NCBI GenBank assembly: GCA_003169975.1
Contig: PNAA01000056.1
Span: forward strand, 3,123-67,122
Direction of reading: 5' to 3'
Length of the DNA: 64,000 nt
From: Spartobacteria bacterium
GTDB lineage: Bacteria; Verrucomicrobiota; Verrucomicrobiia; Chthoniobacterales; UBA10450
Shown here: in pieces, positions 1 through 64,000 of the stretch
Position numbering within the stretch: position 1 is the stretch's first letter
Layout: every line of letters begins with the position of its first letter
Translations under genes and position numbers: made by a program
The notes under the pieces: model-generated
What the model saw: the letters and a program-made list of their open reading frames with translations, nothing else
What the model was told of the DNA's origin: nothing
Databases searched by the model: none

Positions 1-75
1 ATCGCTCCGCACCCGCTTCTCCAGATTAATCGCGTAACTGAACAGTTCCCGCTCGCTCTTCTGCTCTCCCATCAT
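1..75 (-). mobile_element. 5' end (first 25 codons) of an IS5/IS1182-type transposase gene running off the left edge
   Basis: The reverse complement of 1-75 reads MMGEQKSERELFSYAINLEKRVRSD. From memory, the ELFSY..LE.RV motif is the usual N-terminus of IS5/IS1182-family DDE transposases. It is truncated by the window edge, so it is not in the ORF track. Confidence 0.45.
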
Positions 76-283
76 GCCAGGAGTGCTTTAACAGATCGCT
101 TCAGCTTTGGGTACTCTTATTTTTAGCGCCACGCCTTTGGGCAACACGCCCCATAGATGCGACCCCGTCTTCCGGCTGGCCAGCTCCATTCGGTCCGTTG
201 ATATGATGCGGACCGGTTCCGCCCGGCGGCCCGATTAATGCTTTATAACCGGATAAATTCAAACTTAGCAACGGCAACATACC

Positions 284-1789
284 ATGAATAATCGAACAAA
301 GTCACTTTGTCCCGGGCTCGCCTTTGGGCTTTCCCTCGCTTTCGCCACGCTCGCGACTCTTGTTACACAAGGTCACGCCCAATCCCTCGGTTCCGCCGAG
401 ACTTTCACCGTCTTGGGCGCTTCGACCGTCACAAATACCGGCACCAGCCAGATTATCGGAGACGTCGGGGTCAGCCCCGGCTCTGCCATCACCGGATTCC
501 CGCCCGGCGTCATTACTAATGGCGCACTGCACGCGAATGACGCCGCGGCGAAACAGGCGCATGCTGACTTTGCCACCGCCTACACCGCCTTTGCGGCCCT
601 TGTCTCGCCACCCGCCAATAACCTAACCGGGACTGATCTCGGCGGCCTGACCCTTGCACCCGGTGTTTATCGTTTTGACACGTCGGCCGCCTCAGCCGGC
701 ATTCTGACACTGGATGCACAGAATGATCCCAACGCACGCTTCGTCATTCAAATTGGCACGACCCTCGTCACGGCGAGCAATTCCTCGGTCCACCTCATCA
801 ACCAAGCGGACGCGCGGAATGTCTATTTTCAAGCAGGCACGTCCGTAACACTCGGCAGCGGCAGTACTTTTATCGGTAACCTTCTCGCTGGCGCCTCCGT
901 CACTGCGGTGAGTGGCACCAATCTGACTGGACGACTCCTGGCCCTGACAGGCGCGGTGACCCTTGATACAAACAACGTGACCAGTCCAGGATTGTCTTCG
1001 CCAACCCCGACTCCGAGTCCGGCCCAGCTTCTAAACATTTCCACGCGTCTGAATGTCCAGACCGGGGACAACGTCGCGATCGCTGGGTTCATCATCACTG
1101 GCAATGCGTCCAAAAAAGTAATCGTCCGCGGAATCGGCCCATCGATCGTCGGCCTAACGCCACTTTTAGCTGACCCGGTGCTTGAACTGCACGGAGCGAG
1201 TGGCGCACTCATTACAGGCAATGATAATTGGAAAGATACCCAGGAAGCCGAAATCATCGCGTCCACCATTTCCCCAACCAATGCTTTGGAATCGGCCATC
1301 GTCGCCACGCTCCCGCCCGATGCTTACACTGCCATCTTGAGCGGCAAGAACGGAACTACGGGCATCGGCCTCGTCGAAATGTATGACCTGGACGCTGCCT
1401 CCGATTCCAAGCTGGCCAACCTCAGCACTCGCGGCTTTGTCCAAACCGGTAACGATGTCATGATTGGCGGCTTTATCTTCGGTGACGGCACGGCCAGCGA
1501 AAATGTGCTTATCCGAGGCATCGGCCCTTCGCTCCCCGGAATTGCGAACGTTCTGGCCGATCCAACGCTTAAGCTTTACGATGGCAATGGCACACTCCTC
1601 ATGTTCGACGACAATTGGCAGGACGACGCGCTCCAGGCAGCAGCAATCGCGGCGACTGGGATTCCACCGCAGAACGCCTTGGAGTCAGCCATTGTCGCGA
1701 CCCTGCCCCCGGGTGTCTATACCGCAATTGTCTCAGGCAATAATGGCGGCACCGGGGTCGCACTGGTCGAAGTCTATCACCTCCCATAA
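284..1789 (+). CDS. secreted ice-binding-like (DUF3494) protein with two C-terminal tandem repeat domains
   Basis: Signal peptide (MNNRTKSLCPGLAFGLSLAFATLATLVTQGHA). AETFTVLGASTVTNTG...IGDVGVSPG..ITGFPPG is the typical DUF3494 opening. The C-terminal half is duplicated. Confidence 0.8.
   Translation: MNNRTKSLCPGLAFGLSLAFATLATLVTQGHAQSLGSAETFTVLGASTVTNTGTSQIIGDVGVSPGSAITGFPPGVITNGALHANDAAAKQAHADFATAYTAFAALVSPPANNLTGTDLGGLTLAPGVYRFDTSAASAGILTLDAQNDPNARFVIQIGTTLVTASNSSVHLINQADARNVYFQAGTSVTLGSGSTFIGNLLAGASVTAVSGTNLTGRLLALTGAVTLDTNNVTSPGLSSPTPTPSPAQLLNISTRLNVQTGDNVAIAGFIITGNASKKVIVRGIGPSIVGLTPLLADPVLELHGASGALITGNDNWKDTQEAEIIASTISPTNALESAIVATLPPDAYTAILSGKNGTTGIGLVEMYDLDAASDSKLANLSTRGFVQTGNDVMIGGFIFGDGTASENVLIRGIGPSLPGIANVLADPTLKLYDGNGTLLMFDDNWQDDALQAAAIAATGIPPQNALESAIVATLPPGVYTAIVSGNNGGTGVALVEVYHLP
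1027..1786 (+). repeat. two tandem ~120-aa intragenic repeats (about 1027-1392 and 1405-1786)
   Basis: Both copies share N(I/L)STR..VQTG..V.I.GFI..G....V..RGIGPS...LADP.L.L......NDNW......NALESAIVATLPP..YTAI.SG.NG.TG..LVE.Y. Confidence 0.8.
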
Positions 1790-1923
1790 TGGGGCCTGTG
1801 GGACCAAACCTCCGCGGGCGCGGAAGACAATCGCTCGTGAAGCGGTGGCGTACTTTTTGAATCACTCGCAAAATAGCGCCGTTAAGCGCGCTTGCGTTAC
1901 ACTCGCGGGAGATTGGTTAACGA

Positions 1924-2910
1924 TCATGGAATGAGCAGCACTTTCCCGATACTCTGGCGGCTCTCGAGATAAGCATGCGCCTTCGCTCCCTCGCGCAGGG
2001 GAAACGCTTTCGAGATTCGCACGTTCAATTTTCCCGAGCGCACCCACTCAAACAATTCCGCGGCGCGACCGATCCGTTCTTCGCGGCTCGTCAGAACATT
2101 CCAGAGATCGCCGCCGGTCAAAGTCTTCGACTCGTCCATCAGCCGGCGCGGATCGACCAAAGCGGGGTCGCCGCCCGCCATGCCATAGAAGACGACCTGC
2201 CCGCCTTTGCGCGTCACCCTCAGACTGGCATCGAGCGTCGCGCCGACGGAGTCATAGACAACATCCGCGCCCCTGCGATCTTTGGTTAAATTCAAGACTG
2301 CGTCCGGCCAGTCGTCGCCATAGAGGACGACCGCATCCGCGCCCGCTTCCAGCGCGGCGGCGCGCTTCGCCTCGCTGGAAGTGAGTGCGATGACCTTTCC
2401 GCCGAGCAACTTGATGATCTGCACGAGGAGCAGACCGACGCCGCCGGCCGCGGCATGCACGACTGCCTTTTCGTTAGGCGCGATCCGGTGGCTGTCCCGC
2501 GTCAGGTAGTGAGCAGTGAGACCTTGGAGGAGGAGCGCCGCCGCGGTTTCAAACGAAATGTCTTCCGGCAAGGGAATCAACTTTTCCAAAGGAACCATCG
2601 CCAGCTCTGCATTGGCGTGCGGACTATCGGCGAAGGCGAAGCGCTGACCCACTTTGACAACCGGAAGATCGTCAGGCGTGGCGCCCTCCGCATGGCAGAC
2701 CTCGACAACACCCGCGCCTTCGTAGCCAAGAATGTAGGGTGGCGCGCCGGCCAGGTGGTAGTTGCCACGCCGGCGGTAAATGTCGGCGAAGTTGAGTCCG
2801 ATCGCGCTTAGCCTAACGAGCGCGTGGCCCGGCGCGAGAATGGGATCGGGCAGGTCGCGATACTCCAGCACCTCGGGTCCGCCGAACTCTTCGAAACAGA
2901 GAGCTTTCAT
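1924..2910 (-). CDS. NADPH:quinone oxidoreductase / zinc-type alcohol dehydrogenase-like protein (MDR superfamily)
   Basis: 328 aa. MKALCFEEFGGPEVLEYRDLPDP...GLNFADIYRRRGNY and the AAAGGVG nucleotide-binding motif are typical of Qor-like enzymes. Confidence 0.85.
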   Translation of the reverse strand: MKALCFEEFGGPEVLEYRDLPDPILAPGHALVRLSAIGLNFADIYRRRGNYHLAGAPPYILGYEGAGVVEVCHAEGATPDDLPVVKVGQRFAFADSPHANAELAMVPLEKLIPLPEDISFETAAALLLQGLTAHYLTRDSHRIAPNEKAVVHAAAGGVGLLLVQIIKLLGGKVIALTSSEAKRAAALEAGADAVVLYGDDWPDAVLNLTKDRRGADVVYDSVGATLDASLRVTRKGGQVVFYGMAGGDPALVDPRRLMDESKTLTGGDLWNVLTSREERIGRAAELFEWVRSGKLNVRISKAFPLREGAKAHAYLESRQSIGKVLLIP

Positions 2911-3239
2911 TCGTTCGATCTCGCGGCCGGTATCCGTGATACGTATAGCACGGCGAAGGGATTTTTGGGGGAGCGCACGCGATCGGCGCCTCGCTGATCG
3001 CTTCTGCGGGCGCGGCGCTGGGCTCGAAAGAACATTTCGGCGAGGGCGCCGAAATGGGCACGCGGGGCGCGTGCGCTCCCCAGAGTCTGCCGCGCGAGCA
3101 CCGGGCGAGCTGATTCCATCGCTCGAGCCAACCGCAGAGCACGTTGCCGGACGAGCGGAAGCTCGTCCCTCCGGAGAGACTCGTCCTTCCTCGGCCCGCG
3201 CAGGATGACAGAATACGGTTTTGCTGCGAGAAAATCAAG

Positions 3240-5039
3240 ATGGACGAAACGAAAATCCCGACACGCGACGACATTCCCGAGGCTGACAAGTGGGATCTGT
3301 CGCAGCTTTTTACCAGCGCCGATAAATGGAGCGAGGACTTTGCGTGGATTCAATCGACCTATCCACGCCTAACGAACTGGAAGGGGCGGGTCGGCGAATC
3401 GGCCGCGACGCTCGCCGAGTTGCTCGAATTCGATAAGACGCTCGATCTGAAAATCGAACGCGTTTATCACTACGCCTCGCTCGAGTTGGCCGAGGACAGC
3501 TCGAATCCCGATTACCTCGCGCGGATGGGGGAGCTGCAGAATTTGCTCACGAAAATCGGCGAGACCGCGTCCTTCATCACGCCGGAAATCCAGGCGATCG
3601 AGGACGGGAAGTTTGCCCAGTACCTCGACGATCCGGCGCTGAAAGAATGGCGGATCTCCCTGCACAAGATCCGGCGGATGAAGCCACACGTCCTTTCCGA
3701 GAAGGAAGAACGGCTGCTCGCGCTCGGCAGCGCGGCGCTCGACGGCTACGACGATGCGTTTTCACAGCTCACGGACGTCGACATGAAATTCGGCGTGCTT
3801 ATCGATGACAAAGGCGAGGAACGCCCGCTCTCGCAAAGTTCCTTGAGTTCGTTTCTCGTGAAACGCGATCACGAGCTGCGAAAGCGCGCCTTTCACCAAT
3901 TCTACGCGGAGTTTCAGGATCATCAGTTCACCCTCGCGGCAGCTCTTTCCTATTCGGTCAAAGCGGATGTTTTCCGGGCCCGGGCGCGGAACTATTTGTC
4001 GGCGCTGGAGGCTTCGCTTTTCAAGGACGATATCCCGAGCGCGGTCTACGACGGGTTGATCGCAGCCGTCACGCAAAATCTTGCGCCGCTTTTTCGCTAC
4101 TACGATCTGCGCCGGCGCGTCCTTGGATTGAGCGAACTGCACCACTACGACACCTATGTGCCACTGGTCGCCGAGATCGAGACGAACGTCTCTTTTGACG
4201 AAGCGATCACCGATGTGCTGGATTCGCTGACGCCGTTAGGCAAGGAATATGTTGAAACGTTAGGCGCGGGTCTGCGCGGACGCTGGTGCGATCGCTACGA
4301 ATCGAAAGGGAAACGAAGTGGCGCTTTTTCGAGCGGCAGCTACGGCGCGCCGCCCTACATCCTGATGAATTACAAGCGCGACGTCTTCTCGGATATTTTC
4401 ACGCTCGCCCATGAGGCGGGTCATTCGATGCACACCTGGTTCGCGCAACGGGCGCAGCGTTATCAGGATGCGGACTATCCGATCTTTCTCGCGGAGGTAG
4501 CGTCGACGTTTAACGAAGAGCTGCTTACCCATTACCTCCTCGAGCGCACAACCGATCCGAAGATGCGCGCCTACATCATCAATCGCCAGATCGATGACAT
4601 TCGCGGCACGCTCTTCCGGCAAACGATGTTTGCCGAGTTCGAGAAAATCATCCACGCCATCGAGGAAAGCGGCGCGGCGCTGACGCTCGATGTTTTCAAA
4701 AGCGAATATCGCAGGTTGCTCGAGGCCTATTTCGGACCGGGCGTGGTGCTCGATCCCGAGCTTGACCTCGAGGGCCTGCGCATTCCGCATTTTTATCATG
4801 CGTTTTACGTTTACAAATATGCGACCGGCGTCTCGGCGGCGATCGCGCTGGCGGAACGCGTGTTGACGGGAGTGCCGGGAGCGGTCGAGGCCTATCTCGA
4901 TTTTTTGAAATCGGGCGGTTCGAAGTTTCCGCTCGAGACGTTGCAGACCGCGGGCGTCGATATGAGGACTTCCGCGCCGGTGGAGAGCACTCTGCGGCTC
5001 TTCGATCGTCGGGTGACCGAGCTCGAAGGCCTCTTGTAG
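3240..5039 (+). CDS. pepF: oligoendopeptidase F (M3B metallopeptidase)
   Basis: HEAGH zinc motif (TLAHEAGHSMH) and PepF-like length. I prefer the ATG at 3240 (MDETKIPTRDD...) over the track start at 3144. Confidence 0.9.
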   Translation: MDETKIPTRDDIPEADKWDLSQLFTSADKWSEDFAWIQSTYPRLTNWKGRVGESAATLAELLEFDKTLDLKIERVYHYASLELAEDSSNPDYLARMGELQNLLTKIGETASFITPEIQAIEDGKFAQYLDDPALKEWRISLHKIRRMKPHVLSEKEERLLALGSAALDGYDDAFSQLTDVDMKFGVLIDDKGEERPLSQSSLSSFLVKRDHELRKRAFHQFYAEFQDHQFTLAAALSYSVKADVFRARARNYLSALEASLFKDDIPSAVYDGLIAAVTQNLAPLFRYYDLRRRVLGLSELHHYDTYVPLVAEIETNVSFDEAITDVLDSLTPLGKEYVETLGAGLRGRWCDRYESKGKRSGAFSSGSYGAPPYILMNYKRDVFSDIFTLAHEAGHSMHTWFAQRAQRYQDADYPIFLAEVASTFNEELLTHYLLERTTDPKMRAYIINRQIDDIRGTLFRQTMFAEFEKIIHAIEESGAALTLDVFKSEYRRLLEAYFGPGVVLDPELDLEGLRIPHFYHAFYVYKYATGVSAAIALAERVLTGVPGAVEAYLDFLKSGGSKFPLETLQTAGVDMRTSAPVESTLRLFDRRVTELEGLL

Positions 5040-5121
5040 ACGCCGCCCTGCGGGCGGCGCGGGGAAAAACTGTCTTTTCCCAGCAGCGCCTACCCTCGCT
5101 TCGCGCAGCGAAGCGGCTACA
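5035..5121. repeat. REP/MITE-like intergenic element, copy A (second copy at 52435-52540)
   Basis: Terminal inverted repeat TGTAGACGC...GCGGCTACA. Two internal GC hairpins: CGCCGCCC-TGCG-GGCGGCG (5041-5059) and CGCTTCGC-GCAG-CGAAGCG (5097-5115). The left end overlaps the pepF stop codon. Confidence 0.6.
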
Positions 5122-5172
5122 GCCCGCCTCAAAATCCGGCTGAGGCCCGCGATTTGCTATTTCCACAAGCCG

Positions 5173-5640
5173 ATGAGGCTCGAATGGCAATTGCGCAGCG
5201 CCTGCGGCTACGCAGAACTCGGCATGGACCGCGAATCCATGGCCGAGCTGAACGCCATCCCAAAAGCCATGCAGGATCGCCCCGAAGTCCTTCAGCTGCG
5301 GCTGCATCATTTGATGATGCGTAAATCGTGGCAGCGTGCGCTCACCCTGAGCCGAAAGCTCTGCCGCCTTGTGCCCAGGAGCGGTGCCGGATTCCTGCAC
5401 GCTGGGTTTTGTTTGAACCAGCTCGGGCGAACGGAAGAAGCGCGCGCCATGCTGCTGAAGGGTCCGCCCTCCCTGCGCCGGGAGCCGATCTATTATTATA
5501 ATCTCGGCTGCTACGAGGCCCTCCTCGGCCATCCGCAGGATGCGCGGCGGCACCTCGAAACCAGTTTTCGGATGGACGCGAGCTTCCGCGAGATCGCGAA
5601 TGAGGATCCCGACCTGAAGGCGGTTCAGCCGTTGTTGTAG
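5173..5640 (+). CDS. small TPR-like repeat protein
   Basis: 155-aa ORF with helical-repeat character (LNQLGRTEEARAML..., YYYNLGCYEALLGHPQDARRHLE). No closer assignment is possible. Confidence 0.5.
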   Translation: MRLEWQLRSACGYAELGMDRESMAELNAIPKAMQDRPEVLQLRLHHLMMRKSWQRALTLSRKLCRLVPRSGAGFLHAGFCLNQLGRTEEARAMLLKGPPSLRREPIYYYNLGCYEALLGHPQDARRHLETSFRMDASFREIANEDPDLKAVQPLL

Positions 5641-5676
5641 CTGGGTCGGTGATCCCGGCTCCGCTACTTTTTACCC

Positions 5677-6840
5677 ATGCTGGAAAGACCGCCGCGGCAG
5701 CATCGAACTCCTCCAGCACGGCCATTGCCTCTCGCTCGAGTCACCGACCCCGGCTACAACTGTCTCGTGGAGCGAGAAGTGGAATTGCTGATCGAAGACA
5801 TCGCCTTCGGCGGAAAGGGCGTCGGGCGAGCGGAAGGCAAAGCCGTCTTTGTTCCCTTCACGATCGAGGGCGAGCGGGTCGCGGCGCGCGTCGTGCGAGA
5901 GAAAAAATCGTTCGCGGAAGCGGATCTGGTGACGGTGCTGGAATCCTCGCCGCAGCGCACCACGCCGCAGTGCCCCTATTTCGAGCGATGCGGCGGCTGC
6001 AGTTACCAGCACATGAGTTACGAGCATCAACTGCACTGGAAAGCGCGCCAGGTCCGACAGGCGCTTCAGCGCATCGGAAAATTTCGCGAGCCGCCGGTGC
6101 GCCCGATCGTCCCCTCGCCGCACGACTATGAATATCGCAACCGGATCACGGTGCATGTCGAGAACGGCATCGTCGGATTTTTCCGGCGCGACGGCCATCG
6201 GTTGATCGACATCGAACGCTGCCCGATCGCCGCGCCAGCGGTGAATGACGAACTCACCGCGCTCCGGGCGCGGCGCCCACGCGACGGCCATTACACCTTG
6301 CGCGCGCAGAGCGGCCCGCGCGTCTTCTCCCAGACGAATGACGCGGTCGCCACCCACCTCGCTGACGCGATCGCGGCCCTGGTTCCGCCTAACGAATCGC
6401 TCCTGATCGACGCTTACTGCGGCGCCGGATTTTTCGCGAAACGGCTGAAAGCGAAATTTTCGCGGATCGTCGGGATTGACTGGGACATCCACGCGATCGC
6501 CGCCGCGGAGGCGAACGCGACCGCGGCGGAAACCTATTGCGCCGGGGAGATCGCGACGCATCTCGGAGAGCGACTCGCGGGCGCCAATCTCAAGAGCACG
6601 ACCGTGATCGTTGATCCGCCGGCGACCGGCTTGGGTGCCGATGTGCGCGAGATCCTCCGTCGCTATCCGGCTGCGACGCTTCTTTACGTCTCGTGCAATC
6701 CGCCGACGCTGGCGCGCGACCTGGCCGATCTGGGGGCGGCTTTCACCCTCCAAAGCGTGACGCCCTTCGACATGTTTCCGCAGACCGCCGAGATCGAAGT
6801 TCTCGCCCATCTCACGGGCAGCGAGATCGCAGCTCGTTAA
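5677..6840 (+). CDS. RumA/RlmD-type RNA (uracil-5)-methyltransferase with TRAM domain and Fe-S cluster
   Basis: TRAM-like N-terminus (LIEDIAFGGKGVGR), Cys cluster CPYFERCGGCSYQHM, SAM-MTase motifs (DAYCGAGFF, VDPPATG, YVSCNP). The exact start is uncertain. Confidence 0.85.
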   Translation: MLERPPRQHRTPPARPLPLARVTDPGYNCLVEREVELLIEDIAFGGKGVGRAEGKAVFVPFTIEGERVAARVVREKKSFAEADLVTVLESSPQRTTPQCPYFERCGGCSYQHMSYEHQLHWKARQVRQALQRIGKFREPPVRPIVPSPHDYEYRNRITVHVENGIVGFFRRDGHRLIDIERCPIAAPAVNDELTALRARRPRDGHYTLRAQSGPRVFSQTNDAVATHLADAIAALVPPNESLLIDAYCGAGFFAKRLKAKFSRIVGIDWDIHAIAAAEANATAAETYCAGEIATHLGERLAGANLKSTTVIVDPPATGLGADVREILRRYPAATLLYVSCNPPTLARDLADLGAAFTLQSVTPFDMFPQTAEIEVLAHLTGSEIAAR

Positions 6841-6930
6841 CGAATTCTTAACGTCTGCGGCCATTCCTTTGATTGGCGCGGATGCGAAGTCGAGTTCCCA
6901 AGCGGGAGCGACAAGGGTAAGGTTCGACGG

Positions 6931-8253
6931 ATGCACATCTTGATCGTTGACGACGAAAAGAACATTCGCCGCGCCTTGACAATGGCGCTGGAATCGATGG
7001 AGCATGCCGTGACTTGTGCTTCGAATAGCGCTACGGCGATGGCGGAATTGCGCACCGCTTCGTTCGATGTCGTCCTCCTGGATCTAAAGTTAAGCCAGGA
7101 AAACGGACTCGATGTGCTGGAGGAAATCCTGCGTATCTCGCCGCAGACGGCGGTCGTGATGGTGACGGCCTATGCGTCGATCGAGACGGCGGTGGAGGCG
7201 ATGCGACGCGGCGCATTTGATTACCTGCCGAAACCCTGCACACCGGATCAGGTGCGACAGGTAATCGGGAGGATCGAGAAGACCCGGAAGCTGGAACGAC
7301 GGGTCGTCGAGTTGGAGTCGCGTCTGGGAGCGGACGGACCGGAGAGCGATCTCACGTCACAATCGCCCGCCATGCAGAAGGTGCTCGAGATCGCGTTCAA
7401 AGTGGCAGAGAGCGAAGCGATCGTTCTCCTTCTCGGCGAGAGCGGCACGGGCAAGAGCGTCCTGGCGCGAGCGATGCATCAACGAAGTCCGCGCCGCGGC
7501 GGAGCCTTTGTGACGGTGAGTTGTCCAAGCCTTTCGCGAGAGCTGTTGCAAAGCGATTTGTTCGGCCACGTCAAGGGCGCGTTCACCGGCGCGTATGCCG
7601 ACACCCTGGGCAAGGTCGCGGCGGCGGATGGCGGCACGTTGTTTCTTGACGAAATCGGTGAGTTGCCGCTGGAGATTCAGGCAAAACTGCTGCGGCTCTT
7701 GCAGGAGCGAGAATATGAACGGGTCGGCGAATCGAAGCCGCGCCGAGCCAACGTGCGGGTGATCTCGGCGACGAACCGCGATCTCGCACAGGCAGTCGCG
7801 GATGGCAAGTTTCGCGAAGATCTTTTCTACCGGCTGAATGTCATCTCGCTCCGCCTGCCGCCGCTGCGCGATCGCATGGACGATCTGGAGAAGATTGCGC
7901 GTAGCCATCTGACCTTTCTCGCCGGACACGCGGGCAAGAATGTGCGCGGTTTCTCGCCCGACGCGCTGACCGCGATGCGGCAATACGCGTGGCCGGGCAA
8001 TCTCCGCGAGCTTCATAACGTGATCGAGCGGGCGGTGATTTTGTGCAGCAGCGAAATGATTGAGGCGGACGATCTGTCCGACACGATTCAAACCAGCTCC
8101 GAGTTGCGCCTCGGCGGAAAACTCACCGTGCACGAAATCGAAACGGAGCACATTCGGCGGGTGGTAGCGAGCACGCGCAACCTGGATGAAGCAGCGACGA
8201 TTCTCGGCATTGATCCGGCAACGCTCTACCGCAAACGCAAGAAGCTCTTCTAA
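6931..8253 (+). CDS. sigma-54-dependent response regulator (REC + AAA+ + Fis-type HTH; NtrC family)
   Basis: MHILIVDDE...DVVLLDLKL receiver, GESGTGKS Walker A, GAFTGA loop, and a C-terminal HTH ([19 protein letters not shown]). Confidence 0.9.
7841..8253 (+). repeat. direct repeat copy A (3' end of the sigma-54 activator gene); partner at 10503-10912
   Basis: Aligned by eye to 10503-10912: about 96% identity, with a perfectly identical core at 7930-8075 = 10592-10737. Confidence 0.9.
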
Positions 8254-8261
8254 GCCGCAGA

Positions 8262-8480
8262 TTACAGAGTTCGCCACCACCGATGCGTGGCGACTGCGGC
8301 CCAAACCACCTCAATAATCCCGAATGGCCAGGCGCCTTGCAAAAATCCGTACGTCGAACCCAAAACGCATGCGAGAGCGAAGCCTAGAATAAACCAACGG
8401 CTTCGCTCTTCTAACGCGTAGCAGATCATCATGCTCGTGACGGCCGCGAGTCCAAATAGTGTTAGCGCGTCAACTTTCAT
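8262..8480 (-). CDS. small two-TM membrane protein (hypothetical)
   Basis: 72-aa ORF with two hydrophobic helices (LFGLAAVTSMMICYAL, WFILGFALACVLGSTYGFL) and a WPFGIIEVVW tail. Confidence 0.5.
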   Translation of the reverse strand: MKVDALTLFGLAAVTSMMICYALEERSRWFILGFALACVLGSTYGFLQGAWPFGIIEVVWAAVATHRWWRTL

Positions 8481-8603
8481 CGGCTACGGGATGATTAGAA
8501 GATTGCTCCTCTCTTCCAAAATTCCAAACTCTGTCACGACCGGCGCGATGATCAGCTTGATTTATGACTCAGGATCTCTGACCGTCTCGCAAGAGTTTCC
8601 AGC

Positions 8604-10295
8604 ATGAGTGTCGACGCTTTTCAGGCTGGCATTTTTCTGCTGGTCGTCGCTGCGCTGGTCAAGCCGGTCGGCGCGTATCTGGAACGGGTTTTCCAGCGGC
8701 AAAAAACATGGCTCGACCCGCTGCTTGTGCCAGTGGAGCGCCTCATTCACCGGATTCTGGGCATCGACGCGCGAGGTGAAATGGATTGGAAACGTTACTC
8801 GCTGGCCTTTGTGATTTTCAGTGTTGTCAATGTTGTCGCGCTCTATTTCCTGCTGCGCTGGCAGGCATGGTTGCCTTGGTATTTTCCGAAGGTAATGACC
8901 ACGCCAATGGCTCCGGATCTGGCGGCGAACACGGCTGTCAGTTTCGTGACCACAACCACGTGGCAGGCCTACGCCGGCGAGAACACGTTGAGCTACTTCA
9001 GTCAGATATTGCTCGCCGGGCAGAACTTTGTCGCCGGCGCGGCAGGACTTGCCGTGGGCATTGCTTTTATTCGCGGTTACGTGCACGAGAAGACGGAGAA
9101 CCTGGGTAACTTCTGGGTTGATCTCATTCGCGCGCTCTTATGGGTGCTCGTGCCGCTCTCGGTCGTTGGGAGCATCTTCCTGGTCTGGCAAGGTGTGCCG
9201 ATGAATTTCCTGCCATACGCTGTCGCGCACACCATCGAGGGCGGGACTCAGACCATCGCTCGCGGGCCTGTCGCCGCGCTGGAGTTTATCAAGAATCTCG
9301 GCACCAACGGCGGCGGCTTTTTCAATGTCAATGGCGCGCATCCTTTCGAAAATCCGACGCCGCTGACGAACTTTGTCGAACTGCTCGCCATTGTGGTGCT
9401 GCCCGCCGCTTTTACGCACACCTTCGGCCGAATGGTGGGCAAACCGCGTGACGGCTGGGTGATCTTTTGGACGATGACCGCGCTCTTTATCGCGGGCTTA
9501 GTTGTGTGCGAATGGGCGGAAGGAAGCATGCACCCTGCGCTGGCACACGAGATCGCCGGCGGCAACATGGAAGGCAAAGAGGTGCGCTTTGGCGTCGGCG
9601 GTTCGGCCCTCGCGGCGGTCGTGACTTCCAATGGCGCGACTGGCTCCTACAACTCAATGCACGACAGCTTCGAGCCGCTCGGGGTCGCCGTGCCGCTGGT
9701 TAATATGTTGCTCGGCGAGATTGTCTACGGTGGCTTGGGCACGGGGCTTTACAGCATGATCTTCGTTGCCTTGCTGGCGCTGTTCGTCGGCGGATTAATG
9801 GTCGGCCGCAGCCCCGAACATCTTGGCCGGCGGCTCGGACCGCCCGAGATGAAAATCATCGCACTTTATACGCTTCTCGGACCGGTCACTGTGCTCGTGA
9901 TGACGGCTGTTGCTGTCGTGACGGACGCCGGTCGCGTGGGACTGACGACCAACGTCGGGTCGCATGGATTCACCGAAATTCTTTTCGCCTACGCGAGCGC
10001 TTTCGCAAACAATGGCCAGAGCATGGCGGGCCTCAGCGCCAACAATATTTTTTACAACACAACGACGATCATCGCCATGCTGGCCGGCCGCTTTGGTCTG
10101 GCGGTGTTGGCTCTGGCCCTGGCGGGCCGCTTCGCCGCTGCGCGCCGACGACCTGCCGGCGCTGGCACGATGCGTTCGGACGGAGTGCTATTCGGCATGC
10201 TGCTTGCGGGAACAGCGATCTTTGTGGGTGCGCTGAATTTCCTGCCTGCGCTCGCGCTCGGACCGATCCTCGAGCATTTTTCAATGCGTCCATAA
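8604..10295 (+). CDS. kdpA: potassium-transporting ATPase subunit KdpA, orphan copy (no kdpB/kdpC follows)
   Basis: 563 aa, full-length KdpA-like (NTAVSFVTTTTWQAYAGE, LGTNGGGFFNVNGAHPFENPTP, TSNGATGSYNSMHDSF). By eye it is substantially diverged from the second kdpA at 15924. Confidence 0.9.
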   Translation: MSVDAFQAGIFLLVVAALVKPVGAYLERVFQRQKTWLDPLLVPVERLIHRILGIDARGEMDWKRYSLAFVIFSVVNVVALYFLLRWQAWLPWYFPKVMTTPMAPDLAANTAVSFVTTTTWQAYAGENTLSYFSQILLAGQNFVAGAAGLAVGIAFIRGYVHEKTENLGNFWVDLIRALLWVLVPLSVVGSIFLVWQGVPMNFLPYAVAHTIEGGTQTIARGPVAALEFIKNLGTNGGGFFNVNGAHPFENPTPLTNFVELLAIVVLPAAFTHTFGRMVGKPRDGWVIFWTMTALFIAGLVVCEWAEGSMHPALAHEIAGGNMEGKEVRFGVGGSALAAVVTSNGATGSYNSMHDSFEPLGVAVPLVNMLLGEIVYGGLGTGLYSMIFVALLALFVGGLMVGRSPEHLGRRLGPPEMKIIALYTLLGPVTVLVMTAVAVVTDAGRVGLTTNVGSHGFTEILFAYASAFANNGQSMAGLSANNIFYNTTTIIAMLAGRFGLAVLALALAGRFAAARRRPAGAGTMRSDGVLFGMLLAGTAIFVGALNFLPALALGPILEHFSMRP

Positions 10296-10391
10296 CCTGG
10301 TTCCCGCGTTGAAACGCACTATCGCAATGGTCAGAGGAGTAGGTATCGCCGTGTCATTATCCCGGGATAGTGACTGGAACAGCCGGAAGCG

Positions 10392-10912
10392 AAAAAACTC
10401 CCTTGGACCGCGGCGCCGGCGGACACACGACAGGCACGATCAACCCCGGCGTGATCTGGGCGGGCCACCTCTTTCAGTTTGTAGTGGAGGCGGTCGTTCC
10501 GATCATCTCGCTCCGCTTGCCGCCGCTGCGCGAGCGCAGGGACGATCTGGAGAAGATTGCGCTCAGCCATCTGACCTTTCTCGCAGGACATGCGGGCAAG
10601 AATGTGCGCGGTTTCTCGCCCGACGCGCTGACCGCGATGCGGCAATACGCGTGGCCGGGCAATCTCCGCGAGCTTCATAACGTGATCGAGCGGGCGGTGA
10701 TTTTGTGCAGCAGCGAAATGATTGAGGCGGACGATCTATCCGACACGATTCAAACCAGCTCCGAGTTGCGCCTCGGTGGAAAACTCACCGTGCACGAAAT
10801 CGAGCCGGAGCACATTCGGCGGGTGATAGCGAGCACGCACACCCTGGATGAAGCAGCGACGATTCTCGGCATTGACCCAGCAACGCTCTACCGCAAACGC
10901 AAGAAACTCTAG
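10392..10912 (+). pseudogene. mosaic pseudogene: internal fragment of an OM-channel paralog (like 43932-44894) fused to the 5'-truncated 3' end of the sigma-54 activator
   Basis: The track ORF 10370-10912 reads ...TPLDRGAGGHTTGTINPGVIWAGHLFQFVVEAVVPI | [19 protein letters not shown].... The first part matches PLDRGAAGQTTGTINPGVIWAGHYCQFGVEAIVPI of the 43932-44894 protein. The second part matches the C-terminus of the 6931-8253 protein. The junction lies at TCA (10503-10505). Confidence 0.75.
10503..10912 (+). repeat. direct repeat copy B (5'-truncated duplicate of the sigma-54 activator 3' end)
   Basis: See copy A. Homology ends at the stop codon (aagaagctcttctaa versus aagaaactctag). Confidence 0.9.
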
Positions 10913-10968
10913 GCCGGGGTGGCCCGCGTTTTCGCGTCGGGCAAAATGCAATCCGCAGGATGTTCTAA

Positions 10969-10985
10969 TCGTGCATGATGCACGA
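10969..10985. promoter_or_regulatory. 17-bp perfect palindrome TCGTGCAT-G-ATGCACGA, candidate activator (UAS) site
   Basis: 8-bp arms around a single central base, centred about 85 bp upstream of the TGGCAC element at 11062. That is the typical distance for an enhancer-binding-protein site. Confidence 0.35.
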
Positions 10986-11061
10986 CGCACATTGGGCCAA
11001 TGAAGTGACAGAAAACTGTAAATAGCTCTTTTGCAGAATGTAACGCGTTTAGAGAAAGGCA

Positions 11062-11077
11062 TGGCACGCCATCCGCT
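11062..11077 (+). promoter_or_regulatory. candidate sigma-54 (-24/-12) promoter TGGCAC-GCCAT-CCGCT
   Basis: Perfect -24 TGGCAC and correct GG-N10-GC spacing. The -12 element is CCGCT rather than TTGCW. It lies about 165 nt upstream of the kinase start at 11243 and downstream of a sigma-54 activator gene. Confidence 0.4.
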
Positions 11078-11242
11078 AGGGAGGCGAGCATGAAGATGCT
11101 TCGCCAGTTGCCGCAACGGGCCTTCGGTGCCGACGCGAGTCGGAGGCGCGCCGGTTATGGAACCTCAAGTCTGCCGAAAGGCACGGTCGCCATCTAATCT
11201 GGTGGCTCGCCACGCAAAGGCGCATCGGGCACGCTGGGTAGC

Positions 11243-13051
11243 ATGAAACGACGCATCTTTTTCGGTCTCGCACCGCTCTTCATTCTGCTCATCGCAATGG
11301 GTCTTTACGCCGTCACGCTTTTCACGAATCTGGGCAACCGCGTCGATGTCATCCTCCGCGAAAACTTCCGCAGCGTTCTGGCCGGCCAGCAAATGAAAGA
11401 AACCGCTGAACGTATGGATTCGGCCCTCTTCTTCTCGCTCGTGGGCGAGGAAGAGCGAGGGCACAAATTGTATGCGCAAAACCTGCCCGCATTTCGCGAT
11501 AGCGTGCGCATCGAACTCGGCAACATCACTCTGCCGGGTGAAGCAGAACTCGCCGCGAAGGTGAAACAGTTGCACGAGAAATACGCCGCTCGGGCGGAGG
11601 CCTTCTGGGCGACGCCCGACATCGGGCAGCGACGGAAGATGTATTTCGGCGAGATGCTGCCGGCCTTCACGGAAATCAAAGACACCGCGCAGGAAATCAT
11701 CCGCATCAATCAGGACAACATGGTGCAAGCGGACCGAGAGGCCCGCCAACTCGCGGCGGAATCGACGCGCTACATGATCTTCGCGATCGTCGCCGGGATC
11801 GGGGGCGCCATCTTTTTTGCCGTGCGGCTTCAGCGTTCGATCTTGCGTCCGATCCGTCGCCTCACGACCGTCTCAAAGGAACTTGGCGAGGGTAAGCTTG
11901 ACCAGGTCGTACCGGTCACGTCCCAGGACGAACTCGGCCAACTCGCCGACACCTTTAACAAGATGGCGACGAAGTTGCGCGCTTATCGCCAGGTGATGGG
12001 CGACCAGATTCTGCAGGCGCGACAGATGACCGAGATCACTTTTTCGGCGTTCCCCGATCCAATCATCGCGCTTACTTCCGATGGGCGGATCGATTTTACC
12101 AATCCGGCGGCGACCAAGTTTCTCTATCATTGCGGGCAGGCGGATTCCCTCCCCGCCAGCGTGCAGGCGGAGGTCGATCGTGTCTTCAAAGGCGCGCCCG
12201 ATTTTCTGCCGACGAGTTTTGAGAGAGTGATCGTTTTTCGCGTGGATGGGCACGAGGTCTTCATGCTCCCGCGCGTGATCGGGATGCGCGATGAATCGGG
12301 CAACATCTTCGGCGCCGCCGTGATACTCCAGGATGTGACCCGTCTGCGCCTGCTCGATGAGGTGAAGACGAATCTCGTCTCGACAGTCAGTCACGAGTTG
12401 AAGACGCCGCTGACCAGTGTGCGCATGGGCTTGCACCTTCTTCTCGAAGAACGCATCGGCCCTCTCAACGACAAGCAAACGGAATTGCTCCTCGCGGCTC
12501 GCGAAGATTCCGAGCGCCTGCTGCGCATGATCAATGACTTGCTCGATCTGGCGAAGCTCGAGTCAGGCAAGGCCGTGCTGCCGAGCGAGGTAATCGAGCC
12601 ACGGGAGTTAGTCGAAAGCGCGGGCGAAGATTTACGCGGGCTCGTCGAGTCACGCGGCTCGCGGCTCGTGACGAAAACCGAGCCGGGATTGGCGAGTGTC
12701 TTCGTCGATGCGCAACAGATTTCGCACGTTTTTTCGAATTTTGTCTCCAATGCGGTCAAGCACACGAAAGCCGGCGAAGAGATTGTGCTCGGGGCAAGGA
12801 AGCATAACGACACTATCCGCTTTTCCGTGATCGATCACGGCTCCGGGATTGTCCCAAAATATCGCGCGCGCATCTTCGACCGCTTCTTCCGCGTGCCTGG
12901 CTCGGAAGTGACAGGCGCGGGTCTCGGCCTGGCAATTGCCAGGGAAATAGTCCTGGCGCAGGGCGGGACCATCGGCGTCAACAGCAACCCCGGGCAAGGC
13001 AGCGAATTCTATTTCGATCTGCCGCCCGCTCGCAACGGCGCAACCTCATGA
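11243..13051 (+). CDS. sensor histidine kinase (2 TM, periplasmic sensor, HAMP, PAS, HisKA, HATPase_c)
   Basis: HAMP (DELGQLADTFNKMA), PAS (FPDPIIALTSDGRIDFTNPAA), H-box SHELKTPLTSV, G-boxes (DHGSGI, GAGLGLAI). Confidence 0.85.
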   Translation: MKRRIFFGLAPLFILLIAMGLYAVTLFTNLGNRVDVILRENFRSVLAGQQMKETAERMDSALFFSLVGEEERGHKLYAQNLPAFRDSVRIELGNITLPGEAELAAKVKQLHEKYAARAEAFWATPDIGQRRKMYFGEMLPAFTEIKDTAQEIIRINQDNMVQADREARQLAAESTRYMIFAIVAGIGGAIFFAVRLQRSILRPIRRLTTVSKELGEGKLDQVVPVTSQDELGQLADTFNKMATKLRAYRQVMGDQILQARQMTEITFSAFPDPIIALTSDGRIDFTNPAATKFLYHCGQADSLPASVQAEVDRVFKGAPDFLPTSFERVIVFRVDGHEVFMLPRVIGMRDESGNIFGAAVILQDVTRLRLLDEVKTNLVSTVSHELKTPLTSVRMGLHLLLEERIGPLNDKQTELLLAAREDSERLLRMINDLLDLAKLESGKAVLPSEVIEPRELVESAGEDLRGLVESRGSRLVTKTEPGLASVFVDAQQISHVFSNFVSNAVKHTKAGEEIVLGARKHNDTIRFSVIDHGSGIVPKYRARIFDRFFRVPGSEVTGAGLGLAIAREIVLAQGGTIGVNSNPGQGSEFYFDLPPARNGATS

Positions 13052-13740
13052 AAGCAAAAATACTAATCGTAGACGACGAACCGAACGTCCGTCTCAGCTA
13101 TCGCATGGCCCTGGAAGCCGAAGGATACGTCATCAAGGAAGCGCATTGCGGCGCGAGGGCGCTCGATGAGCTGGCCACCGGCGGGTTCGATCTCGCGATC
13201 CTCGATATGCGCATGCCGGAGATGGATGGACTCGACCTTCTCGCGGAAATGCGCAACCGCGGTTTCACCACGCCATCCGTCATCATCACGGCCTTTGGCG
13301 ATGTGCCACACGCCGTCCGCGCGATGAAGCTCGGTGCGATCGATTTTCTCAAGAAACCGATCACGCCGGAGGCGCTACGCAACATCGTGACGGATGTGGT
13401 TTCACGTCACCAAACCGGGGCCACTCCGGCAAGCCCGCCGCGCGATGACTTCCACGATCACATCGTGACCGCACAGCGGCTGCTCAACTTGCAAGATTTC
13501 CCGCGAGCGAAGAAGCACCTCATCCGCGCGCTCGAGCTAAACGACAAATCGCCCGAAGCCTTCAATCTCACGGGCGTGCTCTTCGAGATGCAGGAGGATT
13601 ACGAGCGCGCGAAAAAATACTACGGGCAGGCGATCAAGCTGAACAAGCATTACGAGCCGGCGCAGCAGAACATGCGGCGCATTTTCGAGTTGTTCCATTT
13701 CGGTGCCAGCAAAGAGCCAGTGGCCTTGGGGGATGCCTAG
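13048..13740 (+). CDS. response regulator, REC domain fused to a TPR-like C-terminal domain (copy 1)
   Basis: ILIVDDEPNVR...DLAILDMRMPEMDG receiver. The C-terminus is helical-repeat (AFNLTGVLFEMQEDYERAKKYYGQAIKLN). The ATGA overlap with the kinase stop suggests translational coupling. Confidence 0.85.
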   Translation: MKAKILIVDDEPNVRLSYRMALEAEGYVIKEAHCGARALDELATGGFDLAILDMRMPEMDGLDLLAEMRNRGFTTPSVIITAFGDVPHAVRAMKLGAIDFLKKPITPEALRNIVTDVVSRHQTGATPASPPRDDFHDHIVTAQRLLNLQDFPRAKKHLIRALELNDKSPEAFNLTGVLFEMQEDYERAKKYYGQAIKLNKHYEPAQQNMRRIFELFHFGASKEPVALGDA

Positions 13741-13741
13741 A

Positions 13742-14518
13742 ATGAACAAGCGCCTCCTGATCGTTGATGACGAGCCGAACGTCCGGCTCAGCTATCGCGC
13801 CGCTTTGGAATTAGAAAGTGATTACGCCATTGACGAGGCGAACTCCGCGTTCACCGCCCTGGAGAAGTTGGTCGAGGGCCGCTTCGACCTCGCCATCCTC
13901 GACATGAGGATGCCGGAAATGGATGGGCTCGAGTTGCTCGCCAGGATGCGCGAGCGCGGCCTGTCCACGCCGACAGTCATAATCACCGCTTATGCTGATC
14001 TGCCGCATGCCGTCAAAGCCATAAAGCTGGGTGCGATCGATTTTCTGCAAAAACCACTCACGCCCGATCAACTTCGACAGGTTGTCGCTGAAATCCTTGT
14101 TCGGCACGAGGACAACCAAGGCTTAAACGAGGTCGAAGCGAAGGATTACGCCTACCATTTGCGAGCCGCGAAACGAGCCATCAATCAGCGCGACTTTGAA
14201 GCGGCGAAGCGAAGTTTAAGAAGAGCGCTCCACCTCGACGACCGTTCTGCGGAAGGTTTCAACCTGGCGGGTCTGGTAGCGGAGTTGTCTGGCGACTTCA
14301 AAATCGCAACGCGCTACTACGAACAAGCCTTGCGGATCGACAAGGACTTCGCCCCCGCGCAGCAAAACGCGAAAAGGATCGACGAGCTCGCTCGGCGCGG
14401 AACGAGCAAGGAACCTCTCGCGCTCGGTAACGACCAACTTTCAGATTCTCCAACCACCACATTTCCTAATCAACCACCACACTATGCTCAGAATCCTCAC
14501 TCCATTACTCGCAGTTAG
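13742..14518 (+). CDS. response regulator, REC + TPR-like domain (copy 2, tandem paralog)
   Basis: MNKRLLIVDDEPNVRLSYR...DLAILDMRMPEMDG. By eye it is clearly a close paralog of copy 1 over the REC domain. I prefer the ATG at 13742 over the track start at 13703. Confidence 0.85.
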   Translation: MNKRLLIVDDEPNVRLSYRAALELESDYAIDEANSAFTALEKLVEGRFDLAILDMRMPEMDGLELLARMRERGLSTPTVIITAYADLPHAVKAIKLGAIDFLQKPLTPDQLRQVVAEILVRHEDNQGLNEVEAKDYAYHLRAAKRAINQRDFEAAKRSLRRALHLDDRSAEGFNLAGLVAELSGDFKIATRYYEQALRIDKDFAPAQQNAKRIDELARRGTSKEPLALGNDQLSDSPTTTFPNQPPHYAQNPHSITRS

Positions 14519-15719
14519 TCTCGCTCTACTCGGAAGCATTGTCGCATTCTTGCCCGCACGCGCTGGCCAGGAGGAAACAAAGGCGACGGCTTCTCCCACG
14601 CCCGAGCCACGCTTCAAGATCTCTGGTTGGATCGAAAGCGGCATCACCTTCAATCCAGATAGCCCAGCTGATAATCAAAACTTCGGGCGTTTTTTTGACG
14701 ATCGCGCGAACGAACCGTTGCTAAACCAAGCCGTGCTCAATCTCGAGCGCGCACTGGCACCGCAGCCCGGACAATTCGATTGGGGCTTCAAATTGCAATT
14801 CATGTACGGGAGCGATGCGCGCTTCATTCATTCCCTTGGTCTATTCAGCGATACGGCGGGCACCTCAATCGTCCAGCCGGACTTGCCCGAAGCCTATCTC
14901 AACCTTCACTTTCCCATTATCAGCGAGGGCGGCCTCGACTTGAAGCTTGGCAAATTCGTCACCCTGGAGGGAGTGGAAACGATCGATCCGCGCACAAATT
15001 TCTTCTACTCGCACACCTACATTTTTAATTTTGGCATTCCATTTAACCACACCGGCGCACTGGCGACCCTGCACGCGACCAAGTGGCTCGATCTTTACGC
15101 CGGCGTTACGCGGGGTGTGAATACGAGCATCGACGATAACAACGATAGTGCCTCTTTTCACGGCGGCGTCGGACTCAATCTTCTCGATGGCAAACTGACG
15201 GTTCTCGCGACCACGTCCATTGGTCCTGAAACACCGAATAACAATCACGATCAGCGTTATCTCAATGACATCGCAGTCACGGCAAAGATAACTGATAAAT
15301 TCACTTCGCTGACCGATCTCAATTATGCTCTGGACGAGGTCGCTGGCGCTCAAGCTTATGGCATCGCGCAATATTTTACCTATGCGTTCAACAGTTGGTT
15401 GACTGCTGGAATCCGCGGCGAACTCTTTCGGGATGCCGACGGCTTTTACGTCGTCTCGTTTGCCAACACCCATGACCCGATGCGCGCCTTGGAAGGTCTG
15501 TCGACCATTGATCCGCGCACCGTCGGTGGCGGGAAGACAACCTATGGGGCGATCACAGCCGGCGTAAACATCAAGCCGCCCATGCCAAAGCCCCTGGCGG
15601 GCATGGCGATCCGGCCCGAGGTCCGATACGACCGCTCTTTGAACAACACACGACCTTTCAACGACTCAAGCGACCGCGATCAATTTACTGCCGGGATCGA
15701 CTTCATTCTAACCTTCTGA
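14484..15719 (+). CDS. outer-membrane beta-barrel porin (OmpL/bbp2-like) inside the kdp gene string
   Basis: Signal peptide (LLAVSLALLGSIVAFLPARA), alternating beta-strand pattern, and a C-terminal ...GIDFILTF ending in Phe. It overlaps the upstream regulator by 35 nt. Confidence 0.7.
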   Translation: MLRILTPLLAVSLALLGSIVAFLPARAGQEETKATASPTPEPRFKISGWIESGITFNPDSPADNQNFGRFFDDRANEPLLNQAVLNLERALAPQPGQFDWGFKLQFMYGSDARFIHSLGLFSDTAGTSIVQPDLPEAYLNLHFPIISEGGLDLKLGKFVTLEGVETIDPRTNFFYSHTYIFNFGIPFNHTGALATLHATKWLDLYAGVTRGVNTSIDDNNDSASFHGGVGLNLLDGKLTVLATTSIGPETPNNNHDQRYLNDIAVTAKITDKFTSLTDLNYALDEVAGAQAYGIAQYFTYAFNSWLTAGIRGELFRDADGFYVVSFANTHDPMRALEGLSTIDPRTVGGGKTTYGAITAGVNIKPPMPKPLAGMAIRPEVRYDRSLNNTRPFNDSSDRDQFTAGIDFILTF

Positions 15720-15730
15720 CCTAACGACTT

Positions 15731-15814
15731 ATGATTGACCTGTTTTTTATCGCACTCACCATCGGCTTCTTCGCTTTGATGCTGGTCTTCATCTGGGCCT
15801 GCGAAAAGGTCTAA
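15731..15814 (+). CDS. 27-aa hydrophobic peptide (MIDLFFIALTIGFFALMLVFIWACEKV), possible KdpF-like paralog
   Basis: Not in the ORF track (too short). Single TM helix, same length and same ..EK(V/F) ending as the adjacent KdpF. It fills the porin-kdpF gap exactly. Confidence 0.4.
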   Translation: MIDLFFIALTIGFFALMLVFIWACEKV

Positions 15815-15827
15815 CCACTACAATCCA

Positions 15828-15911
15828 ATGGAAAACACTATCGTCGGAATCATTGCTTTTGCATTGATCGTCTATCTCATCTTCACGATCGTCCGCCCGG
15901 AGAAATTCTAA
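15828..15911 (+). CDS. kdpF: K+-transporting ATPase subunit F
   Basis: MENTIVGIIAFALIVYLIFTIVRPEKF: a single TM helix and the ...Y(L/A)...RPEKF ending characteristic of KdpF, 12 nt upstream of kdpA. Confidence 0.7.
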   Translation: MENTIVGIIAFALIVYLIFTIVRPEKF

Positions 15912-15923
15912 CTACCACTACTC

Positions 15924-17747
15924 ATGAATACTTCAGGTTGGATTCAACTCATTCTCTTCGCTGCCGCCTTGTTGGTGACGGCCAAACCACTCGGCCTTTA
16001 TCTTTGCAAGGTGCTCGATGCGAACGGCAAGACGTTTCTCGATCCGGTCATCAAGCCGATCGAAAGGCTGACTTACAAGCTAACCGGCGTCGATCCGAAG
16101 CAGGAACATGACTGGAAACGCTACGCCACCGCGATGCTGCTTTTCAGCCTGGTCTCGATGCTCTTTACTTACGCGATCCTGCGTTTGCAGGCGGTGCTCC
16201 CGCTTAATCCGCAGAAGCTTGTCGCGGTCGGCGAACATCTCGCCTTCAACACGGCAGCGAGCTTCACCACGAACACCAACTGGCAGAGCTACGGCGGCGA
16301 AAGCACCATGTCGTACCTCTCGCAGATGGTCGCGTTGACCATCCACAACTTCGTCTCGGCGGCTGTCGGTATAAGCATTGCCGCCGCCCTCGTTCGCGGC
16401 ATCGCGCGACACACGTCTCAGACCATCGGCAATTTCTGGGTCGATCTTACCCGTGTCACCTACTATCTGTTGGTGCCAATCTGCGTCGTGTTTGCGGTTG
16501 TTCTTGTGTCGCAAGGGATGATCCAAAACTTTAAGCCCTATGACTCTGCCAGCTTAAGCGATCCGTTCACTACGCAGGTGCCAAAGGTCGATGACAAGGG
16601 TGCAGCGGTCAATGGTCCCGACGGCAAGCCGGTCATGGTCGACCAAAAAATCGATGCGCAAACCATCGTGCAAGGTCCGATGGCTTCGCAGATCGCAATC
16701 AAGATGCTGGGCACCAACGGCGGCGGTTACACCAACGCCAACGCCGCGCAACCTTTCGAGAACCCGACTCCGCTCTCCAATTTCCTGCAAATGTTCGCGA
16801 TCTTCGCGATCCCGAGCGCGCTGACTTATTTCCTCGGCCGCTCGGTTAGGAACCAGGGCCACGGCTGGGCCGTATGGGCAGCGATGTTTGTCCTCTTCTT
16901 TGCCGGCGTGATGGTGGCGGCTCATTATGAAGCGGCTGGCAATCCAAACTTCACGGCTCTTGGTGTCGACCCAGCCGATGGCAACATGGAAGGCAAGGAG
17001 GTCCGCTTCGGCATCTTCAATTCCGCGCTCTTCGCCACCATTACGACCGATGCTTCCTGCGGCGCGGTTAACTCGATGCATGATTCCTTCACGCCGATGG
17101 GAGGTTTGGTGCCGTTGCTCAATATACAACTTGGCGAGGTCGTCTTCGGCGGCGTGGGCGCGGGGCTTTATGGAATGCTGATATATGTCATCATCGCGGT
17201 CTTTATCGCGGGCCTGATGGTAGGTCGCACGCCTGAATACCTCGGGAAAAAGATCGAACCGAAGGACGTCAAGATGGCTTCATTTGTCATCCTGATTCTC
17301 GCTTTCTCGATTCTCGGTTTCTCTGCCTGGGCCAGTGTCAGCAAGATGGGCGCGCCGGACGCAACCGGCGCACTGACGGACGGAACAAACAACAGCGGAC
17401 CGCATGGCTTCAGCGAAATTCTTTACGCTTACAGCTCATGCACCGGCAACAATGGCAGCGCCTTCGCGGGTCTCACGGCGAACGCGCCCTGGTATGACAC
17501 GACGCTTGGCTTCGCGACGCTCTTCGGACGTTTTGCGATGATCGTGCCGATCCTCGCGCTCGCCGGCTCACTCGCGCGCAAGAAATTGATCGCGGAAAGC
17601 GCCGGCACGTTCCCGGTCTCCGGCCCGCTCTTCACCAGTCTGCTCGTCGGCACGGTGCTCCTGATCGGGGCGCTCACCTTCGTCCCTGCGCTCGTCCTCG
17701 GCCCAGTCGTCGAACACTTCCTGATGCACGCCGGCAAGTTGTTTTAA
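15924..17747 (+). CDS. kdpA: potassium-transporting ATPase subunit KdpA
   Basis: 607 aa, KdpA signatures (NTAASFTTNTNWQSYGGE, LGTNGGGYTNANAAQPFENPTP), followed directly by kdpB and kdpC. Confidence 0.95.
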   Translation: MNTSGWIQLILFAAALLVTAKPLGLYLCKVLDANGKTFLDPVIKPIERLTYKLTGVDPKQEHDWKRYATAMLLFSLVSMLFTYAILRLQAVLPLNPQKLVAVGEHLAFNTAASFTTNTNWQSYGGESTMSYLSQMVALTIHNFVSAAVGISIAAALVRGIARHTSQTIGNFWVDLTRVTYYLLVPICVVFAVVLVSQGMIQNFKPYDSASLSDPFTTQVPKVDDKGAAVNGPDGKPVMVDQKIDAQTIVQGPMASQIAIKMLGTNGGGYTNANAAQPFENPTPLSNFLQMFAIFAIPSALTYFLGRSVRNQGHGWAVWAAMFVLFFAGVMVAAHYEAAGNPNFTALGVDPADGNMEGKEVRFGIFNSALFATITTDASCGAVNSMHDSFTPMGGLVPLLNIQLGEVVFGGVGAGLYGMLIYVIIAVFIAGLMVGRTPEYLGKKIEPKDVKMASFVILILAFSILGFSAWASVSKMGAPDATGALTDGTNNSGPHGFSEILYAYSSCTGNNGSAFAGLTANAPWYDTTLGFATLFGRFAMIVPILALAGSLARKKLIAESAGTFPVSGPLFTSLLVGTVLLIGALTFVPALVLGPVVEHFLMHAGKLF

Positions 17748-17786
17748 CTCTCAATCCTCAACTAACAATCTCTCAACTTTTCTAAT

Positions 17787-19811
17787 ATGGCTGCTAAAAC
17801 TCATTCCATTTTCGATCCGGCGATCATCATCCCGGCGATCGGTGCATCGTTCCAGAAGCTCAACCCTGCCCACATGCTCGGGAATCCGGTCATGTTCGTC
17901 ACGGAAGTCGGCGCTCTGATTACGACCGCGCTTCTCTTCAGCGGCGGACAGGGCGCGTCCTTTGGTTTCCTGCTCCAGATTACCCTCTGGCTCTGGTTCA
18001 CGGTGATCTTCGCGAACTTCGCGGAAGCGATGGCGGAAGGTCGCGGCAAAGCCCAAGCCGAGACATTGCGCAAATCGAGAACCGAAACGAAGGCCAATCG
18101 TTTCCGGGGCGATGGCGCGCTCGAGGAAGTTCCCTCAAACAAGCTCAGGAAAGGCGATGTCGTCATCGTGAAAGCCGGCGAATTCATCCCCGGCGACGGC
18201 GAGATTATCGAAGGCGCCGCGACCGTGGACGAGTCAGCCATCACCGGCGAATCAGCCCCCGTTGTGCGCGAAGCTGGCGGCGACCGCAGCGCTGTCACCG
18301 GCGGCACCCGCGTGCTTTCAGACGTGATCAAAGTCCGCATTACCGCGAATCCCGGCGAGACCTTCCTCGATCGCATGATCGGGCTTGTCGAAGGCGCGAA
18401 ACGTCAGAAGACCCCCAATGAAATCGCGCTCACCATCCTGCTCTCCGCGCTCACGATCATCTTCCTCATCGTGCTCATTTCGATGAAAGCGTTCGGCATT
18501 TACAACGGGGTCGATTTCTCGATCACGGTGCTCGTCGCATTGCTCGTCTGCCTCATTCCCACGACGATCGGCGGATTGCTCAGCGCCATCGGAATCGCGG
18601 GGATCGATCGTCTCGTGCAGAAAAATGTGCTCGCCATGAGTGGGCGCGCGGTTGAAGCCGCCGGCGACGTGGATGTGTTGTTGCTGGACAAGACCGGCAC
18701 GATCACGCTTGGCAATCGGCAGGCTGCGGAATTCCTGCCCGCCCCTGGTGTGACGAAAGAGGCCATGGCGGAAGCTGCGCAACTTGCTTCCCTGGCCGAC
18801 GAAACTCCGGAAGGCCGGAGTATTGTGGTTTTGGCCAAGGAAAAATACGGATTGCGCGGACGCGAGCTCAACGAGCTGCCGCACGCCACCTTCGTCCCGT
18901 TCACTGCCCAAACCCGAATGAGCGGCGTGGACATTAACGGGACCAAGTATCGCAAAGGCGCGGCCGACCAGGTGAAAGCTTTCGTCGGCGGCAACCTGCC
19001 CGGAGCTGTTCAGTCCGATGTCGATAGGATCGCTGGACTCGGTGGAACACCGCTGGTCGTGGCCTCAAACGAGAAAGTGCTCGGCACGATCTACCTCAAG
19101 GACATCGTGAAGGGCGGACTGGCGGATCGTTTCGAGCGCTTCCGCGCCATGGGCATCCGCACCATCATGATTACCGGCGACAATCCGCGCACCGCTGCGG
19201 CCATCGCGAAAGAAGCAGGCGTCGACGACTTCCTCGCCGAAGCAACACCGGAGCAGAAGCTCGCGCTGATTCGCAAAGAGCAGGAGGGCGGTCACCTCGT
19301 CGCCATGACCGGTGACGGCACGAACGACGCGCCCGCGCTGGCCCAGGCCGATGTTGGCGTAGCGATGAACACCGGCACGCAAGCCGCCAAGGAAGCGGGC
19401 AACATGGTCGATCTCGACTCGAACCCGACCAAGCTCATCGAGGTCGTCGAGATCGGGAAACAACTCCTCATCACTCGCGGTGCGCTGACCACGTTCAGTA
19501 TCGCCAACGATGTCGCGAAGTATTTCGCCATCATCCCAGCGATGTTGCTCGTCAGCTTCCCGTCAATCGCGCCGCTCAATGTGATGAAGCTCGCGTCGCC
19601 CCAGAGCGCCATTCTGAGCGCGGTGATCTTCAATGCGATCATCATCATCCTGCTCATCCCGCTCGCCCTGCGCGGTGTGAAATTCCGCCCGCTTGGCGCG
19701 GCCAAAATTCTGCAACGCAATCTTCTCATCTACGGTGTCGGCGGCGTCATCATTCCATTCATTGGCATCAAAGCGATCGACATGATGGTCGCCGCACTTC
19801 ACCTCGCCTAG
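17787..19811 (+). CDS. kdpB: potassium-transporting ATPase subunit KdpB (P-type ATPase)
   Basis: DKTGTIT phosphorylation motif, [22 protein letters not shown]. 674 aa. Confidence 0.95.
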
Positions 19812-19832
19812 TTCCGCAAACCGATTTATCCC

Positions 19833-20426
19833 ATGAATACTATTATTAAAGAAACCACTACCGCGGTGCTCGCGACGCTTCTCTTCGCCCTCGTTCTGTG
19901 CGGCATCTACCCAGTCATCATCTGGGGAGCCGGCCAGTTGCTCTTCCCGCACCAGGCCAATGGCAGCCTGATCGAAGGCAGCGATCGTAAGACTGTCGGT
20001 TCCGAACTGCTCGGCCAGAACTTTACCAGCGCGAAATACTTTCATCCGCGTCCTTCTTCGGCTGGCACTGGTTATGATGCGGCTAACTCCAGCGGCTCCA
20101 ACCTTGGGCCGACTTCGCAGAAACTGATCGACGCGGTGAAACAACGCGTCGCCGATTACCGCGCTGAGAACGGCCTGGCCGCTGATGCACTTGTCCCCGG
20201 CGATGCTGTCACCGCGAGTGGCAGCGGTCTCGATCCGCACATCAGCCCGAAGAACGCGCTCCTGCAAGCCTCCCGAGTTGCGAGAGAGCGCGGCCTCGGC
20301 GTGGACGTTGTGAAAACCGAAATCGACAAAGCCACGACCGCGGCACAGTTCGGCATTCTTGGGGAAGCCGGCGTGAACGTACTTAAACTTAATCTCGCGC
20401 TCGACGCGATGTCTCCCAAAAAATAA
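19833..20426 (+). CDS. kdpC: potassium-transporting ATPase subunit KdpC
   Basis: 197 aa, an N-terminal TM helix, then LFPHQANGSLI and SGSGLDPHISP motifs typical of KdpC. Confidence 0.95.
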   Translation: MNTIIKETTTAVLATLLFALVLCGIYPVIIWGAGQLLFPHQANGSLIEGSDRKTVGSELLGQNFTSAKYFHPRPSSAGTGYDAANSSGSNLGPTSQKLIDAVKQRVADYRAENGLAADALVPGDAVTASGSGLDPHISPKNALLQASRVARERGLGVDVVKTEIDKATTAAQFGILGEAGVNVLKLNLALDAMSPKK

Positions 20427-20435
20427 TCTCTTCAC

Positions 20436-21566
20436 ATGCCCGAGGCCGACTCCGCCCTACGTCCGAGCGCGGATGATTTCCTTGCGATCATCCGCCAGCA
20501 GCAGGTCGGAAAGTTGAAGATCTATCTCGGTCCCTGCCCCGGCGTCGGCAAAACCTATTCGATGTTGAACGAGGGGCGCCGCTTGAAACAGCGCGGCGTC
20601 GACGTCGTCATCGGCTACGTCGAGCCGCACGATCGCCCCGAAACCACCGCGCAAATCGGCGACCTCGAGATCGTGCCGCCGCGGCTCACGACTTATCACG
20701 GGATCACGCTCAACGAGATGGATGTGGACGCCGTTATCAAGCGCAAGCCGACCGTCGCGCTAGTCGATGAACTCGCGCACACGAACGCGCCCGAAAGCAA
20801 AAACCGGAAGCGCTACGAAGACGTGGAAGATTTGCTTCGCGCGGGCATCAACGTCATCAGCACGGTCAACATTCAGCACCTCGAATCGCTCTATAATTTC
20901 GTCGAAGAGTCAACCGGGGTGCGCGTGAAAGAACGAGTGCCCGACGAAGTCCTAACCAAAGCCGACCAGATCGTGAACATCGACTTGCCCGCTGAAGATT
21001 TGCAGGAGCGACTGCAGTCCGGAAAAATTTATCCAAAAGAACGGATCGTAGCCGCGCTCGCGAATTTCTTCACCCAGAAAAACCTCACGCGCCTGCGCGA
21101 GATGACGCTGACCGAAACGGCGAACTTTCTCGACCGCAAACAACGCGACACCGCAGAGAGCGAGCAGAATGTCAGCGCGCTCGGTCAGGTGATGGTCGCG
21201 ATCAGCAGTCAAGGTCCAGATCCCGGACGACTGCTCCGCAAGACCGCGCGCCTGGCTTCACAACTCAACGCGCAATGGTATGCGGTCTATGTGCGCACGC
21301 CTGAGGAATCGGTCGTAAAGATCGACGCCGCCGCTCAGCGCCGTGTCACCGACACGCTCGAAACCGCCCAGAAAATGGGCGGTCTGGTCTTTTCGATGAA
21401 GGGCGAAAATGTCGCGCAGGCTCTGATCTCGTTCGCTCGCGAATACGGTATCACGCACATCGTCGTCGGCCGCCCCGGCGGCAACAAACTAAAGCGGCTT
21501 TTCAGAAAGACGCTGCACGAAAAACTATTGCAGGCGCTGCCAGATGTCGATCTCGTCGTGGTCTGA
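20436..21566 (+). CDS. kdpD: KdpD N-terminal sensor domain + USP domain protein (no TM, HisKA or ATPase domains)
   Basis: GKLKIYLGPCPGVGKTYSML Walker-like motif, VDELAHTNAP and NVISTVNIQHLES (KdpD N-terminal domain), then a USP-like half. The ORF ends at 376 aa. Confidence 0.85.
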   Translation: MPEADSALRPSADDFLAIIRQQQVGKLKIYLGPCPGVGKTYSMLNEGRRLKQRGVDVVIGYVEPHDRPETTAQIGDLEIVPPRLTTYHGITLNEMDVDAVIKRKPTVALVDELAHTNAPESKNRKRYEDVEDLLRAGINVISTVNIQHLESLYNFVEESTGVRVKERVPDEVLTKADQIVNIDLPAEDLQERLQSGKIYPKERIVAALANFFTQKNLTRLREMTLTETANFLDRKQRDTAESEQNVSALGQVMVAISSQGPDPGRLLRKTARLASQLNAQWYAVYVRTPEESVVKIDAAAQRRVTDTLETAQKMGGLVFSMKGENVAQALISFAREYGITHIVVGRPGGNKLKRLFRKTLHEKLLQALPDVDLVVV

Positions 21567-22039
21567 GCGGCGTCGGTGTGTCCTTGCCTTCTTCTGTCCA
21601 CGCGGTTTTCGCGGAAAAGAAGACGACCGCCAGCTCTATCCAGGACCCAAAAGACCCCGCTCATCCGATAAGCGTAACGCTCGATTAATGTGAACTCAAT
21701 TTGTTACGATCGCTAGAGCTCCACGACGCCTGCTCCGCGCACCCGGCCCACTTGGTTAGGCCACGCCCTCCACCGGCCAAAATGCTGCCTAAGGCGTAGA
21801 TAGGACGATCCCGAGACGACCAAGCCGTCACTGATCAATACCGAATAGGGCATCGGTTACCGTCTCACCCTGCCAGAAGAGCCATTGCGCAACCACGCGG
21901 CGTTGGGTAGTGTCATAATTTCAATTTAGATGCCCAAGTCTGGTTGTTCCACTCGCGGACGTCTTATCTGCGAGCTTGTCCACCAACTTGTTTCCATCCA
22001 ACTCAAGCAAGCCTAGACGCTTCGGGCTTTTCTTGCCGT

Positions 22040-22221
22040 CGTCGAGCGTCCAAAATTCGCCAACGCCTGAGCGCCCGGTCCAAGGCCGCTGCCGCCTTGC
22101 ACTACGGCTACTACAATTTGTCAAAACGACCGCTGCGGTGCGCTGCACGCCCGCAAGGGCCGCTGGTGTGACGCAAACGTTCTGGACAGTCCGGGATCTC
22201 GTAGAGATGATTGAAGCGTGA
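22040..22221 (+). pseudogene. frameshifted C-terminal remnant of an IS1/IS1595-type transposase
   Basis: Two adjacent frames read ...ASKIRQRLSARSKAAAALHYGYYNLSK and FVKTTAAVRCTPARAAGVTQTFWTVRDLVEMIEA*. From memory this matches the ...AFSKK.EN....ALH..YYNF.R.H.TL..TPAMAAGVTDH.W...EL tail of these transposases. Confidence 0.45.
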
Positions 22222-22505
22222 GCGAACGCACCAACAAACTCCAAGGAGCCGTCGAAACGATGCACCGCTGCAAGGCAACTTACGTCGGCCCAGAGCTTGT
22301 GATCGAATTGTTTTGCGGTCAAATCGCGTGGGACGGAGTCGTCCAGATTTTCGATCTCGCCGGGCATCCGAAAGCGAAACGCTGCCATGCATGGTCGTAT
22401 CTTGAAAACCACAAACCGCAATGCACGACCGTCTTAGAGATTCCACCGGTGGATTCAGCGGAGACAACCGTCAAAGAGGCGGTTGCAGCCAAAGCGAGGT
22501 CGTAA
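22218..22505 (+). CDS. conserved hypothetical protein (95 aa)
   Basis: Resembles a small protein family I recall from many bacteria (...HRCKA.YV........G...W.G.V..FDL.GHPKAKRCYAWS...VLE.PPV.SA..AV). No function is known. Confidence 0.55.
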   Translation: MSERTNKLQGAVETMHRCKATYVGPELVIELFCGQIAWDGVVQIFDLAGHPKAKRCHAWSYLENHKPQCTTVLEIPPVDSAETTVKEAVAAKARS

Positions 22506-22509
22506 GAGC

Positions 22510-22860
22510 ATGAACATTTTGCGGCATATACCCGTTTGGGCCTTTCTCTTGATTGCTACCACGTTGGAAGTCAGCGGGGATGCGGTTGTCAGAATAGCGA
22601 TTTACAATCAAGCCGGGATTGCGCGAATCGGCCTCACGCTCGCCGGTGCAACACTCCTCTTAGGCTACGGATTCGCTCTCAACCTGGCCCCCGTTGAGTT
22701 TGGACGAGTAGTTGGTCTTTACATCGCCACGCTATTTGTTGTCTGGCAGATCATCAATTTTATCGCCTTCCGAGCATTACCGAATGTTCCAATCCTGATT
22801 GGAGGCAGTCTTATCGTCGCGGGCGGCCTGATCATCACGTTCTGGAAAGCAGCGAACTGA
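22510..22860 (+). CDS. small 4-TM membrane protein (YnfA/SMR-like)
   Basis: MNILRHIPVWAFLLIATTLEVSGDAVV..., about 116 aa with four hydrophobic helices. I prefer the ATG at 22510 over the track start at 22483. Local GC is lower than the surroundings. Confidence 0.55.
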   Translation: MNILRHIPVWAFLLIATTLEVSGDAVVRIAIYNQAGIARIGLTLAGATLLLGYGFALNLAPVEFGRVVGLYIATLFVVWQIINFIAFRALPNVPILIGGSLIVAGGLIITFWKAAN

Positions 22861-22861
22861 C

Positions 22862-23252
22862 ATGATGAATAAGTTCTTCGCGGCATTCTTTGCCTTCGGC
22901 GCAACGATGTGCACTCTCACCATAATCTTACTTCTTTTTCCGGGAACCGCGCTAGACTTGCTTTGGCGTCTCAATCCCGACGCTCATTCAGCCTTTTCAA
23001 TCTCTCGGAAAAGTGTCGGTATTGCTCATGTTTGTCGTCGGAGCAGGGTGCGCACTAGCTGCGACAGGCATGTGGCGAGGCTCTCGCTGGGGCATGCGCC
23101 TCGCTTTGGCAATCTTATCGGTCAATATCCTGGGTGACCTTTTTAATGCTTTGATGCGTCACGATTTGCGCACGTTGATCGGGCTACCGATTGGCGGCGC
23201 GATGATCGCTTATCTAATCTGCAGCAGAAAAAAGCCTGCTATTTCAAATTAG
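22862..23252 (+). pseudogene. membrane protein gene split by a +1 frameshift in a T4 run (22994-22997)
   Basis: Track ORFs 22862-23137 and 23013-23252 are two halves of one gene. Deleting one T gives ...NPDAHSAF-QSLGKVSVLLMFVVGAGCALAATGMW... as one continuous hydrophobic protein. Confidence 0.65.
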
Positions 23253-23319
23253 GACACTACCCGCCATTGTGCTCGCTTGACTTCCCGTTTCGCCAATCAG
23301 AGCATGACTCTGGTTCTTT

Positions 23320-23460
23320 ATTCAGCTTAATGGTCCCGCGAGTGCCGGACCAACGGGGGATCCAACTTCCTTCCGCGCAAGCGGGCGGATCGGGGCGAAC
23401 GATGTGCGACATCGAGGGCATTTAATGGCTCCAGCCCGACAGCTAACCTCGCCAGCTTCA
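23320..23460 (+). promoter_or_regulatory. probable cyclic-di-AMP riboswitch (ydaO/kimA class) in the leader of the permease gene
   Basis: From memory of the ydaO-yuaA consensus: ACGGGGGATCCA (23353-23364), GGATCGGGGCGAAC (about 23387-23400), GAGGGCA (23414-23420), and the near-invariant 3' block CCCGACAGCTAACCTCG (23435-23451). It ends 6 nt before the ATG at 23466. Confidence 0.7.
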
Positions 23461-23465
23461 TTAAA

Positions 23466-25337
23466 ATGCAGGAAAGGTTTCGTCGCGCGGGACCGCTTGG
23501 TTTCTTTCGAAGTTTTTTGATACCGACCAACGTTAAGCGACCGCGCAATGTGGATGTGCCACGCGCAGCCGCCATCCTCTACGGCGACTGGGGCACGAGC
23601 AAAGCGTACGTTATCGGCCTCGCTTTTGCCGTCGGCGGCTATGCCTCATTCTGGCTTATCGCTGCGATGTGCGTTCTCACCGCGCTCGTCGGGATCAACT
23701 ATATCATCATCTGCCGGCTCTATCCGGATGGCGGCGGCGTTTATGCCAGCGTCCGGCATCGCTCCGAGGTCATTTCCATCGTCGGCGCGTTTCTCCTCAT
23801 CGCCGATTACCTCGTCACGGCAGCGATCAGCGCACTGTCCGCGTTTCAATACCTGGGCGTCCCGCACCCGGAAAAGTTCGCGGCGGCGGCCATCCTCGTC
23901 ATCGGCCTGCTTAACTTGCTCGGACCGAAACACACCGGCGGTCTCGCCTTCCTCATCTCGGTTCCAACCGCGCTCGTCGTCATTACCCTTGGCCTGTTCA
24001 GCCTCCCCCATCTCGGCGTCGCCCTTGGACATCTGCAACCATTGCACGGGAGCTTTTGGCAAAACTGGAGCGGCTTCGTTGGAATCGTCCTCGCACTCTC
24101 GGGCGTCGAGGCAATCGCCAACGCCACCGGCGTCATGCGACTCAATCCCGGCAGCACTGAGGCCAATCCCTCGGTGACCAGGACATCCACGCCCGCTCTC
24201 CTCTGGGTGATGGTCGAGGTCTGTATCTTCACCGCGTTGCTCGGGCTCGCGATGAACGCACTCGGTGGTTTGCAGGTCGTGCACGGCGACGTGAACGCGC
24301 CGGGCGCGCAAGGCGTCCGCGACTACATGCTGCGCTACATGGGAGAAACATTTGTCGGCGGCGCACTCGGACCCGCCATCGGGCACGCCTTCGGTTTTGC
24401 GGTCAGCATCACCTTCGGCTTTCTTCTGCTTTCCGCCGTCAACACCGCGATCGTCGATCTCATCACGATCCAATTCCTGATGGCGCGCGACCGTGAGATG
24501 CCGTCGATCTTTCAACGGCTCAACCGCTGGGGCGTGCCCAGCTTCGGCCTGTTTCTCGCCACCGTCGTCCCGATCGCGCTCGTCCTTCTCGTCAAAGACA
24601 TGGTCGGTCTCGCCGATTTATATGCGGTGGGCGTGGTGGGCGCAATCGCGACCAATCTCGGCGCCACCGCCACGGACCGCCATTTACGGATCAAGACTTG
24701 GGAACGGACCTTGATGTTCGGAACGTTCGTCGTCATGGCCGCGATTGAAATGTCGCTCCTCATCGATAAGCCGAACGCCCGCTATTTTGCGGTCACGGTC
24801 CTGGCGGCAGGACTCATTTTGCGCGGGCTCGTGCAGGAGCGCCGGATAAAAAAAGAAGCCGCCGTCGCTCCGGAGGCTTTGCCGGTACCGCGGGCCGCGC
24901 CGGAAGCTTCCGCGGCGGCGACGGAGATGCTCGGAGGCGAAGCGATGCTTTGCGCCATCCGCGGCACTGGACGCACGCTCGATTTCGCCCTGCGCGAAGC
25001 GCGCGAGACCGGCCGCCGGCTTTACCTCCTCTTCGTCCGCGAACAGCGTTTCATGACGGAGCAGGACGCGAAACGCAAATGGCAGGCAGATCCCGAAGCG
25101 CGGGAAATATTCGAGAATGCCCGGGCGCGCTCGCCGGATCAACCGCCGCTATTCTGCTACGCGGTGAGCGACTCGGCCTCCCAGACGATCGTCGATATCG
25201 CAGCGACGATCGGCGCGTCACGCCTCATCCTCGGCGCCCCGCGCCGTCACGCGATGGTCAACATCCTCCGTGGCAACCTCGTCCGTGAAGTATCCGATAT
25301 GCTGCCGGACGAAATCGACCTGCTGGTTTACGCCTAA
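23466..25337 (+). CDS. APC-superfamily permease with C-terminal USP-like domain; candidate K+ transporter (KimA/Kup-like motifs)
   Basis: 623 aa, about 12 TM helices. Motifs YGDWGTSKAYV (compare Kup GDIGTSPLY), YPDGGGVY and LSGVEAIANATGV (compare KimA, from memory). The cytoplasmic tail is USP-like (LYLLFVRE..., GASRLILGAPRR). Confidence 0.8.
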   Translation: MQERFRRAGPLGFFRSFLIPTNVKRPRNVDVPRAAAILYGDWGTSKAYVIGLAFAVGGYASFWLIAAMCVLTALVGINYIIICRLYPDGGGVYASVRHRSEVISIVGAFLLIADYLVTAAISALSAFQYLGVPHPEKFAAAAILVIGLLNLLGPKHTGGLAFLISVPTALVVITLGLFSLPHLGVALGHLQPLHGSFWQNWSGFVGIVLALSGVEAIANATGVMRLNPGSTEANPSVTRTSTPALLWVMVEVCIFTALLGLAMNALGGLQVVHGDVNAPGAQGVRDYMLRYMGETFVGGALGPAIGHAFGFAVSITFGFLLLSAVNTAIVDLITIQFLMARDREMPSIFQRLNRWGVPSFGLFLATVVPIALVLLVKDMVGLADLYAVGVVGAIATNLGATATDRHLRIKTWERTLMFGTFVVMAAIEMSLLIDKPNARYFAVTVLAAGLILRGLVQERRIKKEAAVAPEALPVPRAAPEASAAATEMLGGEAMLCAIRGTGRTLDFALREARETGRRLYLLFVREQRFMTEQDAKRKWQADPEAREIFENARARSPDQPPLFCYAVSDSASQTIVDIAATIGASRLILGAPRRHAMVNILRGNLVREVSDMLPDEIDLLVYA

Positions 25338-25465
25338 GTGCACCCCATCGGGCCTGTGAAAAAGATCGATGACTGCACCGCAGAGGTCTTGCGGTGCGCA
25401 CCGGGATGGATCGAAAAATATTCTTCAGGCTTGGCGAACGCGCTCCGGGTTGACAAGTTCGCGCC

Positions 25466-26140
25466 ATGAAAAAGCGGATCGCTCTCCTGGCGGTGTTGAT
25501 GCTCTGGCGCTCGACGGCATATCCCACCACCAAAGGCTTGAGCCAGATCGTGACGCCGGACTTGCAAGCACCAGGCGATCTTTCGCTCAGTTTCCAGGCG
25601 CAGAGCGAACGCATCGCCAACCCCTACGAGCTGCAAGCGGAAATGGGCCTGACGAACTGGGCCGAGTTTGCCGTCTTTCAAGGATTCAAGCCTAACGAAC
25701 AAATCTTCGGCACGGAGTTTGGTTTGCTGACGAAGGAGCCCTACCTGCTTTCCATCGGATTCATCAACTGGTCTCCGCACAGTCACGTCGACCCGCAACC
25801 CTACCTCGAGGCCGGTTATTACACCGAGCATCAAAAGTTCATCGTCGGCGCCATTCACGCCGGCTACAAAAACGAAGCGATCCTCGGCTATGCTTACGAT
25901 TTCAACAAAACCTGGCGCGCGCAGGTTGACTTCCAAAGCGGCGCCGAAAATTCAACGACTTTCGGTTTCACCTGGAATATCACGGACGATTTTCAAATGA
26001 ACCCGGCCGTTTACATCAACAATGGTCCCGGACATGACATCTTCGGCTATGTCGTGTTCACCTATACCTTTCATCTCTGGGGCAAGCGCGAAAGTGACTC
26101 GGGCGCGCCGGCCGGAGCCATCAGCCCGGCTGGAAAGTAG
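25466..26140 (+). CDS. small outer-membrane beta-barrel protein (hypothetical)
   Basis: Signal peptide MKKRIALLAVLMLW, alternating aromatic/polar beta-strand pattern (YVVFTYTFHLW). Confidence 0.55.
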   Translation: MKKRIALLAVLMLWRSTAYPTTKGLSQIVTPDLQAPGDLSLSFQAQSERIANPYELQAEMGLTNWAEFAVFQGFKPNEQIFGTEFGLLTKEPYLLSIGFINWSPHSHVDPQPYLEAGYYTEHQKFIVGAIHAGYKNEAILGYAYDFNKTWRAQVDFQSGAENSTTFGFTWNITDDFQMNPAVYINNGPGHDIFGYVVFTYTFHLWGKRESDSGAPAGAISPAGK

Positions 26141-26145
26141 CCAAA

Positions 26146-26250
26146 GGCTTTACGGTCACCGAATCGGCCTCGCAGACGATCCTCGACTTCGCCGCTTTAG
26201 GCGCGATAACGAACCTTTTCGATGCCAATCTCGTCCAAGAAGTCTCCGCG
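26146..26250 (+). pseudogene. remnant of a USP-like tail related to the C-terminus of the 23466/47954 permeases
   Basis: A Met-less open frame reads GFTVTESASQTILDFAALGA...NLVQEVSA. Compare YAVSDSASQTIVDIAATIGAS...NLVREVSD at the end of 23466-25337. There is an internal deletion and no upstream gene body. Confidence 0.3.
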
Positions 26251-26487
26251 ACCCCTAGTTCGTCAAACCGCCGCGATAAGACGATCGCCGAATTTTGCCT
26301 CTTTGACGAACTCACGAGGATTACCTTACACCGCAGTTTGGTTCAAGAAGGTGTGCAGAGATCTCGGCAAGAATGCGATTTCCGCCAAATCATAGCCAAG
26401 GCCCGCGCGGAAAAGATTCCTTGTTCAGCTACGTCGGCGAAGGTATCTATACCCGAGATCTGCGCGTGCTTCTCTCACGGCACCCAC

Positions 26488-26765
26488 AATTAGCCTCCAC
26501 GAGAGCGAAGCCGGTGGTGCCATTTGCGTCGCGCGCAATGACCGTGTAAGCGCCCTCGCCTACCGGGAGCGGTTACCCCAGGGTCGCGGACTCGAGGGCG
26601 TTCATGGGGGGCGATGGTGGTCGCATTGATGGCTGCTTTCTGTTCAGCGGCGATGATGCCACCCACCCGCGCAGTCATCCAGTTGTCATTGGAAGCGATC
26701 AAGCCGCCGGTGGAGTCGTGTAACTTGAGGATCGGATCCGACGCAACCGGCCGGTTTTCAAGTCC
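26488..26765 (-). pseudogene. degraded copy of the C-terminal repeat domain seen in 284-1789
   Basis: Reads ...DPILKLHDSTGGLIASNDNW...AAINATTIAP, then shifts frame at a G6/C6 run (26606-26611) to NALESATLG*PLPVGEGAYTVIARDANGTTGFALVEAN, with an in-frame TAA (26573-26575 complement). No N-terminal domain is present. Confidence 0.55.
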
Positions 26766-26827
26766 GCAGGCGAAGGTCAAGGATAGAATGACGTGTGTCG
26801 CGCGCCTGTGCACGGCAGTTGACGCCG

Positions 26828-27178
26828 ATGCGGAAGAAACATACTATCCCGTTCGTGCAAGAGTTTCGTGAGCACAAGGTGTGGCAGCGTCCTTTGATTC
26901 TGGCGCTCGCTCTCCATTTCCTTCTCGGCCTCGCGATGACCGCTTCGCCCTGGCTGCACGAGCGCCTCCATCACGAGGCCAACGACGGGCATCACGAATG
27001 TCTGGTGGCGGTAATGCATTCCGGCGGCACTGACGGAACGGTGATCGCCCCGGTCCTCGCGCCTGACTTCCATCCGGCACCGGAGTTTGTCGCTGTCGCT
27101 CAGCGTCAATCCAGTGAAATCCCGTCGATTTTTCTTCGTGCCCGCGTCTTCGAGCACGCTCCGCCCTCACTCGGCTAG
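26828..27178 (+). CDS. 116-aa membrane-anchored His/Cys mini-protein (paralog of 42183-42533)
   Basis: ASPWLHERLHHEANDGHHECLVAVMHSGG ... RARVFEHAPPSLG aligns with ASPQLHARFHADAGSPDHECAVTLIATGK ... GARIFEHAPPALS. The ATG at 26828 gives the same 116-aa length as the paralog. Confidence 0.6.
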   Translation: MRKKHTIPFVQEFREHKVWQRPLILALALHFLLGLAMTASPWLHERLHHEANDGHHECLVAVMHSGGTDGTVIAPVLAPDFHPAPEFVAVAQRQSSEIPSIFLRARVFEHAPPSLG

Positions 27179-27289
27179 TTCAGCGTTAACTGGCGGGCTC
27201 GCCCGACTCTTCGTCCGGTAACTCGCCGGAGAACTTCGTCCGCGCGACCGCTTTCAGGTCGGCCAGTCTTCTGAATCCGCGAGTAATTA

Positions 27290-28324
27290 GTGAGTTGGTT
27301 CCATTTCAATCTCCAAGATTTTTCGATCTCATTCCTGAGCATCCTGTTTGAAGGCGTTCCCTTCATGTTTATCGGGACGCTGCTCTCGGGAGTGATTGAC
27401 GCGTTCGTGCCGGCGGAACGAATCGAGACGATTCTGCCCGAGAATCGCACGGCCGCGATCGCGCTGAGCGGATTGCTCGGAGTGGTTTTTCCAATGTGCG
27501 AATGCGGAGTCATTCCGGTGATCCGGCGGCTCCTGCGAAAAGGCCTGCCTGTTTCCTGCGGGCTTACTTACCTGCTCGCCGCGCCGATTGTGAATCCGAT
27601 CGTCGCGCTCAGCACCTTTGCCGCATTTCGCGGTCAACATCCCTGGGCGATAACTTCGTTTAGATTGACGCTCGGATTTGCCGTCGCGGTTGCCTTTGGC
27701 CTGGTCGTACAACGCATTCCGTTACCGGAAATGTTGAACCGGCGCATGCTCGCGTCGTTGCCGAACTCTGGGTCGCGCCGCGTTGCGCCGCTATCAGCCG
27801 AGATTCCCGCGCTCGCCGCCGCCGGCGGCCTAACGATCGAAGCAGCCGTCGCCTTCCCCGTTATCTCCCCGGAAACGATTGTGGAACTGCACGATGAGGC
27901 ACATGAGGAGAAAAGTTTCGGCGGCAAAATCGTCGGCGCCATTCGATGCGCAGCGTTCGATTTTCTCGACGTCGGCTTTTACCTCATTATCGGCGCGGCG
28001 ATCGCGAGCCTCTTCAACACCGCCATTGATCGCCATGTGCTCCTGCCACTGGCCAGTCACCAACTCTTCGCCCCGCTCAGCCTGATGGTGTTGGCGTTGT
28101 TGCTCTCGCTTTGCAGCACCTCAGACGCATTTATCGCCGCAAATTTCCTCACCTTCCCGGCAAGCGCGAAGCTCGCCTTCATGGTCTTCGGCCCGATGAT
28201 GGATCTGAAGCTGCTCTTCATGTACGGCCTTGTCTTCACTAAGCGCCTGACATTTTCGCTCGCGCTTGCCCTGTTCGTTGTAATCGCGGCGTTGGCGCTC
28301 TCCCTCGCTCCTTTTCTCCGGTGA
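27290..28324 (+). CDS. ArsP/YraQ-type predicted permease (PF03773-like)
   Basis: 344 aa, multi-TM, with the conserved FPMCECGVIPV motif. GTG start. Confidence 0.85.
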   Translation: MSWFHFNLQDFSISFLSILFEGVPFMFIGTLLSGVIDAFVPAERIETILPENRTAAIALSGLLGVVFPMCECGVIPVIRRLLRKGLPVSCGLTYLLAAPIVNPIVALSTFAAFRGQHPWAITSFRLTLGFAVAVAFGLVVQRIPLPEMLNRRMLASLPNSGSRRVAPLSAEIPALAAAGGLTIEAAVAFPVISPETIVELHDEAHEEKSFGGKIVGAIRCAAFDFLDVGFYLIIGAAIASLFNTAIDRHVLLPLASHQLFAPLSLMVLALLLSLCSTSDAFIAANFLTFPASAKLAFMVFGPMMDLKLLFMYGLVFTKRLTFSLALALFVVIAALALSLAPFLR

Positions 28325-29367
28325 AAATCCTTACCCGTACTCTTCCGCCGCTTACGCTTTTCGTATGGGGAGCCATCCTCACTTATTTCTACTTCAGCGG
28401 CAGGATCGCGTCGTTTCTGCATCCAATGTTTCGGCCGTGGGTGCTGGTGACCGGAGTTTTGCTGGTGATTACGGCACTCTGTGTAGCTCTCTTTCCCGAA
28501 GGAAGTTGTGGGCATGATCACGAGCATGAGAAGGGGCAGCTTAATGGACAACTGACCGCGGGCAATGTCATGGCTTTTCTTCTCCTCCTTCTTCCGCTCG
28601 CCCTCGCCGCCAAGATTTCGCCGGATAGTTATGGCGCCGATCTGATTCGTCGGCGTGGATTGGTGGAAGACATTCGCGGTCTGCCAGGGGTGAACAGCCG
28701 CGTTAGTCGGGTCCCATCGCCGGCTAACCCTACGCCTCCAGCTTCGTTGTCCGCGCAGGCCGCCGTTCTGCATCAATCCATCGCCCGCGCCGCGGCCACA
28801 CGGCGCAAACAACCACAGCAGTCCATCTCGAAGAGCCTGGAGATCGCCGCGCAGGAGCACGGCGACGAGCCCGCCCTCCCAACTCAGGATGGCGGCGGCG
28901 ACGCGCCGCCTCCGCCTGGCGACGGCGCCTACCAAAATGAATTTCTCAGGCCCAACTCTGCCGGCAATATCAAGGTACAGGTGACCGATCTGTTGTATGC
29001 CGCGCAGGAGTCGTTCACACGCAAAGATTTCGAGGGCAAACGAGTCGAGATCATCGGCCAATATCTGGCGCCGAAGAAGAAGGGTGCGAAAGAAAAAATT
29101 GAGCCCGACTCTTTCATGCTCCTGCGGCTCGTGATGGTCTGTTGCGCGGCGGACATGATGCCGGCCGCGGTGAAGATCGAAGCGCCGAAAAAGCCAGCCC
29201 ACCCGCGCGACACGAGTTGGGTCAAAGTGGTCGGCCGGGTGCACTACCGGCCGCGCCCCAAAGGAGTGAGCGAGGACGGCATCGATTACGGAAATATGCC
29301 TGAGCCGGTCATAGTGGCGGAGAGCATCACGAAGGCCCCTACGCCGGAGGAAAAATACATCTATTAG
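28321..29367 (+). CDS. DUF1980 / TIGR03943-family partner of the permease
   Basis: Two N-terminal TM helices, a His-rich loop (CGHDHEHEKG), and a C-terminal LRLVMVCCAADMMPAAVKI...WVKVVGRV signature. It overlaps the permease gene by 4 nt. Confidence 0.8.
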   Translation: MKILTRTLPPLTLFVWGAILTYFYFSGRIASFLHPMFRPWVLVTGVLLVITALCVALFPEGSCGHDHEHEKGQLNGQLTAGNVMAFLLLLLPLALAAKISPDSYGADLIRRRGLVEDIRGLPGVNSRVSRVPSPANPTPPASLSAQAAVLHQSIARAAATRRKQPQQSISKSLEIAAQEHGDEPALPTQDGGGDAPPPPGDGAYQNEFLRPNSAGNIKVQVTDLLYAAQESFTRKDFEGKRVEIIGQYLAPKKKGAKEKIEPDSFMLLRLVMVCCAADMMPAAVKIEAPKKPAHPRDTSWVKVVGRVHYRPRPKGVSEDGIDYGNMPEPVIVAESITKAPTPEEKYIY

Positions 29368-29378
29368 CCCGCTTCCCG

Positions 29379-30071
29379 ATGAAACTCCTCGCACCTAACG
29401 TTCTCCGGCTGCTGATTAGCGCAGCCGCTCTTCTGCTCGCCTCGACGAGCCTGGCAACGAGTTCGTTTTCTACGGTCGTGATCGATCCCGGCCATGGTGG
29501 CTTTGATCGCGGCGGGATTCCGGGACAACTCGTGCCGGAAAAAAACGTGGCGCTCGATACGGCCCTCCGCCTGCAGAGGCTGCTGCAACAGGCCGGCCTG
29601 CACACGGTCCTGACCCGCTCGACCGACGTTTTCATTCCGCTCCCGCAGCGGGCCGCAATCGCCAACGCGCAGCCGCAGTCGATTTTCGTGAGTATTCATT
29701 ACAACGCTGCTCGCCGGCAGGGAGCGCACGGCATCGAGACCTATTTTGAAGACTCCCGGGGGGCGGCTTTGGCGGCGCGGATTCAGCGGCAAATCATCAG
29801 CCGCGTAAGCACCGACAATCGTGGGATTCGGCATGCCACCTATTACGTCCTGCGGAAATGTCAGAAACCCGCCGTTCTTGTGGAATGCGGGTTCCTGACC
29901 AATCCCGGCGAAGCGCAGCTCGCGCTCACCGCCCGCTATCGCCAAATGGTAGCGGAGCAAATCGCGGCCGGCATTCTCGAACAGAGGCATTTCGCCTTTC
30001 CGGCGCCGATCGATCGCACGCCCCGCAAGAAGCACCATAAATCCTACCGCCTGGCGCGAAAATCGGACTAA
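29379..30071 (+). CDS. N-acetylmuramoyl-L-alanine amidase (Amidase_3)
   Basis: Signal peptide, then VVIDPGHGGFDRGG...SIHYNA...ECGFLTNPGE. Confidence 0.9.
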   Translation: MKLLAPNVLRLLISAAALLLASTSLATSSFSTVVIDPGHGGFDRGGIPGQLVPEKNVALDTALRLQRLLQQAGLHTVLTRSTDVFIPLPQRAAIANAQPQSIFVSIHYNAARRQGAHGIETYFEDSRGAALAARIQRQIISRVSTDNRGIRHATYYVLRKCQKPAVLVECGFLTNPGEAQLALTARYRQMVAEQIAAGILEQRHFAFPAPIDRTPRKKHHKSYRLARKSD

Positions 30072-30076
30072 CGAAC

Positions 30077-31900
30077 ATGGAACCTTTAATGGACATTTTA
30101 GCTCCCGTGCCGTCCGACCTGACGACAGCTGACCTGGCCCGGCTGCGGCGAGCCGCACTCTGGTTGGCGATCCCATTTGTCTTCGGCGCGGGAGCGAGTC
30201 TGGCTGTCGCGGCGGCAGTCGCAACGCCGCTTTTTGCGGGAATGGAAGCGTACCTCTGTTGGTGCACTCTCGTTTCCATCATCCAAAACATTTTCCTCCA
30301 ACTGCAAAGCTCGGATCTGACGAACGCGGAGGACAACAAGGCGCTGCACAAACGGCAACACGAACCGGGCCGGGTGGGCCGGAACGATCCGCCGGTTAAC
30401 TCGCCGCCGGGTCTGACCAGCTTCGCGATCGGCTGGCAGTGGGTGATCTTTTTCGCGGGGACAATTGCGATCGCGGTGGCCGTGCGCACGTCCCTTGCCA
30501 CCACGCCGCTCTCTCGCGATGCGCTGGTCTCTCTTCGCGTCGCTACCGTAATCTTTCTTTCGTTAGGCTGCGTTTACTATTTCTTCGGAAACTTCGCCCG
30601 GGCTGTCGCGGCCCGCGTCGCTTCCGAATTGCTCGCGCCGCTGCTGGCCCTCACCCGCATCGCTTCCTTTGCTTCCTTCATCAGCGCGGCACTGGTCTTT
30701 CTCTTCATCTCGACTACGCGCGATTATAGCGCCTGGTTCGGTTGGGCCGTGCTCGCTTTCAGCGGCTTCCTTATCCTCGAGGCGCTCCTTCGTTTCGGAC
30801 TGCGCTTTTACCAACCGAAGAGTATCCGCACGGTCCCGGGCCCGGCCGGAACGAGCCCGATTCTGGAAGCTCTCTTTGGCCGGGGTCAGGGCCTCGGCTC
30901 GGCCGTTCAAGGTTTCGAAGATTTGTTAGGCGTAAAGCTACGCGAGGTTTGGATCGTTCGTTACCTGCGCCAAGCGATCGAGCCCATCATCTTGGGAACG
31001 GTCGTTCTCGGCTGGTTGTCCACCTGTTTCACGGCCGTGCCCGCGGGCAGCCGCGCGGTGCGGATCGTTTTTGGTCGCTACCAGCCGGTCGCGCTCCAAC
31101 CGGGATTGCATCTCACCTGGCCGTGGCCAGTCGAGCGGCTCGAAATTGTCGAGACCGAATCCGTCAGGCAAATTTCCCTCGGCTTCGACAAGGATCTCTC
31201 CGGCCCGATTCTCTGGAGCGAGCCGCACTTTGAAGGCGAAAAGAATCTTCTTGTCGGCGACGGCGAATCGCTTCTCACGATCGATGTGCCGATTCTCTAT
31301 CGGATCTCCGACCCGGTGCGCTTCCTCGAGACTACGACCGATGCGGAGAAGGCGCTGCTTGTTCTCGCGGAACGCAAACTGATTCAGATCGCCGGCTCGC
31401 GCAGCAGTTTCCAGATCATGACTGAAGAGCGCGCGGAAATTGCGCACAAGTTGCACGACGCTTTGCAAAGCGAGGTGCACGGCCTCGGCCTCGAGGTGAT
31501 CTTTGTTGGGCTGAAGGACGTGCACCCACCGGTGGATGTCGCACCCGCTTTCCAGGAAGTGATCAGCGCCCAGGAAGAAAAGGAAAAGACGATCGACCTG
31601 GCACGCGCGTCGCGGGCGCAAGTCCTGCCGGAGGCGAAGGCGCAAGCCCACCGAATGCAGGTCGCGGAGGACGCCAGTTACAAGGAACGTGTTGCCGCCG
31701 CCCAGGGAGCGGCTGCCCGTTTCACGGCGATTATCGATGCGGATCGGGAGAACAGCGCCGTCTTTCGCCTGCGGCTGAAGCTCGATGTCCTGGAGCAGGT
31801 TCTCGGCAAGGCGACGAAAACGATTCTGGCCGTGCCGGAACGCTCGAAACAGGAGCTCTACCTCGATCTGCGAAACACCCAGGAGATGCCGCCGCCGTGA
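30077..31900 (+). CDS. polytopic membrane protein with C-terminal SPFH (HflK-like) domain
   Basis: About 300 aa of TM helices, then RAVRIVFGRYQPVALQPGLHLTWPWPVERLEIV... and an HflK-like coiled tail. Confidence 0.75.
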   Translation: MEPLMDILAPVPSDLTTADLARLRRAALWLAIPFVFGAGASLAVAAAVATPLFAGMEAYLCWCTLVSIIQNIFLQLQSSDLTNAEDNKALHKRQHEPGRVGRNDPPVNSPPGLTSFAIGWQWVIFFAGTIAIAVAVRTSLATTPLSRDALVSLRVATVIFLSLGCVYYFFGNFARAVAARVASELLAPLLALTRIASFASFISAALVFLFISTTRDYSAWFGWAVLAFSGFLILEALLRFGLRFYQPKSIRTVPGPAGTSPILEALFGRGQGLGSAVQGFEDLLGVKLREVWIVRYLRQAIEPIILGTVVLGWLSTCFTAVPAGSRAVRIVFGRYQPVALQPGLHLTWPWPVERLEIVETESVRQISLGFDKDLSGPILWSEPHFEGEKNLLVGDGESLLTIDVPILYRISDPVRFLETTTDAEKALLVLAERKLIQIAGSRSSFQIMTEERAEIAHKLHDALQSEVHGLGLEVIFVGLKDVHPPVDVAPAFQEVISAQEEKEKTIDLARASRAQVLPEAKAQAHRMQVAEDASYKERVAAAQGAAARFTAIIDADRENSAVFRLRLKLDVLEQVLGKATKTILAVPERSKQELYLDLRNTQEMPPP

Positions 31901-31916
31901 TCAGCCTAACGATTCT

Positions 31917-32825
31917 ATGAAACCTCAAATGCTCATCCGTAGCGCCGTTTCCATACTCATCCTCGTCGTTCTTTTTTCGTTCATGCTCGGATTCCAAGTC
32001 CGCCAGAACGAGCAAGTGGTTCTAACCCGCTTCGGCAATCCGGTGCGCGTCATTCATCACCCTGGTCTGTATCTGAAATGGCCGTGGCCGATCGAGAAAG
32101 TGAATCGATTCGATGCGCGTTTGAATTTCTACGAGATCCGATTGTCCGAAGCCCTAACGAAGGATAAACGTAATGTTATCGTCCCGGCGTTTGTCGCCTG
32201 GCGAATCGCCAGTCCGCAAAAATTCCTCGAGGCCATCGGCAGCGTCGAGAACGCGCAAGGCAAACTCGACAGCCTCGTGAGCAGCGCGAAAAATACCGTG
32301 CTCGGCAGCTTCGATTTCAACCAGTTGGTTTCGGTCAAACCGGAAGACGTCAAGTTGGCAGAGATCGAGACGAAAATCACCCAGCTAACTTCCGGGCAGG
32401 CGCTGCATTCGTTCGGTATTCAAATCGAACAGGTCGGAATCGAGCGCGTCACTCTGCCGGAAGTCAACACGAGTTTCGTCTTCGAGCGGATGCGGGCGGA
32501 GCGTGCGCAATTCGCGGCGCGCTACCGGGCGGAAGGCCAGCAGGAAGCCGACGCAATCAATGCTCAGACCGATGCCGAGAAAACCGTCCTCCTCGCCGAA
32601 GCGCGAAAATCCGCAGAAGAAACGCGTGGCAAGGCGGAGGCGGAAGTGGCTCATATTTATTCCGCGGCGCATCAGGAGCAGCCGGATCTCTATCGATTCT
32701 TGCGTGAACTGGAAGCACTCAAGAAAGTCGTTAACCAGAACACGACGCTCGTACTCGACGCCAATTCGCCGCCGTTCGATCTCTTGAAAACCGGTCCGTT
32801 GCCCGCGACCACTCCGGCGCCATGA
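31917..32825 (+). CDS. SPFH-domain protein, HflC-like
   Basis: MKPQMLIRSAVSILILVVLF... VVLTRFGNPVRVIHHPGLYLKWPWPIEKV. I prefer the ATG at 31917 over the track start at 31785. Confidence 0.85.
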   Translation: MKPQMLIRSAVSILILVVLFSFMLGFQVRQNEQVVLTRFGNPVRVIHHPGLYLKWPWPIEKVNRFDARLNFYEIRLSEALTKDKRNVIVPAFVAWRIASPQKFLEAIGSVENAQGKLDSLVSSAKNTVLGSFDFNQLVSVKPEDVKLAEIETKITQLTSGQALHSFGIQIEQVGIERVTLPEVNTSFVFERMRAERAQFAARYRAEGQQEADAINAQTDAEKTVLLAEARKSAEETRGKAEAEVAHIYSAAHQEQPDLYRFLRELEALKKVVNQNTTLVLDANSPPFDLLKTGPLPATTPAP

Positions 32826-33907
32826 AGCAGAAACGCGAAGACGCTCTTTTTCCGGCGCACGCGATTTTGGCCGCGCTCCGTTCCAGCATCCGCATCCTGC
32901 GTTGGGGAATGCTCATCCTCGTCCTCATTTACCTCTGTTCGGGCATTACCGTGATTGGGCCAAACGAACGCGGACTTGTGCTTCGTTTTGGCCGTGCCCT
33001 CCCGAAGACCGCGCCGCCTGGGCTGCTCCTGGCCTGGCCGGCGCCGATTGACGAAATCGTTAGGCTACCAGCAAAAAGCGTGCAGGATGTGGCGCTCGAG
33101 ACCTGGGCGGAAGGGACTGATGGCTCATGGCACGATTCGTTGCATCCCCTCCGCGATCCCTACACGATCAGTGGCGATGTGAACATCATCCGCGCGCGCT
33201 TTTCCGTGCGTTTCCAGATCGCAGATCCGATCGCTTACGAATTTGGGGCGTCCGAGCGCGACGCTCTGCGCGACGCCATTCTCTACCAGTCCGTCAGTCG
33301 GACGCTCGCCTCGATGAATGTGGATGATATTCTCACTACGCGTCGCGATCACATCGGCCAGGAAGCAATGCGGTTGGCGCAGGCGGAAATGGATCGACTC
33401 GGCCTCGGCATTCAATTGTTGGCGTTTGAAACGCGAGAGATCAATCCGCCGGCGCAAGTGTTGCCGGCGTTTCAGGATGTAGTGAGCGCGAAGGTCCAGG
33501 CCAAGACGATGGTGGAACCGGCGCGAAGTCGCGCCGCCACGATCATTCCAGAAGCGAAGGCCGAGGCCTACCGGATTGAGCAACAGGCGCAGGCCTATGC
33601 TGAGGGGCTTACCGCCAAAGCGCGCGGCGAAGTTTCCGCCTTTTTGGCGTTGCTAAAAGAATATCGCGCCAATCCCGGAACGGTGAGGACCCGGCTGTAT
33701 GCCGAAATGATCGAACAGGTGCTGCCGAAACTTCGCGTCGCGACGGTCCTTCCAGGCCAGGGAGCGCCACTGCGCCTGTTGATTGAGCCACAAAAAGGCG
33801 ACGTGGTGGCACCGGCTTCCGAAGATCAGTTTGGCAACGTCCAGGCCTTGCCCGATTCCACTCCTTATCCCAGCAGTCCGTCGACGGAAGACCACGAAAA
33901 TCCTTGA
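32822..33907 (+). CDS. SPFH-domain protein, HflK-like
   Basis: One TM helix, then GPNERGLVLRFGR...PGLLLAWPAPIDEIV and an Ala/Glu-rich coiled tail. 4-nt overlap with the upstream gene. Confidence 0.85.
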   Translation: MKQKREDALFPAHAILAALRSSIRILRWGMLILVLIYLCSGITVIGPNERGLVLRFGRALPKTAPPGLLLAWPAPIDEIVRLPAKSVQDVALETWAEGTDGSWHDSLHPLRDPYTISGDVNIIRARFSVRFQIADPIAYEFGASERDALRDAILYQSVSRTLASMNVDDILTTRRDHIGQEAMRLAQAEMDRLGLGIQLLAFETREINPPAQVLPAFQDVVSAKVQAKTMVEPARSRAATIIPEAKAEAYRIEQQAQAYAEGLTAKARGEVSAFLALLKEYRANPGTVRTRLYAEMIEQVLPKLRVATVLPGQGAPLRLLIEPQKGDVVAPASEDQFGNVQALPDSTPYPSSPSTEDHENP

Positions 33908-33920
33908 TCTGTTTTAACGT

Positions 33921-35906
33921 ATGAGCGCCAACTCTCACGCCCTTGAAACGCAACTTGGTGGTAGCCATCACGATCATGATCATGACGGCGAACATCTGCG
34001 GAAGCTCGGCGAATGTTGCGGCGGTGCGCACGACTATTCCGATAACGGGCTGAAATGGCGCCTGACGCTCGTCTTCATCGGCGGCGTTTGTCTCTTGCTC
34101 AGCGGAATCGTGCGCTGGCTTCGACCGACCCAGGCCGATCTCGCTTCTACGTGGGCCATGGGGGGAGCGATCATCACCGCGCTCCCGATTTTCCGCGACG
34201 CGCTCCTGGGTTTCCGCTCGAAGGCACTGGCGAACACCGAATTTTACATGAACCAGTTCATCACCCTCGCGGTGATCGCTTGTTTCGTGACGCAGCAATA
34301 TGTCACCGGCGGCCTCGTTGCCATCATTCTGCTTCTCGGCCACATCCTCGAGGATCGCAGCATGCTCGGCACGAACGAGGCGATCAACAGCCTGCTTCAT
34401 CTCTCGCGCGTCAGCGCACGGCGCGTGCGTGGCGAGATCGAAGAAGAGGTCGATGCCGAATCGTTAGGCGAAGGTGATATCGTGCGGATGCGGCCGGGCG
34501 ATACCGTGCCGGCGGATGGAAACGTGGTCAAGGGCTACTCGACAATCAACCAGGCGACCATCACCGGTGAATCGCTCCCGGTCGAAGTCGCGCCCGGCGC
34601 GAAAGTATTCGCCGGCACCTCGAACCTGACTGGTCTGCTTGAAATGCAGGTCACCAGCACCGGCCAGCAAACCGTCCTCGGACGCGTCAAGGACATCGTC
34701 GAGGAAGCGCAGCAGACGCGCGCTCCGATCGTTAGGCTAACGGAAGAATACGCGCGCTATTACATGCCGCTCATTCTCCTCATCGCGGGCTTCGTCCTGT
34801 TTTTCACCCAGAACGTACAGCGCGCCATCTCGGTGATCGTGGTCAGCATTCCCTGCACGTTCGTCTTGGCGGGGCCCTCGGCCATGGTGGCGGCGTTGGC
34901 CGCGGCCTCGCGTATGGGCATTCTGGTGAAGAGCGTGCGTTTCTTCGAGGCGGCCAACGATATCGACACCATCGTCTTCGATAAAACAGGCACGTTAACG
35001 ACCGGCGAACTGAAAGTCGCTTCGATCGAGCCCCACGACGGCATGAAAGAGAATGATCTCCTCGCCGTCGCCGCCGCCGTCGAACAGCATTCCACTCATC
35101 CGATCGCCCGCGCCATTGTCAACGCCGCGCGGGATCGCGAGCTGCATATTTCCGACGCCGTCGACGTCCAGGAAAAGCATGGGCATGGCCTGCTCGCGCG
35201 GGTCGGAGGCCGGGAGATCGTGGTGGGACGGGCCGCGTGGCTGCAGCAGCAGGAAATCGCGCTCCCAAAGGATGGCGCCAATCAACACGATCTGAGCGCA
35301 CTTCACATCGGCGTGAACCGAAAACTCGCCGGCATCATTTACCTGAGCGACACGATCCGCGCCGAGGCTTCCGGCGTGATCACAATTCTGCGCGAAGAAG
35401 GCATCGATCAACTCACCATGCTAACCGGCGACCGTCTGCCGGTCGCGGCGCGCCTCGCGCAAGAAATCGGCCTAACAGATTTTCGGGCCGATTGTTTGCC
35501 CGAACAAAAACAGGAAGCGGTTACGAAACTGAAGGCCGACGGCCGCAAGGTGATGGTCGTCGGCGATGGCGTGAACGACGCGCCCGCGCTCGCGGCCGGC
35601 GACCTGAGCGTCGCGATGGGCGCCCTCGGCAGCGATGTCGCAATTCAAACTGCCGACATCGCTTTGATGGCGAGCGATCTCAGCCGCGTGCCGCATTTCC
35701 TCGGGCTCGCTGATAAGACGCTGCGTATCATCAATCAAAACATGCTCTGCGGTTTCGTCTTTATCGGCGCGGCGATCGTGCTCTCCGGCGTCGGCCTTAT
35801 TCCGCCGATCGCCGCCGCATTCATCCACGAGTTCGGCGCGTTCTTCGTCATCTTCAACAGCGCGCGCCTTCTGCGCTTCGAGGGAAATCCAATCAACCAG
35901 GCGTGA
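33921..35906 (+). CDS. heavy-metal P1B-type ATPase with His-rich N-terminus
   Basis: HHDHDHDGEH tail, TGES, DKTGTLT, STHPIARAI, GDGVNDAPALAAGD. The TM metal motif reads SIPCTF rather than the classic CPC. Confidence 0.9.
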   Translation: MSANSHALETQLGGSHHDHDHDGEHLRKLGECCGGAHDYSDNGLKWRLTLVFIGGVCLLLSGIVRWLRPTQADLASTWAMGGAIITALPIFRDALLGFRSKALANTEFYMNQFITLAVIACFVTQQYVTGGLVAIILLLGHILEDRSMLGTNEAINSLLHLSRVSARRVRGEIEEEVDAESLGEGDIVRMRPGDTVPADGNVVKGYSTINQATITGESLPVEVAPGAKVFAGTSNLTGLLEMQVTSTGQQTVLGRVKDIVEEAQQTRAPIVRLTEEYARYYMPLILLIAGFVLFFTQNVQRAISVIVVSIPCTFVLAGPSAMVAALAAASRMGILVKSVRFFEAANDIDTIVFDKTGTLTTGELKVASIEPHDGMKENDLLAVAAAVEQHSTHPIARAIVNAARDRELHISDAVDVQEKHGHGLLARVGGREIVVGRAAWLQQQEIALPKDGANQHDLSALHIGVNRKLAGIIYLSDTIRAEASGVITILREEGIDQLTMLTGDRLPVAARLAQEIGLTDFRADCLPEQKQEAVTKLKADGRKVMVVGDGVNDAPALAAGDLSVAMGALGSDVAIQTADIALMASDLSRVPHFLGLADKTLRIINQNMLCGFVFIGAAIVLSGVGLIPPIAAAFIHEFGAFFVIFNSARLLRFEGNPINQA

Positions 35907-35914
35907 TTCCGAGC

Positions 35915-36796
35915 ATGAAAAAATTACTGCTCCCTTCCGCCTGGCTGCTCGCCTCGCTTTGCCCGGCACCGGCCGCAACCAGGATAAATATCGCCTCGTT
36001 CTCGACCATCCTGACGGAGATTGCCGAGAAGGTCGGCGGCGATCACGTCACCGTCTTCGCTCTCGTCAAACCGGGAGTCGACCCGCACGAATACGAGCCG
36101 ACGCCATCCGACCTGAAGAGGGTGAGCGATGCGCAGCTCATCCTGACGAGCGGGAAACATCTCGAGAATTATCTGAACAAGCTGCAGGAAGCCAGCGGCG
36201 GGAAAGCGGAACTGCTCAAGGTGGGCGACCTTTTACCCAGCCTAACGATGAAAGCGGAGGAAGGTAGCTCTGGAATGACGCTGGATCCGCATTGGTGGAA
36301 CAGCGTGACAAATGTCGAGCAGGCCACCAGGGTCGTGCGCGACGAGTTAAGCAGGCTCGATCCGGCCGACAAAGCGGACTTCGCAAAGAATGCGGAAGCT
36401 TATCTCGCCCAGCTCGATGACTTGAATCGGTGGGTAAAACGAAAAGTGGCCGAGCTGCCGCGGGACAAACGCAAACTGGTCACATCACACGACGCCTTTC
36501 AATATTTCGCGCGCGAATACGGTTTCTCCATTTCCGCCATCGAAGGCGTGAGCACGGAAACTGAGCCGTCGAACCGGCACGTCGCCGAATTGATCGATCG
36601 GATCAGGAAGGAAGGCGTCAAAGCCATCTTCACCGAGAGCACGCTCAACCCGAAGGTAACCAAGGAAATCACTCGCGAGACCGGCGCGAAGGTTGGCGGA
36701 GTTCTCGACGTCGATGGGCTCGGCACGGTCGAGGCGAGCACCTACGAGGGAATGGTCAGGCATAATGTTTCGACCATCGTCGATGCCTTGAAGTAA
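35915..36796 (+). CDS. metal ABC transporter substrate-binding protein (ZnuA/MntC/TroA cluster A-I)
   Basis: Signal peptide MKKLLLPSAWLLASLCPA, DPHEYEPTPSD and DPHWWNS metal-ligand motifs. There is no long His loop, so the metal is unassigned. Confidence 0.85.
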   Translation: MKKLLLPSAWLLASLCPAPAATRINIASFSTILTEIAEKVGGDHVTVFALVKPGVDPHEYEPTPSDLKRVSDAQLILTSGKHLENYLNKLQEASGGKAELLKVGDLLPSLTMKAEEGSSGMTLDPHWWNSVTNVEQATRVVRDELSRLDPADKADFAKNAEAYLAQLDDLNRWVKRKVAELPRDKRKLVTSHDAFQYFAREYGFSISAIEGVSTETEPSNRHVAELIDRIRKEGVKAIFTESTLNPKVTKEITRETGAKVGGVLDVDGLGTVEASTYEGMVRHNVSTIVDALK

Positions 36797-36813
36797 CAGG
36801 AGGAGCGCGAAGG

Positions 36814-37236
36814 ATGAGAGGATCGCCAATTTTGCGTGCAGGTCTCATCCTGTTTGCGTTCTTGCTCCTTCTTCTGCCCTTGCGCAAACTAACGAGCAGC
36901 CGAGCAAATTCGGCGTCGGTGGTCGCGCCTCCGGCCGCGCCCGCCGCAAGCTTCCATCTTACAATCACCTCCACGAGCGTTCCGTTCCGCTTTGAGATTT
37001 CTCATCTGGGGAAAACAGTCTGGAAAGGCGCGAGCGATGAGAGCAGCAGCTCGAAGAGCCTAACGATGTCTTTTCCGCCGGAGGGCATCGACCTGGGTGT
37101 GCAGGCCTCCTGGCCGGAGGCGAAGGAAGCCGCGATCCGAATCGAAGTCACGCGTGGCGACAATGCTCCGATCATTAAAACGCTGTGGGGCAACCATCGC
37201 GTTGATGACGTGGTGACGTTCGCACCATCCCAGTGA
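36814..37236 (+). CDS. membrane-anchored hypothetical protein embedded in the ABC importer operon
   Basis: 140 aa, an N-terminal TM/signal helix (ILRAGLILFAFLLLLLPL), then a beta-rich soluble part. I recognise no family. Confidence 0.5.
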   Translation: MRGSPILRAGLILFAFLLLLLPLRKLTSSRANSASVVAPPAAPAASFHLTITSTSVPFRFEISHLGKTVWKGASDESSSSKSLTMSFPPEGIDLGVQASWPEAKEAAIRIEVTRGDNAPIIKTLWGNHRVDDVVTFAPSQ

Positions 37237-37246
37237 CTCCTGAGCC

Positions 37247-37990
37247 ATGCTGCATCAACTCGTCATCAAGGATCTGACTGTGGCGTATCGGCGTGTCCCT
37301 GCGGTTCATCATCTCAATCTCGTCTTATCGTGTGGACATCGTGTCGGTCTGCTTGGGCCTAATGGCGCGGGCAAGACGTCGCTCTTCAAAGCGCTCGTCG
37401 GTCTCGTCCCATTGGCGACCGGTTCAGTTAATTTCGGCGGGCACGGGAAGACGCCGGCCGCGGCGGAAATCGCCTATCTTCCCCAGCGGAGCGCAGTCGA
37501 TTGGGATTTTCCCGTGACCGTCCGCGGGCTCGTCGAAATGGGACGCTATCAGCGGTTGAGTTGGTGGCGGCCTTTTGCACAAGAGGACGCTCGGGCGGTC
37601 GAAGACGCGCTGTCGACCATCGGTCTGAACGACCTGGCCGATCGGCAAATCAGCGCTCTCTCTGGCGGTCAGCAGCAGCGGGCCTTTATCGCCCGATCGC
37701 TCGCGCAGAACGCGCATGTGTTCCTGCTGGATGAGCCATTCGCTGGTCTGGACCGGCCTGCCCAGGACTTGCTGGGCGACACGATTCGGCGGCTGGCCGA
37801 GAAGGGCAATCTCGTCATCGCCGCGCATCACGATTTGAAAACGGTTCCCGAGTTGTTCGATCAAGTAATTTTTCTCAACCGCAAGTTGATCGGTTTCGGA
37901 GACACGACGGAAACTTTTACGGAGGAAAATATCGCGGGCACTTTCGACACCCCGGTTTTGTCCGGCGCGACCGATTCGTTAGGCAGATGA
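37247..37990 (+). CDS. metal ABC transporter ATP-binding protein (ZnuC/MntB-like)
   Basis: Walker A GPNGAGKT, signature LSGGQQQR, Walker B VFLLDEP. Confidence 0.9.
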   Translation: MLHQLVIKDLTVAYRRVPAVHHLNLVLSCGHRVGLLGPNGAGKTSLFKALVGLVPLATGSVNFGGHGKTPAAAEIAYLPQRSAVDWDFPVTVRGLVEMGRYQRLSWWRPFAQEDARAVEDALSTIGLNDLADRQISALSGGQQQRAFIARSLAQNAHVFLLDEPFAGLDRPAQDLLGDTIRRLAEKGNLVIAAHHDLKTVPELFDQVIFLNRKLIGFGDTTETFTEENIAGTFDTPVLSGATDSLGR

Positions 37991-38865
37991 ACTGGCTCTT
38001 GGAACCATTCCGCCATGAGTTCATGCAGCGCGCCTTATTCGGCTGCGCGCTCATCGGCTTCACCAATGGAGCGTTGAGCGCATTCATCGTCCTGCGGCGG
38101 CTGGCGTTGATGGCGGACGCGATGGCGCACTCGCTTCTACCGGGCGTGGCTGTCGCCCTGCTCCTTTTCGGGCTCGCGCCTTCGGGTCTTTTTTTTGGCG
38201 CACTCGTTGCTGCACTCCTCGTCGCGCTGGGCGTGCAAATTATTTCCGGCAGCTCCCGCATCAAGGAGGACACTTCGCTCGGGCTCCTTTTCGCCTGCTC
38301 GTTTTCGTTAGGCCTGGTCCTCCTCAGCTTTTCGCCCGCGCAGGTAAATGTGACGCACTACCTCTTTGGCAACATTCTCGGTCTCGCGGATTCTGACCTC
38401 TGGATCATTTACCTGATCAGCCTGATGGTCCTGCCGCTCCTGGCTCTATTTCAGCGTCCTTTGGTCCTGATCATGTTCGAACCATCGATCGCGGCGATCC
38501 AGGGCATCTGGGTAAAATTGCTCACTTATCTGCTGATGGGTCTGCTCGTCCTCTCGATGATTGCTTCGCTCCAGGCCGTGGGAGTTATCCTGGCCCTCGG
38601 CATGCTGATCGCTCCCGCGGCCACGATCTATCTCTGTTCCGACTCCTTTCCGGCGATGTTTTGGGGCGGCGGATTAATCGGGATGTTCGGCTCCTGTGCC
38701 GGCTTGTTCGTCTCCTACTGGCTCAATCTGCCATCCGGCGCCTGCATTGTTCTCACGCTCGGTCTGATTTTCTTCGTGGCCTATTTGTTTAGCCCCAAAT
38801 ATGGTGCGCTTCCGAAGTTGCTCCGACGCCGTCAGCATTTTCATGGGACATCTGGGCCCCACTGA
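37987..38865 (+). CDS. metal ABC transporter permease (ZnuB/MntC-like)
   Basis: 292 aa, multi-TM, ABC-3 family look (MADAMAHSLLPGVA). 4-nt overlap with the ATPase gene. Confidence 0.9.
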   Translation: MNWLLEPFRHEFMQRALFGCALIGFTNGALSAFIVLRRLALMADAMAHSLLPGVAVALLLFGLAPSGLFFGALVAALLVALGVQIISGSSRIKEDTSLGLLFACSFSLGLVLLSFSPAQVNVTHYLFGNILGLADSDLWIIYLISLMVLPLLALFQRPLVLIMFEPSIAAIQGIWVKLLTYLLMGLLVLSMIASLQAVGVILALGMLIAPAATIYLCSDSFPAMFWGGGLIGMFGSCAGLFVSYWLNLPSGACIVLTLGLIFFVAYLFSPKYGALPKLLRRRQHFHGTSGPH

Positions 38866-39304
38866 CCAAGCCGCAAGACAACCCATGCATTGCGAGGTCC
38901 CGATGCTCGCGAGAATGATCGCTAACGCCTTTCTCGGCGATATTGAGTCGGCGACGGAGATGGACTGCCGCCCCTCGTCTATGCGCGACAGCGAAGCCTA
39001 AACGGTCCCATTGCAACCCCGCTTCCTGCGACTTGCAAACCCCCCGCAACGCCGATGCAAGCGGCGCGAATTCCCCCTTCAGTTTTGCCACAGAGCCGCC
39101 GTGGAATGCAACCGCTCGCCGTGAAAACCTAGAGCGACAGACCGCGATTCCCAGGTTCGTCGAAAACCCGCGTGTAGCGCGGGCGTTTCCATTTAGAGCG
39201 GCGATGTGGAAGTCTGGAACACCTCAGGCGGGACAAAACAACTGCGGGCGAAGCGCTTCGCCGTAAACGAGCAGAATGCGCTTCAGCACGCCATGCTCGC
39301 GACA

Positions 39305-39448
39305 TCAGGCCTTCGGGCGGAGAAACCCGTTTCCCGTTTTCCTTCGGCTTTCGCGAGCAAGTCGCCCCCCACCAACAAGTTTGGTGGCAATGACGATGCC
39401 GCCTGCTTTGATAAACTTCCTGCGGCTGGATTGGTCAGGCAGTTCCAT
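39305..39448 (-). pseudogene. orphan twin-arginine signal peptide (remnant of a Tat-exported protein gene)
   Basis: MELPDQSSRRKFIKAGGIVIATKLVGG is a textbook Tat leader (SRRxFIK + h-region). The frame stops after 47 aa and I found no mature domain in any frame. Confidence 0.3.
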
Positions 39449-39479
39449 GTTCGTTAGAGCCCTCCAATCATTCCGTCGC

Positions 39480-39875
39480 TCAAAAATCACGCCTAACATG
39501 ACGCGTGATTGCGCTCACGTGCTTTGCGATTTTCAAGCCATAGACACCGATTTTGTAATTGCCGGTTGCATCCTTAGCAATCGAACCGCTTCCACAGGCA
39601 AGCTCATATAGCCTGTTTAGCTTATTACCGGCCTTAAGTGCGGCATCTACCTCCGTCCAGTTAGCGTTCGCAAATGCTATTGTGTTAAGCTGTAGCTGTC
39701 GTTCAGGACGGTCCAGTCCATAGTTGACGATACTTTTCCAAAGTCGCCGGTTGAATCTTAGAACAGTCCAGGTCTGTTTCGCTCCTCTTATACTACCCGA
39801 CGCACGAAGTCTGGCGATAAGTTCCCGGTGAAGGCGAGCTTTTGGATGATTCGCAATTTCCTCCGGCCTTTTCAT
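39480..39875 (-). CDS. hypothetical protein (131 aa) in a low-GC patch
   Basis: Clean ORF in a stretch visibly more AT-rich than its neighbours. I recognise no family. Confidence 0.4.
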   Translation of the reverse strand: MKRPEEIANHPKARLHRELIARLRASGSIRGAKQTWTVLRFNRRLWKSIVNYGLDRPERQLQLNTIAFANANWTEVDAALKAGNKLNRLYELACGSGSIAKDATGNYKIGVYGLKIAKHVSAITRHVRRDF

Positions 39876-39897
39876 GGCTAGGTCTAATCACCACATG

Positions 39898-42021
39898 TCA
39901 AAAACTATAGGAGGCCGTGCCGTAGAATCCACGGCGTTGCCCGAATTGCGGCGCACCCACACCAATGCCGCTGCCGTCGCGCAGCTCATAGATCTTATCA
40001 AGCAGGTTGACGACATCAAAGCGCACTCTAATTGCCTGCGCGCCTTTGAGCGGAATGCTCCGCTCCACTCCGAGGTTAAACGTTTCGTAGGGATGAAGCT
40101 TCTGCGTATTGGCGAAACCGCGGCGCAGTCCGTTCCCGTAAAGCGCGTCGGCTGAAAACGTCCACTTTTGCCAGTTGTAGGCCACTCCGCCCGAGCCGGT
40201 GACACGTTGATCGTGGTCGAGAAACACTGAGTGGGTCTTAATGTAGGCGAACTCATCCGGATCGAAGAGGAACTGCGCGGAACTGACGTGTTCGCCTGTC
40301 GCATGTTCGACGCCGATGTTTAAGTAACTGGAGAAGCCGGCGTGCTGATAGCTGGCGGTCAACTCCCCACCGTAGATTTCCCCTTCGGCGTAATTGAACG
40401 ACGAGAGAATGAGCGCCTGACCAAATTGCCCCTCATCCAGAATGTTGCGCGCATGTTTGTAAAACCCATCCAGGCCGATCTGGAAATCGGCGCCGATCTT
40501 TTGCGTGACGCCGGCGTCGAAGTAATGCGCTCGCTCCGATTTCACCGGTGAATCGAGTGTGATCGCCGACTCGTTAGTCGTGCCGGCAAATTTCGCGATT
40601 GTGCTTTGGCTCACGTTTTCCAGCGGAGGCGGCGTGAAGTAGCGCGCGTAACCGGCGTGGAAGGTGGTCGATTTCCACGGGGTATAAACGATGTTGATGC
40701 GCGGGCTGAATTGGCTTTCCGTCACGACCTCATCGGCCAGATCGAAGCGGCCGCCGAAATTAATCGTTAGTTTTTCGAAGGGCTTCCATTCATCCTGCAG
40801 GTAGGAGCCGTAAAAGTAACCATCCTGACTCGAGTTATCGGCGATGCGCGACGGGATATCGCTCGTTTGATTCCCCTCGCCGTCGACCGGAAACACCGAG
40901 GTTGCCGTGCCAGAGGTCGCGTGTGAGCCGGTGAAGAATAAGCCGCCGCGCAGCGTATTTTGTCCGTTTAGGTTGTAACTTGTGTCCAGCTCCGCGCCAT
41001 TGGTGTAAATCTGGCGATCGACACGCGAAGCCACTCCGTTAAAGAAGAGGTCTCCCACGTTATCTGGGCGGAACAAAACGTCGCTGTAACGCGTGAAAAC
41101 CGACGCCTGCATGTTAAAGACGTCGGATTTCTTTTGATAGGCCAGGATGGCGTAGGAGGAGTTTTCCGCCTGGTTTTCATCCAGTTTCGCCGATTCGAAA
41201 TCCGCGCTCCCGTTGACCGCGAAAGCTGTCGGCTGCCCCGGATTATTCGGAATCTGGAAGTTGCTTTCGTTCCCGCTCAGCAAAAGCGTGAACCGACTCG
41301 AGTCATCGATGATGTAGGAGAGGTAGCCGAACTCCTTGAACTGGTCGGTGTCGTCGTGGATCGGAGAACTGCTCCGCGTCGGATTCTCAATCCCGATGCC
41401 GCTATGCAGATAACTTCCTGTAAAGTAATAAGTGAGCTTTCCTATCACTCCGCCGTATTCAAAGCTCGGCATAATCGTGTCGAAACTACCGACCTGGAGC
41501 GAGGCTTCGCCCCCGGTGAACGAAGCACCGTTTTTCGTGTGGACGTCAATGACACCGGTTGTGCGGAAACCAAATTGCGCCGGCAAGGCGCCGGTCATCA
41601 ATGAGATGTTGTCCACGAAGCGGGTTGACAACTCCTGACCGAACCCGGTAATCCCTTCCGGCAGCAAAACATCATCGATCCGGTATTGCAGATTGGCGTG
41701 TTCCCCGCGGACATGCAGCTGGCCGAAGGAATCCTGCGCGACGCCGGGAAAACGCAGAATGGTTTGGTTAAATCCCGCGTCTTCGCCTTGCGCCTGCTGG
41801 CTCAGACGATCGGGACCGACGGTGTAACGCGTCGCACCGAGACTCGGGACGATTTGCTCGCGCGAGGTGTCGAGTTCCTGGCTGGTGACGACGATACTGC
41901 TGGCGGTCGCCGTTGCGGGCGACGCGCTGGGTGATGGGCTTGGCGAAACGGCCGCGACTTGCGCGGCCGCAAAGGTGGCGCTGCTTTGCAGCGCGCAAAT
42001 AAAAGATGCTAGTTTCTTCAA
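39898..42021 (-). CDS. TonB-dependent outer-membrane receptor
   Basis: Signal peptide, plug domain (QTILRFPGVAQDSFGQLHVRGEH..YRIDDV), long beta-barrel, C-terminal ...GTASYSF. Confidence 0.9.
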   Translation of the reverse strand: MKKLASFICALQSSATFAAAQVAAVSPSPSPSASPATATASSIVVTSQELDTSREQIVPSLGATRYTVGPDRLSQQAQGEDAGFNQTILRFPGVAQDSFGQLHVRGEHANLQYRIDDVLLPEGITGFGQELSTRFVDNISLMTGALPAQFGFRTTGVIDVHTKNGASFTGGEASLQVGSFDTIMPSFEYGGVIGKLTYYFTGSYLHSGIGIENPTRSSSPIHDDTDQFKEFGYLSYIIDDSSRFTLLLSGNESNFQIPNNPGQPTAFAVNGSADFESAKLDENQAENSSYAILAYQKKSDVFNMQASVFTRYSDVLFRPDNVGDLFFNGVASRVDRQIYTNGAELDTSYNLNGQNTLRGGLFFTGSHATSGTATSVFPVDGEGNQTSDIPSRIADNSSQDGYFYGSYLQDEWKPFEKLTINFGGRFDLADEVVTESQFSPRINIVYTPWKSTTFHAGYARYFTPPPLENVSQSTIAKFAGTTNESAITLDSPVKSERAHYFDAGVTQKIGADFQIGLDGFYKHARNILDEGQFGQALILSSFNYAEGEIYGGELTASYQHAGFSSYLNIGVEHATGEHVSSAQFLFDPDEFAYIKTHSVFLDHDQRVTGSGGVAYNWQKWTFSADALYGNGLRRGFANTQKLHPYETFNLGVERSIPLKGAQAIRVRFDVVNLLDKIYELRDGSGIGVGAPQFGQRRGFYGTASYSF

Positions 42022-42182
42022 AATATTTTTCTCCTGCTGGTAATTGGATTATCGACTGGGACAGGCGCGCCACGACAGGTGGCGGCCTAACGAACCAAGG
42101 CGTGCGCCGGTCGCGCCGTTTGCTCAGGACACGGAGTCGGAACGATGCCCGCTTCGTGTGAAACAGGCGGCGGGACGTAGCG

Positions 42183-42533
42183 CTAGGAGAGCGCGGGCGG
42201 CGCGTGCTCGAAGATGCGAGCGCCGAAGAAGGGCGCCGGCACCCAGACGGGAGCGAGCGCCGGAATTTTCTCAAAAACAAGCGCCGGCTGCGGCGCGACC
42301 ACGACGGGCGGTGCATCCGCCTGCTCGTATTTGCCGGTGGCGATCAGCGTCACCGCGCACTCGTGATCCGGCGAACCAGCATCCGCATGAAAGCGCGCGT
42401 GCAGTTGCGGCGAGGCGGCGAGCGCGAGCGCGAAGAAAAAGGCCGAGAACAAGCCGCTCGCGACAAAGACCTGGAGTTTTTCGCGGCGGCTCACGGTGAA
42501 AGTTATGTTGTGGTCGAACCGAACAGCACGCAA
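42183..42533 (-). CDS. 116-aa His/Cys mini-protein (paralog of 26828-27178), immediately upstream of the TonB receptor
   Basis: See 26828-27178. Shared ASP.LH.R.H..A....HEC.V and RIFEHAPP motifs and identical length. Confidence 0.6.
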   Translation of the reverse strand: MRAVRFDHNITFTVSRREKLQVFVASGLFSAFFFALALAASPQLHARFHADAGSPDHECAVTLIATGKYEQADAPPVVVAPQPALVFEKIPALAPVWVPAPFFGARIFEHAPPALS

Positions 42534-42579
42534 GAATATTCTGCGGCGATGACGCGCCTATTTTTCAAGAGTCCGCTTT

Positions 42580-43569
42580 TTACACTGAAGAAGGAATCGT
42601 CAACGTCCTGTTTTCGGAGGAGGTCCCGGAACGCGCCGGCGGCGTGGTGCCCAGCCATCCCACAATCGCCACCACCGCCAGGCCAAGGCAGGCCTCGTAG
42701 AACACGTCGCGGCGGAGTTGCGCCAGCAAATCCGGGCTAGTCGCAGTAGGGTTTAGCCCTGTCCGAATGATGCCTCGGTTTCGAGCGCCGAAGCCGAGGA
42801 GGACGGCGAAAAGCGTCAGCTTGCACAGGAGAAGCGCGCCGTAGCGCGTCGTGAAAAGCGCAGCGACAGAGCCGACCAGGAGCCAGCTATTGGAAAGGCC
42901 GCTGACCACGAGGACGCCGACACAGCAAAAGCTGAGCGCGGAAAAGCGGCGCAAGACATGGAGCGCGGGTTCGCCTAACGAGACTGAGACCCCGGTGTGC
43001 GCCAGGAAAATCGCGAGCGGCAACAATCCCCCAATCCACCCGCCGGCGGCGCAAAGATGCAGCGCATCACCGAGAAGGCCGAGCGGTTGGGATCGGACGG
43101 CGGCCGCGTGACTGATCCAGGCGAGTGAGACGAGCAAAACCAGCGCCAGGAGCCAGAGCACGAGGGTCAGTGCGTGGCGTGATTTCTTCCTGAGCAAGCC
43201 GACCGCGACGAGCGCGAGTGCCAACCCGATCACTCCCAGGCGCAGCTGCCAGACGCGGCCGAACTCCGTTTGCAACAGCACCATCCGCCATGCGTTTCCC
43301 GAAAGTGCATCGCCAAGCGACGACCCGCTCATGCTCGCGACCACGAGCCAAAACCAGAGGAGCGCGGAGAAAAGCGCCGCGACCAGACTCCACAGGGCGA
43401 GGCAAAAGAATTGCCGATCGAGCTCATGCCCGGCATCACCGGCGGACTGGCCCACGCGCCCGAGCGCGACGACCTCAAAGGTAAAAACTCCCGCGAACAG
43501 GAGCGACGCCGCGATCTGCACGCTGCGCGCAATGATGAGCAACGCGTCAGACATCACCTTTTCCGGCAC
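42580..43569 (-). CDS. copD: CopD-family copper resistance/transport membrane protein
   Basis: 329 aa, about 8 TM helices, located directly after copC as in copCD pairs. Confidence 0.8.
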   Translation of the reverse strand: MPEKVMSDALLIIARSVQIAASLLFAGVFTFEVVALGRVGQSAGDAGHELDRQFFCLALWSLVAALFSALLWFWLVVASMSGSSLGDALSGNAWRMVLLQTEFGRVWQLRLGVIGLALALVAVGLLRKKSRHALTLVLWLLALVLLVSLAWISHAAAVRSQPLGLLGDALHLCAAGGWIGGLLPLAIFLAHTGVSVSLGEPALHVLRRFSALSFCCVGVLVVSGLSNSWLLVGSVAALFTTRYGALLLCKLTLFAVLLGFGARNRGIIRTGLNPTATSPDLLAQLRRDVFYEACLGLAVVAIVGWLGTTPPARSGTSSENRTLTIPSSV

Positions 43570-43578
43570 ATTTTTCGC

Positions 43579-43935
43579 CTAACGAACATGGAAGCTAAAG
43601 CTTCCCTCCGTGACGTGAGTGTCAACCGAGACGACCCGCCAGACCACCTTGTAGGTTCCGGCCGCAAGCTGCGGCAGCGAAACCTGCAAAAGTGCCGGAT
43701 CGGCCCGATCGACGTGCACATCGCGTTTGTCCACTTCCTGCCCCGACGCCGCAAAGACCTGAATCTTGCTGAAGGCGGGCTCGACCTTTTCCGTAAACCA
43801 GATCTTAATTTCGTTAGGCGAAGCTTGCAGCGTGCTGCCGACACCCGGCTCCGCCTGCTGGAGAAAGGCGTGCGCCTCAAGCCGGGCCGCGCCGGCCAGC
43901 ACGAGGAAAAAAAGGAAAGCGAGAGAGCGCCTCAT
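43579..43935 (-). CDS. copC: CopC-family periplasmic copper-binding protein
   Basis: Signal peptide, then a mature N-terminus HAFLQQAEPG (His1 ligand) and ...GTYKVVWRVVSVDTHVTEGSFSF. Confidence 0.85.
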   Translation of the reverse strand: MRRSLAFLFFLVLAGAARLEAHAFLQQAEPGVGSTLQASPNEIKIWFTEKVEPAFSKIQVFAASGQEVDKRDVHVDRADPALLQVSLPQLAAGTYKVVWRVVSVDTHVTEGSFSFHVR

Positions 43936-44894
43936 TTGTTTCCCCCAAATAACTGCCGGCCCAGGCTGTGCGGGAAAATATCGTCGAGGTAAAAATGCAT
44001 TTGCGCAATCACGCCGACATTATTTCCCGTGCGTTCGTTGATCGGAACGATCGCCTCCACTCCAAACTGACAGTAATGGCCCGCCCAGATCACCCCGGGG
44101 TTGATGGTGCCGGTCGTTTGCCCGGCGGCGCCGCGGTCCAGCGGCGTTTCGAGCGCGAACTCGACGAGCGGGATCATTCGATCGAAGGGGGTGTGCCAGT
44201 GCATGTCCTGCACCTGCGATTGGAGGTATGGGATGCTGTATTCGAGGGCAAACCCCCACTCCAGGCTGTCAGGATGCCGCTCGATATCGATCGTGCGCGC
44301 GCCGGTCGCGTCGTCGATCGTCACGCTGCGCGTGCTGGCACTGGTCGGGACTTCGATCCCAACCAGCCCAGTGAGCGCGAAGGGCTTCAGGAATCGCACT
44401 GCATCGGGCAAATCGCCGAAGCCTTTGCCGAAAAAGATCCCCGGTGTCCAGGTGCTGAATGAATCGACGCCGACCGAGCGCAAGCCGGTGCCCCCGATTT
44501 CCGCATCCAGCCCGAGCGAGACAATCGCTTCGTGCGTGTCACTCTCCAGAATCCGATACTTCGCGCCCAGCTCGAGATTATCGAAACCATTCACGGCCTC
44601 TCCGTGATGCGGATTTAAGGCAGAGAAGGTCTCGCCGATTTCGATCCCGAAGTCGGCCGTGATGCGCTTGGCGATGTCGATCGAGACGTCGGTCGCGCGC
44701 GTTCCGCCGTCGTCCGGCGTCCTCATCGTGCTAATCGTCGGCAGTGAAAGTTCGTCGGCGATAAATGGATCATCGGTGGAAATGGTCGCCGGGAAAAAGC
44801 GCGGTCCGGCAAAGCCGTGGCCAAAGGCGCGGCTGGTTAGGCCGAGCTCGCAAAGGGCGCAAGCCAGCCAAAAAACTGAGATAAATTCTTTCAT
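43932..44894 (-). CDS. outer-membrane channel of the MetA-pathway/'transporter' beta-barrel family
   Basis: Signal peptide, then GHGFAGPRFFPATISTDDPF and ...TGTINPGVIWAG...VEAIVPI motifs typical of PF13557-like OM proteins. A fragment of a paralog lies at 10392-10505. Confidence 0.7.
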   Translation of the reverse strand: MKEFISVFWLACALCELGLTSRAFGHGFAGPRFFPATISTDDPFIADELSLPTISTMRTPDDGGTRATDVSIDIAKRITADFGIEIGETFSALNPHHGEAVNGFDNLELGAKYRILESDTHEAIVSLGLDAEIGGTGLRSVGVDSFSTWTPGIFFGKGFGDLPDAVRFLKPFALTGLVGIEVPTSASTRSVTIDDATGARTIDIERHPDSLEWGFALEYSIPYLQSQVQDMHWHTPFDRMIPLVEFALETPLDRGAAGQTTGTINPGVIWAGHYCQFGVEAIVPINERTGNNVGVIAQMHFYLDDIFPHSLGRQLFGGNK

Positions 44895-45013
44895 AAATTG
44901 TTCCTCAAGTGATGGGAGGGCGTCCGCGCCAGAGCGCGACGTTTCCCGGGTTGCGTAAGGGAAAGCTGCAGCCCGTACACCCGTACGGCGCAGCCGAGCC
45001 TAACGAGTGTGAG

Positions 45014-45394
45014 TTAACCCGGCAGCGCGCGAGGAGGAGGCACCGGCGGCGCTTGCGAGCGCTCCGGGATCGCGGAGTGCGTCCGCGGATAGTCGTAGGG
45101 CGTCCACAGCGGGAGCCAACTCAAGGTGCGCGTGATGCAAATGAGGTCCAGTTTTCCGGTCGTCTCCAGGATCTCGGATTTTTTCTCCGACTTCTGGCCG
45201 CTGGCGACCACGTGGCAAAGATCGCAGGGATGATTGCCGTCGAAAGTCCTGGCCACTGCTTCACTCAGTGGCACGTGGCACGCATTCTCCACCAGCATCG
45301 TCGTCCAGGCGACCGACTGCAAAGCGAGCCAATGCAGGCCTAACGAAAGGCAAAGGGCCAAAATCGTCGCAGCGCGTCCGATTTTCGAGATCAC
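45014..45394 (-). CDS. small membrane-anchored Cys/His protein (FDGNHPCDLCH motif), first gene of the copper cluster
   Basis: 126 aa, an N-terminal TM helix, then TFDGNHPCDLCHVV. I recall similar unnamed proteins in PVC genomes. Confidence 0.55.
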   Translation of the reverse strand: MISKIGRAATILALCLSLGLHWLALQSVAWTTMLVENACHVPLSEAVARTFDGNHPCDLCHVVASGQKSEKKSEILETTGKLDLICITRTLSWLPLWTPYDYPRTHSAIPERSQAPPVPPPRALPG

Positions 45395-45495
45395 GACCGA
45401 GCGTACGGCTCGGGCGCAAGAGCGTCAAACACCGGAAGGTAATTCGCTACGATTGGTCCGCGCGGCATTGACGCCCGCAGTTCCTCGGTCGCGGG

Positions 45496-47124
45496 TCAGG
45501 CCGAGGCGTGCGCAGGCGCGCCTGTCGGCAGAAAGACTGTGAAGGTGGCGCCTTCACCAGGGTCGCTGGCGACATCGATATACCCGTCGTGCAATAGCAC
45601 CATTTGCCGCACGATCGCCAGCCCGAGGCCGGTCCCGGCTTCTCCCGCGGTCGCTTTTGTGCTCCCCTGGAAATACTTGTCGAAGACGTGGGGCAAATCG
45701 TTTTCCGAAATGCCGGGGCCGGAATCCTTGACCCGGACGCGAACTCCCGCGTGGGCCGGTTCGATCGTCACCACAATGCTCCCGCCGGTCTGGGTGAACT
45801 TGACGGCGTTGGAGAGCAGATTGTTGAAGATCTGGGTGACCCGGAGGGCGTCGGCCCGGATGACCGGTTCGTCCGGCGCGACGTCGAGCTGGAAGTGAAT
45901 CTGCTTGGCATTGGCGTTGATCGCGAGGGGCTCCATCGATTGCCGCACCCGTTCGCTGATCCGAAAGTCGCTGTATTCAAGGCGCACTTCGTCGGCTGGC
46001 TGCAGCTTCGCGACGTCGAGCAGGCCGCGCACCATCGAAACCATCCGCCGCACCGAGTGGTCCATCATTTCGAGCAGGTCTTCTGCGGGCCGGCTGTTCT
46101 CTTCGCGCAGCGAGTCGACGACCAGGCGGAGGCCGGTGAGCGGGGAGGAGAGGTCGTGTGAAACGAAAGCGATCATCTCATCCTTGCGCCGGTTCACGTC
46201 GTCGAGACGGGCCTGAGTCGCAGCCCGTTCACGTTCGAGGTTGCTGACCGTCCCGACCGTCCAGCGGACCAGCGCGACGAACATCAAACTGAGGACGATG
46301 GCGAAGAGGGCCATGCCAAGGGCGTCTTCATAGTAGCCGTGGCGTTCGCCCCAGAGACAGAGCCAACCCAGAAAGAGGGTGAGCAAGACGGACGACGGGA
46401 GGAGGCGCCGGGCAATCACCCCGGCGGGGTCGTCGGAGGCGAAGATCTGCGCGAGCGGCGCTTCGGGGATGGCGAAAAAAAGACCAAAGGCCAGGACAAG
46501 GAAAGTGCCCGCGGTATGCATGGCCATCGGGATAAAGGAAGCGATGCCGGTGAAGAGGTGGACGCCGTAAGCGTATCCCGTGACGGGCAGAAGCGCGCCG
46601 AAGCCGACGAAAATCGCGCAAGCCTGGACGAGCCCGAGCCGGAGCATCGGGAACCCAAGGCCAAGCAGGGCCAGACCCGTAACGATAAAATTCACCGCGG
46701 TGTTGGGGGCCATACGGTTGGGCAATTGGTCGTGCAGGTCTTTCAGCTTGGAGGCGAACAACCATGTATCGACGTAGGGTGGCGCGATTTCGCGTAACCC
46801 GGCCAGTTTCGTTAGGCCAAACCAGACAACCAGCAGGGCCAGGATCCTTGTCACCCAGACGGCATGGCGAGAGTTCGGGAAGCCCAGAAAAATCGCGAGC
46901 GCCAGACCCGAGAAGATGAACAAGACCGCGGTGAGCGGGTTCATTGCGACGTAGCCCGCGATCGTTCGCTTGAGCGGTTCGATATCGAAGTGCCAGCCGA
47001 CCAGGACAAGCAGACCTACGCAGACTGCCACGCCGCCGGCCACCGCAGGCAACGCCCGCAACCCGGCGGGGAGCCGGGTGATTTCATTGACCGGGGGAGC
47101 CGACATCGGCCGTTTACCTATCAA
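45496..47124 (-). CDS. sensor histidine kinase with a polytopic (about 8 TM) N-terminal sensor domain
   Basis: H-box FVSHDLSSPLTGL, N-box NLLSNAVKF, G-boxes DSGPGI and GTGLGLAI. No cognate response regulator is adjacent. Confidence 0.85.
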   Translation of the reverse strand: MIGKRPMSAPPVNEITRLPAGLRALPAVAGGVAVCVGLLVLVGWHFDIEPLKRTIAGYVAMNPLTAVLFIFSGLALAIFLGFPNSRHAVWVTRILALLVVWFGLTKLAGLREIAPPYVDTWLFASKLKDLHDQLPNRMAPNTAVNFIVTGLALLGLGFPMLRLGLVQACAIFVGFGALLPVTGYAYGVHLFTGIASFIPMAMHTAGTFLVLAFGLFFAIPEAPLAQIFASDDPAGVIARRLLPSSVLLTLFLGWLCLWGERHGYYEDALGMALFAIVLSLMFVALVRWTVGTVSNLERERAATQARLDDVNRRKDEMIAFVSHDLSSPLTGLRLVVDSLREENSRPAEDLLEMMDHSVRRMVSMVRGLLDVAKLQPADEVRLEYSDFRISERVRQSMEPLAINANAKQIHFQLDVAPDEPVIRADALRVTQIFNNLLSNAVKFTQTGGSIVVTIEPAHAGVRVRVKDSGPGISENDLPHVFDKYFQGSTKATAGEAGTGLGLAIVRQMVLLHDGYIDVASDPGEGATFTVFLPTGAPAHASA

Positions 47125-47139
47125 GGCCTCCCAATTCTG

Positions 47140-47388
47140 TCAAACTGACGTACGGGTGACGGCGTCAACCCTTCCGGCGGGCACAGCTGACTTCGTTAGG
47201 CGCGCTGGAGATGAGCAAAGCCCGTCGCTTGGATCTCCCGAGGACTCGGCTTGCGATCCCTGGTGCAGCGCATTTCGACGGGGGAAACTCGACACGCCCT
47301 CGCACCAGTGTCGTTTCGTCTTAGCAAGCGACTTGCGCGCGCCGCAGACGTCGCAAATAAACATGAACGTCGACGCTTTGTGGGCCAT
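47140..47388 (-). CDS. possible small Cys-containing protein (82 aa); weak call
   Basis: Sits between 47399-47734 and the kinase with 10- and 15-nt gaps. The first ~40 codons have high GC3 (MAHKASTFMFICDVCGARKSL...HWCEG) and the rest looks non-coding. Confidence 0.25.
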   Translation of the reverse strand: MAHKASTFMFICDVCGARKSLAKTKRHWCEGVSSFPRRNALHQGSQAESSGDPSDGLCSSPARLTKSAVPAGRVDAVTRTSV

Positions 47389-47398
47389 GGCCGGGAGA

Positions 47399-47734
47399 CT
47401 AACGAGCTTCCCTCATCTGCATCGCGACGAATTTGTCCCGCCATTTGCTGACCGCTGCCGCGCAGGAAGCGCTGCGCGGCTCCGTCGGCGTGCGCTCTTC
47501 TTTCGCGAGGGGAAGCGGCGCGGCAAAAGCCCGCAAAAAAGTGCGACCGAAATCCGTTAATCGCTCGATCGAAACGGCCGGTTCGGTACGGTTGCCCTGG
47601 ATCGAGATCTCCACCAGACCGGCGGCGGCCATGCGTTGCACTTCCTCGCAGCCGCTGCTGCCGATGACTTGAAAACTTCGATCGCGTTGCTGGCCAGCGG
47701 CGACCAAGAGTTGATGTGCATAGACTAAGTTCAT
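47399..47734 (-). CDS. hypothetical protein (111 aa)
   Basis: ORF preceded by the only AT-rich stretch of the region (47810-47870). I recognise no family. Confidence 0.4.
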   Translation of the reverse strand: MNLVYAHQLLVAAGQQRDRSFQVIGSSGCEEVQRMAAAGLVEISIQGNRTEPAVSIERLTDFGRTFLRAFAAPLPLAKEERTPTEPRSASCAAAVSKWRDKFVAMQMREAR

Positions 47735-47820
47735 ACTGCCTCCTCCTCGATCCCGCCTGCGGCGTCGCGGGCGGATCGTTTGGCGAATCGGGAGATCGAT
47801 CGCCGGGCAAGATAACCCTG

Positions 47821-47950
47821 TTCAGCTTTTTACCTAATCACAAATAATTGAGTCGAGCGGGGATGCAATGGGCTTGCTTTCGCTGAAATGCGCAAGGGAA
47901 GAAATTGCTTGCCGGCCGCTGCGATGCGTCGGTAACTCCCACTCGCACTT
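47821..47950 (+). promoter_or_regulatory. diverged homolog of the 23320-23460 leader (possible degenerate c-di-AMP riboswitch)
   Basis: Starts with the same TTCAGCTT. It contains GAGCGGGGATGCAA and GCGTCGGTAACTCCCACTCGC where the first leader has AACGGGGGATCCAA and CCCGACAGCTAACCTCGCCAGC. It ends just before the paralogous permease ATG. Confidence 0.35.
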
Positions 47951-47953
47951 TTC

Positions 47954-49849
47954 ATGGCTGAACCGTTCATCGCAACTCCGGGCGTGCATCGCCCCCGTAA
48001 CGTTGACTGGAAACGCGCCGCCGCTTTGCTTTACGGCGATTGGGGCACGAGCAAGGCTTACGTCATCGGCCTCGCTTTTCTCGCCGCGGGGTTTTCTTCA
48101 TTGCCGATCATTCTCGCGGTGTGCGTTGTAACGGCACTGGTGGGTGTCAATTACATCGTCATCTGCCGCCATTTTCCCGACGGCGGCGGCGTTTATTCGG
48201 CCGCCCGATCACAGGGCCGACTGCTCGCAGTGGTAGGTGCCCTGCTTTTGCTGGCGGATCTGACGGTGACGGCGGCGCTTAGCGGCTGGGCCGGCTTGAG
48301 TTACATCACTTCCGGCGCGGAACAGGTCGTCTGGATCAAGATGGTGCGCGATCACATCGGGCTGACCACGATCGCAGTGTTGATTATTATGGGCTGGCTC
48401 AATTATTTCGGGCCAAGGCACAGCGGAAGCCTGGCCGTCGTGCTGTCCGTTCCGACGGCGGTCGTTGTTTTGGTGCTGATTGGCGTCAGCGCACCGCATT
48501 TGACAACGCAATTTCTCGAGCCGCGACACCAACATTTCTCCGCGCTTTGGGTGCAGTTTGTCGGCGTGATTCTGGCGCTCTCCGGCGCGGAATCGATCGC
48601 CAATCTGACAGGGGTCATGAAGCTCGATCGCGGTTCTACGATGGACAAGCCAAGCGTCGCGCGCACCTCGTTGCAGGCGATCCTGCCGGTGGCAATTGAA
48701 GTCGTCGCCGGCACGGCCTTGCTCGGATGGGCGATGCTTTCGTTGCCGAGTGTTCTCCCCCAGACGCTGCACCTCACAGACAAACTCCAGATTCGGGCGG
48801 CAATGGGAGCGCGCAACGAAGACATGCTCCGCTTTATCGGTGAGCAGTTCGGCACGGCGACCGTGTCTCCATGGTTCGGCGTCATGTTCGGCTGGGTCGT
48901 CGGCATTGTTTTCTTCTTCCTCCTGGTGAGTGCGGCGAATACCGCCATCGTCGCGATGATCGGCCTGCTTTTCATGATGGCGCGCGACGGCGAAATGCCG
49001 CGGCAATTCACGAGGCTGAATAAGCATGGCGTCCCGATCTATCCCCTCCTCATCGCAGTCGGCATTCCCTCACTGGTATTGCTGACGGCAACCGGTTTTA
49101 CCTCGCTCGCTGGGCTCTACGCGATTGGGGTGGTGGGAGCGATCGCGGTCAATGTCGGCTCTTGCGCTCTCAATCGAACAGCCGGGTTTACTTGGTACGA
49201 CCGCGTGCTTTTCGGGATCACGTTCGTCATTCTTTTTCTGGTTGAGCTGACGTTGGCGCACAGCAAACCGGATGCACTTTTCTTCGTCATGTGCGTCCTC
49301 CTCGGCGGCTTGGCCTTGCGCGCCTACACGCTCAAGCGGCAGGGCCTAACGACACTGACTGTGACCAGGGAGGTCGCCGATATGGTGTCGCCGGAAACAC
49401 TTGCGGCGTTTGAACCGCGGCTCGAGGAAGGCACCAAAATCATGGTCGCGGCACGCGGCGTCACGCCCGTCCTGAACTTTGCCCTCGAAGAGGCGGAGCT
49501 GCGCAAGGCGGTGCTCTGCGTTCTTTACGTGCGAGAAATCGCCGTATATTTCTCCGGAGGGCCGGCGACTCTCGGGCGGGTGAGATGGCAGGACGACCCG
49601 GTTGCGCAGGCGATCATGTCGTCGATGCTGAAACAGGGGCAGGACCGCGGCGTTTGTGTATTGCCGGTCTACGCGGTCAGCGAGGATGCCGCCGCGACCA
49701 TCCTCGATCTGTCGGCGACGATGGGTGTCGATTACCTGATCATCGGCACGTCGCAACGCAGCACGCTGGCACAGCTGTTGGGCGGGAGCCTGGTCACAAG
49801 GGTCGCGGCGGAATTACCCGACACAATACGACTCGTGATATTTGGTTAG
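47954..49849 (+). CDS. APC-superfamily permease with C-terminal USP-like domain (paralog of 23466-25337)
   Basis: 631 aa with the same motifs (LLYGDWGTSKAYVIGLAF, FPDGGGVYSAA, LSGAESIANLTGVM) and a USP-like tail. Confidence 0.8.
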   Translation: MAEPFIATPGVHRPRNVDWKRAAALLYGDWGTSKAYVIGLAFLAAGFSSLPIILAVCVVTALVGVNYIVICRHFPDGGGVYSAARSQGRLLAVVGALLLLADLTVTAALSGWAGLSYITSGAEQVVWIKMVRDHIGLTTIAVLIIMGWLNYFGPRHSGSLAVVLSVPTAVVVLVLIGVSAPHLTTQFLEPRHQHFSALWVQFVGVILALSGAESIANLTGVMKLDRGSTMDKPSVARTSLQAILPVAIEVVAGTALLGWAMLSLPSVLPQTLHLTDKLQIRAAMGARNEDMLRFIGEQFGTATVSPWFGVMFGWVVGIVFFFLLVSAANTAIVAMIGLLFMMARDGEMPRQFTRLNKHGVPIYPLLIAVGIPSLVLLTATGFTSLAGLYAIGVVGAIAVNVGSCALNRTAGFTWYDRVLFGITFVILFLVELTLAHSKPDALFFVMCVLLGGLALRAYTLKRQGLTTLTVTREVADMVSPETLAAFEPRLEEGTKIMVAARGVTPVLNFALEEAELRKAVLCVLYVREIAVYFSGGPATLGRVRWQDDPVAQAIMSSMLKQGQDRGVCVLPVYAVSEDAAATILDLSATMGVDYLIIGTSQRSTLAQLLGGSLVTRVAAELPDTIRLVIFG

Positions 49850-49868
49850 ATCGCCTCCACCTTTACGT

Positions 49869-51461
49869 GTGAGCGCGCCCAAGGTCTTAATCGCTGATTC
49901 GATTTCCCAGAGAGGAATCGATGAGCTCGCGGCCGGCGCGGCGCTGGACGTCACCGTGCACACCGGCTTGAGCGAAGCGGAATTGGTGAAGTTGATTCCC
50001 GAGTTCAGCGCACTCGTGGTGCGCAGCCAGACAAAGGTGACGGCCCCGATTTTGCAGGCGGGTAAGCGCTTGCGCGTCGTCGGCCGCGCCGGCGTCGGGG
50101 TCGACAACGTCGATGTCGAGACCGCGACGCGGCGCGGGGTGATCGTGATGAACACGCCGGGCGGCAACACGATCTCGACCACGGAGCACGCTTTCTCGCT
50201 TCTCCTCTCCGTCGCGCGCAGGATTCCGCAGGCGCATTCGAATCTGCAATCCGGCAAATGGGACCGGAAGCAATTCGAAGGCACGGAGCTTTACAACAAA
50301 ACGCTGGGCATCATCGGCATGGGCCGGATCGGCTCGGAGCTGAGCCGCCGCGCCATCGCCTTCGGGATGCGCGTGCTGGCCTACGATCCATATCTTTCCT
50401 CGAGCCGGGCGCGCTCGCTCCAGGTGGAGCTGGTCGAGGAACTCGATGAGCTTTTGCCGTTGGCGGATTTTCTTACCCTCCACACGCCGCTCACCCCGGA
50501 AACGCATCATCTGCTGAACGCCGTGCGCCTAACGAAAACGAAACGTGGCGTGCGCCTGATCAATTGCGCGCGCGGCGGCTTGATCGACGAAGCGGCGCTC
50601 GTTGAATCGTTAGGCACCGGCCAGGTGGCGGGCGCGGCGCTCGATGTTTTCGAGAAGGAACCGCTGCCGGCCGACTCGCCCCTGCGCGGCATTCCAAACC
50701 TGATTCTCACTCCGCATCTCGGCGCCTCGACGGTCGAGGCGCAGGAAAGCGTCGGGATCGAAATCGCCCAGGCGATTCGCGCGGCGCTCCTCGAAGGGAC
50801 GATCCGGAACGCGATCAACATGCCGAACCTCGACGCGAAAACGCTCGCGATTGTCGGGCCCCATTTGCGTTTCGGTGAAAAGCTCGGGCGGTTCTTGTCG
50901 CAAGTTTCACCTAAGCGGGTCGAAAATTTGCACATCAACTACAGCGGCAAGGTGAACGAAGTCGACACGACCGCGATCACGCGCTCGATCCTGAAAGGCT
51001 TTCTCCGCCTCGCCGGCGGCGACGACGTCAACGAAGTCAACGCGCCCGCGTTTGCCGAGACGTTAGGCATCAAGGTGAGCGAATCCCGTCTCAGCGCGCC
51101 GGGCGATTACACCGATCTGCTCGAGTTGACGGCGGAGGCGGAAGGAAAAACTCTCTCCGTGGCGGGCGCATTCTTTGGCGCGACACCGCGCATTGTGAGC
51201 ATCAACAGCCGGCCGGTGGAAGCGCGACCGCATGGCGTCCTGCTGGTGCTCGAAAACACCGACCGCCCGGGCATGGTCGGACGCATAGGCACCCTCCTCG
51301 GCTCGCACGGCGTCAACATCGCGACCATGTCGCTCAGTCGAAACCAGGAGGGTGGCCGGGCACTGACCGTCTTGAATCTCGACACCGCACCGCCGCCCGA
51401 GTTGCTCGCCGAGATCGCCGCGAGCGACGACATTCAGAGCGCGCAGGTGGTGGAGTTGTAG
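49869..51461 (+). CDS. serA: D-3-phosphoglycerate dehydrogenase with ACT domain
   Basis: KVLIADSIS..., NAD-binding motif GIIGMGRIGS, and a C-terminal ACT domain. I prefer the GTG at 49869 over the track start at 49842, which overlaps the upstream gene. Confidence 0.9.
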   Translation: MSAPKVLIADSISQRGIDELAAGAALDVTVHTGLSEAELVKLIPEFSALVVRSQTKVTAPILQAGKRLRVVGRAGVGVDNVDVETATRRGVIVMNTPGGNTISTTEHAFSLLLSVARRIPQAHSNLQSGKWDRKQFEGTELYNKTLGIIGMGRIGSELSRRAIAFGMRVLAYDPYLSSSRARSLQVELVEELDELLPLADFLTLHTPLTPETHHLLNAVRLTKTKRGVRLINCARGGLIDEAALVESLGTGQVAGAALDVFEKEPLPADSPLRGIPNLILTPHLGASTVEAQESVGIEIAQAIRAALLEGTIRNAINMPNLDAKTLAIVGPHLRFGEKLGRFLSQVSPKRVENLHINYSGKVNEVDTTAITRSILKGFLRLAGGDDVNEVNAPAFAETLGIKVSESRLSAPGDYTDLLELTAEAEGKTLSVAGAFFGATPRIVSINSRPVEARPHGVLLVLENTDRPGMVGRIGTLLGSHGVNIATMSLSRNQEGGRALTVLNLDTAPPPELLAEIAASDDIQSAQVVEL

Positions 51462-51509
51462 GCGCATAAAACCGTTGCCCTCTCGGCACGCGATTCCTAG
51501 GATCAAAAG

Positions 51510-51764
51510 ATGGGCGCATTTCTCTGGACACTCATTATTGGTCTCGTCGTCGGGGCGATCGCGAAACTGCTCATGCCGGGGAAAGATCCCGGCGGTTGCA
51601 TCATCACGATTCTGCTCGGAATCGCGGGGGCCTTTGTCGCGGGCTACCTCGGCCGCGTACTCGGCTGGTATCAGCCTGGGCAGCCGGCCGGGTTCATCGC
51701 CTCGGTCATTGGCGCGATGCTGCTCCTGCTGATTTATCGGATCATTGCCGGCAAGCGCAGTTGA
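51510..51764 (+). CDS. GlsB/YeaQ/YmgE-family stress membrane protein
   Basis: 84 aa. LIIGLVVGAIAKLLMPGKDPGG...ILLGIAGAFVAGYLG is the family signature. Confidence 0.85.
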   Translation: MGAFLWTLIIGLVVGAIAKLLMPGKDPGGCIITILLGIAGAFVAGYLGRVLGWYQPGQPAGFIASVIGAMLLLLIYRIIAGKRS

Positions 51765-51918
51765 GCGCCTAACGAATTAGCTGGAGGGACGGCGCCTTGT
51801 CCCGCCCCCGGTTCCAAATTGGCAACGAAGGATTCCTCGTCCATGTTATACCATCGTCGCTTTGGCGTTTCGCCTGCCGAGCGGCCCCGCAAACAAATCT
51901 TAACTGGAGAACATACCC

Positions 51919-52422
51919 ATGCTCACGAGCAAAAAAGTGGTCAACGCGATCAACAAGCAGATTGGCAACGAGTTTGGCGCGTCCCTGCAGTATGTCGCGA
52001 TCGCGGCCTACTTCTCGGGGGACGCGCTCCCGCAGCTGGCCGAACATTTTTATCGTCAGGCCGCCGAAGAGAACGATCACGCGATGCGTTTCATCAAATA
52101 CGTGGTCGACGCCGGCGGTCGGGTGGTTATTCCCGCAATCGCCGCGCCGCAACCGACCTTTAAGAATGCCCAAGAAGCGATCAAGCTTTCGCTCGACCAG
52201 GAAGTCGAAGTGACGCACCAGATCAACGCGCTGGTGGAATTGGCGCGCTCGGAGAACGATTTTATCACGAACAATTTTCTCCAATGGTTCCTGACCGAGC
52301 AGCTCGAGGAAGTCTCCTCGATGGACACGCTCCTCAAGATCGTGCAGCGGGGCGCCAATAATCTCCTGAGCGTGGAGGAATATCTGGCGCGGGTCGGCGT
52401 CAAGGGCGCAGGGCCGTCTTAA
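51919..52422 (+). CDS. ferritin (non-haem, Ftn-type)
   Basis: 167 aa. NKQIGNEFGASLQYVAIAAYF...EENDHAMRFIKY...QEVEVT ferroxidase-centre residues. Confidence 0.9.
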   Translation: MLTSKKVVNAINKQIGNEFGASLQYVAIAAYFSGDALPQLAEHFYRQAAEENDHAMRFIKYVVDAGGRVVIPAIAAPQPTFKNAQEAIKLSLDQEVEVTHQINALVELARSENDFITNNFLQWFLTEQLEEVSSMDTLLKIVQRGANNLLSVEEYLARVGVKGAGPS

Positions 52423-52434
52423 ACTGTCCCCTGC

Positions 52435-52540
52435 TGTAGCCGCCGCCCTGTGGGCGGCGTGGGTATGGGTTTAGCAGCGGGGAGAGACTCTCGCAGGAAC
52501 GGCGTCGATACCCGCGCTTCGCACAGCGAAGCGGCTACGG
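52435..52540. repeat. REP/MITE-like intergenic element, copy B (partner of 5035-5121)
   Basis: TGTAGCCGC...GCGGCTACG termini. Hairpins CGCCGCCC-TGTG-GGCGGCG (52441-52459) and CGCTTCGC-ACAG-CGAAGCG (52514-52532). Confidence 0.6.
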
Positions 52541-52547
52541 CCTGCCG

Positions 52548-54419
52548 TTACTCGACCGTCACGCTTTTCGCGAGATTCCTCGGCTTGTCCACGTCGCGCC
52601 CAAGCGCAACGGCAAGATGGTAGGCGAATAATTGTAGCGGGATGACGGTCAGCACCGGCATCACGATATCGTCCGCGTCGGGCACGGTGATGATGTCGTC
52701 GGCGATGCCTTTCAGTTTCGCGGCGCCGCTGGCGGTCGTGACCGCGATGATCGGGCCTTTGCGCGCGCGCACCTGCTCGATGTTATTCATGTTCTTGGAA
52801 AAGACCGCATCGTCCGGCGCGATGAAAACCGACGGCAGTTCCGGTTTCACGAGCGCGATCACGCCGTGCTTCAATTCCGCGCTCGGATGTCCCTCGGCAT
52901 AAAGATAGGTGATCTCTTTCAACTTGAGCGCCGCTTCCAGCGCGATCGGGAAATTGAATTGTCGGCCAAAAAAAAGCATGCCCGTCGCTTTGACATATTT
53001 CTTGGCGACCTCTTTGATCTGGTCGCTCATTTTCAAGATTTGCTCGATCTTTTCCGGCAGCGATTCCAGGGCTGCGATGATGGAGCTGCCTTCCGCGGTC
53101 GAGAGATGGCGCATCCGGCCTAACAATAAGCCGATCAAGGTGAGAATCACGACCTGCGAGGTGAAGGATTTGGTCGCCGCCACGCCAATCTCCGGCCCGG
53201 CGTGCATGTAAACGCCGCCGTCGCTTTCCCGCGCGATCGTGCTCGCGACGTTGTTGCAAATGCCGAGCGTGCGATGGCCTTTGCGCTTGCTCTCACGGAG
53301 TGCGCCTAACGTGTCGGCGGTCTCGCCGCTCTGGCTGATGGCGAAGACCAGGGTGTCGGTCGTCATCGGCGTGTTGCGATGGCGGAACTCACTCGCGTAT
53401 TCCACTTCCACCGGGATGTGCGCGAGTTGCTCGATCAAGTATTCGCCGACCATGCCGGCGTGCAGCGCGGTTCCGCATCCAGTCAAAACCACCCGGCCGA
53501 CGTCGCGCAATTGCGCCGGGGTCATGTTCAAGCCGCCGAGTTTCGCGGTGCATTCCTCGACACTCAGCCGGCCGCGCATCGCGTCGCGCACCGAGCCGGG
53601 CTGCTCAAAGATTTCCTTGAGCATGTAGTGCGGGTAATCGCCTTTCTTGATGTCCTCGGCCGTGAACTCGACCTTGCTGATCGCGTGGCTCCCGCGCTCG
53701 CCGGCGAGCGAACTGATCTCGAATTTGTCGCGCTCGACCGCGACGAGATCGAAGTCGTTCAGGTAAACCGCGTCGCGCGTGTGGGCGACGATCGCGCTCA
53801 CATCGCTCGCTAGAAAATTCTCGTCCTTCCCCACCCCGAGAACGAGCGGGCTGCCGCGGCGCGCGCCAACGATGAAATCGGGAATGTCCGCGTGGACCAA
53901 GGCGATGCCGTAGGTGCCGATGACCTGTTGCAAGGCCGTGCGCAGCGCTTCCACGAGCAACGCCTTGTGCCGGCGCGGATCGACCACGCCAACGGCGGAG
54001 TCGTCGTAAATTTTCCCGACCAAATGCGCCAGCACTTCGGTGTCAGTCTCGGAAGTAAAGTGATGCGGGCCTTCCTGCAGCAGCGCATCCTTGATCTGCT
54101 GGTAATTTTCGATCACGCCGTTGTGGACGAGGGCGAGTTTGCCGCTCTCGTCGAAATGCGGATGGGCATTTTGATCGGTCGGTTTGCCGTGCGTCGCCCA
54201 GCGGGTGTGGCTGATGCCGTAAGTGCCGGGCGCGGGATGTTCGGCCATCAATTTCGAAAGCCCGGCGATGCGGCCGGCGCATTTGCGCGTCTCGACGTGA
54301 TCGCCATCGACGATCGCGACCCCCGCGGAATCGTAGCCGCGGTACTCGAGCCGGCGCAATCCATCGAGCAGGATGGGCGCGGCTTCCGCTCTTCCGACGT
54401 ATCCGACGATGCCACACAT
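52548..54419 (-). CDS. glmS: glutamine--fructose-6-phosphate aminotransferase
   Basis: MCGIVGYVG N-terminal nucleophile, two SIS domains, C-terminal ...KPRNLAKSVTVE. Confidence 0.95.
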   Translation of the reverse strand: MCGIVGYVGRAEAAPILLDGLRRLEYRGYDSAGVAIVDGDHVETRKCAGRIAGLSKLMAEHPAPGTYGISHTRWATHGKPTDQNAHPHFDESGKLALVHNGVIENYQQIKDALLQEGPHHFTSETDTEVLAHLVGKIYDDSAVGVVDPRRHKALLVEALRTALQQVIGTYGIALVHADIPDFIVGARRGSPLVLGVGKDENFLASDVSAIVAHTRDAVYLNDFDLVAVERDKFEISSLAGERGSHAISKVEFTAEDIKKGDYPHYMLKEIFEQPGSVRDAMRGRLSVEECTAKLGGLNMTPAQLRDVGRVVLTGCGTALHAGMVGEYLIEQLAHIPVEVEYASEFRHRNTPMTTDTLVFAISQSGETADTLGALRESKRKGHRTLGICNNVASTIARESDGGVYMHAGPEIGVAATKSFTSQVVILTLIGLLLGRMRHLSTAEGSSIIAALESLPEKIEQILKMSDQIKEVAKKYVKATGMLFFGRQFNFPIALEAALKLKEITYLYAEGHPSAELKHGVIALVKPELPSVFIAPDDAVFSKNMNNIEQVRARKGPIIAVTTASGAAKLKGIADDIITVPDADDIVMPVLTVIPLQLFAYHLAVALGRDVDKPRNLAKSVTVE

Positions 54420-54491
54420 GATGGATTAAGGCGTTATGGGTTGAAGCGGTGAAGCGTGACATTACCCGGCGCAGGAAGCAAGGAGAGGAGA

Positions 54492-54603
54492 GCAATGACG
54501 AATCACCGAATACCGAATGTCGAAGGAATGACCAAAGTCCGAATGAGGAACGATTGAAGGCTGCACCTTCGTCATTCTTCATTCCTTCGACCTTCGTCAT
54601 CGC
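54492..54603. repeat. imperfect palindromic element built from (G)AATGACGAA / TTCGTCATT(C) units, copy 1
   Basis: The ends GCAATGACGAA ... TTCGTCATCGC are inverted. Internal GTCGAAGGAATGA units recur on both arms. It lies in the divergent glmS-glgC spacer. Confidence 0.5.
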
Positions 54604-54665
54604 TTTTCCGATTACGACTCGCGTAACTGGAAAATCCGATCTACTCCTTGAGGGTCTCTCTTCCT

Positions 54666-55967
54666 ATGCCGCAATCTCCTGCTCTGCCGCCCGGCACCAC
54701 CCAGCGCACCCTCTCCATCATCATGGGCGGCGGCGCGGGGACACGCTTGTTTCCGCTGACCAAGGATCGTTCCAAACCGGCGGTTCCGTTAGGCGGAAAA
54801 TACCGGCTGGTCGACATCCCGATCAGCAACTGCCTCAACTCCGGGCTGCGCTCGATCTACGTGCTCACCCAGTTCAACAGCATGTCGCTCCATCGCCATA
54901 TCCAGGCGAGCTACAAGTTCGATAATTTTTCACGCAGCTTTGTCGACATTCTCGCCGCGCAACAAACCCCCGAGGGCGCCCAGTGGTACCAGGGCACCGC
55001 CGACGCCGTCCGGCAAAACCTCCGTTATTTCCTCGAGCAGCCCTACGACTATTTCCTCATCCTGAGCGGCGACCAGCTCTATCGGATGGATTTTCGAACG
55101 CTCCTCCACCAGCACATCCGCTCCGGTGCCGAGATCACGCTGGCCACCACGCCCGTGCAGCGCACCGCCGCCACCGATTTCGGGATCATGTTGAGCGGAC
55201 CGGACCGGAGGATCACGCGGTTCGAGGAAAAGCCGAAGGAAACAGCGGTGCTCGACGAGCTGAAAATGGATCGCGAGCTGCTCACTTCGATCGAGAGCAA
55301 CCCCGATGAAGAACTGTTTCAAGCGTCGATGGGCATTTACGTTTTCAATCGCCAGGTGCTGGTCGATTGCCTGAACAGCGATCTCGACGATTTCGGCAAG
55401 CACGTCATCCCGCGGGCGATCGGCGAACGGCACGTCAATGCGTTTATTTTCAAGGGCTACTGGGAAGACATCGGAACGATCCGCGCTTTCTACGAGGCGA
55501 ATCTCGACCTGACCAATCTCGTGCCTAACTATAGCTTCTTCGATGCGCAGGCACCGATCTATACCCACCCGCGCTTCCTGCCCGGGAGCAAAATCAACGG
55601 CGCGACGCTCCGCCAGGCGATCATCTCGGACGGCTGCATCATTTCCGACGCCCACATCGAACGCAGCGTGATCGGGGTGCGCAGCATCATCCGGAGCGGG
55701 GCGACGATCCGCAACAGCGTGCTCATGGGCGGCGACCATTTTGAAGGAGCCGCGCCCGCCAAATCGCCCGACCTGCCGCCGATCGGCATTGGACGAAACT
55801 GCGTGATCGATCGCGCGATCATCGACAAGAACGCGCGCATCGGCGACGGCGTGGTGATCACGCCGGAAGGCAAGGAAGCGAATCTCGACGCGCCCAATTA
55901 CTACATTCGCGACGGGATCGTGGTCGTGCCGAAAGATGCGGTCATTCCCGCCGGCTTTTGGATATAG
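54666..55967 (+). CDS. glgC: glucose-1-phosphate adenylyltransferase
   Basis: IIMGGGAGTRLFPLTKDRSKPAVPLGGKYRLVDIPISN signature. I prefer the ATG at 54666 over the TTG at 54648. Confidence 0.9.
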   Translation: MPQSPALPPGTTQRTLSIIMGGGAGTRLFPLTKDRSKPAVPLGGKYRLVDIPISNCLNSGLRSIYVLTQFNSMSLHRHIQASYKFDNFSRSFVDILAAQQTPEGAQWYQGTADAVRQNLRYFLEQPYDYFLILSGDQLYRMDFRTLLHQHIRSGAEITLATTPVQRTAATDFGIMLSGPDRRITRFEEKPKETAVLDELKMDRELLTSIESNPDEELFQASMGIYVFNRQVLVDCLNSDLDDFGKHVIPRAIGERHVNAFIFKGYWEDIGTIRAFYEANLDLTNLVPNYSFFDAQAPIYTHPRFLPGSKINGATLRQAIISDGCIISDAHIERSVIGVRSIIRSGATIRNSVLMGGDHFEGAAPAKSPDLPPIGIGRNCVIDRAIIDKNARIGDGVVITPEGKEANLDAPNYYIRDGIVVVPKDAVIPAGFWI

Positions 55968-55993
55968 CTGATCGAAACCTTCAGCCCCGACGG

Positions 55994-56242
55994 TCAGTAG
56001 CCGGCAGGATTGTTGGGATTGACGCCACCGTTGGCGCCGTTGAGTCCCGCGGGCAAGCCGGCCGTGCTTTCCCAGCCCTGCGGCTTGTTCCACGGAATAC
56101 TCGACTCGCGCTGCGCATCGGGGTCGCCCAGCAAAGCGGTATGTTTCGGTTCATCGGTGGCACACGAACTCAAGGCGGCCGCCGCAAGCAAGATCGTTAG
56201 GCCGCAGCGAACCCTAAGATGACGAATTGTTACTTCCAGCAT
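55994..56242 (-). CDS. small lipoprotein (hypothetical)
   Basis: Lipobox LLAAAALSS-C, then a Pro/Gly/Asn-rich 50-aa tail. It overlaps the upstream gene end by 29 nt, so the start is uncertain. Confidence 0.45.
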   Translation of the reverse strand: MLEVTIRHLRVRCGLTILLAAAALSSCATDEPKHTALLGDPDAQRESSIPWNKPQGWESTAGLPAGLNGANGGVNPNNPAGY

Positions 56243-57047
56243 AAATGACGGTATCTCCAGGCTGCACTTGGACGCCGCGCGCCAAGCTATTGGTGATGAT
56301 ATCGCCTATCGAAGTGGTCGGTTCAACTGAGGAGATCCGGATTTTGCCGATCAGCGCCCCGCGGCGCATGACCAGCATCTCCGAGTTGGGCACCACACCC
56401 TGTCGATCGCCCATGCTGAGGACGACGAAATTGTAGGCCTGGTTGACCGCGAGAATCGTGCCGTGCACGCCGGGCGCGTTCACCCCCGATTCGCGCCGCT
56501 TTTTCTCCTCCTCGATCGCCGCGACCCGGTCCTGCGCGGCTCTCACCTTGTCCGCCAGCATCGACTTCTCCCGTTCCGCCGCCTCCAGTTGGTGCTTGGT
56601 GTCATCGAGCAACGCTTTCGATTCGTTAGGCGAAACGCCCTCCGGCGCGCCGGGCACCCCGCCGACGGTCGCTTCCGCCACCCGCTTCTTCAGATCCGCG
56701 ATCTGGCCCTCGCGCGCCTGCACCTTGGACTCCAGTTCGGCTTTCTCGTTTTGCGCCTTCGTCAGATCGGCTTCCGCGCTCGTCGCCTTCGCTTCCGCCG
56801 CCGTCGCTTTGTTCGCCGCCGCCGCGAACTCGACCTCGCGCGCCTTCAACTTCTTCTCGCTCGCCATCCGGGCCCGATCGGCTATCTCGCGCGCCGAGGA
56901 GGTGGTGACGATTTCGTTCCGCAAGCCCTTTAACTTGCTCGAATTCAAGAACCCGAAAAGCAGGGAGAGCGTCATCAGGAGGGCGGAAACCCCGATCAAT
57001 ATCTTGGGCATGTTGGCGAGTGGCTGAGGTAACGTCGTGATGGACAC
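56214..57047 (-). CDS. membrane-anchored coiled-coil protein with C-terminal beta-rich domain
   Basis: One TM helix (ILIGVSALLMTLSLLFGFL), about 150 aa of Ala/Glu/Lys heptad-like sequence, and a C-terminus GTILAVNQAYNFVVLSMGDRQGV... Confidence 0.6.
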   Translation of the reverse strand: MSITTLPQPLANMPKILIGVSALLMTLSLLFGFLNSSKLKGLRNEIVTTSSAREIADRARMASEKKLKAREVEFAAAANKATAAEAKATSAEADLTKAQNEKAELESKVQAREGQIADLKKRVAEATVGGVPGAPEGVSPNESKALLDDTKHQLEAAEREKSMLADKVRAAQDRVAAIEEEKKRRESGVNAPGVHGTILAVNQAYNFVVLSMGDRQGVVPNSEMLVMRRGALIGKIRISSVEPTTSIGDIITNSLARGVQVQPGDTVIYAGSNNSSS

Positions 57048-57175
57048 AAAGGTGAGGCAGCGTTTTTAGACGGGAACCGCCTGACATGGCAACATTGAAT
57101 TCAGAATTTTGTCCGCGGCACCGACGCGCGGTTCCGATTGCGCCGCTGGCGCTTCCGGCCTATAGCAACTGCCTC

Positions 57176-57313
57176 ATGGGTCAACAACACCGAGTCACCG
57201 TCAAGCGGAAGCGCCGGAAAGCTTATGTCGAACGCAAGCGGGCGGCAGCGAAAGCGCCGCGCCGGACCGGAGCAAAGCCTCGCGCCAAGAAGCCGGCCGC
57301 CGCCGCCTCTTAG
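57176..57313 (+). CDS. possible 45-aa highly basic peptide
   Basis: MGQQHRVTVKRKRRKAYVERKRAAAKAPRRTGAKPRAKKPAAAAS. About 40% Lys/Arg. Weak call. Confidence 0.3.
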   Translation: MGQQHRVTVKRKRRKAYVERKRAAAKAPRRTGAKPRAKKPAAAAS

Positions 57314-57371
57314 AAACGCCGCCCGGCGGACGCGGGTTGATTCCAGCGCCTCCGCCATTCTATCGTGACCG

Positions 57372-57776
57372 GTGCGGCCGCAATATCTCTTGGTCGACGG
57401 TCATAGCATTATTTTTGCCTGGCCAGAACTGCGGCTGCTCCATGCGCGCCGCACCTCCCTCGCGCGCGAGGCCCTCATCCGGCAGCTGCGCGACTACCAG
57501 GATTGGAGCGGGGTGCGTGTGGTTGTCGTCTTCGATGGCCGCGGCACGGCCATCTCCCACGAAGCCGATCCGGGCGAGATTCAAATCTTCTATTCGCGCG
57601 ACGGGCAAACGGCGGACTCGATCATCGAGCGTTTGGCGAGCAAATATGCGGAGCGCTTCGATCTCGTCGTCGCGACCGGCGATTACCTCGAGCAGGAAAC
57701 AGCGAGCGCGAGCGGTGCCGAGACCGTTTCCCCGGAAGGATTACGCGAACGCTTGCAGGAAGCCCGCCCTCGTTAG
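57372..57776 (+). CDS. NYN/YacP-like (DUF901) predicted ribonuclease
   Basis: LLVDGHSIIFAWPEL...VVVFDG...IFYSRDGQTADSIIERL is the YacP/Rae1-type NYN signature. GTG start. Confidence 0.75.
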   Translation: MRPQYLLVDGHSIIFAWPELRLLHARRTSLAREALIRQLRDYQDWSGVRVVVVFDGRGTAISHEADPGEIQIFYSRDGQTADSIIERLASKYAERFDLVVATGDYLEQETASASGAETVSPEGLRERLQEARPR

Positions 57777-58219
57777 GCTGCGCCGAGGAGCGCGGGACGC
57801 GCCCGAGCGAGCGCCTCACGACGCGCGCGCTGCCGGCACGTCGCAAGGACTCGCGAAAGGACACAATAAAGTTGTTCAATCGGGAGATTCTTGCTCACGT
57901 AGCCGTTCGCTCCCGCCCGCAGGGCCGCGTGCATTTTTTCTTCATCGTAGCCGACGCCGGTAAAGACGATGATGGGCAGGCTCGGCTGGATCTCGCGCAC
58001 GTAAGTAATGAGCGAGATGCCGTCCACTTTCGGCATGTTCAAATCGACCACCACCACTTCGCAGTCGTGCAGCTCGAGCCAGGAAGCGGTCTGGAAGCCC
58101 TCCGTCAATGTTGCGCAGGTGTGCCCCTTCTGTTTCAGGTAGCCGGCGAGGAATCTTGTGATCGCCGGATCGTCATCAATCACGAGGAAATCGGCTCGGT
58201 CCCGGTTGAGGATTTTCAT
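57773..58219 (-). CDS. single-domain CheY-like response regulator
   Basis: MKILNRDRADFLVIDDDP...VVVVDLNMPKVDG...FTGVG...GANGYVSK. I prefer the ATG at 58219 over the longer track ORF. Confidence 0.85.
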   Translation of the reverse strand: MKILNRDRADFLVIDDDPAITRFLAGYLKQKGHTCATLTEGFQTASWLELHDCEVVVVDLNMPKVDGISLITYVREIQPSLPIIVFTGVGYDEEKMHAALRAGANGYVSKNLPIEQLYCVLSRVLATCRQRARREALARARPALLGAA

Positions 58220-58252
58220 AGAGAGAAAGCTGATGCGGCAGGTGGTGCCATA

Positions 58253-58269
58253 ATTACTATAATTGTAAT
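58253..58269. promoter_or_regulatory. AT-rich patch ATTAC-TATAATT-GTAAT (possible -10 box / operator) upstream of the response regulator
   Basis: It is the only AT-rich stretch in the 58220-58484 divergent spacer. It has 5-bp inverted arms around TATAAT (reads TATAGT/TACAAT on the minus strand), about 35-45 nt from the ATG at 58219. Confidence 0.25.
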
Positions 58270-58484
58270 AAGCAGTAACCTTGCCACTTGGCCCCGGCCC
58301 CTGTTTTTTTCTCAAAACGCGGCCCCGGTTTCCCGGAGGGGTCTTGTTCCCGGCCCCGTCGTTCGGCCGCAGAGGGCCGGCACGCTCGACCCACGACGAA
58401 TTTTCCGTTAGGAGAGCGCGCGCTACGCCGGAGGCGAAACTTTTCGTTGAAGAGCCGTGACCCAGACTCCAGCGTAACCCCCCG

Positions 58485-60554
58485 ATGTCCCGCGAATACA
58501 CACTCCAGCGCGCTCCCTCCGCGGCGACGATCAACATCGATTACAGGAGCGAGCTGAACGAGCAGCAGTACGCGGCCGTGACCGCGCCGCCCGGACCGCT
58601 GCTCGTCATCGCCGGCGCGGGCTCCGGCAAGACGCGCACCCTGACCTATCGTGTCGCCTACCTGCTCGAAAATGGCGTCGACCCGCGCAACATCCTTCTC
58701 CTCACCTTCACGAACAAAGCCGCGCGCCAGATGCTCGACCGGGTTGCGAATCTCCTCCCCGTCGATGCGAGCGGACTCTGGGGCGGGACGTTCCACTCCA
58801 TCGGTAACCGGATGCTGCGACGACACGGGAGCGCGCTCGGATATTCGAGCGGATTCACAATCATGGACCGCGAGGACCAGAAAGACCTGCTCAACGCGGT
58901 CGTCGCGGGTTCCGGCATTGATCCGAAGGAAATCCGGTTCCCGAAGGGTGAGGTGCTCGCGGATATTTTCAGTTTCGTCGTTAACACCGAGCGGCCGATC
59001 GAGGAATTGCTCGCGGAGAAGTTTCCGTATTTCCTTCCGCTCCTCGAGCAAATCAAGGACGTGCATCTGCGCTACGAGCGGCGGAAAAAATCGACGAACT
59101 CGCTCGATTTCGACGATCTGCTGGAGAAGACACTCCGGATGTTGAAGGAGCACGAGGAAATCGCGGCCTTCTATCGGCGGCAATTCCAGTTCATCCTGGT
59201 GGACGAATATCAGGACACGAACAAGATCCAGGCCGACCTCATCGACCTGCTCGCCGCGGAACACCAGAACGTGATGGTCGTGGGCGACGACGCGCAATCG
59301 ATCTATTCCTGGCGCGGGGCCAACTTCCAAAACATCCTCGCCTTCCCCCGGCGTTATCCCAGCGCGCAGGTCTTCAAGATCGAGCTTAACTATCGCAGCG
59401 TGCCGGAGATCCTGCAGGTGGCGAACGCGGCCATCGCGGCCAATGTGCAGCAGTTCCGTAAACAGCTCAGCGCTACGCGCCTAACGAACTCGTTGAAACC
59501 CGCGATCGTGGCCCTGAACGATGGCGGCGAGCAATCGCAGTTCATCGCCCAGCGCATTCTCGAGCTGCGCGATGAAGGGATCGAGTTGAACGAGATCGCA
59601 GTCCTTTACCGGGCGCACTATCACGCGGTGGAGCTGCAATTGGAGCTTTCGCGCCGCGGCATTCCCTATCAGATCACCAGCGGCATTCGTTTCTTCGAGC
59701 AGGCGCACATCAAAGACGTCGCGGCCTTCATTCGCTTCGTCGCCAATCCGCGCGATGAAGTCGCTTTCAAACGAATGGTTCGGCTGCTGCCGGGCATCGG
59801 CGGCAAGAGCGCGGAGAATCTTTGGCGTTCCTGGGAAGAGTCGTTAGGCGAAACGACTCCCGTTGTCGCCGGGGGCGCTGACCCCGGCTCGGTAAATATG
59901 GCCGGATCGCCGGCCGGGGTCACCGCGCCCGGCTACAATTTTGGCGATCGGCTGCGCGCGCTGCCAGTCGGCGCGCGGTCAAAGAAATCCTGGGAGCAAC
60001 TGGCTTATACCCTCGACGAAATCGCGCCTCACGGGCAGCCGAACCAGCCGACCGAGATGATCATGTCGATCGTCGAGGCGATTTACGATGACTACGCGAA
60101 GGCCAATTTCGCCAATTACGAGCTGCGCAAGGAAGACCTTACGCAACTCGCCGCTTTCGCGCGCCAGTTCAAAGACATTCACGAATTTCTCTCGCAACTC
60201 GCGCTCATCAGCAATGTCGATGCGGAGCCGGCGGCCAACCAGACCGGCGACACCGAGGCGGTGAATCTGTCCACCGTGCACCAGGCGAAAGGACTCGAGT
60301 TCCACTCCGTCTTTGTCATTTGGCTGACCGACGGAATGTTCCCCAGCACCCGCTCGCTCGAGACCCGCAACGCGATCGAAGAAGAGCGCCGTCTTTTTTA
60401 CGTCGCGATCACCCGCGCCAAAGACGAACTCTATCTCACCTATCCGCACATGCGCCTCAACGCCGGCTACGGCGACATGTTTCAGCGCCCGTCGCGTTTC
60501 CTGAAAGAGATTCCGACCACGCTCGTCGAGGACTGGAATGTGAGGAGGGGTTAA
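58485..60554 (+). CDS. ATP-dependent DNA helicase, UvrD/PcrA/Rep family
   Basis: AGAGSGKTRTLTYR (motif I), LVDEYQDTN (II), VVGDDAQSIYSWRGA (III), VHQAKGLEF, YVAITRAK. Confidence 0.9.
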   Translation: MSREYTLQRAPSAATINIDYRSELNEQQYAAVTAPPGPLLVIAGAGSGKTRTLTYRVAYLLENGVDPRNILLLTFTNKAARQMLDRVANLLPVDASGLWGGTFHSIGNRMLRRHGSALGYSSGFTIMDREDQKDLLNAVVAGSGIDPKEIRFPKGEVLADIFSFVVNTERPIEELLAEKFPYFLPLLEQIKDVHLRYERRKKSTNSLDFDDLLEKTLRMLKEHEEIAAFYRRQFQFILVDEYQDTNKIQADLIDLLAAEHQNVMVVGDDAQSIYSWRGANFQNILAFPRRYPSAQVFKIELNYRSVPEILQVANAAIAANVQQFRKQLSATRLTNSLKPAIVALNDGGEQSQFIAQRILELRDEGIELNEIAVLYRAHYHAVELQLELSRRGIPYQITSGIRFFEQAHIKDVAAFIRFVANPRDEVAFKRMVRLLPGIGGKSAENLWRSWEESLGETTPVVAGGADPGSVNMAGSPAGVTAPGYNFGDRLRALPVGARSKKSWEQLAYTLDEIAPHGQPNQPTEMIMSIVEAIYDDYAKANFANYELRKEDLTQLAAFARQFKDIHEFLSQLALISNVDAEPAANQTGDTEAVNLSTVHQAKGLEFHSVFVIWLTDGMFPSTRSLETRNAIEEERRLFYVAITRAKDELYLTYPHMRLNAGYGDMFQRPSRFLKEIPTTLVEDWNVRRG

Positions 60555-60681
60555 AATGACGAAGCACGAATGACGAAGCCAGAAGGAATGACGAAATCCG
60601 AATGACAAAAACAGAAGATGCTCTTTCGTCATTCGACCTTCGACATTGATTCGGATTTCGTCATTCGTGCTTCGTCATTTT
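60553..60681. repeat. 129-bp palindromic element with perfect 25-bp terminal inverted repeats (AAAATGACGAAGCACGAATGACGAA), copy 2 of the ATGACGAA family
   Basis: 60553-60577 is the exact reverse complement of 60657-60681. The inner arms also pair apart from a 17-nt bulge. It spans from the helicase stop codon to 4 nt before the malQ ATG. Confidence 0.75.
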
Positions 60682-60685
60682 CCTG

Positions 60686-62431
60686 ATGAATCTCTCGCCT
60701 AACGATCGCATCGCCGGCGTCCTCTCCCCGCTCTTCGCCCTTCGGACCGAGGACGACCTCGGCATCGGCGACGTCGCCGGCTTGCGGCAATTCATCGCCT
60801 GGGTCCGCACCATCGGTTTCAAACTGGTGCAACTCCTGCCGATCAACGAAACCGGAGGCGACCACAGCCCCTACAATGCGATCAGCTCGCGCGCGATCGA
60901 CCCGACCACGCTTCAGCTCACGCCGGGCGTGCCGGAAGATCTCTCGGCGCAGGCCTTCGCCGAGGTGACCGCGGGGATCGACCTCCCGGCCTTGCGTCGC
61001 GGCCGCGTGAAATACGGGATCGTCAAGCCGCTGAAGAAAAAACTGCTCGAGCGCGCCTTCGAGGCTTTTCGCGCAGGCGAGCGAACCGATGCGCCGGCGA
61101 AAGAGGCGTTTGCTTCCTTCTGCGAAGCGGAAAAATCCTGGCTCGCCGATTACACCCTCTTCCGGGTCCTGATGGAAATAAACGGCGACCGAGAAACCTG
61201 GGATGAGTGGCAGGCGGGACATTCCGAGATCGACGCCGCCCACCGCTGGCTCGACTCGTTAGGCGAAGAGGAGCGTGCGCTCTTTGCCCGGCGCCGGGAT
61301 TTTCACAACTACGTGCAATGGATCGCCCATCGACAGTGGCGCGAGGTGAAAAAATACGCGGAAGAGCAAGGGGTCGCGCTGATGGGCGACATTCCTTTTG
61401 GCATCAGCTACTACAGCGCCGACGTTTTCGCGCATCCCGATCGGTTCGCGCTCGATTGGTCCGGCGGCGCGCCGCCCGAACCTTATTTCAAGGACGATGC
61501 CTTCACCCAAAAGTGGGGCCAGAACTGGGGCATCCCGCTCTATCGCTGGGAGGTGATGCGAAGCCGTAATTTCGACTGGTGGCGGCAACGGGTGCACGGG
61601 GTGCGGGAAATTTTCCACCTCTTTCGCATCGATCACGTGCTCGGATTTTACCGCATCTATGCTTTCCCCTGGCGGCCTCGCTACAACCCGGAGTTTCTGC
61701 CTCTGGCTTGGGAGGAAATGCGCGCGCGCACCGGCGGGCGGGAACCGCATTTTGCGCCGCGCGATGATCGCAGCTGGGAAAATTGCGAAGCGAACAAGCG
61801 CGAGGGAGAAGATTACCTCCGCATCGTTCTCGAGGAATCAGGAGCGACCCGCGTCGTGGGGGAGGATCTCGGAACGGTGCCCGACTACGTGCGCCCGAGT
61901 TTACGTTCGTTAGGCATCGCCGGCTTTAAGATTCCGCAATGGGAAAATTATCCCGACCATCGCTCGATCCCGGGAAGCGCCTACGAACGCATTTCGGTCG
62001 CGACCTTTGCGACCCACGATCACAAGCCGCTGCGCGCACTCTGGGAGGAGGCTTTCGAGACACCCTCCGGCTCGGCCGAACAAGCGCGCCACGATCTCGC
62101 GAAGATCGCGGAGTTTGCCGGGCTCGCTTCCCCTCACGAAGGGATGGTTTACCCGCAGGATTTTTACCCGGCGATTTTCGAGGCGCTCTTTCGCAGCGAA
62201 TCCTGGATCGCGCTGGTCATGATCACGGATCTCCTTGGGCGGAAGGAGCGGTTCAATGTTCCCGGAACTGCGGCGAATACGAATTGGACGCGACGCCTCT
62301 ACACCACGGTTGGCAGATTAGGTGGCAGTCGCGCCCTCAAGCGGCAAATGCGTCTCGTGCGCGAGTTGCTGGAGAAGTCTGGACGCATCGTCATCCCGAG
62401 CGAAGCCGAGGGATCCCGTGAAGTCACCTGA
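60686..62431 (+). CDS. malQ: 4-alpha-glucanotransferase (amylomaltase, GH77)
   Basis: GVLSPLFALRTEDDLGIGD, SPYNAISS, LMGDIPFGI, FRIDHVLGF, VGEDLGTVP catalytic-region motifs. Confidence 0.9.
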   Translation: MNLSPNDRIAGVLSPLFALRTEDDLGIGDVAGLRQFIAWVRTIGFKLVQLLPINETGGDHSPYNAISSRAIDPTTLQLTPGVPEDLSAQAFAEVTAGIDLPALRRGRVKYGIVKPLKKKLLERAFEAFRAGERTDAPAKEAFASFCEAEKSWLADYTLFRVLMEINGDRETWDEWQAGHSEIDAAHRWLDSLGEEERALFARRRDFHNYVQWIAHRQWREVKKYAEEQGVALMGDIPFGISYYSADVFAHPDRFALDWSGGAPPEPYFKDDAFTQKWGQNWGIPLYRWEVMRSRNFDWWRQRVHGVREIFHLFRIDHVLGFYRIYAFPWRPRYNPEFLPLAWEEMRARTGGREPHFAPRDDRSWENCEANKREGEDYLRIVLEESGATRVVGEDLGTVPDYVRPSLRSLGIAGFKIPQWENYPDHRSIPGSAYERISVATFATHDHKPLRALWEEAFETPSGSAEQARHDLAKIAEFAGLASPHEGMVYPQDFYPAIFEALFRSESWIALVMITDLLGRKERFNVPGTAANTNWTRRLYTTVGRLGGSRALKRQMRLVRELLEKSGRIVIPSEAEGSREVT

Positions 62432-62497
62432 GATTTCCGCCGCGCGATCCCTCGGCTGCGCTCGGGATGACAGCGAGCCTATCCGCGCTTATCAAAT

Positions 62498-63484
62498 ATG
62501 ATGAATTCACCTATCAAAGTCGCCGTCACCGGCGCGGCTGGCCAAATCGGATACTCGCTTCTTTTTCGCATCGCTTCGGGTTCGATGTTCGGCCCGGACC
62601 AGCCGGTCTACCTCTCGCTGATTGAAATTCCGCCGGCGCTCGGCGCGCTCGAAGGCGTGGTGATGGAATTGCACGATTGCGCTTTCCCGCTTCTCAAAGG
62701 CATCACGAAGACTGCCGATCTCGAAGAAGGTTTTCGCGGCGTGAATTGGGCACTGCTCGTCGGCAGCATCCCGCGCAAAGCCGGGATGGAGCGCGGCGAT
62801 TTGCTCGGGATCAACGGCAAGATTTTCATCGGGCAGGGCAAAGCGATTGAGAAAAACGCGGCCGCCGATGCGCGCGTCCTGGTCGTCGGCAATCCCTGCA
62901 ATACGAATTGCCTGATCGCGATGAACAACGCGAAATCCATCCCGCGCGATCGCTGGTTCGCCATGACGCGGCTGGATGAAAATCGTGCCAAGGCACAGCT
63001 CGCGCAAAAGGCGGGAGTCGATGTCACCGTGGTCACGAACATGACCATCTGGGGCAACCATTCGGCGACGCAGTATCCCGATTTCTACAACGCGAAAATC
63101 AACGGCCAACCGGCAAACGAAGTGATCGCTGACGAAAGCTGGTTGAAGGAAACGTTTATCCCGGCCGTCCAGCAGCGCGGCGCGGCGATCATCAAAGCGC
63201 GCGGGCTCTCCTCCGCCGCCTCCGCGGCCAACGCGGTCGCCGACACGGTTCGCTCCCTAACGAGCGAAACTCGGGACGACGACTGGAACAGCGTGGCGGT
63301 CTGCTCCGATGGAAGCTACGGTGTGGAGGAAGGTCTGATCAGTTCTTTCCCGATTCGATCGCAGAGTGGCAAATGGCAGATCGTGCAAGACGTTCCATGG
63401 AACGATTTTAGCCGCGCGAAAATTGACGCTTCCGTCGCCGAGCTGAAGGAAGAGAAATCGCTCGTCAATGAACTGATCTCCTAG
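62498..63484 (+). CDS. mdh: malate dehydrogenase
   Basis: [42 protein letters not shown]: LDH-like MDH signatures. Confidence 0.95.
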
Positions 63485-63508
63485 GCTCGGAGGGAGTCGA
63501 TATCCGCG

Positions 63509-64000
63509 ATGCCGATGCGCTGGGCGATAATAACTGGCATGTACAATGTGGCCGATTTGGCCGCAGAATTCTGCAGTTATCATCTCGACCTCGGCGTGGA
63601 CAAAATAATTGTCGCTGAATACGGATCGGATGACGGGACGCTCGATCTCCTTCGTCCTTTCGTGCGGGAGGGCGTCGTCCAACTGGTGCCGATACCGACG
63701 CATCGTTTTGTCGATTATGATCCGTCGAATGCCCTCTTGGGGATGGTCCGGGCGGACGACGCCGCGGACTGGGTTTCATTCCTGGACACGGACGAGTTTT
63801 TGACCGGTCCGGCGGATCTTAAAGCGTCTCTCGCTCAAGAGTGGTCCCGAGGTGTCAAAGCGATCGCAGTGCCTCGCGCCAACCTGACCGGCATTGAAAC
63901 GATTCCGGACCAAGCGCATTACTTGAAGCACCTGACGCTAAAGATCGTCGCCACTGACGCACGAGTATCGAGCGCGTCAGCCCCACTTTCCTCACCTTGG
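63509..64000 (+). CDS. glycosyltransferase-like protein, N-terminal part (runs off the right edge)
   Basis: I translated it by hand: MPMRWAIITGMYNVADLAAEFCSYHLDLGVDKIIVAEYGSDDGTLDLL...WVSFLDTDEFL, open to position 64000. DGT and DxDEF motifs suggest a GT-A fold (GT2/GT92-like). Confidence 0.55.
   Translation, partial: MPMRWAIITGMYNVADLAAEFCSYHLDLGVDKIIVAEYGSDDGTLDLLRPFVREGVVQLVPIPTHRFVDYDPSNALLGMVRADDAADWVSFLDTDEFLTGPADLKASLAQEWSRGVKAIAVPRANLTGIETIPDQAHYLKHLTLKIVATDARVSSASAPLSSPW

Follow-up and report, generated by a model that had tools for sequence, protein, structure and literature searches.

The 9-mer GCCTAACGA recurs about once per kb in Spartobacteria bacterium contig PNAA01000056.1 (GCA_003169975.1; Chthoniobacterales, Verrucomicrobiota), and we see about an even chance that it is a 'self' word of the kind represented by DNA uptake sequences, specific to a species group and spread by molecular drive. 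The material was a window of 64,000 nt, i.e. the whole stretch of DNA analysed, on a contig of about 69 kb; the host is an uncultured soil bacterium of the Chthoniobacterales. Over both strands of the window, the 8-mer GCCTAACG was found in 41 exact copies (20 plus, 21 minus), identical to the count given in an earlier interpretation of the same DNA (called the sequence-only reading); 40 of the start positions given there were correct and one, 27838, was a typing error for 27828. The copies and the single long word-free stretch are given below. Coordinates are those of the 8-mer, the copy reads GCCTAACGA unless another ending is indicated, and L numbers denote related genomes.

1152..1159, plus: GCCTAACGc, ice-binding-like gene 284-1789(+), frame G-L-T
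2472..2479, minus: Zn-dehydrogenase gene 1924-2910(-), frame P-N-E
2811..2818, plus: antisense in gene 1924-2910(-), frame V-R-L
3367..3374, plus: oligopeptidase F/M3 gene 3144-5039(+), frame R-L-T
4234..4241, minus: GCCTAACGg, antisense in M3 peptidase gene, frame P-L-G; kept in L008
4258..4265, minus: GCCTAACGt, antisense in M3 peptidase gene, frame T-L-G
6387..6394, plus: TRAM/RNA U5-methyltransferase gene 5677-6840(+), frame P-N-E; kept in L006 and L008; final copy ahead of the island
6395..25689, no strand: 19.3-kb word-free stretch, K+ homeostasis island, zero copies
25690..25697, plus: hypothetical gene 25466-26140(+), frame P-N-E
27828..27835, plus: ArsP-type permease gene 27290-28324(+), frame G-L-T
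30561..30568, minus: antisense in SPFH gene 30077-31900(+), frame S-L-G
31904..31911, plus: SPFH gene 31785-32825(+), frame P-N-D
33058..33065, minus: antisense in SPFH gene 32822-33907(+), frame V-R-L
34462..34469, minus: antisense in P-type ATPase gene 33921-35906(+), frame S-L-G inside ESLGEGD
34730..34737, minus: antisense in the same P-type ATPase gene, frame V-R-L
36240..36247, plus: znuA-like gene 35903-36796(+), frame S-L-T
37058..37065, plus: hypothetical gene 36814-37236(+), frame S-L-T
37977..37984, minus: antisense in ABC ATPase gene 37247-37990(+), frame S-L-G, two codons ahead of the stop
38306..38313, minus: antisense in ABC-3 permease gene 37987-38865(+), frame S-L-G
42085..42092, plus: intergenic; kept in L002, L003 and L009
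42973..42980, plus: antisense in copD gene 42580-43569(-), frame S-L-G; L001 site is GCCGGACGA
43577..43584, plus: copD/copC junction; kept in L001
43812..43819, minus: copC gene 43579-43935(-), frame P-N-E
44998..45005, plus: intergenic; kept in L001
45338..45345, plus: antisense in gene 45014-45394(-), frame S-L-G; kept in L001 and L003
46810..46817, minus: histidine kinase gene 45496-47124(-), frame G-L-T
47194..47201, minus: intergenic
49344..49351, plus: permease+Usp gene 47954-49849(+), frame G-L-T; common to L001 only, 3-4 mismatches in five other relatives
50527..50534, plus: serA 49842-51461(+), frame R-L-T; kept in 6/9 relatives
50608..50615, minus: antisense in serA, frame S-L-G; in 5/10 relatives
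51061..51068, minus: GCCTAACGt, antisense in serA, frame T-L-G
51767..51774, plus: intergenic
53304..53311, plus: GCCTAACGt, antisense in glmS 52548-54419(-), frame T-L-G, Leu TTA; most outgroups GCCGAGCGT (Leu CTC), intermediates within the clade
54787..54794, minus: GCCTAACGg, antisense in glgC 54648-55967(+), frame P-L-G, Leu TTA; outgroups GCCGAGCGG
56195..56202, minus: intergenic; kept in L001
56624..56631, minus: gene 56214-57047(-), frame P-N-E; exact in 7/10 relatives
57771..57778, minus: between convergent gene ends; exact in 6/7 relatives
59479..59486, plus: UvrD-like helicase gene 58485-60554(+), frame R-L-T; exact in 7/9 relatives
59842..59849, minus: antisense in the same helicase gene, frame S-L-G
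60697..60704, plus: malQ 60686-62431(+), frame P-N-D
61257..61264, minus: antisense in malQ, frame S-L-G; exact in 5/6 relatives
61908..61915, minus: antisense in malQ, frame S-L-G; exact in 5/9 relatives

Dinucleotide-preserving shuffles of the window yielded 1.21 ± 1.15 copies of the 8-mer (maximum 6) versus the 41 observed. The higher-order Markov test proposed in the sequence-only reading showed the excess at orders 1-3, which predicted 1.3-1.7 copies of the 8-mer, while the 9-mer core, predicted at 0.33-0.57, was observed 35 times (~61-fold over 0.57); at maximal order 39 copies of the 8-mer were expected versus 41, a comparison that is uninformative because all sub-words are themselves dominated by copies of the word. 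When synonymous codons were shuffled such that all protein sequences and the pooled codon frequencies stayed the same, 0.88 ± 0.89 in-gene copies (maximum 4) were expected versus 34 observed. The proposed extension of the word into its flanks was borne out: of the 41 copies, 35 have A at +8, 30 have A or T at +9 and 18 have C at -1, giving the consensus (C)GCCTAACGA(A/T). Beyond this consensus, the flanks of the copies had practically zero information content and no shared homology, in line with the previous statement that no dispersed repeat family is involved. Six copies lack the final A; they include the ones within conserved parts of serA, glmS and glgC. The 'many one-mismatch variants' mentioned earlier amount to a roughly 2-fold enrichment of one-off 9-mers in the window (27 observed, ~14 expected). 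Outside the island the density is 0.92/kb, and the copies are spaced somewhat more evenly than random (CV 0.72 vs 0.97, P=0.03); the H. influenzae USS and the Neisseria DUS occur at roughly 0.8-0.9/kb.

The word is distributed irrespective of reading frame and strand. Of the window, 87.6% is coding, and this part holds 83% of the copies; all four stop-free frame/orientation combinations are occupied (x-L-G 15, x-L-T 9, P-N-D/E 7 and V-R-L 3 copies, with 7 intergenic). The gene-internal copies lie 16 times on the sense and 18 times on the antisense strand, and the co-oriented gene block at 1-39 kb contains 9 plus and 9 minus copies. Across 19 genomes the orientations numbered 122 and 124, so that the absence of a Chi/KOPS-type skew, first noted for the window, extends to these genomes. 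The peptides quoted earlier (ESLGEGD, ESLGTGQ, ETLGIKV, ESLGETT, DSLGEEE, RSLGIAG, RLTNW, RLTKTK and P-N-D/E) are all present, and 15 of the 62 TTA and 9 of the 54 CTA codons of the window lie inside the word. At the orthologous sites in glmS and glgC, outgroups (at glmS, most of them) have GCCGAGCG with Leu CTC versus GCCTAACG with Leu TTA in the clade, where the intermediates CTA, CTG and TTG also occur at this codon. The four frame/orientation classes, the rare codons and the change from CTC to TTA together support the original claim that selection or drive targets the DNA word and that the peptide is not the target.

The conservation in relatives that had been suggested as a further check was evident. 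In 14 related genomes the word was again the top 9-mer, with 161 copies in 324 kb versus 2.6 expected (61-fold), and it is present in at least 15 independent assemblies from different studies. The 8-mer was perfectly kept in 54% of homologous pairs versus 13-24% for neighboring 8-mers in the same phase; identity at orthologous sites was 0.87 within the word versus 0.79 in the flanks, and identity at wobble phase was 0.74-0.90 within and 0.57-0.65 outside. Mismatches to the word at these sites fall on positions 0, 3, 4, 5, 6 and 7 and include transversions. Density varies ~10-fold between close lineages, from 0.06 to 0.9/kb, and lineages differ in dialect: the related L062 and L079 use the 11-mer GCCTAACGAGT, while L027 and L041 use GCCTAACGA-R-T (GCCTAACGART). 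Udaeobacter-like lineages have another word of this class, AAGATCGACAW, at up to 1.6/kb, which is absent from the word-bearing clade (0 observed vs 1.4 expected). GCCTAACGA is still 18-24-fold enriched in lineages using mainly another word or none, and in L043 and L048 both words are interspersed.

The word-free stretch at 6395-25689 drew no comment in the sequence-only reading. At the outside density, the chance of zero copies is P ~2e-8. It encodes a sigma-54 regulator, two kdpA, kdpB, kdpC, kdpD-N, a histidine kinase, two response regulators and a BBP2 porin, and it also has a c-di-AMP riboswitch accompanied by a transporter-like gene. The kdp clusters of the relatives L014 and L007 do contain the word, and the island KdpB is 67-70% identical to those of clade relatives and 80% to word-free metagenome contigs. 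The tetranucleotide signature of the island is native-like, so that a foreign origin is no more than possible.

The word resembles known systems in several respects. Like the Pasteurellaceae USS (Hin-type AAGTGCGGT and Apl-type ACAAGCGGT cores), it has a 9-bp core that is non-palindromic and occurs about once per kb, mostly as single in-gene copies in several frames and both orientations where proteins tolerate it, with exact copies outnumbering one-off variants, subclade-specific variants and a weak A/T preference directly 3' of the core. Its sequence is unrelated, however, the USS belongs to Gammaproteobacteria, no helically phased AT-rich flanking tracts were detected around the word copies, and competence, uptake bias and a receptor are putative here. 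With the Neisseriaceae DUS (GCCGTCTGAA and dialects; receptor ComP) it shares hyper-abundance of a 10-12-mer and lineage dialects with constant core and variable ends, paralleled here by GCCTAACGA, GCCTAACGART and GCCTAACGAGT; both happen to start with GCC. DUS scarcity has reportedly served to detect ICEs in Neisseria (PMC7371117), comparable to the scarcity in the possible island. About half of the DUS copies lie in terminators, often as inverted pairs; unlike these, no inverted-pair terminator arrangement was seen among 246 copies in 19 genomes, close opposite-orientation pairs account for 8/246 copies, and most copies are coding. Cyanobacterial HIP1 (GCGATCGC) is 15- to 300-fold over-represented at about one per gene, has lineage variants and is kept at orthologous sites, both inside ORFs and between them, with no peptide or RNA role (PMC5861425), all of which resembles the word; HIP1, however, is a palindrome within methyltransferase targets (GATC, CGATCG), whereas the word lacks symmetry and any core of this kind. 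The likeness to DUS and USS proposed in the sequence-only reading is strengthened by the lineage restriction, the dialects, the word-confined conservation, the 19-kb word-free island and the slightly over-even spacing.

Alternatively, the word may be a selected chromosomal signal like HIP1, i.e. a site bound or modified by a host protein (for instance a methyltransferase that is an orphan or has a non-palindromic target, a protein that structures the nucleoid or a cofactor of recombination) with a chromosome-level function independent of DNA uptake, which we regard as possible but less likely. The sequence-only reading, too, named a methylation, recombination or nucleoid-protein target as an alternative. 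The 18-24-fold enrichment in lineages rich in another word fits a maintained function. Against it, the word is non-palindromic and has no known methylase core, GATC or CGATCG, no DNA methyltransferase gene is present in the 64-kb window, and the ~10-fold density range between close lineages and the wholesale replacement by an unrelated word would be odd for a structural function; nor do we know of any nucleoid protein that uses an exact 9-11-mer at ~1/kb. In favor of it, orthologous conservation above the coding background, as seen here, has also been the argument for selection on HIP1 (PMC5861425), and HIP variants are reported to be likewise lineage-specific. A recent preprint ties HIP1 to natural transformation efficiency, a further possible likeness, through which this alternative blurs into the uptake-type word.

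Much less probably, the word is a functionless by-product of sequence-specific biased repair or gene conversion (very-short-patch-like) that turns near-matches into it. This would agree with the synonymous changes that create the word contrary to codon and GC preference, with the absence of the word from an island of possibly short residence time and with a lineage specificity that could track that of a repair enzyme. However, repair of the Vsr type acts on a single T:G mismatch context, while the one-base-off sites vary at six of eight positions, and their conversion would include transversions (G>T, C>A) and GC>AT changes; one-off variants are enriched instead of depleted, and a 9-11-bp specificity is far above that of known VSP systems. 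A polar recombination or segregation signal (Chi, KOPS, AIMS), or an orientation-independent 'self' mark against a nuclease, is very improbable. In favor, the word is an over-represented short oligomer, as are the 8-mers along the chromosome in the case of Chi, KOPS and architecture-imparting sequences, it is missing from a possibly foreign island, and HIP1 has been proposed to act in a Chi-like manner; yet those sequences are strongly replichore-skewed and only few-fold enriched, as is typical of Chi, whereas the word is strand-neutral in the gene block, the window and the 19 genomes, with a ~60-fold excess. An origin from a dispersed mobile element (REP/MITE), a recurring peptide motif, biased codon use or faulty assembly would account for raw abundance only and is hardly credible: it is refuted by the flank information near zero, the four frames on both strands, the 0.9 copies left by synonymous shuffling and the independent assemblies. 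REP/MITE-type repeats also have many copies per genome, but they are intergenic and hairpin-forming with extended homology, unlike a bare 9-mer found mostly in genes. The window has a REP-like element of its own at 60553-60681, built of GAATGACGAA units, which contrasts with the word.

If the word is of the uptake type, competent cells of this Chthoniobacterales lineage would bind and import word-bearing double-stranded DNA better than other DNA through a surface receptor, by analogy a type IV minor pilin, and the imported strand would replace the homologous chromosomal segment via RecA-mediated recombination. We infer competence, biased uptake, a receptor for it and recombination as the driving process. 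Owing to preferential import and homologous replacement, an allele gaining the word by mutation would out-transmit its word-free homologue. Copies would then accumulate in both orientations, reaching about one per kb, in every place that the protein can tolerate, i.e. at synonymous positions (even as rare codons), at variable residues and in spacers; lineages would gain dialects or new words as receptor specificity diverges; and DNA for which the population offers no word-bearing homologue, such as recent or accessory DNA, would remain word-free. Several points count against the uptake-type word, among them that no inverted-pair terminator arrangement was seen and that the island has a native-like signature. 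The persistence and interspersion of two words are not expected from a simple model with one receptor, and persistence in other-word lineages would call for two specificities or long-term maintenance. Moreover, its genomic hallmarks are all shared by HIP1, for which a function in uptake is not established. No report of natural transformation in Chthoniobacterales or Verrucomicrobia was found in the searchable literature, nor any prior report of the word. As of 2025, DUES are described for Neisseriaceae and Pasteurellaceae only, where the genomic hallmarks are the same. Uptake-type words are so far known only from relatives of Neisseria and Haemophilus.

The 8-mer GCCTAACG occurs 41 times in the window, 20 times in + and 21 times in - orientation (pattern search), exactly as the sequence-only reading had counted by eye; the start positions listed there were also right, except for 27838, a typing error for 27828. 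Its remark that one-mismatch variants abound has to be toned down, as these are just about 2-fold enriched (27 versus about 14 expected). Dinucleotide-preserving shuffles returned 1.21 +/- 1.15 copies of the 8-mer (maximum 6), and for the 9-mer GCCTAACGA (called the word for simplicity) Markov models of order 1-3 predicted 0.33-0.57 copies, corresponding to a 61-fold excess. The strictest null, in which synonymous codons were shuffled with every protein and the pooled codon usage kept unchanged, gave 0.88 +/- 0.89 in-gene copies as compared to 34 observed. The excess proposed by the sequence-only reading thus holds against higher-order backgrounds up to order 3. A Markov model of maximal order predicts 39 of the 41 copies; it is uninformative because every sub-word is built from these same copies, and it was dropped for the order 1-3 models and both shuffles.

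Alignment of the 41 copies defined the 9-mer GCCTAACGA as the conserved unit, with the A after the 8-mer present in 35 of 41, a weak C preceding the word, A/T at +9 and a purine at +13. Farther out, the information content of the flanks is about zero, and the copies are therefore not parts of a longer repeat. Outside a word-free block of potassium transport genes (the K+ island, 6395-25689, 19.3 kb) the density is 0.92/kb, and the spacing of the copies in the window is slightly over-even (CV 0.72 versus 0.97, P=0.03).

According to a gene model of GC3-supported, Pfam-annotated ORFs, 34 copies (83%) lie in coding sequence, which makes up 87.6% of the window, and 7 lie between genes. The in-gene copies are read as x-L-G (15), x-L-T (9), P-N-D/E (7) or V-R-L (3), i.e. 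all four stop-free combinations of frame and orientation are in use, one frame per orientation being barred because the word would give a stop codon (TAA or TAG). With respect to the gene strand, 16 copies are sense and 18 antisense. Leu TTA accounts for 2.9% of the Leu codons of the window, and 15 of its 62 TTA codons as well as 9 of its 54 CTA codons are found inside the word. The peptides quoted in the sequence-only reading were all recovered, and its claim that no peptide function underlies the word is borne out by the use of four frames, by the synonymous shuffle and by the replacement of CTC with TTA at conserved leucines described below. The window contains no tRNA genes, and its sole Rfam match is a c-di-AMP riboswitch. 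At 30077-33907, three SPFH/Band-7 genes (607, 346 and 361 aa) stand in tandem with an amidase gene upstream, each carrying one copy of the word.

Relatives were collected as GlmS-centred loci (designated by L numbers; one genome per species, 10 kb on either side of glmS). These placed the window in the Chthoniobacterales (Verrucomicrobiota), near Candidatus Udaeobacter; all relatives fetched are MAGs from soil or peat, and the nearest locus shows 97% GlmS identity and 88.8% nucleotide identity. In the 14 closest genomes (L001-L014), the word ranks first or nearly first among the 9-mers; these genomes together with the window are referred to as the clade. When these 15 genomes were pooled, 161 copies were counted versus 2.6 expected (324 kb, 0.50/kb), and across 19 word-rich genomes the orientations were balanced (122 + and 124 -). 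From this recurrence and strand balance it follows that the word is real, holds up in independent assemblies and is a lineage trait.

The word is also kept at orthologous sites above the neighboring sequence, the conservation in relatives that the sequence-only reading had suggested looking for. Among 1,008 homologous site pairs, identity was 0.87 within the word versus 0.79 in the flanks, conservation at the codon-wobble phase was 0.74-0.90 within the word versus 0.57-0.65 just outside, and the 8-mer was perfectly kept in 54% of pairs versus 13-24% for same-phase 8-mers 12-36 nt away; these figures are effect sizes rather than P values, since the pairs are phylogenetically non-independent. 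The sites in glmS (53304) and glgC (54787) illustrate the changes involved. Most genomes outside the clade carry GCCGAGCG there, with Leu encoded by CTC on the gene strand, and within the clade the same sites read GCCTAACG, with Leu TTA. This amounts to two synonymous steps to an AT-rich, rarely used codon at a genomic GC3 of about 75%, and the clade also includes every single-step intermediate (CTA, CTG and TTG). Among the copies without the final A are those in conserved parts of serA, glmS and glgC, as expected if protein constraint limits the approach to the word. Conservation in relatives extends to intergenic copies (42085, 44998, 56195 and 57771). Judged from these alignments, it appears to be the DNA word itself that is driven or maintained.

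In the tree of GlmS, one clade unites word-rich genomes with the sister pair L027/L041; the remaining word-rich genomes are a separate pair, L062/L079. The clade of the window uses the 9-mer with relaxed positions 10-11, L027/L041 prefer GCCTAACGA-R-T (GCCTAACGART), and L062/L079 use the sharp 11-mer GCCTAACGAGT. In L062 (JBPCJC010000077.1) we also counted the 9-mer CCCCCCCCC 73 times in a long poly-C run, which is probably an assembly or sequencing artefact of that MAG.

Udaeobacter-like clades harbor a different dispersed and strand-neutral word, AAGATCGACA(A/T), i.e. AAGATCGACAW, which is unrelated to GCCTAACGA and behaves alike. It is 59-fold enriched in these lineages (carriers: L064, L043, L044, L048, L056, L058, L060, L063, L067 and L074) and absent from the clade of the window (0 versus 1.4 expected). 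Its density reaches 1.6/kb. In L064 the core 8-mer AGATCGAC was counted 36 times in 21.9 kb (16 + and 20 -); the flanks there show no homology, and orthologous sites converge. Where this second word dominates or neither word is rich, GCCTAACGA is still 18-24-fold enriched (0.06-0.08/kb); in L043 and L048 the second word is interspersed with low-density GCCTAACGA/GCCTAACGAGT, and scattered lineages share GCCTAACGA at identical orthologous positions. Because of this residual enrichment, the interspersion and the shared sites, the first word seems to be old and order-wide and to have been amplified in some lineages, and the second seems to have been added later. A model with a single receptor leaves two unrelated words in one genome without explanation.

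The K+ island contains no copy of the word, which at the density outside it has a probability of about 2e-8. Its contents are as follows.

6395-25689, genes: sigma-54 response regulator, two kdpA genes, kdpB, kdpC and the N-terminal part of kdpD
6395-25689, remaining genes: histidine kinase, two response regulators and BBP2 porin
23314-23473 (+), c-di-AMP riboswitch (Rfam RF00379, 54 bits), upstream of the ORF at 23466-25337

The ORF behind the riboswitch encodes a 623-aa membrane protein with a C-terminal Usp domain and adjoins the kdp genes; its paralogue in the window is the APC-permease+Usp gene at 47954-49849, and the placement of the riboswitch suggests c-di-AMP control of a K+ importer. 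The extra kdpA (8604-10295) shares only 44% identity with its counterpart in the kdpABC operon (15924-17747). It is flanked by two copies (7840-8247 and 10502-10909, 94% identity) of the C-terminal 136 residues of that sigma-54 regulator, comprising AAA lid and Fis-type HTH, an arrangement that resembles a scar left when a segment was recently inserted or duplicated.

The kdp clusters of the clade members L014 and L007 contain the word. KdpB of the window is only 67-70% identical to KdpB of L014 and L007, although GlmS is 90-93% identical, and its best match in a metagenome scan (80% identity) lies on short, word-free contigs. At the level of protein comparison, these identities would fit an acquisition from outside the clade. 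A close donor was not found: the exact-protein look-up returned only the same arrangement on contigs of at most 69 kb, an identical KdpB being present on at least 14 contigs from different samples, and the metagenome scan stayed at or below 80% KdpB identity, an outcome that is suggestive and not decisive. Compositional evidence was sought and gave no support, as the tetranucleotide signature of the island is native-like and indistinguishable from the rest of the window. We therefore regard the block as a likely foreign island, unproven because L014 has the closest KdpA, KdpC and BBP2 porin, the searches gave no close donor and the tetranucleotides are native-like. Under a drive model, an accessory region that recombines rarely would look no different. 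Outside the island, the word is missing for longest at 38866-42084 (3.8 kb), a stretch that includes a TonB-dependent receptor gene (39898-42021) with a lower GC content (56-57%), which may be another accessory gene.

A second over-represented word of the window, GAATGACGAA (8 copies versus 0.28 expected), was considered as a second dialect and rejected, as its copies are always clustered in intergenic hairpins. They are stacked as 7/14-nt units within 150-200 bp, on one strand and then on the other (+ then -), and form imperfect intergenic hairpins of 110-130 nt; in the spacer between the helicase gene and malQ the arms are 58 nt long and 83% complementary. Owing to this arrangement, GAATGACGAA is a REP-like, order-wide element and not a dispersed word. 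It was located at the following positions.

Window: 60553-60681 and 54491-54604
L001: 3838-3916
L015: 9761-9849
L042: 12863-12985
L049: 17048-17248
L075: 7704-7819

The sequence-specific uptake receptor is ComP in Neisseria, and ComN/PpdA is predicted for this role in the Pasteurellaceae; among the Pfam-annotated ORFs of the 64-kb window neither competence genes nor such a receptor were found. With the uptake sequences of these bacteria (DUS/USS), GCCTAACGA has in common that it is a non-palindromic word in the 9-12-bp range present about once per kb, that both orientations are equally frequent (20/21 in the window, 122/124 in 19 genomes), that copies occur in genes in several frames (15/9/7/3) as well as between genes (7), and that lineages use dialects around a shared core (GCCTAACGA, GCCTAACGART and GCCTAACGAGT). 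Neisseria-style inverted pairs or terminators were not found: the 246 copies examined yielded just 4 convergent pairs and 4 divergent ones at distances up to 100 bp. The arrangement, i.e. single, mostly coding and without inverted-pair terminators, is therefore nearer to Pasteurellaceae USS than to Neisseria DUS. In a survey of 2025, DNA uptake enhancing sequences (DUES) are still listed for Neisseriaceae and Pasteurellaceae only.

The main rival explanation is a selected chromosomal word of the HIP1 type, which shares with our word the hyper-abundance and the conservation at orthologous sites inside and between ORFs. HIP1, however, is a methylated palindrome that contains a methyltransferase target, whereas GCCTAACGA is asymmetric, differing from its reverse complement, and lacks a GATC/CGATCG core. 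According to a preprint of 2024, HIP1 itself raises the efficiency of natural transformation. Biased repair could also enrich a word, but sites one step off differ from it at 6 of the 8 positions, transversions included, and this spread argues against a single-mismatch (Vsr-type) repair bias. A Chi/KOPS-type signal, which the sequence-only reading had already doubted, would carry a replication-linked orientation bias; the copies are balanced overall and also within the co-oriented block at 1-39 kb (9 + and 9 -), and we disfavor this explanation. The same holds for a mobile repeat and for a peptide or codon artefact: REP/MITE elements show flank homology, hairpins and intergenic sites, whereas the word has flanks of about zero information and resides mostly in genes, in four frames and at 34 copies versus 0.88 in the synonymous shuffle.

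Taken together, the word is an exact asymmetric 9-11-mer occurring about once per kb, strand-neutral and frame-independent, placed synonymously against codon preference, conserved, split into dialects, missing from the island and slightly over-evenly spaced. Because this combination equals the described genomic signature of DUES, biased uptake plus homologous recombination is proposed as the most likely mechanism, to which we give an even chance. Competent cells would favor word-bearing DNA during uptake via a putative receptor, and homologous recombination of the DNA taken up would spread the word by molecular drive. The system may best be classed as uptake-sequence-like, in a new phylum, with new words, a putative receptor and possibly more than one word per genome. 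Full-text searches returned no literature report of GCCTAACGA in such a context; for Udaeobacter, Chthoniobacter and Verrucomicrobia they gave nothing relevant on transformation, competence or uptake sequences. With slightly less confidence than for the mechanism, we tentatively propose that members of the order undergo natural transformation and discriminate kin by sequence, using a family of words (GCCTAACGA, its 11-mer dialects and AAGATCGACA(A/T)) that arose apart from proteobacterial DUS/USS, with more than one word active in some genomes.

No genomic footprint of bacterial 'sex' with self-recognition is clearer than uptake sequences, and to our knowledge, 40 years on, these are known from two proteobacterial families only. 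If the proposal is true, the words would represent their third known origin and the first outside the Proteobacteria, and several dialects plus two unrelated words in one order would provide a natural experiment on the co-evolution of word and receptor. In that case the word could also be a lineage marker that assists metagenome binning and flags probably imported DNA such as the K+ island, and it could be an obvious addition to DNA constructs toward genetic tractability of these hard-to-culture organisms. Should it have another role than uptake, the word would be of interest too, as a non-palindromic counterpart to HIP1, which is still unexplained. Candidatus Udaeobacter, a member of the Chthoniobacterales, is counted in the literature among the most abundant soil bacterial groups on Earth; should this be a third independent case, in uncultured and globally dominant soil Verrucomicrobia, kin-biased transformation would shape soil genomes.

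Follow-up and report, generated by a model that had tools for sequence, protein, structure and literature searches.

In the genome of an uncultured member of the Chthoniobacterales (Verrucomicrobiota), a short word that recurs along the DNA is missing from one long stretch carrying genes of potassium homeostasis, and the question is whether this desert marks DNA acquired from another lineage. The window, that is, the whole stretch of DNA analysed, is 64,000 nt long. In it, a reading of the sequence alone had pointed to a 19-kb block without the word, and had proposed that it arrived from a genome lacking the word and has not yet been ameliorated.

The word and its desert

An exact computational scan of the window counted 41 copies of the nine-letter word GCCTAACG/CGTTAGGC, 20 on the plus and 21 on the minus strand, compared with 1.2 copies on average, and never more than 6, in the shuffled window. 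The full motif is GCCTAACGA, a one-base extension of GCCTAACG (A in 35 of the 41 copies), and a comparison of all copies found no conservation of the flanks past this extra A. In the host the word is placed on both strands and in all stop-free reading frames, often making use of rare codons.

As claimed by the sequence-only reading, the scan found no exact copy between 6394 and 25690: the last word before the desert is at 6387, in a rumA-like gene, and the first one after it at 25690. The resulting gap measures 19,303 nt, and no other gap in the window exceeds 3,779 nt. From the rate found outside it (0.92/kb), 17.7 copies would be expected in the desert, which agrees with the earlier estimate of about 17–18; the Poisson probability of finding none is 2e-8, and a maximum gap this large has P = 1.5e-5 for 41 points placed uniformly. 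Outside the desert, 34 of 90 synonymous-compatible sites are used by the word, whereas inside none of 34 is (12.8 expected, P = 1e-7); thus, protein constraint does not explain the desert. One-mismatch variants, said to cluster near the right edge, form no meaningful cluster and occur at background both inside (13 vs 12.6 expected) and outside (31 vs 31.7 expected) the desert, so that they are not decayed copies of the word.

In the proposed check of tetranucleotide and codon usage, the block did not stand out as foreign. Of 90 segments of equal size, 10 have a tetranucleotide distance as large as that of the desert or larger, the GC3 of the desert is 0.73–0.75 vs 0.67–0.80 outside, and only the abundant word differs. 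No tRNA was found at the desert, the block is not bordered by terminal repeats of more than 9 nt, and Pfam revealed no mobility domains (integrase, transposase, IS) in 21.5–23.5 kb or 25.4–27.2 kb.

Age and maintenance of the word

The host lineage belongs to a group of Chthoniobacterales that we call clade A, in whose genomes GCCTAACGA occurs about once per kb; the density of the word is 0.4–1.9/kb in clade A and 0–0.3/kb in the Udaeobacter-like clade B, and a different abundant word, AAGATCGACA, is found in other Chthoniobacterales lineages. The word positions are old and strongly maintained, being kept well beyond the neutral rate. The words at 3367, 4234 and 4258 are exact in 10–12 of 15–16 clade A relatives at ~75–80% DNA identity, the one at 6387 is common to L005, L006, L007 and L028, and ~54 of 92 orthologous word comparisons are exact. 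Moreover, a 13.8-kb insertion relative to L168 (26110–39914) has a normal word density, which indicates that a rearrangement is not by itself enough to remove the word.

Within the desert, one ancestral word site has been lost, at 18414–18425 (plus strand), where the KdpB motif QKTPNEIAL is encoded. In ~38 of 48 kdpB orthologs from the whole order the TPNE codons read ACG CCT AAC GAA, which is the word, and these genomes, including those of the L023 and L115 modules, have kept it although the neighbouring codons vary freely at synonymous positions. In the window the codons are ACC CCC AAT GAA, with 3 synonymous differences from the word, and both L085 and the Chthoniobacter copies differ by 2.

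Four parts of the desert

The desert is made of four parts: a potassium module, a 2.1-kb kdpA import within it, a 1.7-kb segment, and a native riboswitch with its permease. Of the elements described below, the genes of the flanks and the module, the riboswitch and its permease gene lie on the plus strand. The native left flank is the rumA-like RNA methyltransferase gene (5677–6840; TRAM and U5-methyltransferase domains by Pfam), whose orthologs in the best 80 loci, all from Chthoniobacterales MAGs, are 59–91% identical. The potassium-homeostasis module, the desert core, covers 6887–21566 (14.7 kb, 0 words); the DNA homology of L085 begins at 6887 and stops exactly at 21566, at the stop codon of the short kdpD gene (kdpD-N). 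The module proteins are 88–97% identical to the relatives' copies.

By Pfam, the module opens with a sigma-54-dependent response regulator (6931–8253; receiver, AAA+ and Fis-type HTH domains), identical at 96% to that of L005, 94% to L085, 86% to Chthoniobacter sp. L169, 82% to C. flavus and 64% to L115. A HAMP-PAS histidine kinase follows at 11243–13051 (L005 95%, L085 90%, L169 83%, C. flavus 76%, L010 and L023 66%), and then two tandem receiver-TPR response regulators at 13048–14518 (13048–13740 and 13703–14518), of which L085 has one copy only. The next gene encodes a BBP2/OmpL-like porin (14484–15719, E = 1e-78), which is absent from the Chthoniobacter modules and common to the L010 group and clade B. 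The sole near-word of the desert, ACCTAACGA at 15719, overlaps the porin stop codon, where Udaeobacter-like contigs read TAGCCTAACGA, the window TGACCTAACGA and L085 TAACCTAACGA. The KdpFABC P-type ATPase operon has its genes in the order kdpF, kdpA, kdpB, kdpC. The probable kdpF is an ORF of 27 aa, MENTIVGIIAFALIVYLIFTIVRPEKF (15828–15911), assigned by position and size only, and in C. flavus a Pfam KdpF gene occupies the matching position; kdpA-2 (15924–17747, KdpA, E = 2e-229), kdpB (17787–19811, E1-E2 ATPase and HAD) and kdpC (19833–20426, E = 1e-68) were all recognised by Pfam. The last gene encodes a short KdpD of 376 aa (20436–21566), with the N-terminal sensor and Usp domains and, according to Pfam, devoid of the kinase domains; it is 83–89% identical to the proteins of Chthoniobacter sp., 87% to that of C. 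flavus Ellin428 and 74–75% to those of L010/L023. A full-length KdpD with an OmpR-type KdpE, as in classical KdpD/KdpE control, was not found by Pfam among the module genes; the regulators present are the sigma-54 activator, the HAMP-PAS kinase and the receiver-TPR proteins.

The segment 8267–10407 carries a second kdpA (kdpA-1, 8604–10295; Pfam KdpA, E = 1.5e-206). It has 91.7% DNA identity to positions 995–3132 of L115, whereas the adjoining genes are just 65–70% identical to L115, and it is absent from L005 and L085; judged by this step in identity, it is a recent import, probably from an L115-like lineage. What had been described as a recombination scar (7841–10912) is real, being a 408-nt direct repeat with 95.8% identity that flanks the import. 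DNA comparison placed its left copy (7841–8248) at the 3′ end of the sigma-54 regulator gene, and its right copy (10503–10910) is inside a duplicated C-terminal fragment of that regulator (10370–10912), in which Pfam detects only AAA_lid_14 and HTH_8.

The low-GC segment (~0.556) at 21567–23270, with small membrane-protein ORFs, is absent from the closest relative: L168 skips window positions 21584–23267 apart from 63 nt. No DNA homolog of it was found among ~160 loci (L005–L164), and L172 has, after kdpD-N, a homolog (89%) of 22483–22860, an ORF with a weak Pfam match to YnfA. The frameshifted gene proposed at 22862–23252 is plausible, as this split ORF has a weak Pfam match to DUF2127 in its C-terminal part (23013–23252, E = 9e-5), while the IS remnant suggested at 22040–22221 found no support, having neither a Pfam match nor a homolog in ~170 related loci.

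The presence of a riboswitch-controlled permease was borne out: a c-di-AMP riboswitch (23314–23473; Rfam RF00379, 54 bits vs a gathering score of 38) directly precedes the gene at 23466–25337, which encodes a putative KimA-like permease with a C-terminal Usp domain (Pfam) and has a paralog at 47954 matching AA_permease_2 (Pfam). The riboswitch before the permease is conserved in many relatives, and the pair adjoins rumA in many of them across the order. By this synteny, the right-hand 2.4 kb are a native neighbour of rumA. Their lack of words is not significant (P(0) ~0.1 at the outside rate), and the permease, which uses none of its 7 word-compatible sites, is word-poor in most relatives as well. 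The first word after the desert lies in the gene of a small outer-membrane-like protein (25466–26140), matching no Pfam family, with orthologs of 85–97% in L028, L168 and L172.

Synteny and phylogeny of the module

The synteny comparison proposed by the sequence-only reading revealed an empty site in L016, in which window position 6834, in rumA, is joined straight to 23274, so that the riboswitch-permease comes directly after rumA. No module follows rumA in L006, L007, L009, L022 and L028; the module is inverted in L010 and L023, and found in other contexts in L085, L167, L171 and L172. The module is not strain-specific, as the nearest relatives, L005 and L168, carry it too. At rumA, L013/L014 bear a different kdp operon, whose 6 words in 4.5 kb amount to a normal density. 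In related genomes the slot by rumA thus holds one of three kdp versions (the window type, the L013/L014 type or the Udaeobacter type) or is empty. Throughout the order a kdp operon stands beside rumA, Udaeobacter-like contigs having kdpA and kdpB at ~70% identity; the kdp locus here is thus ancestral, which counts against an origin from Chthoniobacter, and the event looks like the replacement of, or an insertion into, a long-standing kdp site rather than an insertion into naive DNA. On the other hand, C. flavus and L173 have the module's right-flank genes in common, indicating that the context of the module is stable in Chthoniobacter, while it varies in clade A.

The comparison of the kdpB/kdpA phylogeny with the species grouping, also proposed earlier, showed incongruence. 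The window group joins Chthoniobacter sp. L169 with 100% bootstrap in both the kdpA+kdpB (concatenated) and the kinase+kdpD-N trees, and the L010 group with 0% in both; the topology of the latter tree is (C. flavus, (L169, window group)), and in the former the C. flavus/L173 group falls with the L010 group at 89%. In the rumA tree, instead, the window and L010/L023 are within one clade. Protein identities follow the module trees, being higher to L169 than to the clade A group of L010/L023/L115 for the sigma-54 regulator (86 vs 64%), the kinase (83 vs 66%), KdpB (92 vs 82%), KdpC (82 vs 64–72%) and KdpD-N (89 vs 75%). Chthoniobacter would be a host lineage outside clade A: proteins labelled Chthoniobacter take ranks 23 to 86 among the kdpD-N matches, and none was found among the top 120 GlmS matches (down to 81% identity) or the best 80 rumA loci. 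Three Chthoniobacter loci have 0 words in 63 kb, with a GC content of 0.60–0.63, and from a donor of equal G+C the missing compositional signal is expected.

Across seven window-group genomes, 7 words were counted in 65 kb of module (0.11/kb) vs 63 in 103 kb of flank (0.61/kb, P = 7e-8). The module of the L010 group is word-poor too (0.13/kb), which fits a second transfer, given the grouping with C. flavus/L173, or a cause intrinsic to the module. The L172 module has three words, including that at TPNE, and its flank has no higher density, which speaks against an origin from Chthoniobacter. Furthermore, the distribution of the porin implies that the module is a mosaic or was transferred piecewise. 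The host-like composition of the block, and the searches that found no tRNA, integrase, transposase or terminal repeats, likewise count against an import.

Origin of the desert

We suggest, with a probability of roughly 70%, that the module was imported from a Chthoniobacter-like lineage and that the word desert marks foreign DNA. The nearest kin of the module outside the host species group are in the genus Chthoniobacter, of which three loci (63 kb) are free of the word and of equal G+C. The module would have been inserted between rumA and the native riboswitch-permease, and the ancestor of the window, L005, L168, L167, L085, L171 and L172 would already have held it; since its arrival it would have gained hardly any words (~0.1/kb). 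Later remodelling brought in the second kdpA from an L115-like lineage, leaving the 408-bp duplication, and added the 1.7-kb low-GC segment at the right end. The region 6887–23270 would have been in the host genome too briefly to gain the word or, alternatively, could lie outside the recombining core where the word is kept and spread. Tree topology alone does not set the direction of transfer; we infer that it went from a Chthoniobacter-like lineage to clade A. Our best guess for the process keeping the word is a biased recombination similar to that of uptake sequences.

The proposal of an unameliorated block from a word-less genome is thus supported for 6887–23270, by the empty site, the patchy distribution, the trees and the wordless Chthoniobacter loci, and not for the riboswitch-permease, which is native. 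A single arrival has to be abandoned in favour of a mosaic of an older 14.7-kb module, a recent 2.1-kb kdpA import and a recent 1.7-kb segment; most of the block, as far as its distribution among relatives indicates, is not recent.

It is rather unlikely, in our opinion, that the module has instead long resided in the flexible part of the clade A genomes, with Chthoniobacter as its recipient, and that word upkeep (for example, by biased homologous recombination among conspecifics) acts within the recombining core but leaves out cassettes polymorphic for presence or absence. This would account for the order-wide adjacency of rumA and kdp, the porin-bearing architecture common to both clade A groups and not to Chthoniobacter, the word-poor modules of both groups and the host-like composition; in Neisseria, too, uptake sequences are rarer in diversifying regions and acquired genes (PMC2397512). 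However, the kinase+kdpD-N topology nests the window group within Chthoniobacter diversity, and the surroundings of the module, constant in Chthoniobacter, differ among clade A genomes. In addition, the TPNE word is lost, with drifting codons, in the window group and kept in ~38 other genomes, L023 and L115 modules included, and the L013/L014 operon has a normal word density at the same variable site.

That the desert arose by chance or coding constraint, because membrane and regulator proteins offer few word sites, is very improbable. The module does encode constrained membrane proteins, and the unused sites of the permease are in line with this, but the Poisson and maximum-gap probabilities and the 0/34 compatible sites speak against it, as do the words in the different kdpABC operon of L013/L014 and the invariant TPNE peptide, which carries the word in most genomes and not in the window. 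Even harder to credit is a chimeric assembly with joins at ~6.9 kb and ~23–25 kb. The window was indeed taken from a metagenome contig (~68.7 kb), but an identical KdpB protein is encoded on 14 contigs (ENA, JGI, Logan), the three long enough having the window's called-gene order. Moreover, the left junction, from rumA to the sigma-54 regulator, recurs in L005, a MAG contig of a different species, and the right one (kdpD-N, permease, outer-membrane-like protein) in L168 at 92–94% DNA identity. An import from a Chthoniobacter-like lineage is the reading that we retain.

Significance and comparison with known systems

The abundant word flags imported DNA that base composition misses, donor and recipient having equal G+C, and Chthoniobacter can be named as a plausible donor genus. 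The data also give a time scale, with word positions predating the genus-level radiation and word gains being slow, and document that, in soil bacteria that are abundant and for the most part uncultured, cassettes for potassium uptake have been exchanged repeatedly at a single chromosomal site. They reveal in Verrucomicrobiota an undescribed word of DUS-like density, whose function is open to testing. It is possible, if doubtful, that GCCTAACGA is an undescribed self-recognition word of one lineage of soil Verrucomicrobiota, similar to uptake sequences and kept at old positions by biased recombination, and AAGATCGACA a dialect of it. If so, word deserts would allow foreign DNA in these uncultured genomes to be mapped independently of composition, even at equal G+C of donor and recipient, and the kdp island would be the first case worked through, its donor genus identified. 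A search of the literature on uptake sequences in Verrucomicrobia returned nothing relevant.

The word resembles the DUS of Neisseriaceae and the USS of Pasteurellaceae in being short, non-palindromic, present at ~1/kb on both strands and mostly in genes, with positions conserved well above the neutral rate; retention at orthologous positions and depletion in acquired DNA, known for DUS/USS, hold for GCCTAACG too. The different abundant word of other Chthoniobacterales recalls the DUS dialects. On the other hand, competence and an uptake receptor are part of the DUS/USS systems, while GCCTAACGA is known from sequence alone, in an uncultured soil verrucomicrobium, and GCCTAACG showed no inverted-pair terminator arrangement. 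Genomes with DUS and USS hold many near-variants of their word, whereas one-mismatch variants of GCCTAACG are not enriched. DUS deserts mark acquired genes in Neisseriaceae, as described by Treangen et al.; the DUS being missing from horizontally acquired DNA, such deserts flag islands. Similarly, ICEs were located through their atypical DUS distribution (Hughes-Games et al. 2020, PMC7371117), but genes for conjugation or integration are missing from the desert island.

Another likeness is to HIP1 (GCGATCGC) of cyanobacteria, a hyper-abundant octamer, largely coding, with rare codon combinations and conserved orthologous positions. HIP1 is reportedly depleted in foreign DNA; it is, however, a palindrome linked to a methyltransferase, and GCCTAACG is asymmetric. 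As for the locus itself, one slot by rumA with several kdp versions, and a module tree incongruent with the host tree, recall the in-situ xenolog displacement of operons and the frequent transfer of kdpFABC. Unlike in the latter, the unit has a sigma-54 regulator, a HAMP-PAS kinase, receiver-TPR proteins and a short KdpD-N/Usp in place of the classical KdpD/KdpE, and it also includes a porin and a second kdpA.

A word-free desert in the window

An exact scan of the 64-kb window found 41 copies of the octamer GCCTAACG or its complement, 20 on the plus and 21 on the minus strand, whereas dinucleotide-preserving shuffles averaged 1.2 and never exceeded 6. The next base is A in 35 of the 41 copies, which extends the word to the 9-mer GCCTAACGA; no conservation beyond this added A was observed in the flanks. 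According to our own gene calls, 34 copies lie within genes and 7 at or between gene ends. Since the copies within genes occur in both orientations and all four stop-free frames, and write various peptides (xLT, PN(D/E), (S/T/P)LG, VR) through the rare codons CTA, TTA and AGG, the word is a DNA-level feature and not a protein motif. Another sequence, CGATCGCG, which contains the palindrome CGATCG, also occurs often, 34 times in the window and 36 times in L027, a related locus of 21 kb; these are raw counts in G+C-rich DNA.

The sequence-only reading had reported no exact word between 6394 and 25690, where about 17-18 copies would be expected, and both statements were confirmed. The gap measures 19,303 nt, the next-largest being 3,779 nt, and the density of 0.92/kb outside it gives 17.7 expected copies inside (P(0) = 2e-8; P = 1.5e-5 for such a gap with 41 uniformly placed points), which rejects chance as its cause. 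To control for coding constraint, all the positions were counted at which the word fits a gene without changing the protein: 34/90 are occupied outside the desert and 0/34 inside, where 12.8 were expected (P = 1e-7), so that this explanation was rejected as well. One-mismatch variants match the background level in the desert (13 against 12.6 expected) as well as in the rest of the window (31 against 31.7 expected); thus, the desert is not made of decayed words. We conclude that the desert is real.

Gene content, composition and host

On the plus strand, the desert holds a sigma-54 response regulator (6931-8253), kdpA-1 (8604-10295), the C-terminal part of a regulator of this type (10370-10912), a HAMP-PAS histidine kinase (11243-13051), two receiver-TPR proteins (13048-14518), a BBP2 porin (14484-15719), a kdpF-like ORF of 27 aa (15828-15911), kdpA-2, kdpB and kdpC (15924-20426), and a 376-aa KdpD N-terminal/Usp protein without kinase domains (kdpD-N, 20436-21566). 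About 1.7 kb of small ORFs separate kdpD-N from a c-di-AMP riboswitch (23314-23473; 54 bits, gathering score 38) and a 623-aa permease with a Usp tail (23466-25337). DNA homology with L085, a genome of the window's group, sets the limits of the K+ module at 6887-21566, the end being the kdpD-N stop codon. Searches of the desert and its borders found no tRNA, IS, integrase or transposase domains or terminal repeats, and gave no support to the IS remnant proposed earlier.

The window comes from a metagenome contig ~68.7 kb long. An assembly chimera was rejected: an identical kdpB protein is encoded on contigs in several assemblies, the three contigs that are long enough to display the gene order have that of the window, and the junctions are seen in the relatives L005 and L168. 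Among the best 80 rumA loci, the relatives of the rumA-like gene (5677-6840) are only Chthoniobacterales (Verrucomicrobiota) MAGs. The rumA tree and the word counts define two clades: clade A, including the window (rumA identity at least 73%, G+C ~0.60-0.63, 0.4-1.9 words/kb), and the Udaeobacter-like clade B (G+C ~0.55, 0-0.3 words/kb).

The foreign composition that had been anticipated for the desert did not materialise, GC3 and tetranucleotides being host-like. GC profile, GC3 and word-masked tetranucleotide distance gave no clear island signal there, and a mild deviation at 12-19 kb (z ~2) is equalled elsewhere in the window. The low GC3 of the porin was ruled out as a donor signature, because it is low in every lineage.

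Near the left end, the 501-aa product of 284-1789 contains an ice-binding-like domain (Pfam PF11999, E = 4.5e-57). At the rumA stop (6834-6850) stands TCGTTAACGA, a perfect 10-nt palindrome sharing TAACGA with the word, followed by TCTTAACG; the rumA 3' flank of the clade A relative L010 has, in place of the palindrome, an exact word and then a T-run.

Age and maintenance of the word

For each of the words at 3367, 4234 and 4258, 10-12 of 15-16 clade A relatives have an exact copy in the orthologous place, within DNA that is only ~75-80% identical, and ~54/92 orthologous comparisons overall are exact. Young words are few; one, at 6387, is common to the window's subclade only. Taken together, these comparisons indicate a word that is old and maintained. 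The invariant KdpB peptide QKTPNEIAL serves as a clean natural test of the maintenance of the word itself: TPNE is written ACG CCT AAC GAA, i.e., the word, in ~38/48 kdpB orthologs across the order, also in low-density Udaeobacter-like genomes, and the synonymous sites on both sides vary freely. At this site (18414-18425) the window differs from the word by three synonymous changes, L085 by two, and L168, L167 and L171 by one, whereas L172, of the same group, has the exact word; the Chthoniobacter copies are two changes away. An argument from shared derived codons at TPNE is weakened by the word in L172 and by the other group members that are one change off. At the porin stop, clade B has TAGCCTAACGA, the window TGACCTAACGA and L085 TAACCTAACGA.

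Gene order around rumA

The closest rumA relative among the best 80 loci, L005 (91%), has rumA followed by the sigma-54 regulator (96%), the kinase (95%) and a receiver-TPR protein (94%), without kdpA-1 and with 0 words in its part of the module. In L016, window position 6834 is joined directly to 23274, so that riboswitch and permease come immediately after rumA and the site is empty. In L028 rumA is followed by the permease, the 25466 gene and the 39898 gene, and in L006, L007, L009 and L022 by genes that the window carries at 47954-57776. These five loci all lack the module after rumA.

Other relatives carry kdp genes in the same slot. L010 and L023 have the module inverted, directly adjoining rumA (kdpB 82%), and their sisters L013 and L014 have a different kdp operon (kdpA 51%) with a normal word density (6 words over 4.5 kb). 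Clade B generally has the order rumA-kdpABC-porin, with kdpA and kdpB ~70% identical; the kdp locus beside rumA is therefore ancestral, though the genes in it have been exchanged repeatedly.

The second-largest word gap (38306-42085) lies over a TonB-dependent receptor gene (39898-42021, minus strand), in a stretch of reduced GC (0.55-0.57). This gene is word-free also in L168, L172 and L028, where it stands directly beside the permease/OMP region, so the ancestral desert may have extended across it. A second Usp-tailed APC-type permease (47954-49849), 41% identical to that at 23466, shows 74-76% identity to Udaeobacter-like copies and 88% to L171, and only 62-63% to the same-position copy in the clade A loci L006, L007, L009 and L022; it may be another swapped transporter gene.

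Relatives of the module

In a global search with kdpD-N, matches from the window's own group (97-90%) were followed by proteins labelled Chthoniobacter sp. (83-89%) and C. flavus Ellin428 (87%), while the clade A relatives L010 and L023 reached only 74-75%. The same module, without the porin, was found in three Chthoniobacter loci: L165 (C. flavus), and L169 and L173, which belong to two different Chthoniobacter sp. MAGs. Across the module proteins L169 is nearer to the window than the clade A group L010/L023/L115: 86% versus 64% for the sigma-54 regulator, 83% versus 66% for the kinase, 92% versus 82% for kdpB, 82% versus 64-72% for kdpC and 89% versus 75% for kdpD-N; for kdpA the ranges meet (83% versus 80-83%). 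As regards the proposed kdpB/kdpA phylogeny, the window's copies do group with L169, apart from the L010 group: the window's group plus L169 received 100% bootstrap in the NJ trees of both kdpA+kdpB and kinase+kdpD-N, and a clade of both clade A groups 0% in both. The kdpA+kdpB tree places C. flavus and L173 with the L010 group (89%).

No word occurs in the three Chthoniobacter loci, which together span 63 kb (module 31 kb, flanks 32 kb) and have a G+C of 0.60-0.63. No Chthoniobacter-labelled protein was present among the top 120 GlmS matches (down to 81% identity) or among the best 80 rumA loci, and from this absence we read Chthoniobacter as probably outside clade A. Low word density goes along with the module: across the window's group (seven genomes) the module has 7 words in 65.2 kb (0.11/kb) versus 63 in 102.6 kb (0.61/kb) in the rest (P = 7e-8), and in the L010 group 4 in 31.5 kb versus 14 in 13.5 kb (P = 4e-5).

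Mosaic structure of the region

Within the module, the kdpA-1 segment (8267-10407) has 91.7% DNA identity to L115, the neighbouring genes only 65-70%. The two copies of a 408-nt direct repeat flank it (7841-8248 and 10503-10910, 95.8% identical). The segment is absent from L005 and L085, and is therefore a recent import from the module of another lineage. The porin would also have been exchanged separately, as suggested by similarities at odds with the rest of the module: it is 85-89% identical to Udaeobacter-like contigs and 88-90% to L085 and L167, but to L168 and L172, the closest relatives, it reaches only 71%, against 81-97% for their other module genes. It is absent from the three Chthoniobacter modules, and its NJ tree was unresolved, with module types scattered among Udaeobacter-like porins. 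The module of L167 (long-read contig, 1-11131) looks broken, with kdpA split into 145 and 251 aa, a kinase of 381 aa and a kdpC of 83 aa, which could be real decay or long-read frameshift errors.

Compared with L168, the nearest of the relatives in which this region is present (92-94% DNA identity, GlmS 97%), the window has 21584-23267 and 26110-39914 as extra DNA. L168, L172 and L028 lack the latter 13.8 kb (ArsP permease, DUF1980, amidase, SPFH protein, P-type ATPase and others) at this position and have the 39898 gene after the 25466 gene; the patch of gene fragments noted before at 26141-26800 sits at its left junction. With 10 words in 13.8 kb, a normal density, this stretch looks like translocated native DNA, and it indicates that rearrangement alone does not remove the word.

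Origin of the desert

The part of the desert at 6887-23270 is DNA that is not long-term core of this lineage. As its best-supported history, we propose that an ancestor of the window's species group acquired a Chthoniobacter-like K+ module, which took the old kdp slot flanked by rumA and the riboswitch-permease, and that the second kdpA and the 1.7-kb segment are later additions. The module would still be almost word-free because word positions are ancient and gains rare, and a donor with G+C equal to that of the host would leave no tetranucleotide or GC3 signal. That the block came from a word-less genome is therefore supported for 6887-23270, but not as a single arrival, given the later additions, nor for the remaining 2.4 kb of the desert: riboswitch and permease are native, and the lack of words there is not significant (~2.2 expected, 0 present, P ~0.1).

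A simply native module, as the order-wide presence of kdp beside rumA would have it, was dropped after the kdpD-N search and the Chthoniobacter contexts. As the main, less likely alternative, the module could be an old accessory cassette of clade A that lay beyond the word-spreading process and was transferred from clade A to Chthoniobacter. This fits less well than import, both with the shape of the trees and with the stable context of the module in Chthoniobacter, and it accounts poorly for the lost TPNE word and for the word-rich alternative operon in L013 and L014.

Comparison with uptake sequences

The word itself appears to be undescribed, because literature searches for it returned only primers and unrelated matches, and those on uptake sequences in Verrucomicrobia nothing relevant. 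Some Chthoniobacterales loci (L036, L048, L053, L066 and L067) have another abundant word, AAGATCGACA(A), with 16-25 copies per 13-21 kb; the lineages with it lack GCCTAACGA, except L048, which has both, a distribution that recalls uptake-sequence dialects. By analogy, GCCTAACGA may be regarded as an uptake-sequence-like word, with the difference from DUS that it occurs without an excess of one-mismatch variants in the window. An island flagged by a word desert is an already known kind of finding: ICEs have been located through an atypical distribution of DUS (PMC7371117), and the DUS deserts of Neisseria follow the same logic as the desert described here, in which the missing word flags the island.

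Follow-up and report, generated by a model that had tools for sequence, protein, structure and literature searches.

A predicted sigma-54 two-component system in place of KdpD/KdpE at the kdp locus of a soil Chthoniobacterales bacterium

Introduction

In the textbook model, the Kdp potassium pump is controlled by the KdpD/KdpE pair. The kdp locus described here, found in a window (the whole stretch of DNA analysed, 64,000 nucleotides) from a metagenome bin of a soil bacterium of the order Chthoniobacterales (59-contig draft, 97% complete), encodes only a short KdpD and raises the question of what switches the pump on. Judging from the gene content and the conserved sites of the locus, this high-affinity K+ pump is very probably switched on by a membrane kinase of its own acting with a sigma-54 activator, not by KdpD/KdpE.

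Gene content and organisation of the locus

The genes listed in a first-pass annotation of the window were all recovered by Pfam at the same coordinates; that list had left out a second kdpA and a copy of the activator 3' end, both located between the activator and kinase genes. The features are:

6931-8253, plus strand: NtrC-type sigma-54 enhancer-binding response regulator (REC, AAA+, HTH_8; Pfam)
7841-8247, plus strand: direct repeat copy 1, within the intact activator gene at its 3' end (sequence comparison)
8249-10502, plus strand: 2.25-kb insert with kdpA2 and a small membrane ORF, absent from the closest relative
8262-8480, minus strand: 72-aa membrane ORF in the insert
8604-10295, plus strand: kdpA2, full-length second KdpA paralog, 563 aa (PF03814, 687 bits; TIGR00680, 625 bits)
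10503-10912, plus strand: direct repeat copy 2, an activator 3' remnant (AAA lid and HTH_8; sequence comparison)
10969-10985, plus strand: candidate enhancer (UAS) palindrome TCGTGCAtgaTGCACGA, 93 nt before the promoter, conserved
11062-11077, plus strand: predicted sigma-54 -24/-12 promoter TGGCACGCCATCCGCT (GG-N10-GC), upstream of the kinase gene, conserved
11243-13051, plus strand: HAMP-PAS-HisKA-HATPase histidine kinase with two transmembrane (TM) segments and a periplasmic domain (Pfam)
13048-13740, plus strand: REC-TPR response regulator 1 (RT1), 230 aa (Pfam)
13742-14518, plus strand: REC-TPR response regulator 2, tandem paralog of RT1 (Pfam)
14484-15719, plus strand: BBP2 (OmpL-like) outer-membrane porin with signal peptide (PF07642, 265 bits)
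15731-15814, plus strand: 27-aa hydrophobic peptide preceding kdpF, kept across phyla in the kdp loci compared
15828-15911, plus strand: kdpF, 27 aa, with an RPEKF end (TIGR02115, 25.6 bits, just under the cut-off of 26.85)
15924-17747, plus strand: kdpA (Pfam)
17787-19811, plus strand: kdpB, TGES motif retained (Pfam)
19833-20426, plus strand: kdpC (Pfam)
20436-21566, plus strand: short kdpD, KdpD domain and Usp, 376 aa (Pfam)
23314-23473, plus strand: c-di-AMP riboswitch (Rfam RF00379, 54 bits against a gathering score of 38)

From the kinase gene onwards, the genes for the kinase, two REC-TPR proteins, the BBP2 porin, two small peptides, KdpABC and KdpD-N/USP followed one another on the same strand, adjacent genes overlapping by up to 35 nt or lying no more than 39 nt apart. 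These junctions and the conservation of the string across loci agree with the tight spacing described by the first-pass annotation, and the string is probably expressed as one transcript. Between positions 6500 and 23500, predicted terminators were in slight excess and near background (28, compared to 19.9 ± 4.9 in shuffled sequence), and predicted sigma-70 promoters were fewer than in shuffled sequence (2 compared to 5.6); counts this close to background carry no information about the operon structure.

The order activator, kinase, REC-TPR, (porin), kdpABC and kdpD-N was kept in about 30 Chthoniobacterales loci, including that of the cultured Chthoniobacter flavus Ellin428. Loci of Deltaproteobacteria and Seleniivibrio had the order activator, kinase, kdpABC, kdpD-N, and the same component set was present at kdp loci of Bacteroidota. 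The BBP2 family also occurred within kdp loci of Bacteroidota and Ignavibacteriales; a literature search on porins in kdp operons returned nothing relevant.

Absence of KdpD/KdpE and distribution of the two designs

The short KdpD was the sole KdpD-domain match in the genome, no OmpR-type regulator was detected by Pfam at the locus, and a genome search with the KdpE of a same-genus relative retrieved only OmpR-type paralogs with 34-37% identity. The first-pass annotation had reported neither a KdpE nor a full KdpD at the locus, and this holds genome-wide in the 97%-complete assembly; a canonical kdpDE pair elsewhere in the genome, which it had raised as the opposing case, was sought there and not found. 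A co-occurrence comparison was run on 251 genomes of the order, of which 57 encoded a short KdpD, 49 a full-length KdpD and none both. Orthologs of the locus kinase were present in 54 of the 57 short-KdpD genomes and in 0 of the 49 long-KdpD genomes. The two designs exclude each other within the order.

Sigma-54 activator, promoter and enhancer site

The upstream NtrC-type activator proposed by the first-pass annotation was borne out by its Pfam domains, by its GAFTGA motif and by a conserved neighbourhood: its translation also possessed D51 and the Walker A motif GESGTGKS, and orthologs were located upstream of the kinase gene in most related loci, the activator gene being non-adjacent in a few of them (L039-L043, L058, L122). 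An equivalent -24/-12 element preceded the kinase gene in nearly all activator-bearing loci, with representatives in Verrucomicrobiota, Deltaproteobacteria, Deferribacterota and Planctomycetota. In most Chthoniobacterales loci, the start of a perfect palindrome was found 91-94 nt ahead of the -24 box, and the palindrome's arms covaried symmetrically (CGTGCA/TGCACG, CTCGCA/TGCGAG, CATGCA/TGCATG); promoter and palindrome were both kept across about 30 related loci. Other sigma-54 elements were sought before kdpA2, the porin gene and kdpF, and none reached at least 9 of 12 matches. The source genome possessed rpoN. The conservation of the predicted promoter and candidate enhancer site supports a regulatory tie between the activator and the string from the kinase gene to kdpD-N.

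Membrane kinase and short KdpD

The phospho-acceptor H384 of the kinase was present and invariant. We rejected the idea that this protein is a detached half of KdpD, as it has two TM segments, HAMP and PAS instead of the four TM segments and GAF of KdpD, and shares just 35% identity with a KdpD transmitter across the catalytic core.

The short KdpD ended at residue 376, after the USP domain, and lacked TM segments, a GAF domain and a histidine kinase part. It scored 349.6 bits against NF038185 ('KdpD-like non-kinase potassium sensor'), under the cut-off of 550, and 344 bits against NF007793 across residues 5-376, and matched the structure 2r8r with an E-value of 1.6e-61. The first-pass annotation had called this protein kinase-less, which is misleading, since the N-terminal domain of KdpD acts as an atypical serine kinase with S162 of KdpB as its substrate (Silberberg et al. 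2024, PMC11018627). The motifs of this kinase are intact in the present protein: a Walker A-like GPCPGVGKT, the Walker B DE in LVDELAHT, and R192. The stand-alone N-terminal domain suffices for KdpB phosphorylation in vitro, and a stand-alone short KdpD brakes KdpB and is stimulated by c-di-AMP (PMC11018627). The KdpB encoded at the locus carried the target-serine loop (ITGESAPV). By this comparison of motifs and by analogy, the short KdpD is probably not a dead sensor.

Two diadenylate cyclase (DAC) genes were found in the source genome. The c-di-AMP riboswitch lies 1.7 kb downstream of the short kdpD and before a permease-USP gene (23466-25337), outside the operon. In Staphylococcus aureus, the c-di-AMP motif of the USP domain is SxS-X20-FTAxY, to which AISSQ...WYAVY in the USP domain of the short KdpD has only a partial likeness by eye.

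REC-TPR response regulators

The start codon of RT1 overlapped the kinase stop codon (ATGA). The second regulator shared 55% amino acid identity with RT1; its longest ORF begins at 13703, and its relatives begin at an MNKR/MSKR methionine. Both combine a receiver, whose pocket was conserved (D9, D10, D53, T81, K103), with TPR repeats, and have no DNA-binding domain. In the AF2 model of RT1, the receiver is followed by five helices and a disordered but conserved tail. Two copies were also present in L047 and L051, and one in most relatives. The C-terminal domain was found nowhere else in the source genome. The receiver had the kdp activator receiver as its top BLAST partner (41% identity), and in a tree of the genome's 36 receivers the two were not resolved as sisters. 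Foldseek matches of the model in the PDB ran through the receiver domain only, a PDB sequence search gave no REC-TPR entry, a large protein search with a REC-TPR profile retrieved only close, generically named orthologs, and no paper on this component was found.

An insert carrying a second kdpA

Positions 10503-10802 were 97% identical to 7841-8140 in the intact activator gene, and the second copy continued to 10909 and retained the ancestral junction to the promoter region. The closest relative (L026, 91% nucleotide identity) had a single activator 3' end and no 2.25-kb insert. Part of the insert (8267-10372) was 88% identical to L035, where the flanks were just 68-70% identical, and its right end (10395-10502) was 86% identical to the reverse complement of positions 44042-44149 of the window. 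KdpA2 shared 44% identity with the operon KdpA; orthologs (75-91%) were present in 8 of the 251 genomes of the order and adjoined the activator or kinase gene wherever the context was visible.

Alternative readings of the locus

The draft state of the bin, the mosaic right end of the insert, and the lack of both the insert and a second REC-TPR gene in the closest relative could indicate that assembly artefacts gave rise to the orphan kdpA2, the repeated activator 3' end and possibly the REC-TPR pair. We consider this very improbable: the repeats differ by 3% and each retains one ancestral junction, which fits a real single-crossover or illegitimate insertion, and assemblers usually collapse repeats rather than create them. 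Moreover, the independent MAG L035 has the same kdpA2 cassette at the same place, other families also have kdpA2 orthologs flanking the system, and tandem REC-TPR pairs occur in the two other MAGs mentioned above. A second alternative concerns the output of the kinase. Across related loci, the linkage between kinase and REC-TPR genes was tighter than that between activator and kinase genes, so that REC-TPR could be the primary kinase partner; its target would then be the pump, the porin or the short KdpD, at the post-translational level, with the activator fed by another kinase or active at a basal level only. The translational coupling of the always adjacent kinase and REC-TPR genes, the fully conserved receiver pocket, the several loci with no activator nearby, and the position of REC-TPR after the kinase or KdpD-N in the planctomycete L065 and the Syntrophobacterales L062/L077 are in its favour. 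It is nevertheless unlikely, as the sigma-54 promoter needs an activator anyway, the palindrome covaries with lineage as expected of a dedicated activator, and DVU3334, the sigma-54 regulator at the kdp locus of Desulfovibrio vulgaris, binds its kdp promoter. In addition, the Deltaproteobacteria and Bacteroidota versions work without REC-TPR, which makes it an accessory.

The short KdpD might instead be mainly a transcription co-sensor that docks on the HAMP-PAS kinase, tunes its kinase/phosphatase balance and functionally reconstitutes a split KdpD, pump braking not being its main role. Such a function has several points behind it, namely the near-perfect co-occurrence of the two proteins, the adjacency of their genes in Acidobacteria, Armatimonadota and Bacteroidota, the rank of the kdp-locus kinase as the closest in the genome to the KdpD transmitter (103 bits, compared to 85 for the next), and the view of Rajeev et al. 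that DVU3336 and DVU3335 are a single kinase split in two ORFs. Against it stand the intact Walker A/B and TGES motifs of the serine-kinase role, the sufficiency of the isolated N-terminal domain in vitro, and the kinase itself, which has no KdpD TM/GAF module and is thus not a literal half of KdpD. We regard a predominant co-sensor function as possible, if somewhat doubtful; the co-sensor and pump-braking roles are compatible and not mutually exclusive. A more speculative view, which we hold to be quite improbable, is that REC-TPR links the state of the kinase to the short KdpD or the pump in a phosphorylation-dependent manner, restoring in trans the coupling of a full-length KdpD, while kdpA2 would be an alternative channel subunit swapping into KdpFABC, and in many phyla the pump system would include the conserved pre-KdpF peptide and the BBP2 porin as components so far overlooked.

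Comparison with known systems

The first-pass annotation had taken the combination of regulators to be undescribed. For the sigma-54 activator and the split kinase this does not stand: in D. vulgaris, the sigma-54 response regulator DVU3334 targets its own kdp operon, with the kinase split into DVU3336 (K+ sensor and Usp) and DVU3335 (kinase) (Rajeev et al. 2011, PMC3333781), and Kazakov et al. (2015, PMC4641369) assign DVU3334 to potassium uptake as an enhancer-binding protein with GAFTGA. For the REC-TPR proteins the claim apparently stands. The D. vulgaris Hildenborough locus (DVU3339.1-DVU3334) shares with the present one a GAFTGA NtrC-type sigma-54 regulator for kdp, a separate PAS ('sensory box') histidine kinase, a stand-alone KdpD-N and Usp protein gene beside kdpC, and the lack of an OmpR-type KdpE. 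Its regulators, however, follow the pump (kdpFABC, kdpD-N, kinase, activator), whereas here the kinase comes first and the activator is separate upstream. One or two REC-TPR proteins, the BBP2 porin, a second small peptide gene and, in some genomes, kdpA2 are unreported for D. vulgaris. The likeness to DVU3334/3335 was seen only via Syntrophaceae/Syntrophobacterales loci (52% identity for the activator, 39-40% for the kinase). As the core wiring has already been mapped in D. vulgaris, novelty is confined to the additions; apparently undescribed are the REC-TPR branch, the position of the kinase at the head of the operon, the porin and the kdpA2 cassette. A literature search on sigma-54 control of kdp in Bacteroidetes found nothing relevant.

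The short KdpD of Deinococcus geothermalis (PMC11018627) has the same KdpD-N and Usp architecture, operon-end position, and Walker A-like, Walker B and Arg motifs, and likewise occurs with a KdpB TGES motif and genomic diadenylate cyclases. That study named a separate two-component system for Deinococcus radiodurans, Anabaena and Alicyclobacillus and left transcription control elsewhere open; the partner here is predicted to be a sigma-54 system. The Escherichia coli KdpD/KdpE system is also a two-component system beside kdpFABC, with homologous KdpD N-terminal and USP domains, but the KdpD-like protein here has no 4-TM/GAF/DHp/CA part, there is no OmpR-type KdpE, and the promoter is predicted to be of the sigma-54 type, unlike the sigma-70 promoter of E. 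coli.

Proposed mechanism and significance

We think it rather probable that the locus belongs to a widespread alternative Kdp control system operating as follows. Under K+ limitation, the membrane HAMP-PAS kinase would phosphorylate the NtrC-type activator, which would bind the palindrome (10969-10985) and then open the sigma-54 promoter (11062-11077), giving one long transcript for the kinase, the two REC-TPR proteins, the porin, the two small peptides, KdpABC and the short KdpD. With the kinase gene within its own transcript, the circuit would have positive feedback. At replete K+, the short KdpD would most likely phosphorylate the conserved serine of the KdpB TGES loop and stop the pump. 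Its USP domain probably reads c-di-AMP, for which the genome has synthesis genes and, downstream, a riboswitch. The weakest step of the scheme concerns the REC-TPR proteins: the same kinase may have them as additional receivers, and they would serve as phosphate sinks or phospho-dependent adaptors, as their output would be protein binding and not DNA binding.

The KdpD/KdpE textbook model fails for about half of the Kdp-bearing genomes in Chthoniobacterales, an abundant soil order, and, judging from the related loci, the same applies to lineages of five or more further phyla. As a general solution for the control of kdp transcription in many short-KdpD organisms, the data suggest a sigma-54 two-component system, for which this locus supplies a defined predicted promoter, a candidate enhancer site and a partner kinase. 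The REC-TPR branch may offer a clean case of one kinase with several receivers and a non-DNA output.

Gene content of the kdp locus

The control of the kdp operon in this genome is non-canonical, as the first-pass annotation had read it. The gene set and tight gene string that it described were both recovered with Pfam and NCBIfam models, and neighbouring genes from the kinase gene to that for the short KdpD (kdpD-N) overlap by at most 35 nt or lie no more than 39 nt apart. The Kdp genes that it listed were correct, while a second kdpA (kdpA2) and a remnant of the activator gene were missing from its summary.

Features of the kdp locus and its surroundings (window positions, strand where assigned, evidence in brackets)
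6931-8253, +, NtrC-type activator with REC, sigma-54 AAA+ (with GAFTGA) and HTH_8 domains (Pfam, translation)
8604-10295, +, kdpA2, full-length, 44% identical to the operon copy (Pfam, NCBIfam)
10503-10912, +, 3' remnant of the activator gene (Pfam)
10969-10985, candidate enhancer palindrome TCGTGCA-N3-TGCACGA
11062-11077, putative sigma-54 promoter TGGCACGCCATCCGCT, GG-N10-GC spacing
11243-13051, +, membrane HAMP-PAS-HisKA-HATPase kinase (Pfam)
13048-13740 and 13742-14518, +, two REC-TPR genes (Pfam)
14484-15719, +, BBP2 porin (Pfam)
15731-15814 and 15828-15911, +, two 27-aa hydrophobic peptides, the second being KdpF (NCBIfam)
15924-20426, +, kdpA, kdpB and kdpC (Pfam, NCBIfam)
20436-21566, +, short KdpD, KdpD N-terminal domain and USP, 376 aa (Pfam, NCBIfam)
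23314-23473, c-di-AMP riboswitch RF00379 (54 bits)
23466-25337, permease with a C-terminal USP domain, 623 aa

The hydrophobic peptide of about 27 aa encoded directly upstream of kdpF (15731-15814; MIDLFFIALTIGFFALMLVFIWACEKV) was, across the kdp loci L024-L090, kept in most from Verrucomicrobiota and Deltaproteobacteria and in many from Armatimonadota, Acidobacteriota and Bacteroidota, with the pattern M-x-D ... [AG]C[EDG][KR][VIL]. The peptide may represent a small part of the Kdp system that has gone unrecognised. BBP2 porin genes (PF07642, OmpL-like) were found within the kdp loci of three lineages, namely Chthoniobacterales, Bacteroidota (Sphingobacteriales and Chitinophaga; L085:7753-8859, L086:7773-8849) and Ignavibacteriales (L083:7059-8465), a recurrence that suggests a co-regulated outer-membrane K+ pathway. 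A literature search for a porin in kdp loci gave nothing relevant.

Absence of canonical KdpD and KdpE

The genome, a Chthoniobacterales (Verrucomicrobiota) bin of 4.47 Mb in 59 contigs and 97% complete, contained exactly one KdpD-domain match, the short KdpD, and possessed rpoN. A same-genus relative (L107) carries a canonical locus with kdpABC, an 874-aa KdpD and a 230-aa KdpE; with the latter as query, the window's own genome returned only four OmpR-type proteins at 34-37% identity, which, judged by these values, is the level of paralogs. The claim that KdpE and a full KdpD are missing thus stood. A kdpDE pair elsewhere, named beforehand as evidence against the reading, was not found in the assembled 97% of the genome, because there was a single KdpD domain and the KdpE query matched only paralogs.

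Among 251 genomes sampled across the order, 57 encoded a short KdpD, 49 a full-length KdpD and none both. A kinase ortholog (at least 48% identity) was present in 54 of the 57 short-KdpD genomes versus 0 of the 49 with full-length KdpD, the three short-KdpD genomes without it being fragmented bins. These are alternative designs, with the kinase tied to the short KdpD.

Gene order in other genomes

The three relatives found through the short KdpD had the order activator, kinase, one REC-TPR, (porin), kdpABC, kdpD-N. Public genomes were searched with the kinase alignment, yielding 80 loci mapped by tblastn, and this same order was shared by about 30 Chthoniobacterales loci, including that of the cultured Chthoniobacter flavus Ellin428 (L034). 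Syntrophaceae, Desulfomonile, other deltaproteobacterial MAGs and Seleniivibrio had activator, kinase, kdpABC and kdpD-N without REC-TPR. In a Bacteroidota locus (L085), the activator was followed by kdpABC, a BBP2 porin, kdpD-N and a 4HB-HAMP-PAS kinase; a second (L086) shared the order from kdpABC onwards, and the stretch ahead of its kdpA yielded no activator gene. In Acidobacteria and Armatimonadota, kdpABC was followed by kdpD-N, the kinase and receivers with a different C-terminal domain, the kinase and one receiver preceding kdpD-N in some loci, and no activator was found near these kdp loci.

Directly after the kdp-linked kinase, Acidobacteria, Armatimonadota and Abditibacteriaceae encoded one or two receivers (L069:11889-13357, L070:11778-12572, L084:11947-13757). 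The C-terminal domain of these receivers, about 130 aa long, had no Pfam match and is not TPR, and no DNA-binding regulator was visible at these loci.

A Planctomycetota MAG (L065) had activator and kinase followed by a KdpD N-terminal domain fused to a PTS EIIA domain (PF00359; L065:7925-9634), with a REC-TPR gene next. In E. coli, EIIA-Ntr interacts with KdpD, which the fusion echoes. In the C. flavus draft, the REC-TPR ORF ends at 166 aa, leaving the receiver only, and kdpB matched in three pieces; these breaks reflect either sequencing frameshifts in an old draft or real decay.

Promoter and candidate enhancer

Nearly all loci with an activator gene, deltaproteobacterial ones included, had a -24/-12-like counterpart of the sigma-54 promoter in front of the kinase gene, and no other sigma-54-like element was detected in the intergenic stretches within the gene string. 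The -24 box is preceded by a perfect palindrome that begins 91 to 94 nt ahead of it. The half-sites of the window's form also occur in about ten relatives, another clade has CTCGCA-N3-TGCGAG, and C. flavus has CATGCA-N3-TGCATG. As its position is constant while both half-sites vary together, the palindrome looks like a dedicated enhancer-binding site.

REC-TPR proteins

Both REC-TPR proteins possessed a full receiver pocket, invariant or nearly so across 31 homologs. In the AlphaFold model (pLDDT 84.5), the receiver is joined by a linker to five helices (about 2.5 TPRs), with a disordered tail that is strongly conserved in sequence (FG(S/T)SKEPxxLG). Neither a PDB sequence search nor a Foldseek search returned a solved structure with this architecture, and the genome held no paralog of the TPR part. 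By BLAST, the nearest receiver in the genome was that of the kdp activator (41% identity), a grouping that the tree left without resolution. An ATGA overlap links the kinase gene to that for REC-TPR; the two invariably sit side by side, and the activator is sometimes encoded elsewhere. Homologs were plentiful in metagenomes under generic names only. In our reading, the REC-TPR proteins probably serve the same kinase as additional receivers whose output is protein binding, and they may act as a sink or an adaptor.

Short KdpD and c-di-AMP

The short KdpD retained GPCPGVGKT (Walker A-like, with an extra residue), the Walker B D-E in LVDELAHT, and R192, and its N-terminal domain aligned along its full length with the solved Pseudomonas KdpD N-terminal domain (2r8r). 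ITGES was retained in KdpB. The genome encoded two diadenylate cyclases, and the c-di-AMP riboswitch, 1.7 kb downstream of kdpD-N, lies in front of the permease-USP gene, whose synteny with the kdp locus extends to several relatives. By eye, the USP motif of the short KdpD bears only partial likeness to the S. aureus c-di-AMP binding site. Because the motifs are kept, the cyclases are present and a riboswitch is nearby, c-di-AMP control of the pump brake is plausible.

The kdpA2 insertion

Relative to the closest relative (L026, 91% nucleotide identity), positions 8249-10502 form an insertion of 2.25 kb. Positions 7841-8247 recur at 10503-10909, so that direct repeats of the activator 3' end of about 407 nt bracket the kdpA2 cassette. 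The first copy retains the ancestral upstream junction and the second the downstream junction; therefore, the activator is intact, its C-terminus reading KKLF compared to KKL in L026 and in the second copy. The insert core was 88% identical to a cassette in the same position in an independent MAG (L035) with flanks just 68-70% identical, and its right end is a piece of a distant gene on the same contig (86% identical to the reverse complement of 44042-44149).

The kdpA2 genes (e.g. L121:2221-3915, L122:2201-3895) constitute a KdpA paralog clade of their own, with 75-91% identity, and were present in 8 of the 251 genomes sampled. The short-KdpD set accounts for seven of these genomes, and the remaining one (G240) has broken KdpD-domain frames only. 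Wherever context was visible, kdpA2 adjoined the activator or kinase, sometimes divergently. The insert looks like a real, mobile accessory cassette. Tandem kdpA-kdpA arrangements also occurred in L083 (Ignavibacteriales) and L073 (Acidobacteriota).

Precedent and novelty

The combination of sigma-54 and Kdp, presented in the first-pass annotation as undescribed, is not novel. In D. vulgaris, the sigma-54 response regulator DVU3334 targets its own kdp operon, and the kinase function is divided between DVU3336 (K+ sensor and UspA) and DVU3335 (sensory-box kinase) (Rajeev et al. 2011; PMC3333781). Kazakov et al. 2015 (PMC4641369) include DVU3334 among GAFTGA enhancer-binding proteins, with potassium uptake as its role. 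The proposed core mechanism belongs to a known kind, for which D. vulgaris supplies the experimental precedent. Calling the short KdpD kinase-less was also misleading, as atypical serine kinase activity resides in the N-terminal domain of KdpD, with KdpB S162 as its target; this c-di-AMP-controlled phosphorylation is the sole activity of short KdpD/Usp proteins, whose genes are retained at the kdp operon end, and transcription control was left unexplained for many species (Silberberg et al. 2024; PMC11018627). NCBIfam contains a model named 'KdpD-like non-kinase potassium sensor'.

New here are the REC-TPR branch, an operon that starts with the kinase gene behind a conserved promoter and candidate enhancer, the repeated association of the porin and the pre-KdpF peptide with kdp, the kdpA2 cassette, and the clean either/or split between this design and KdpDE inside one order.
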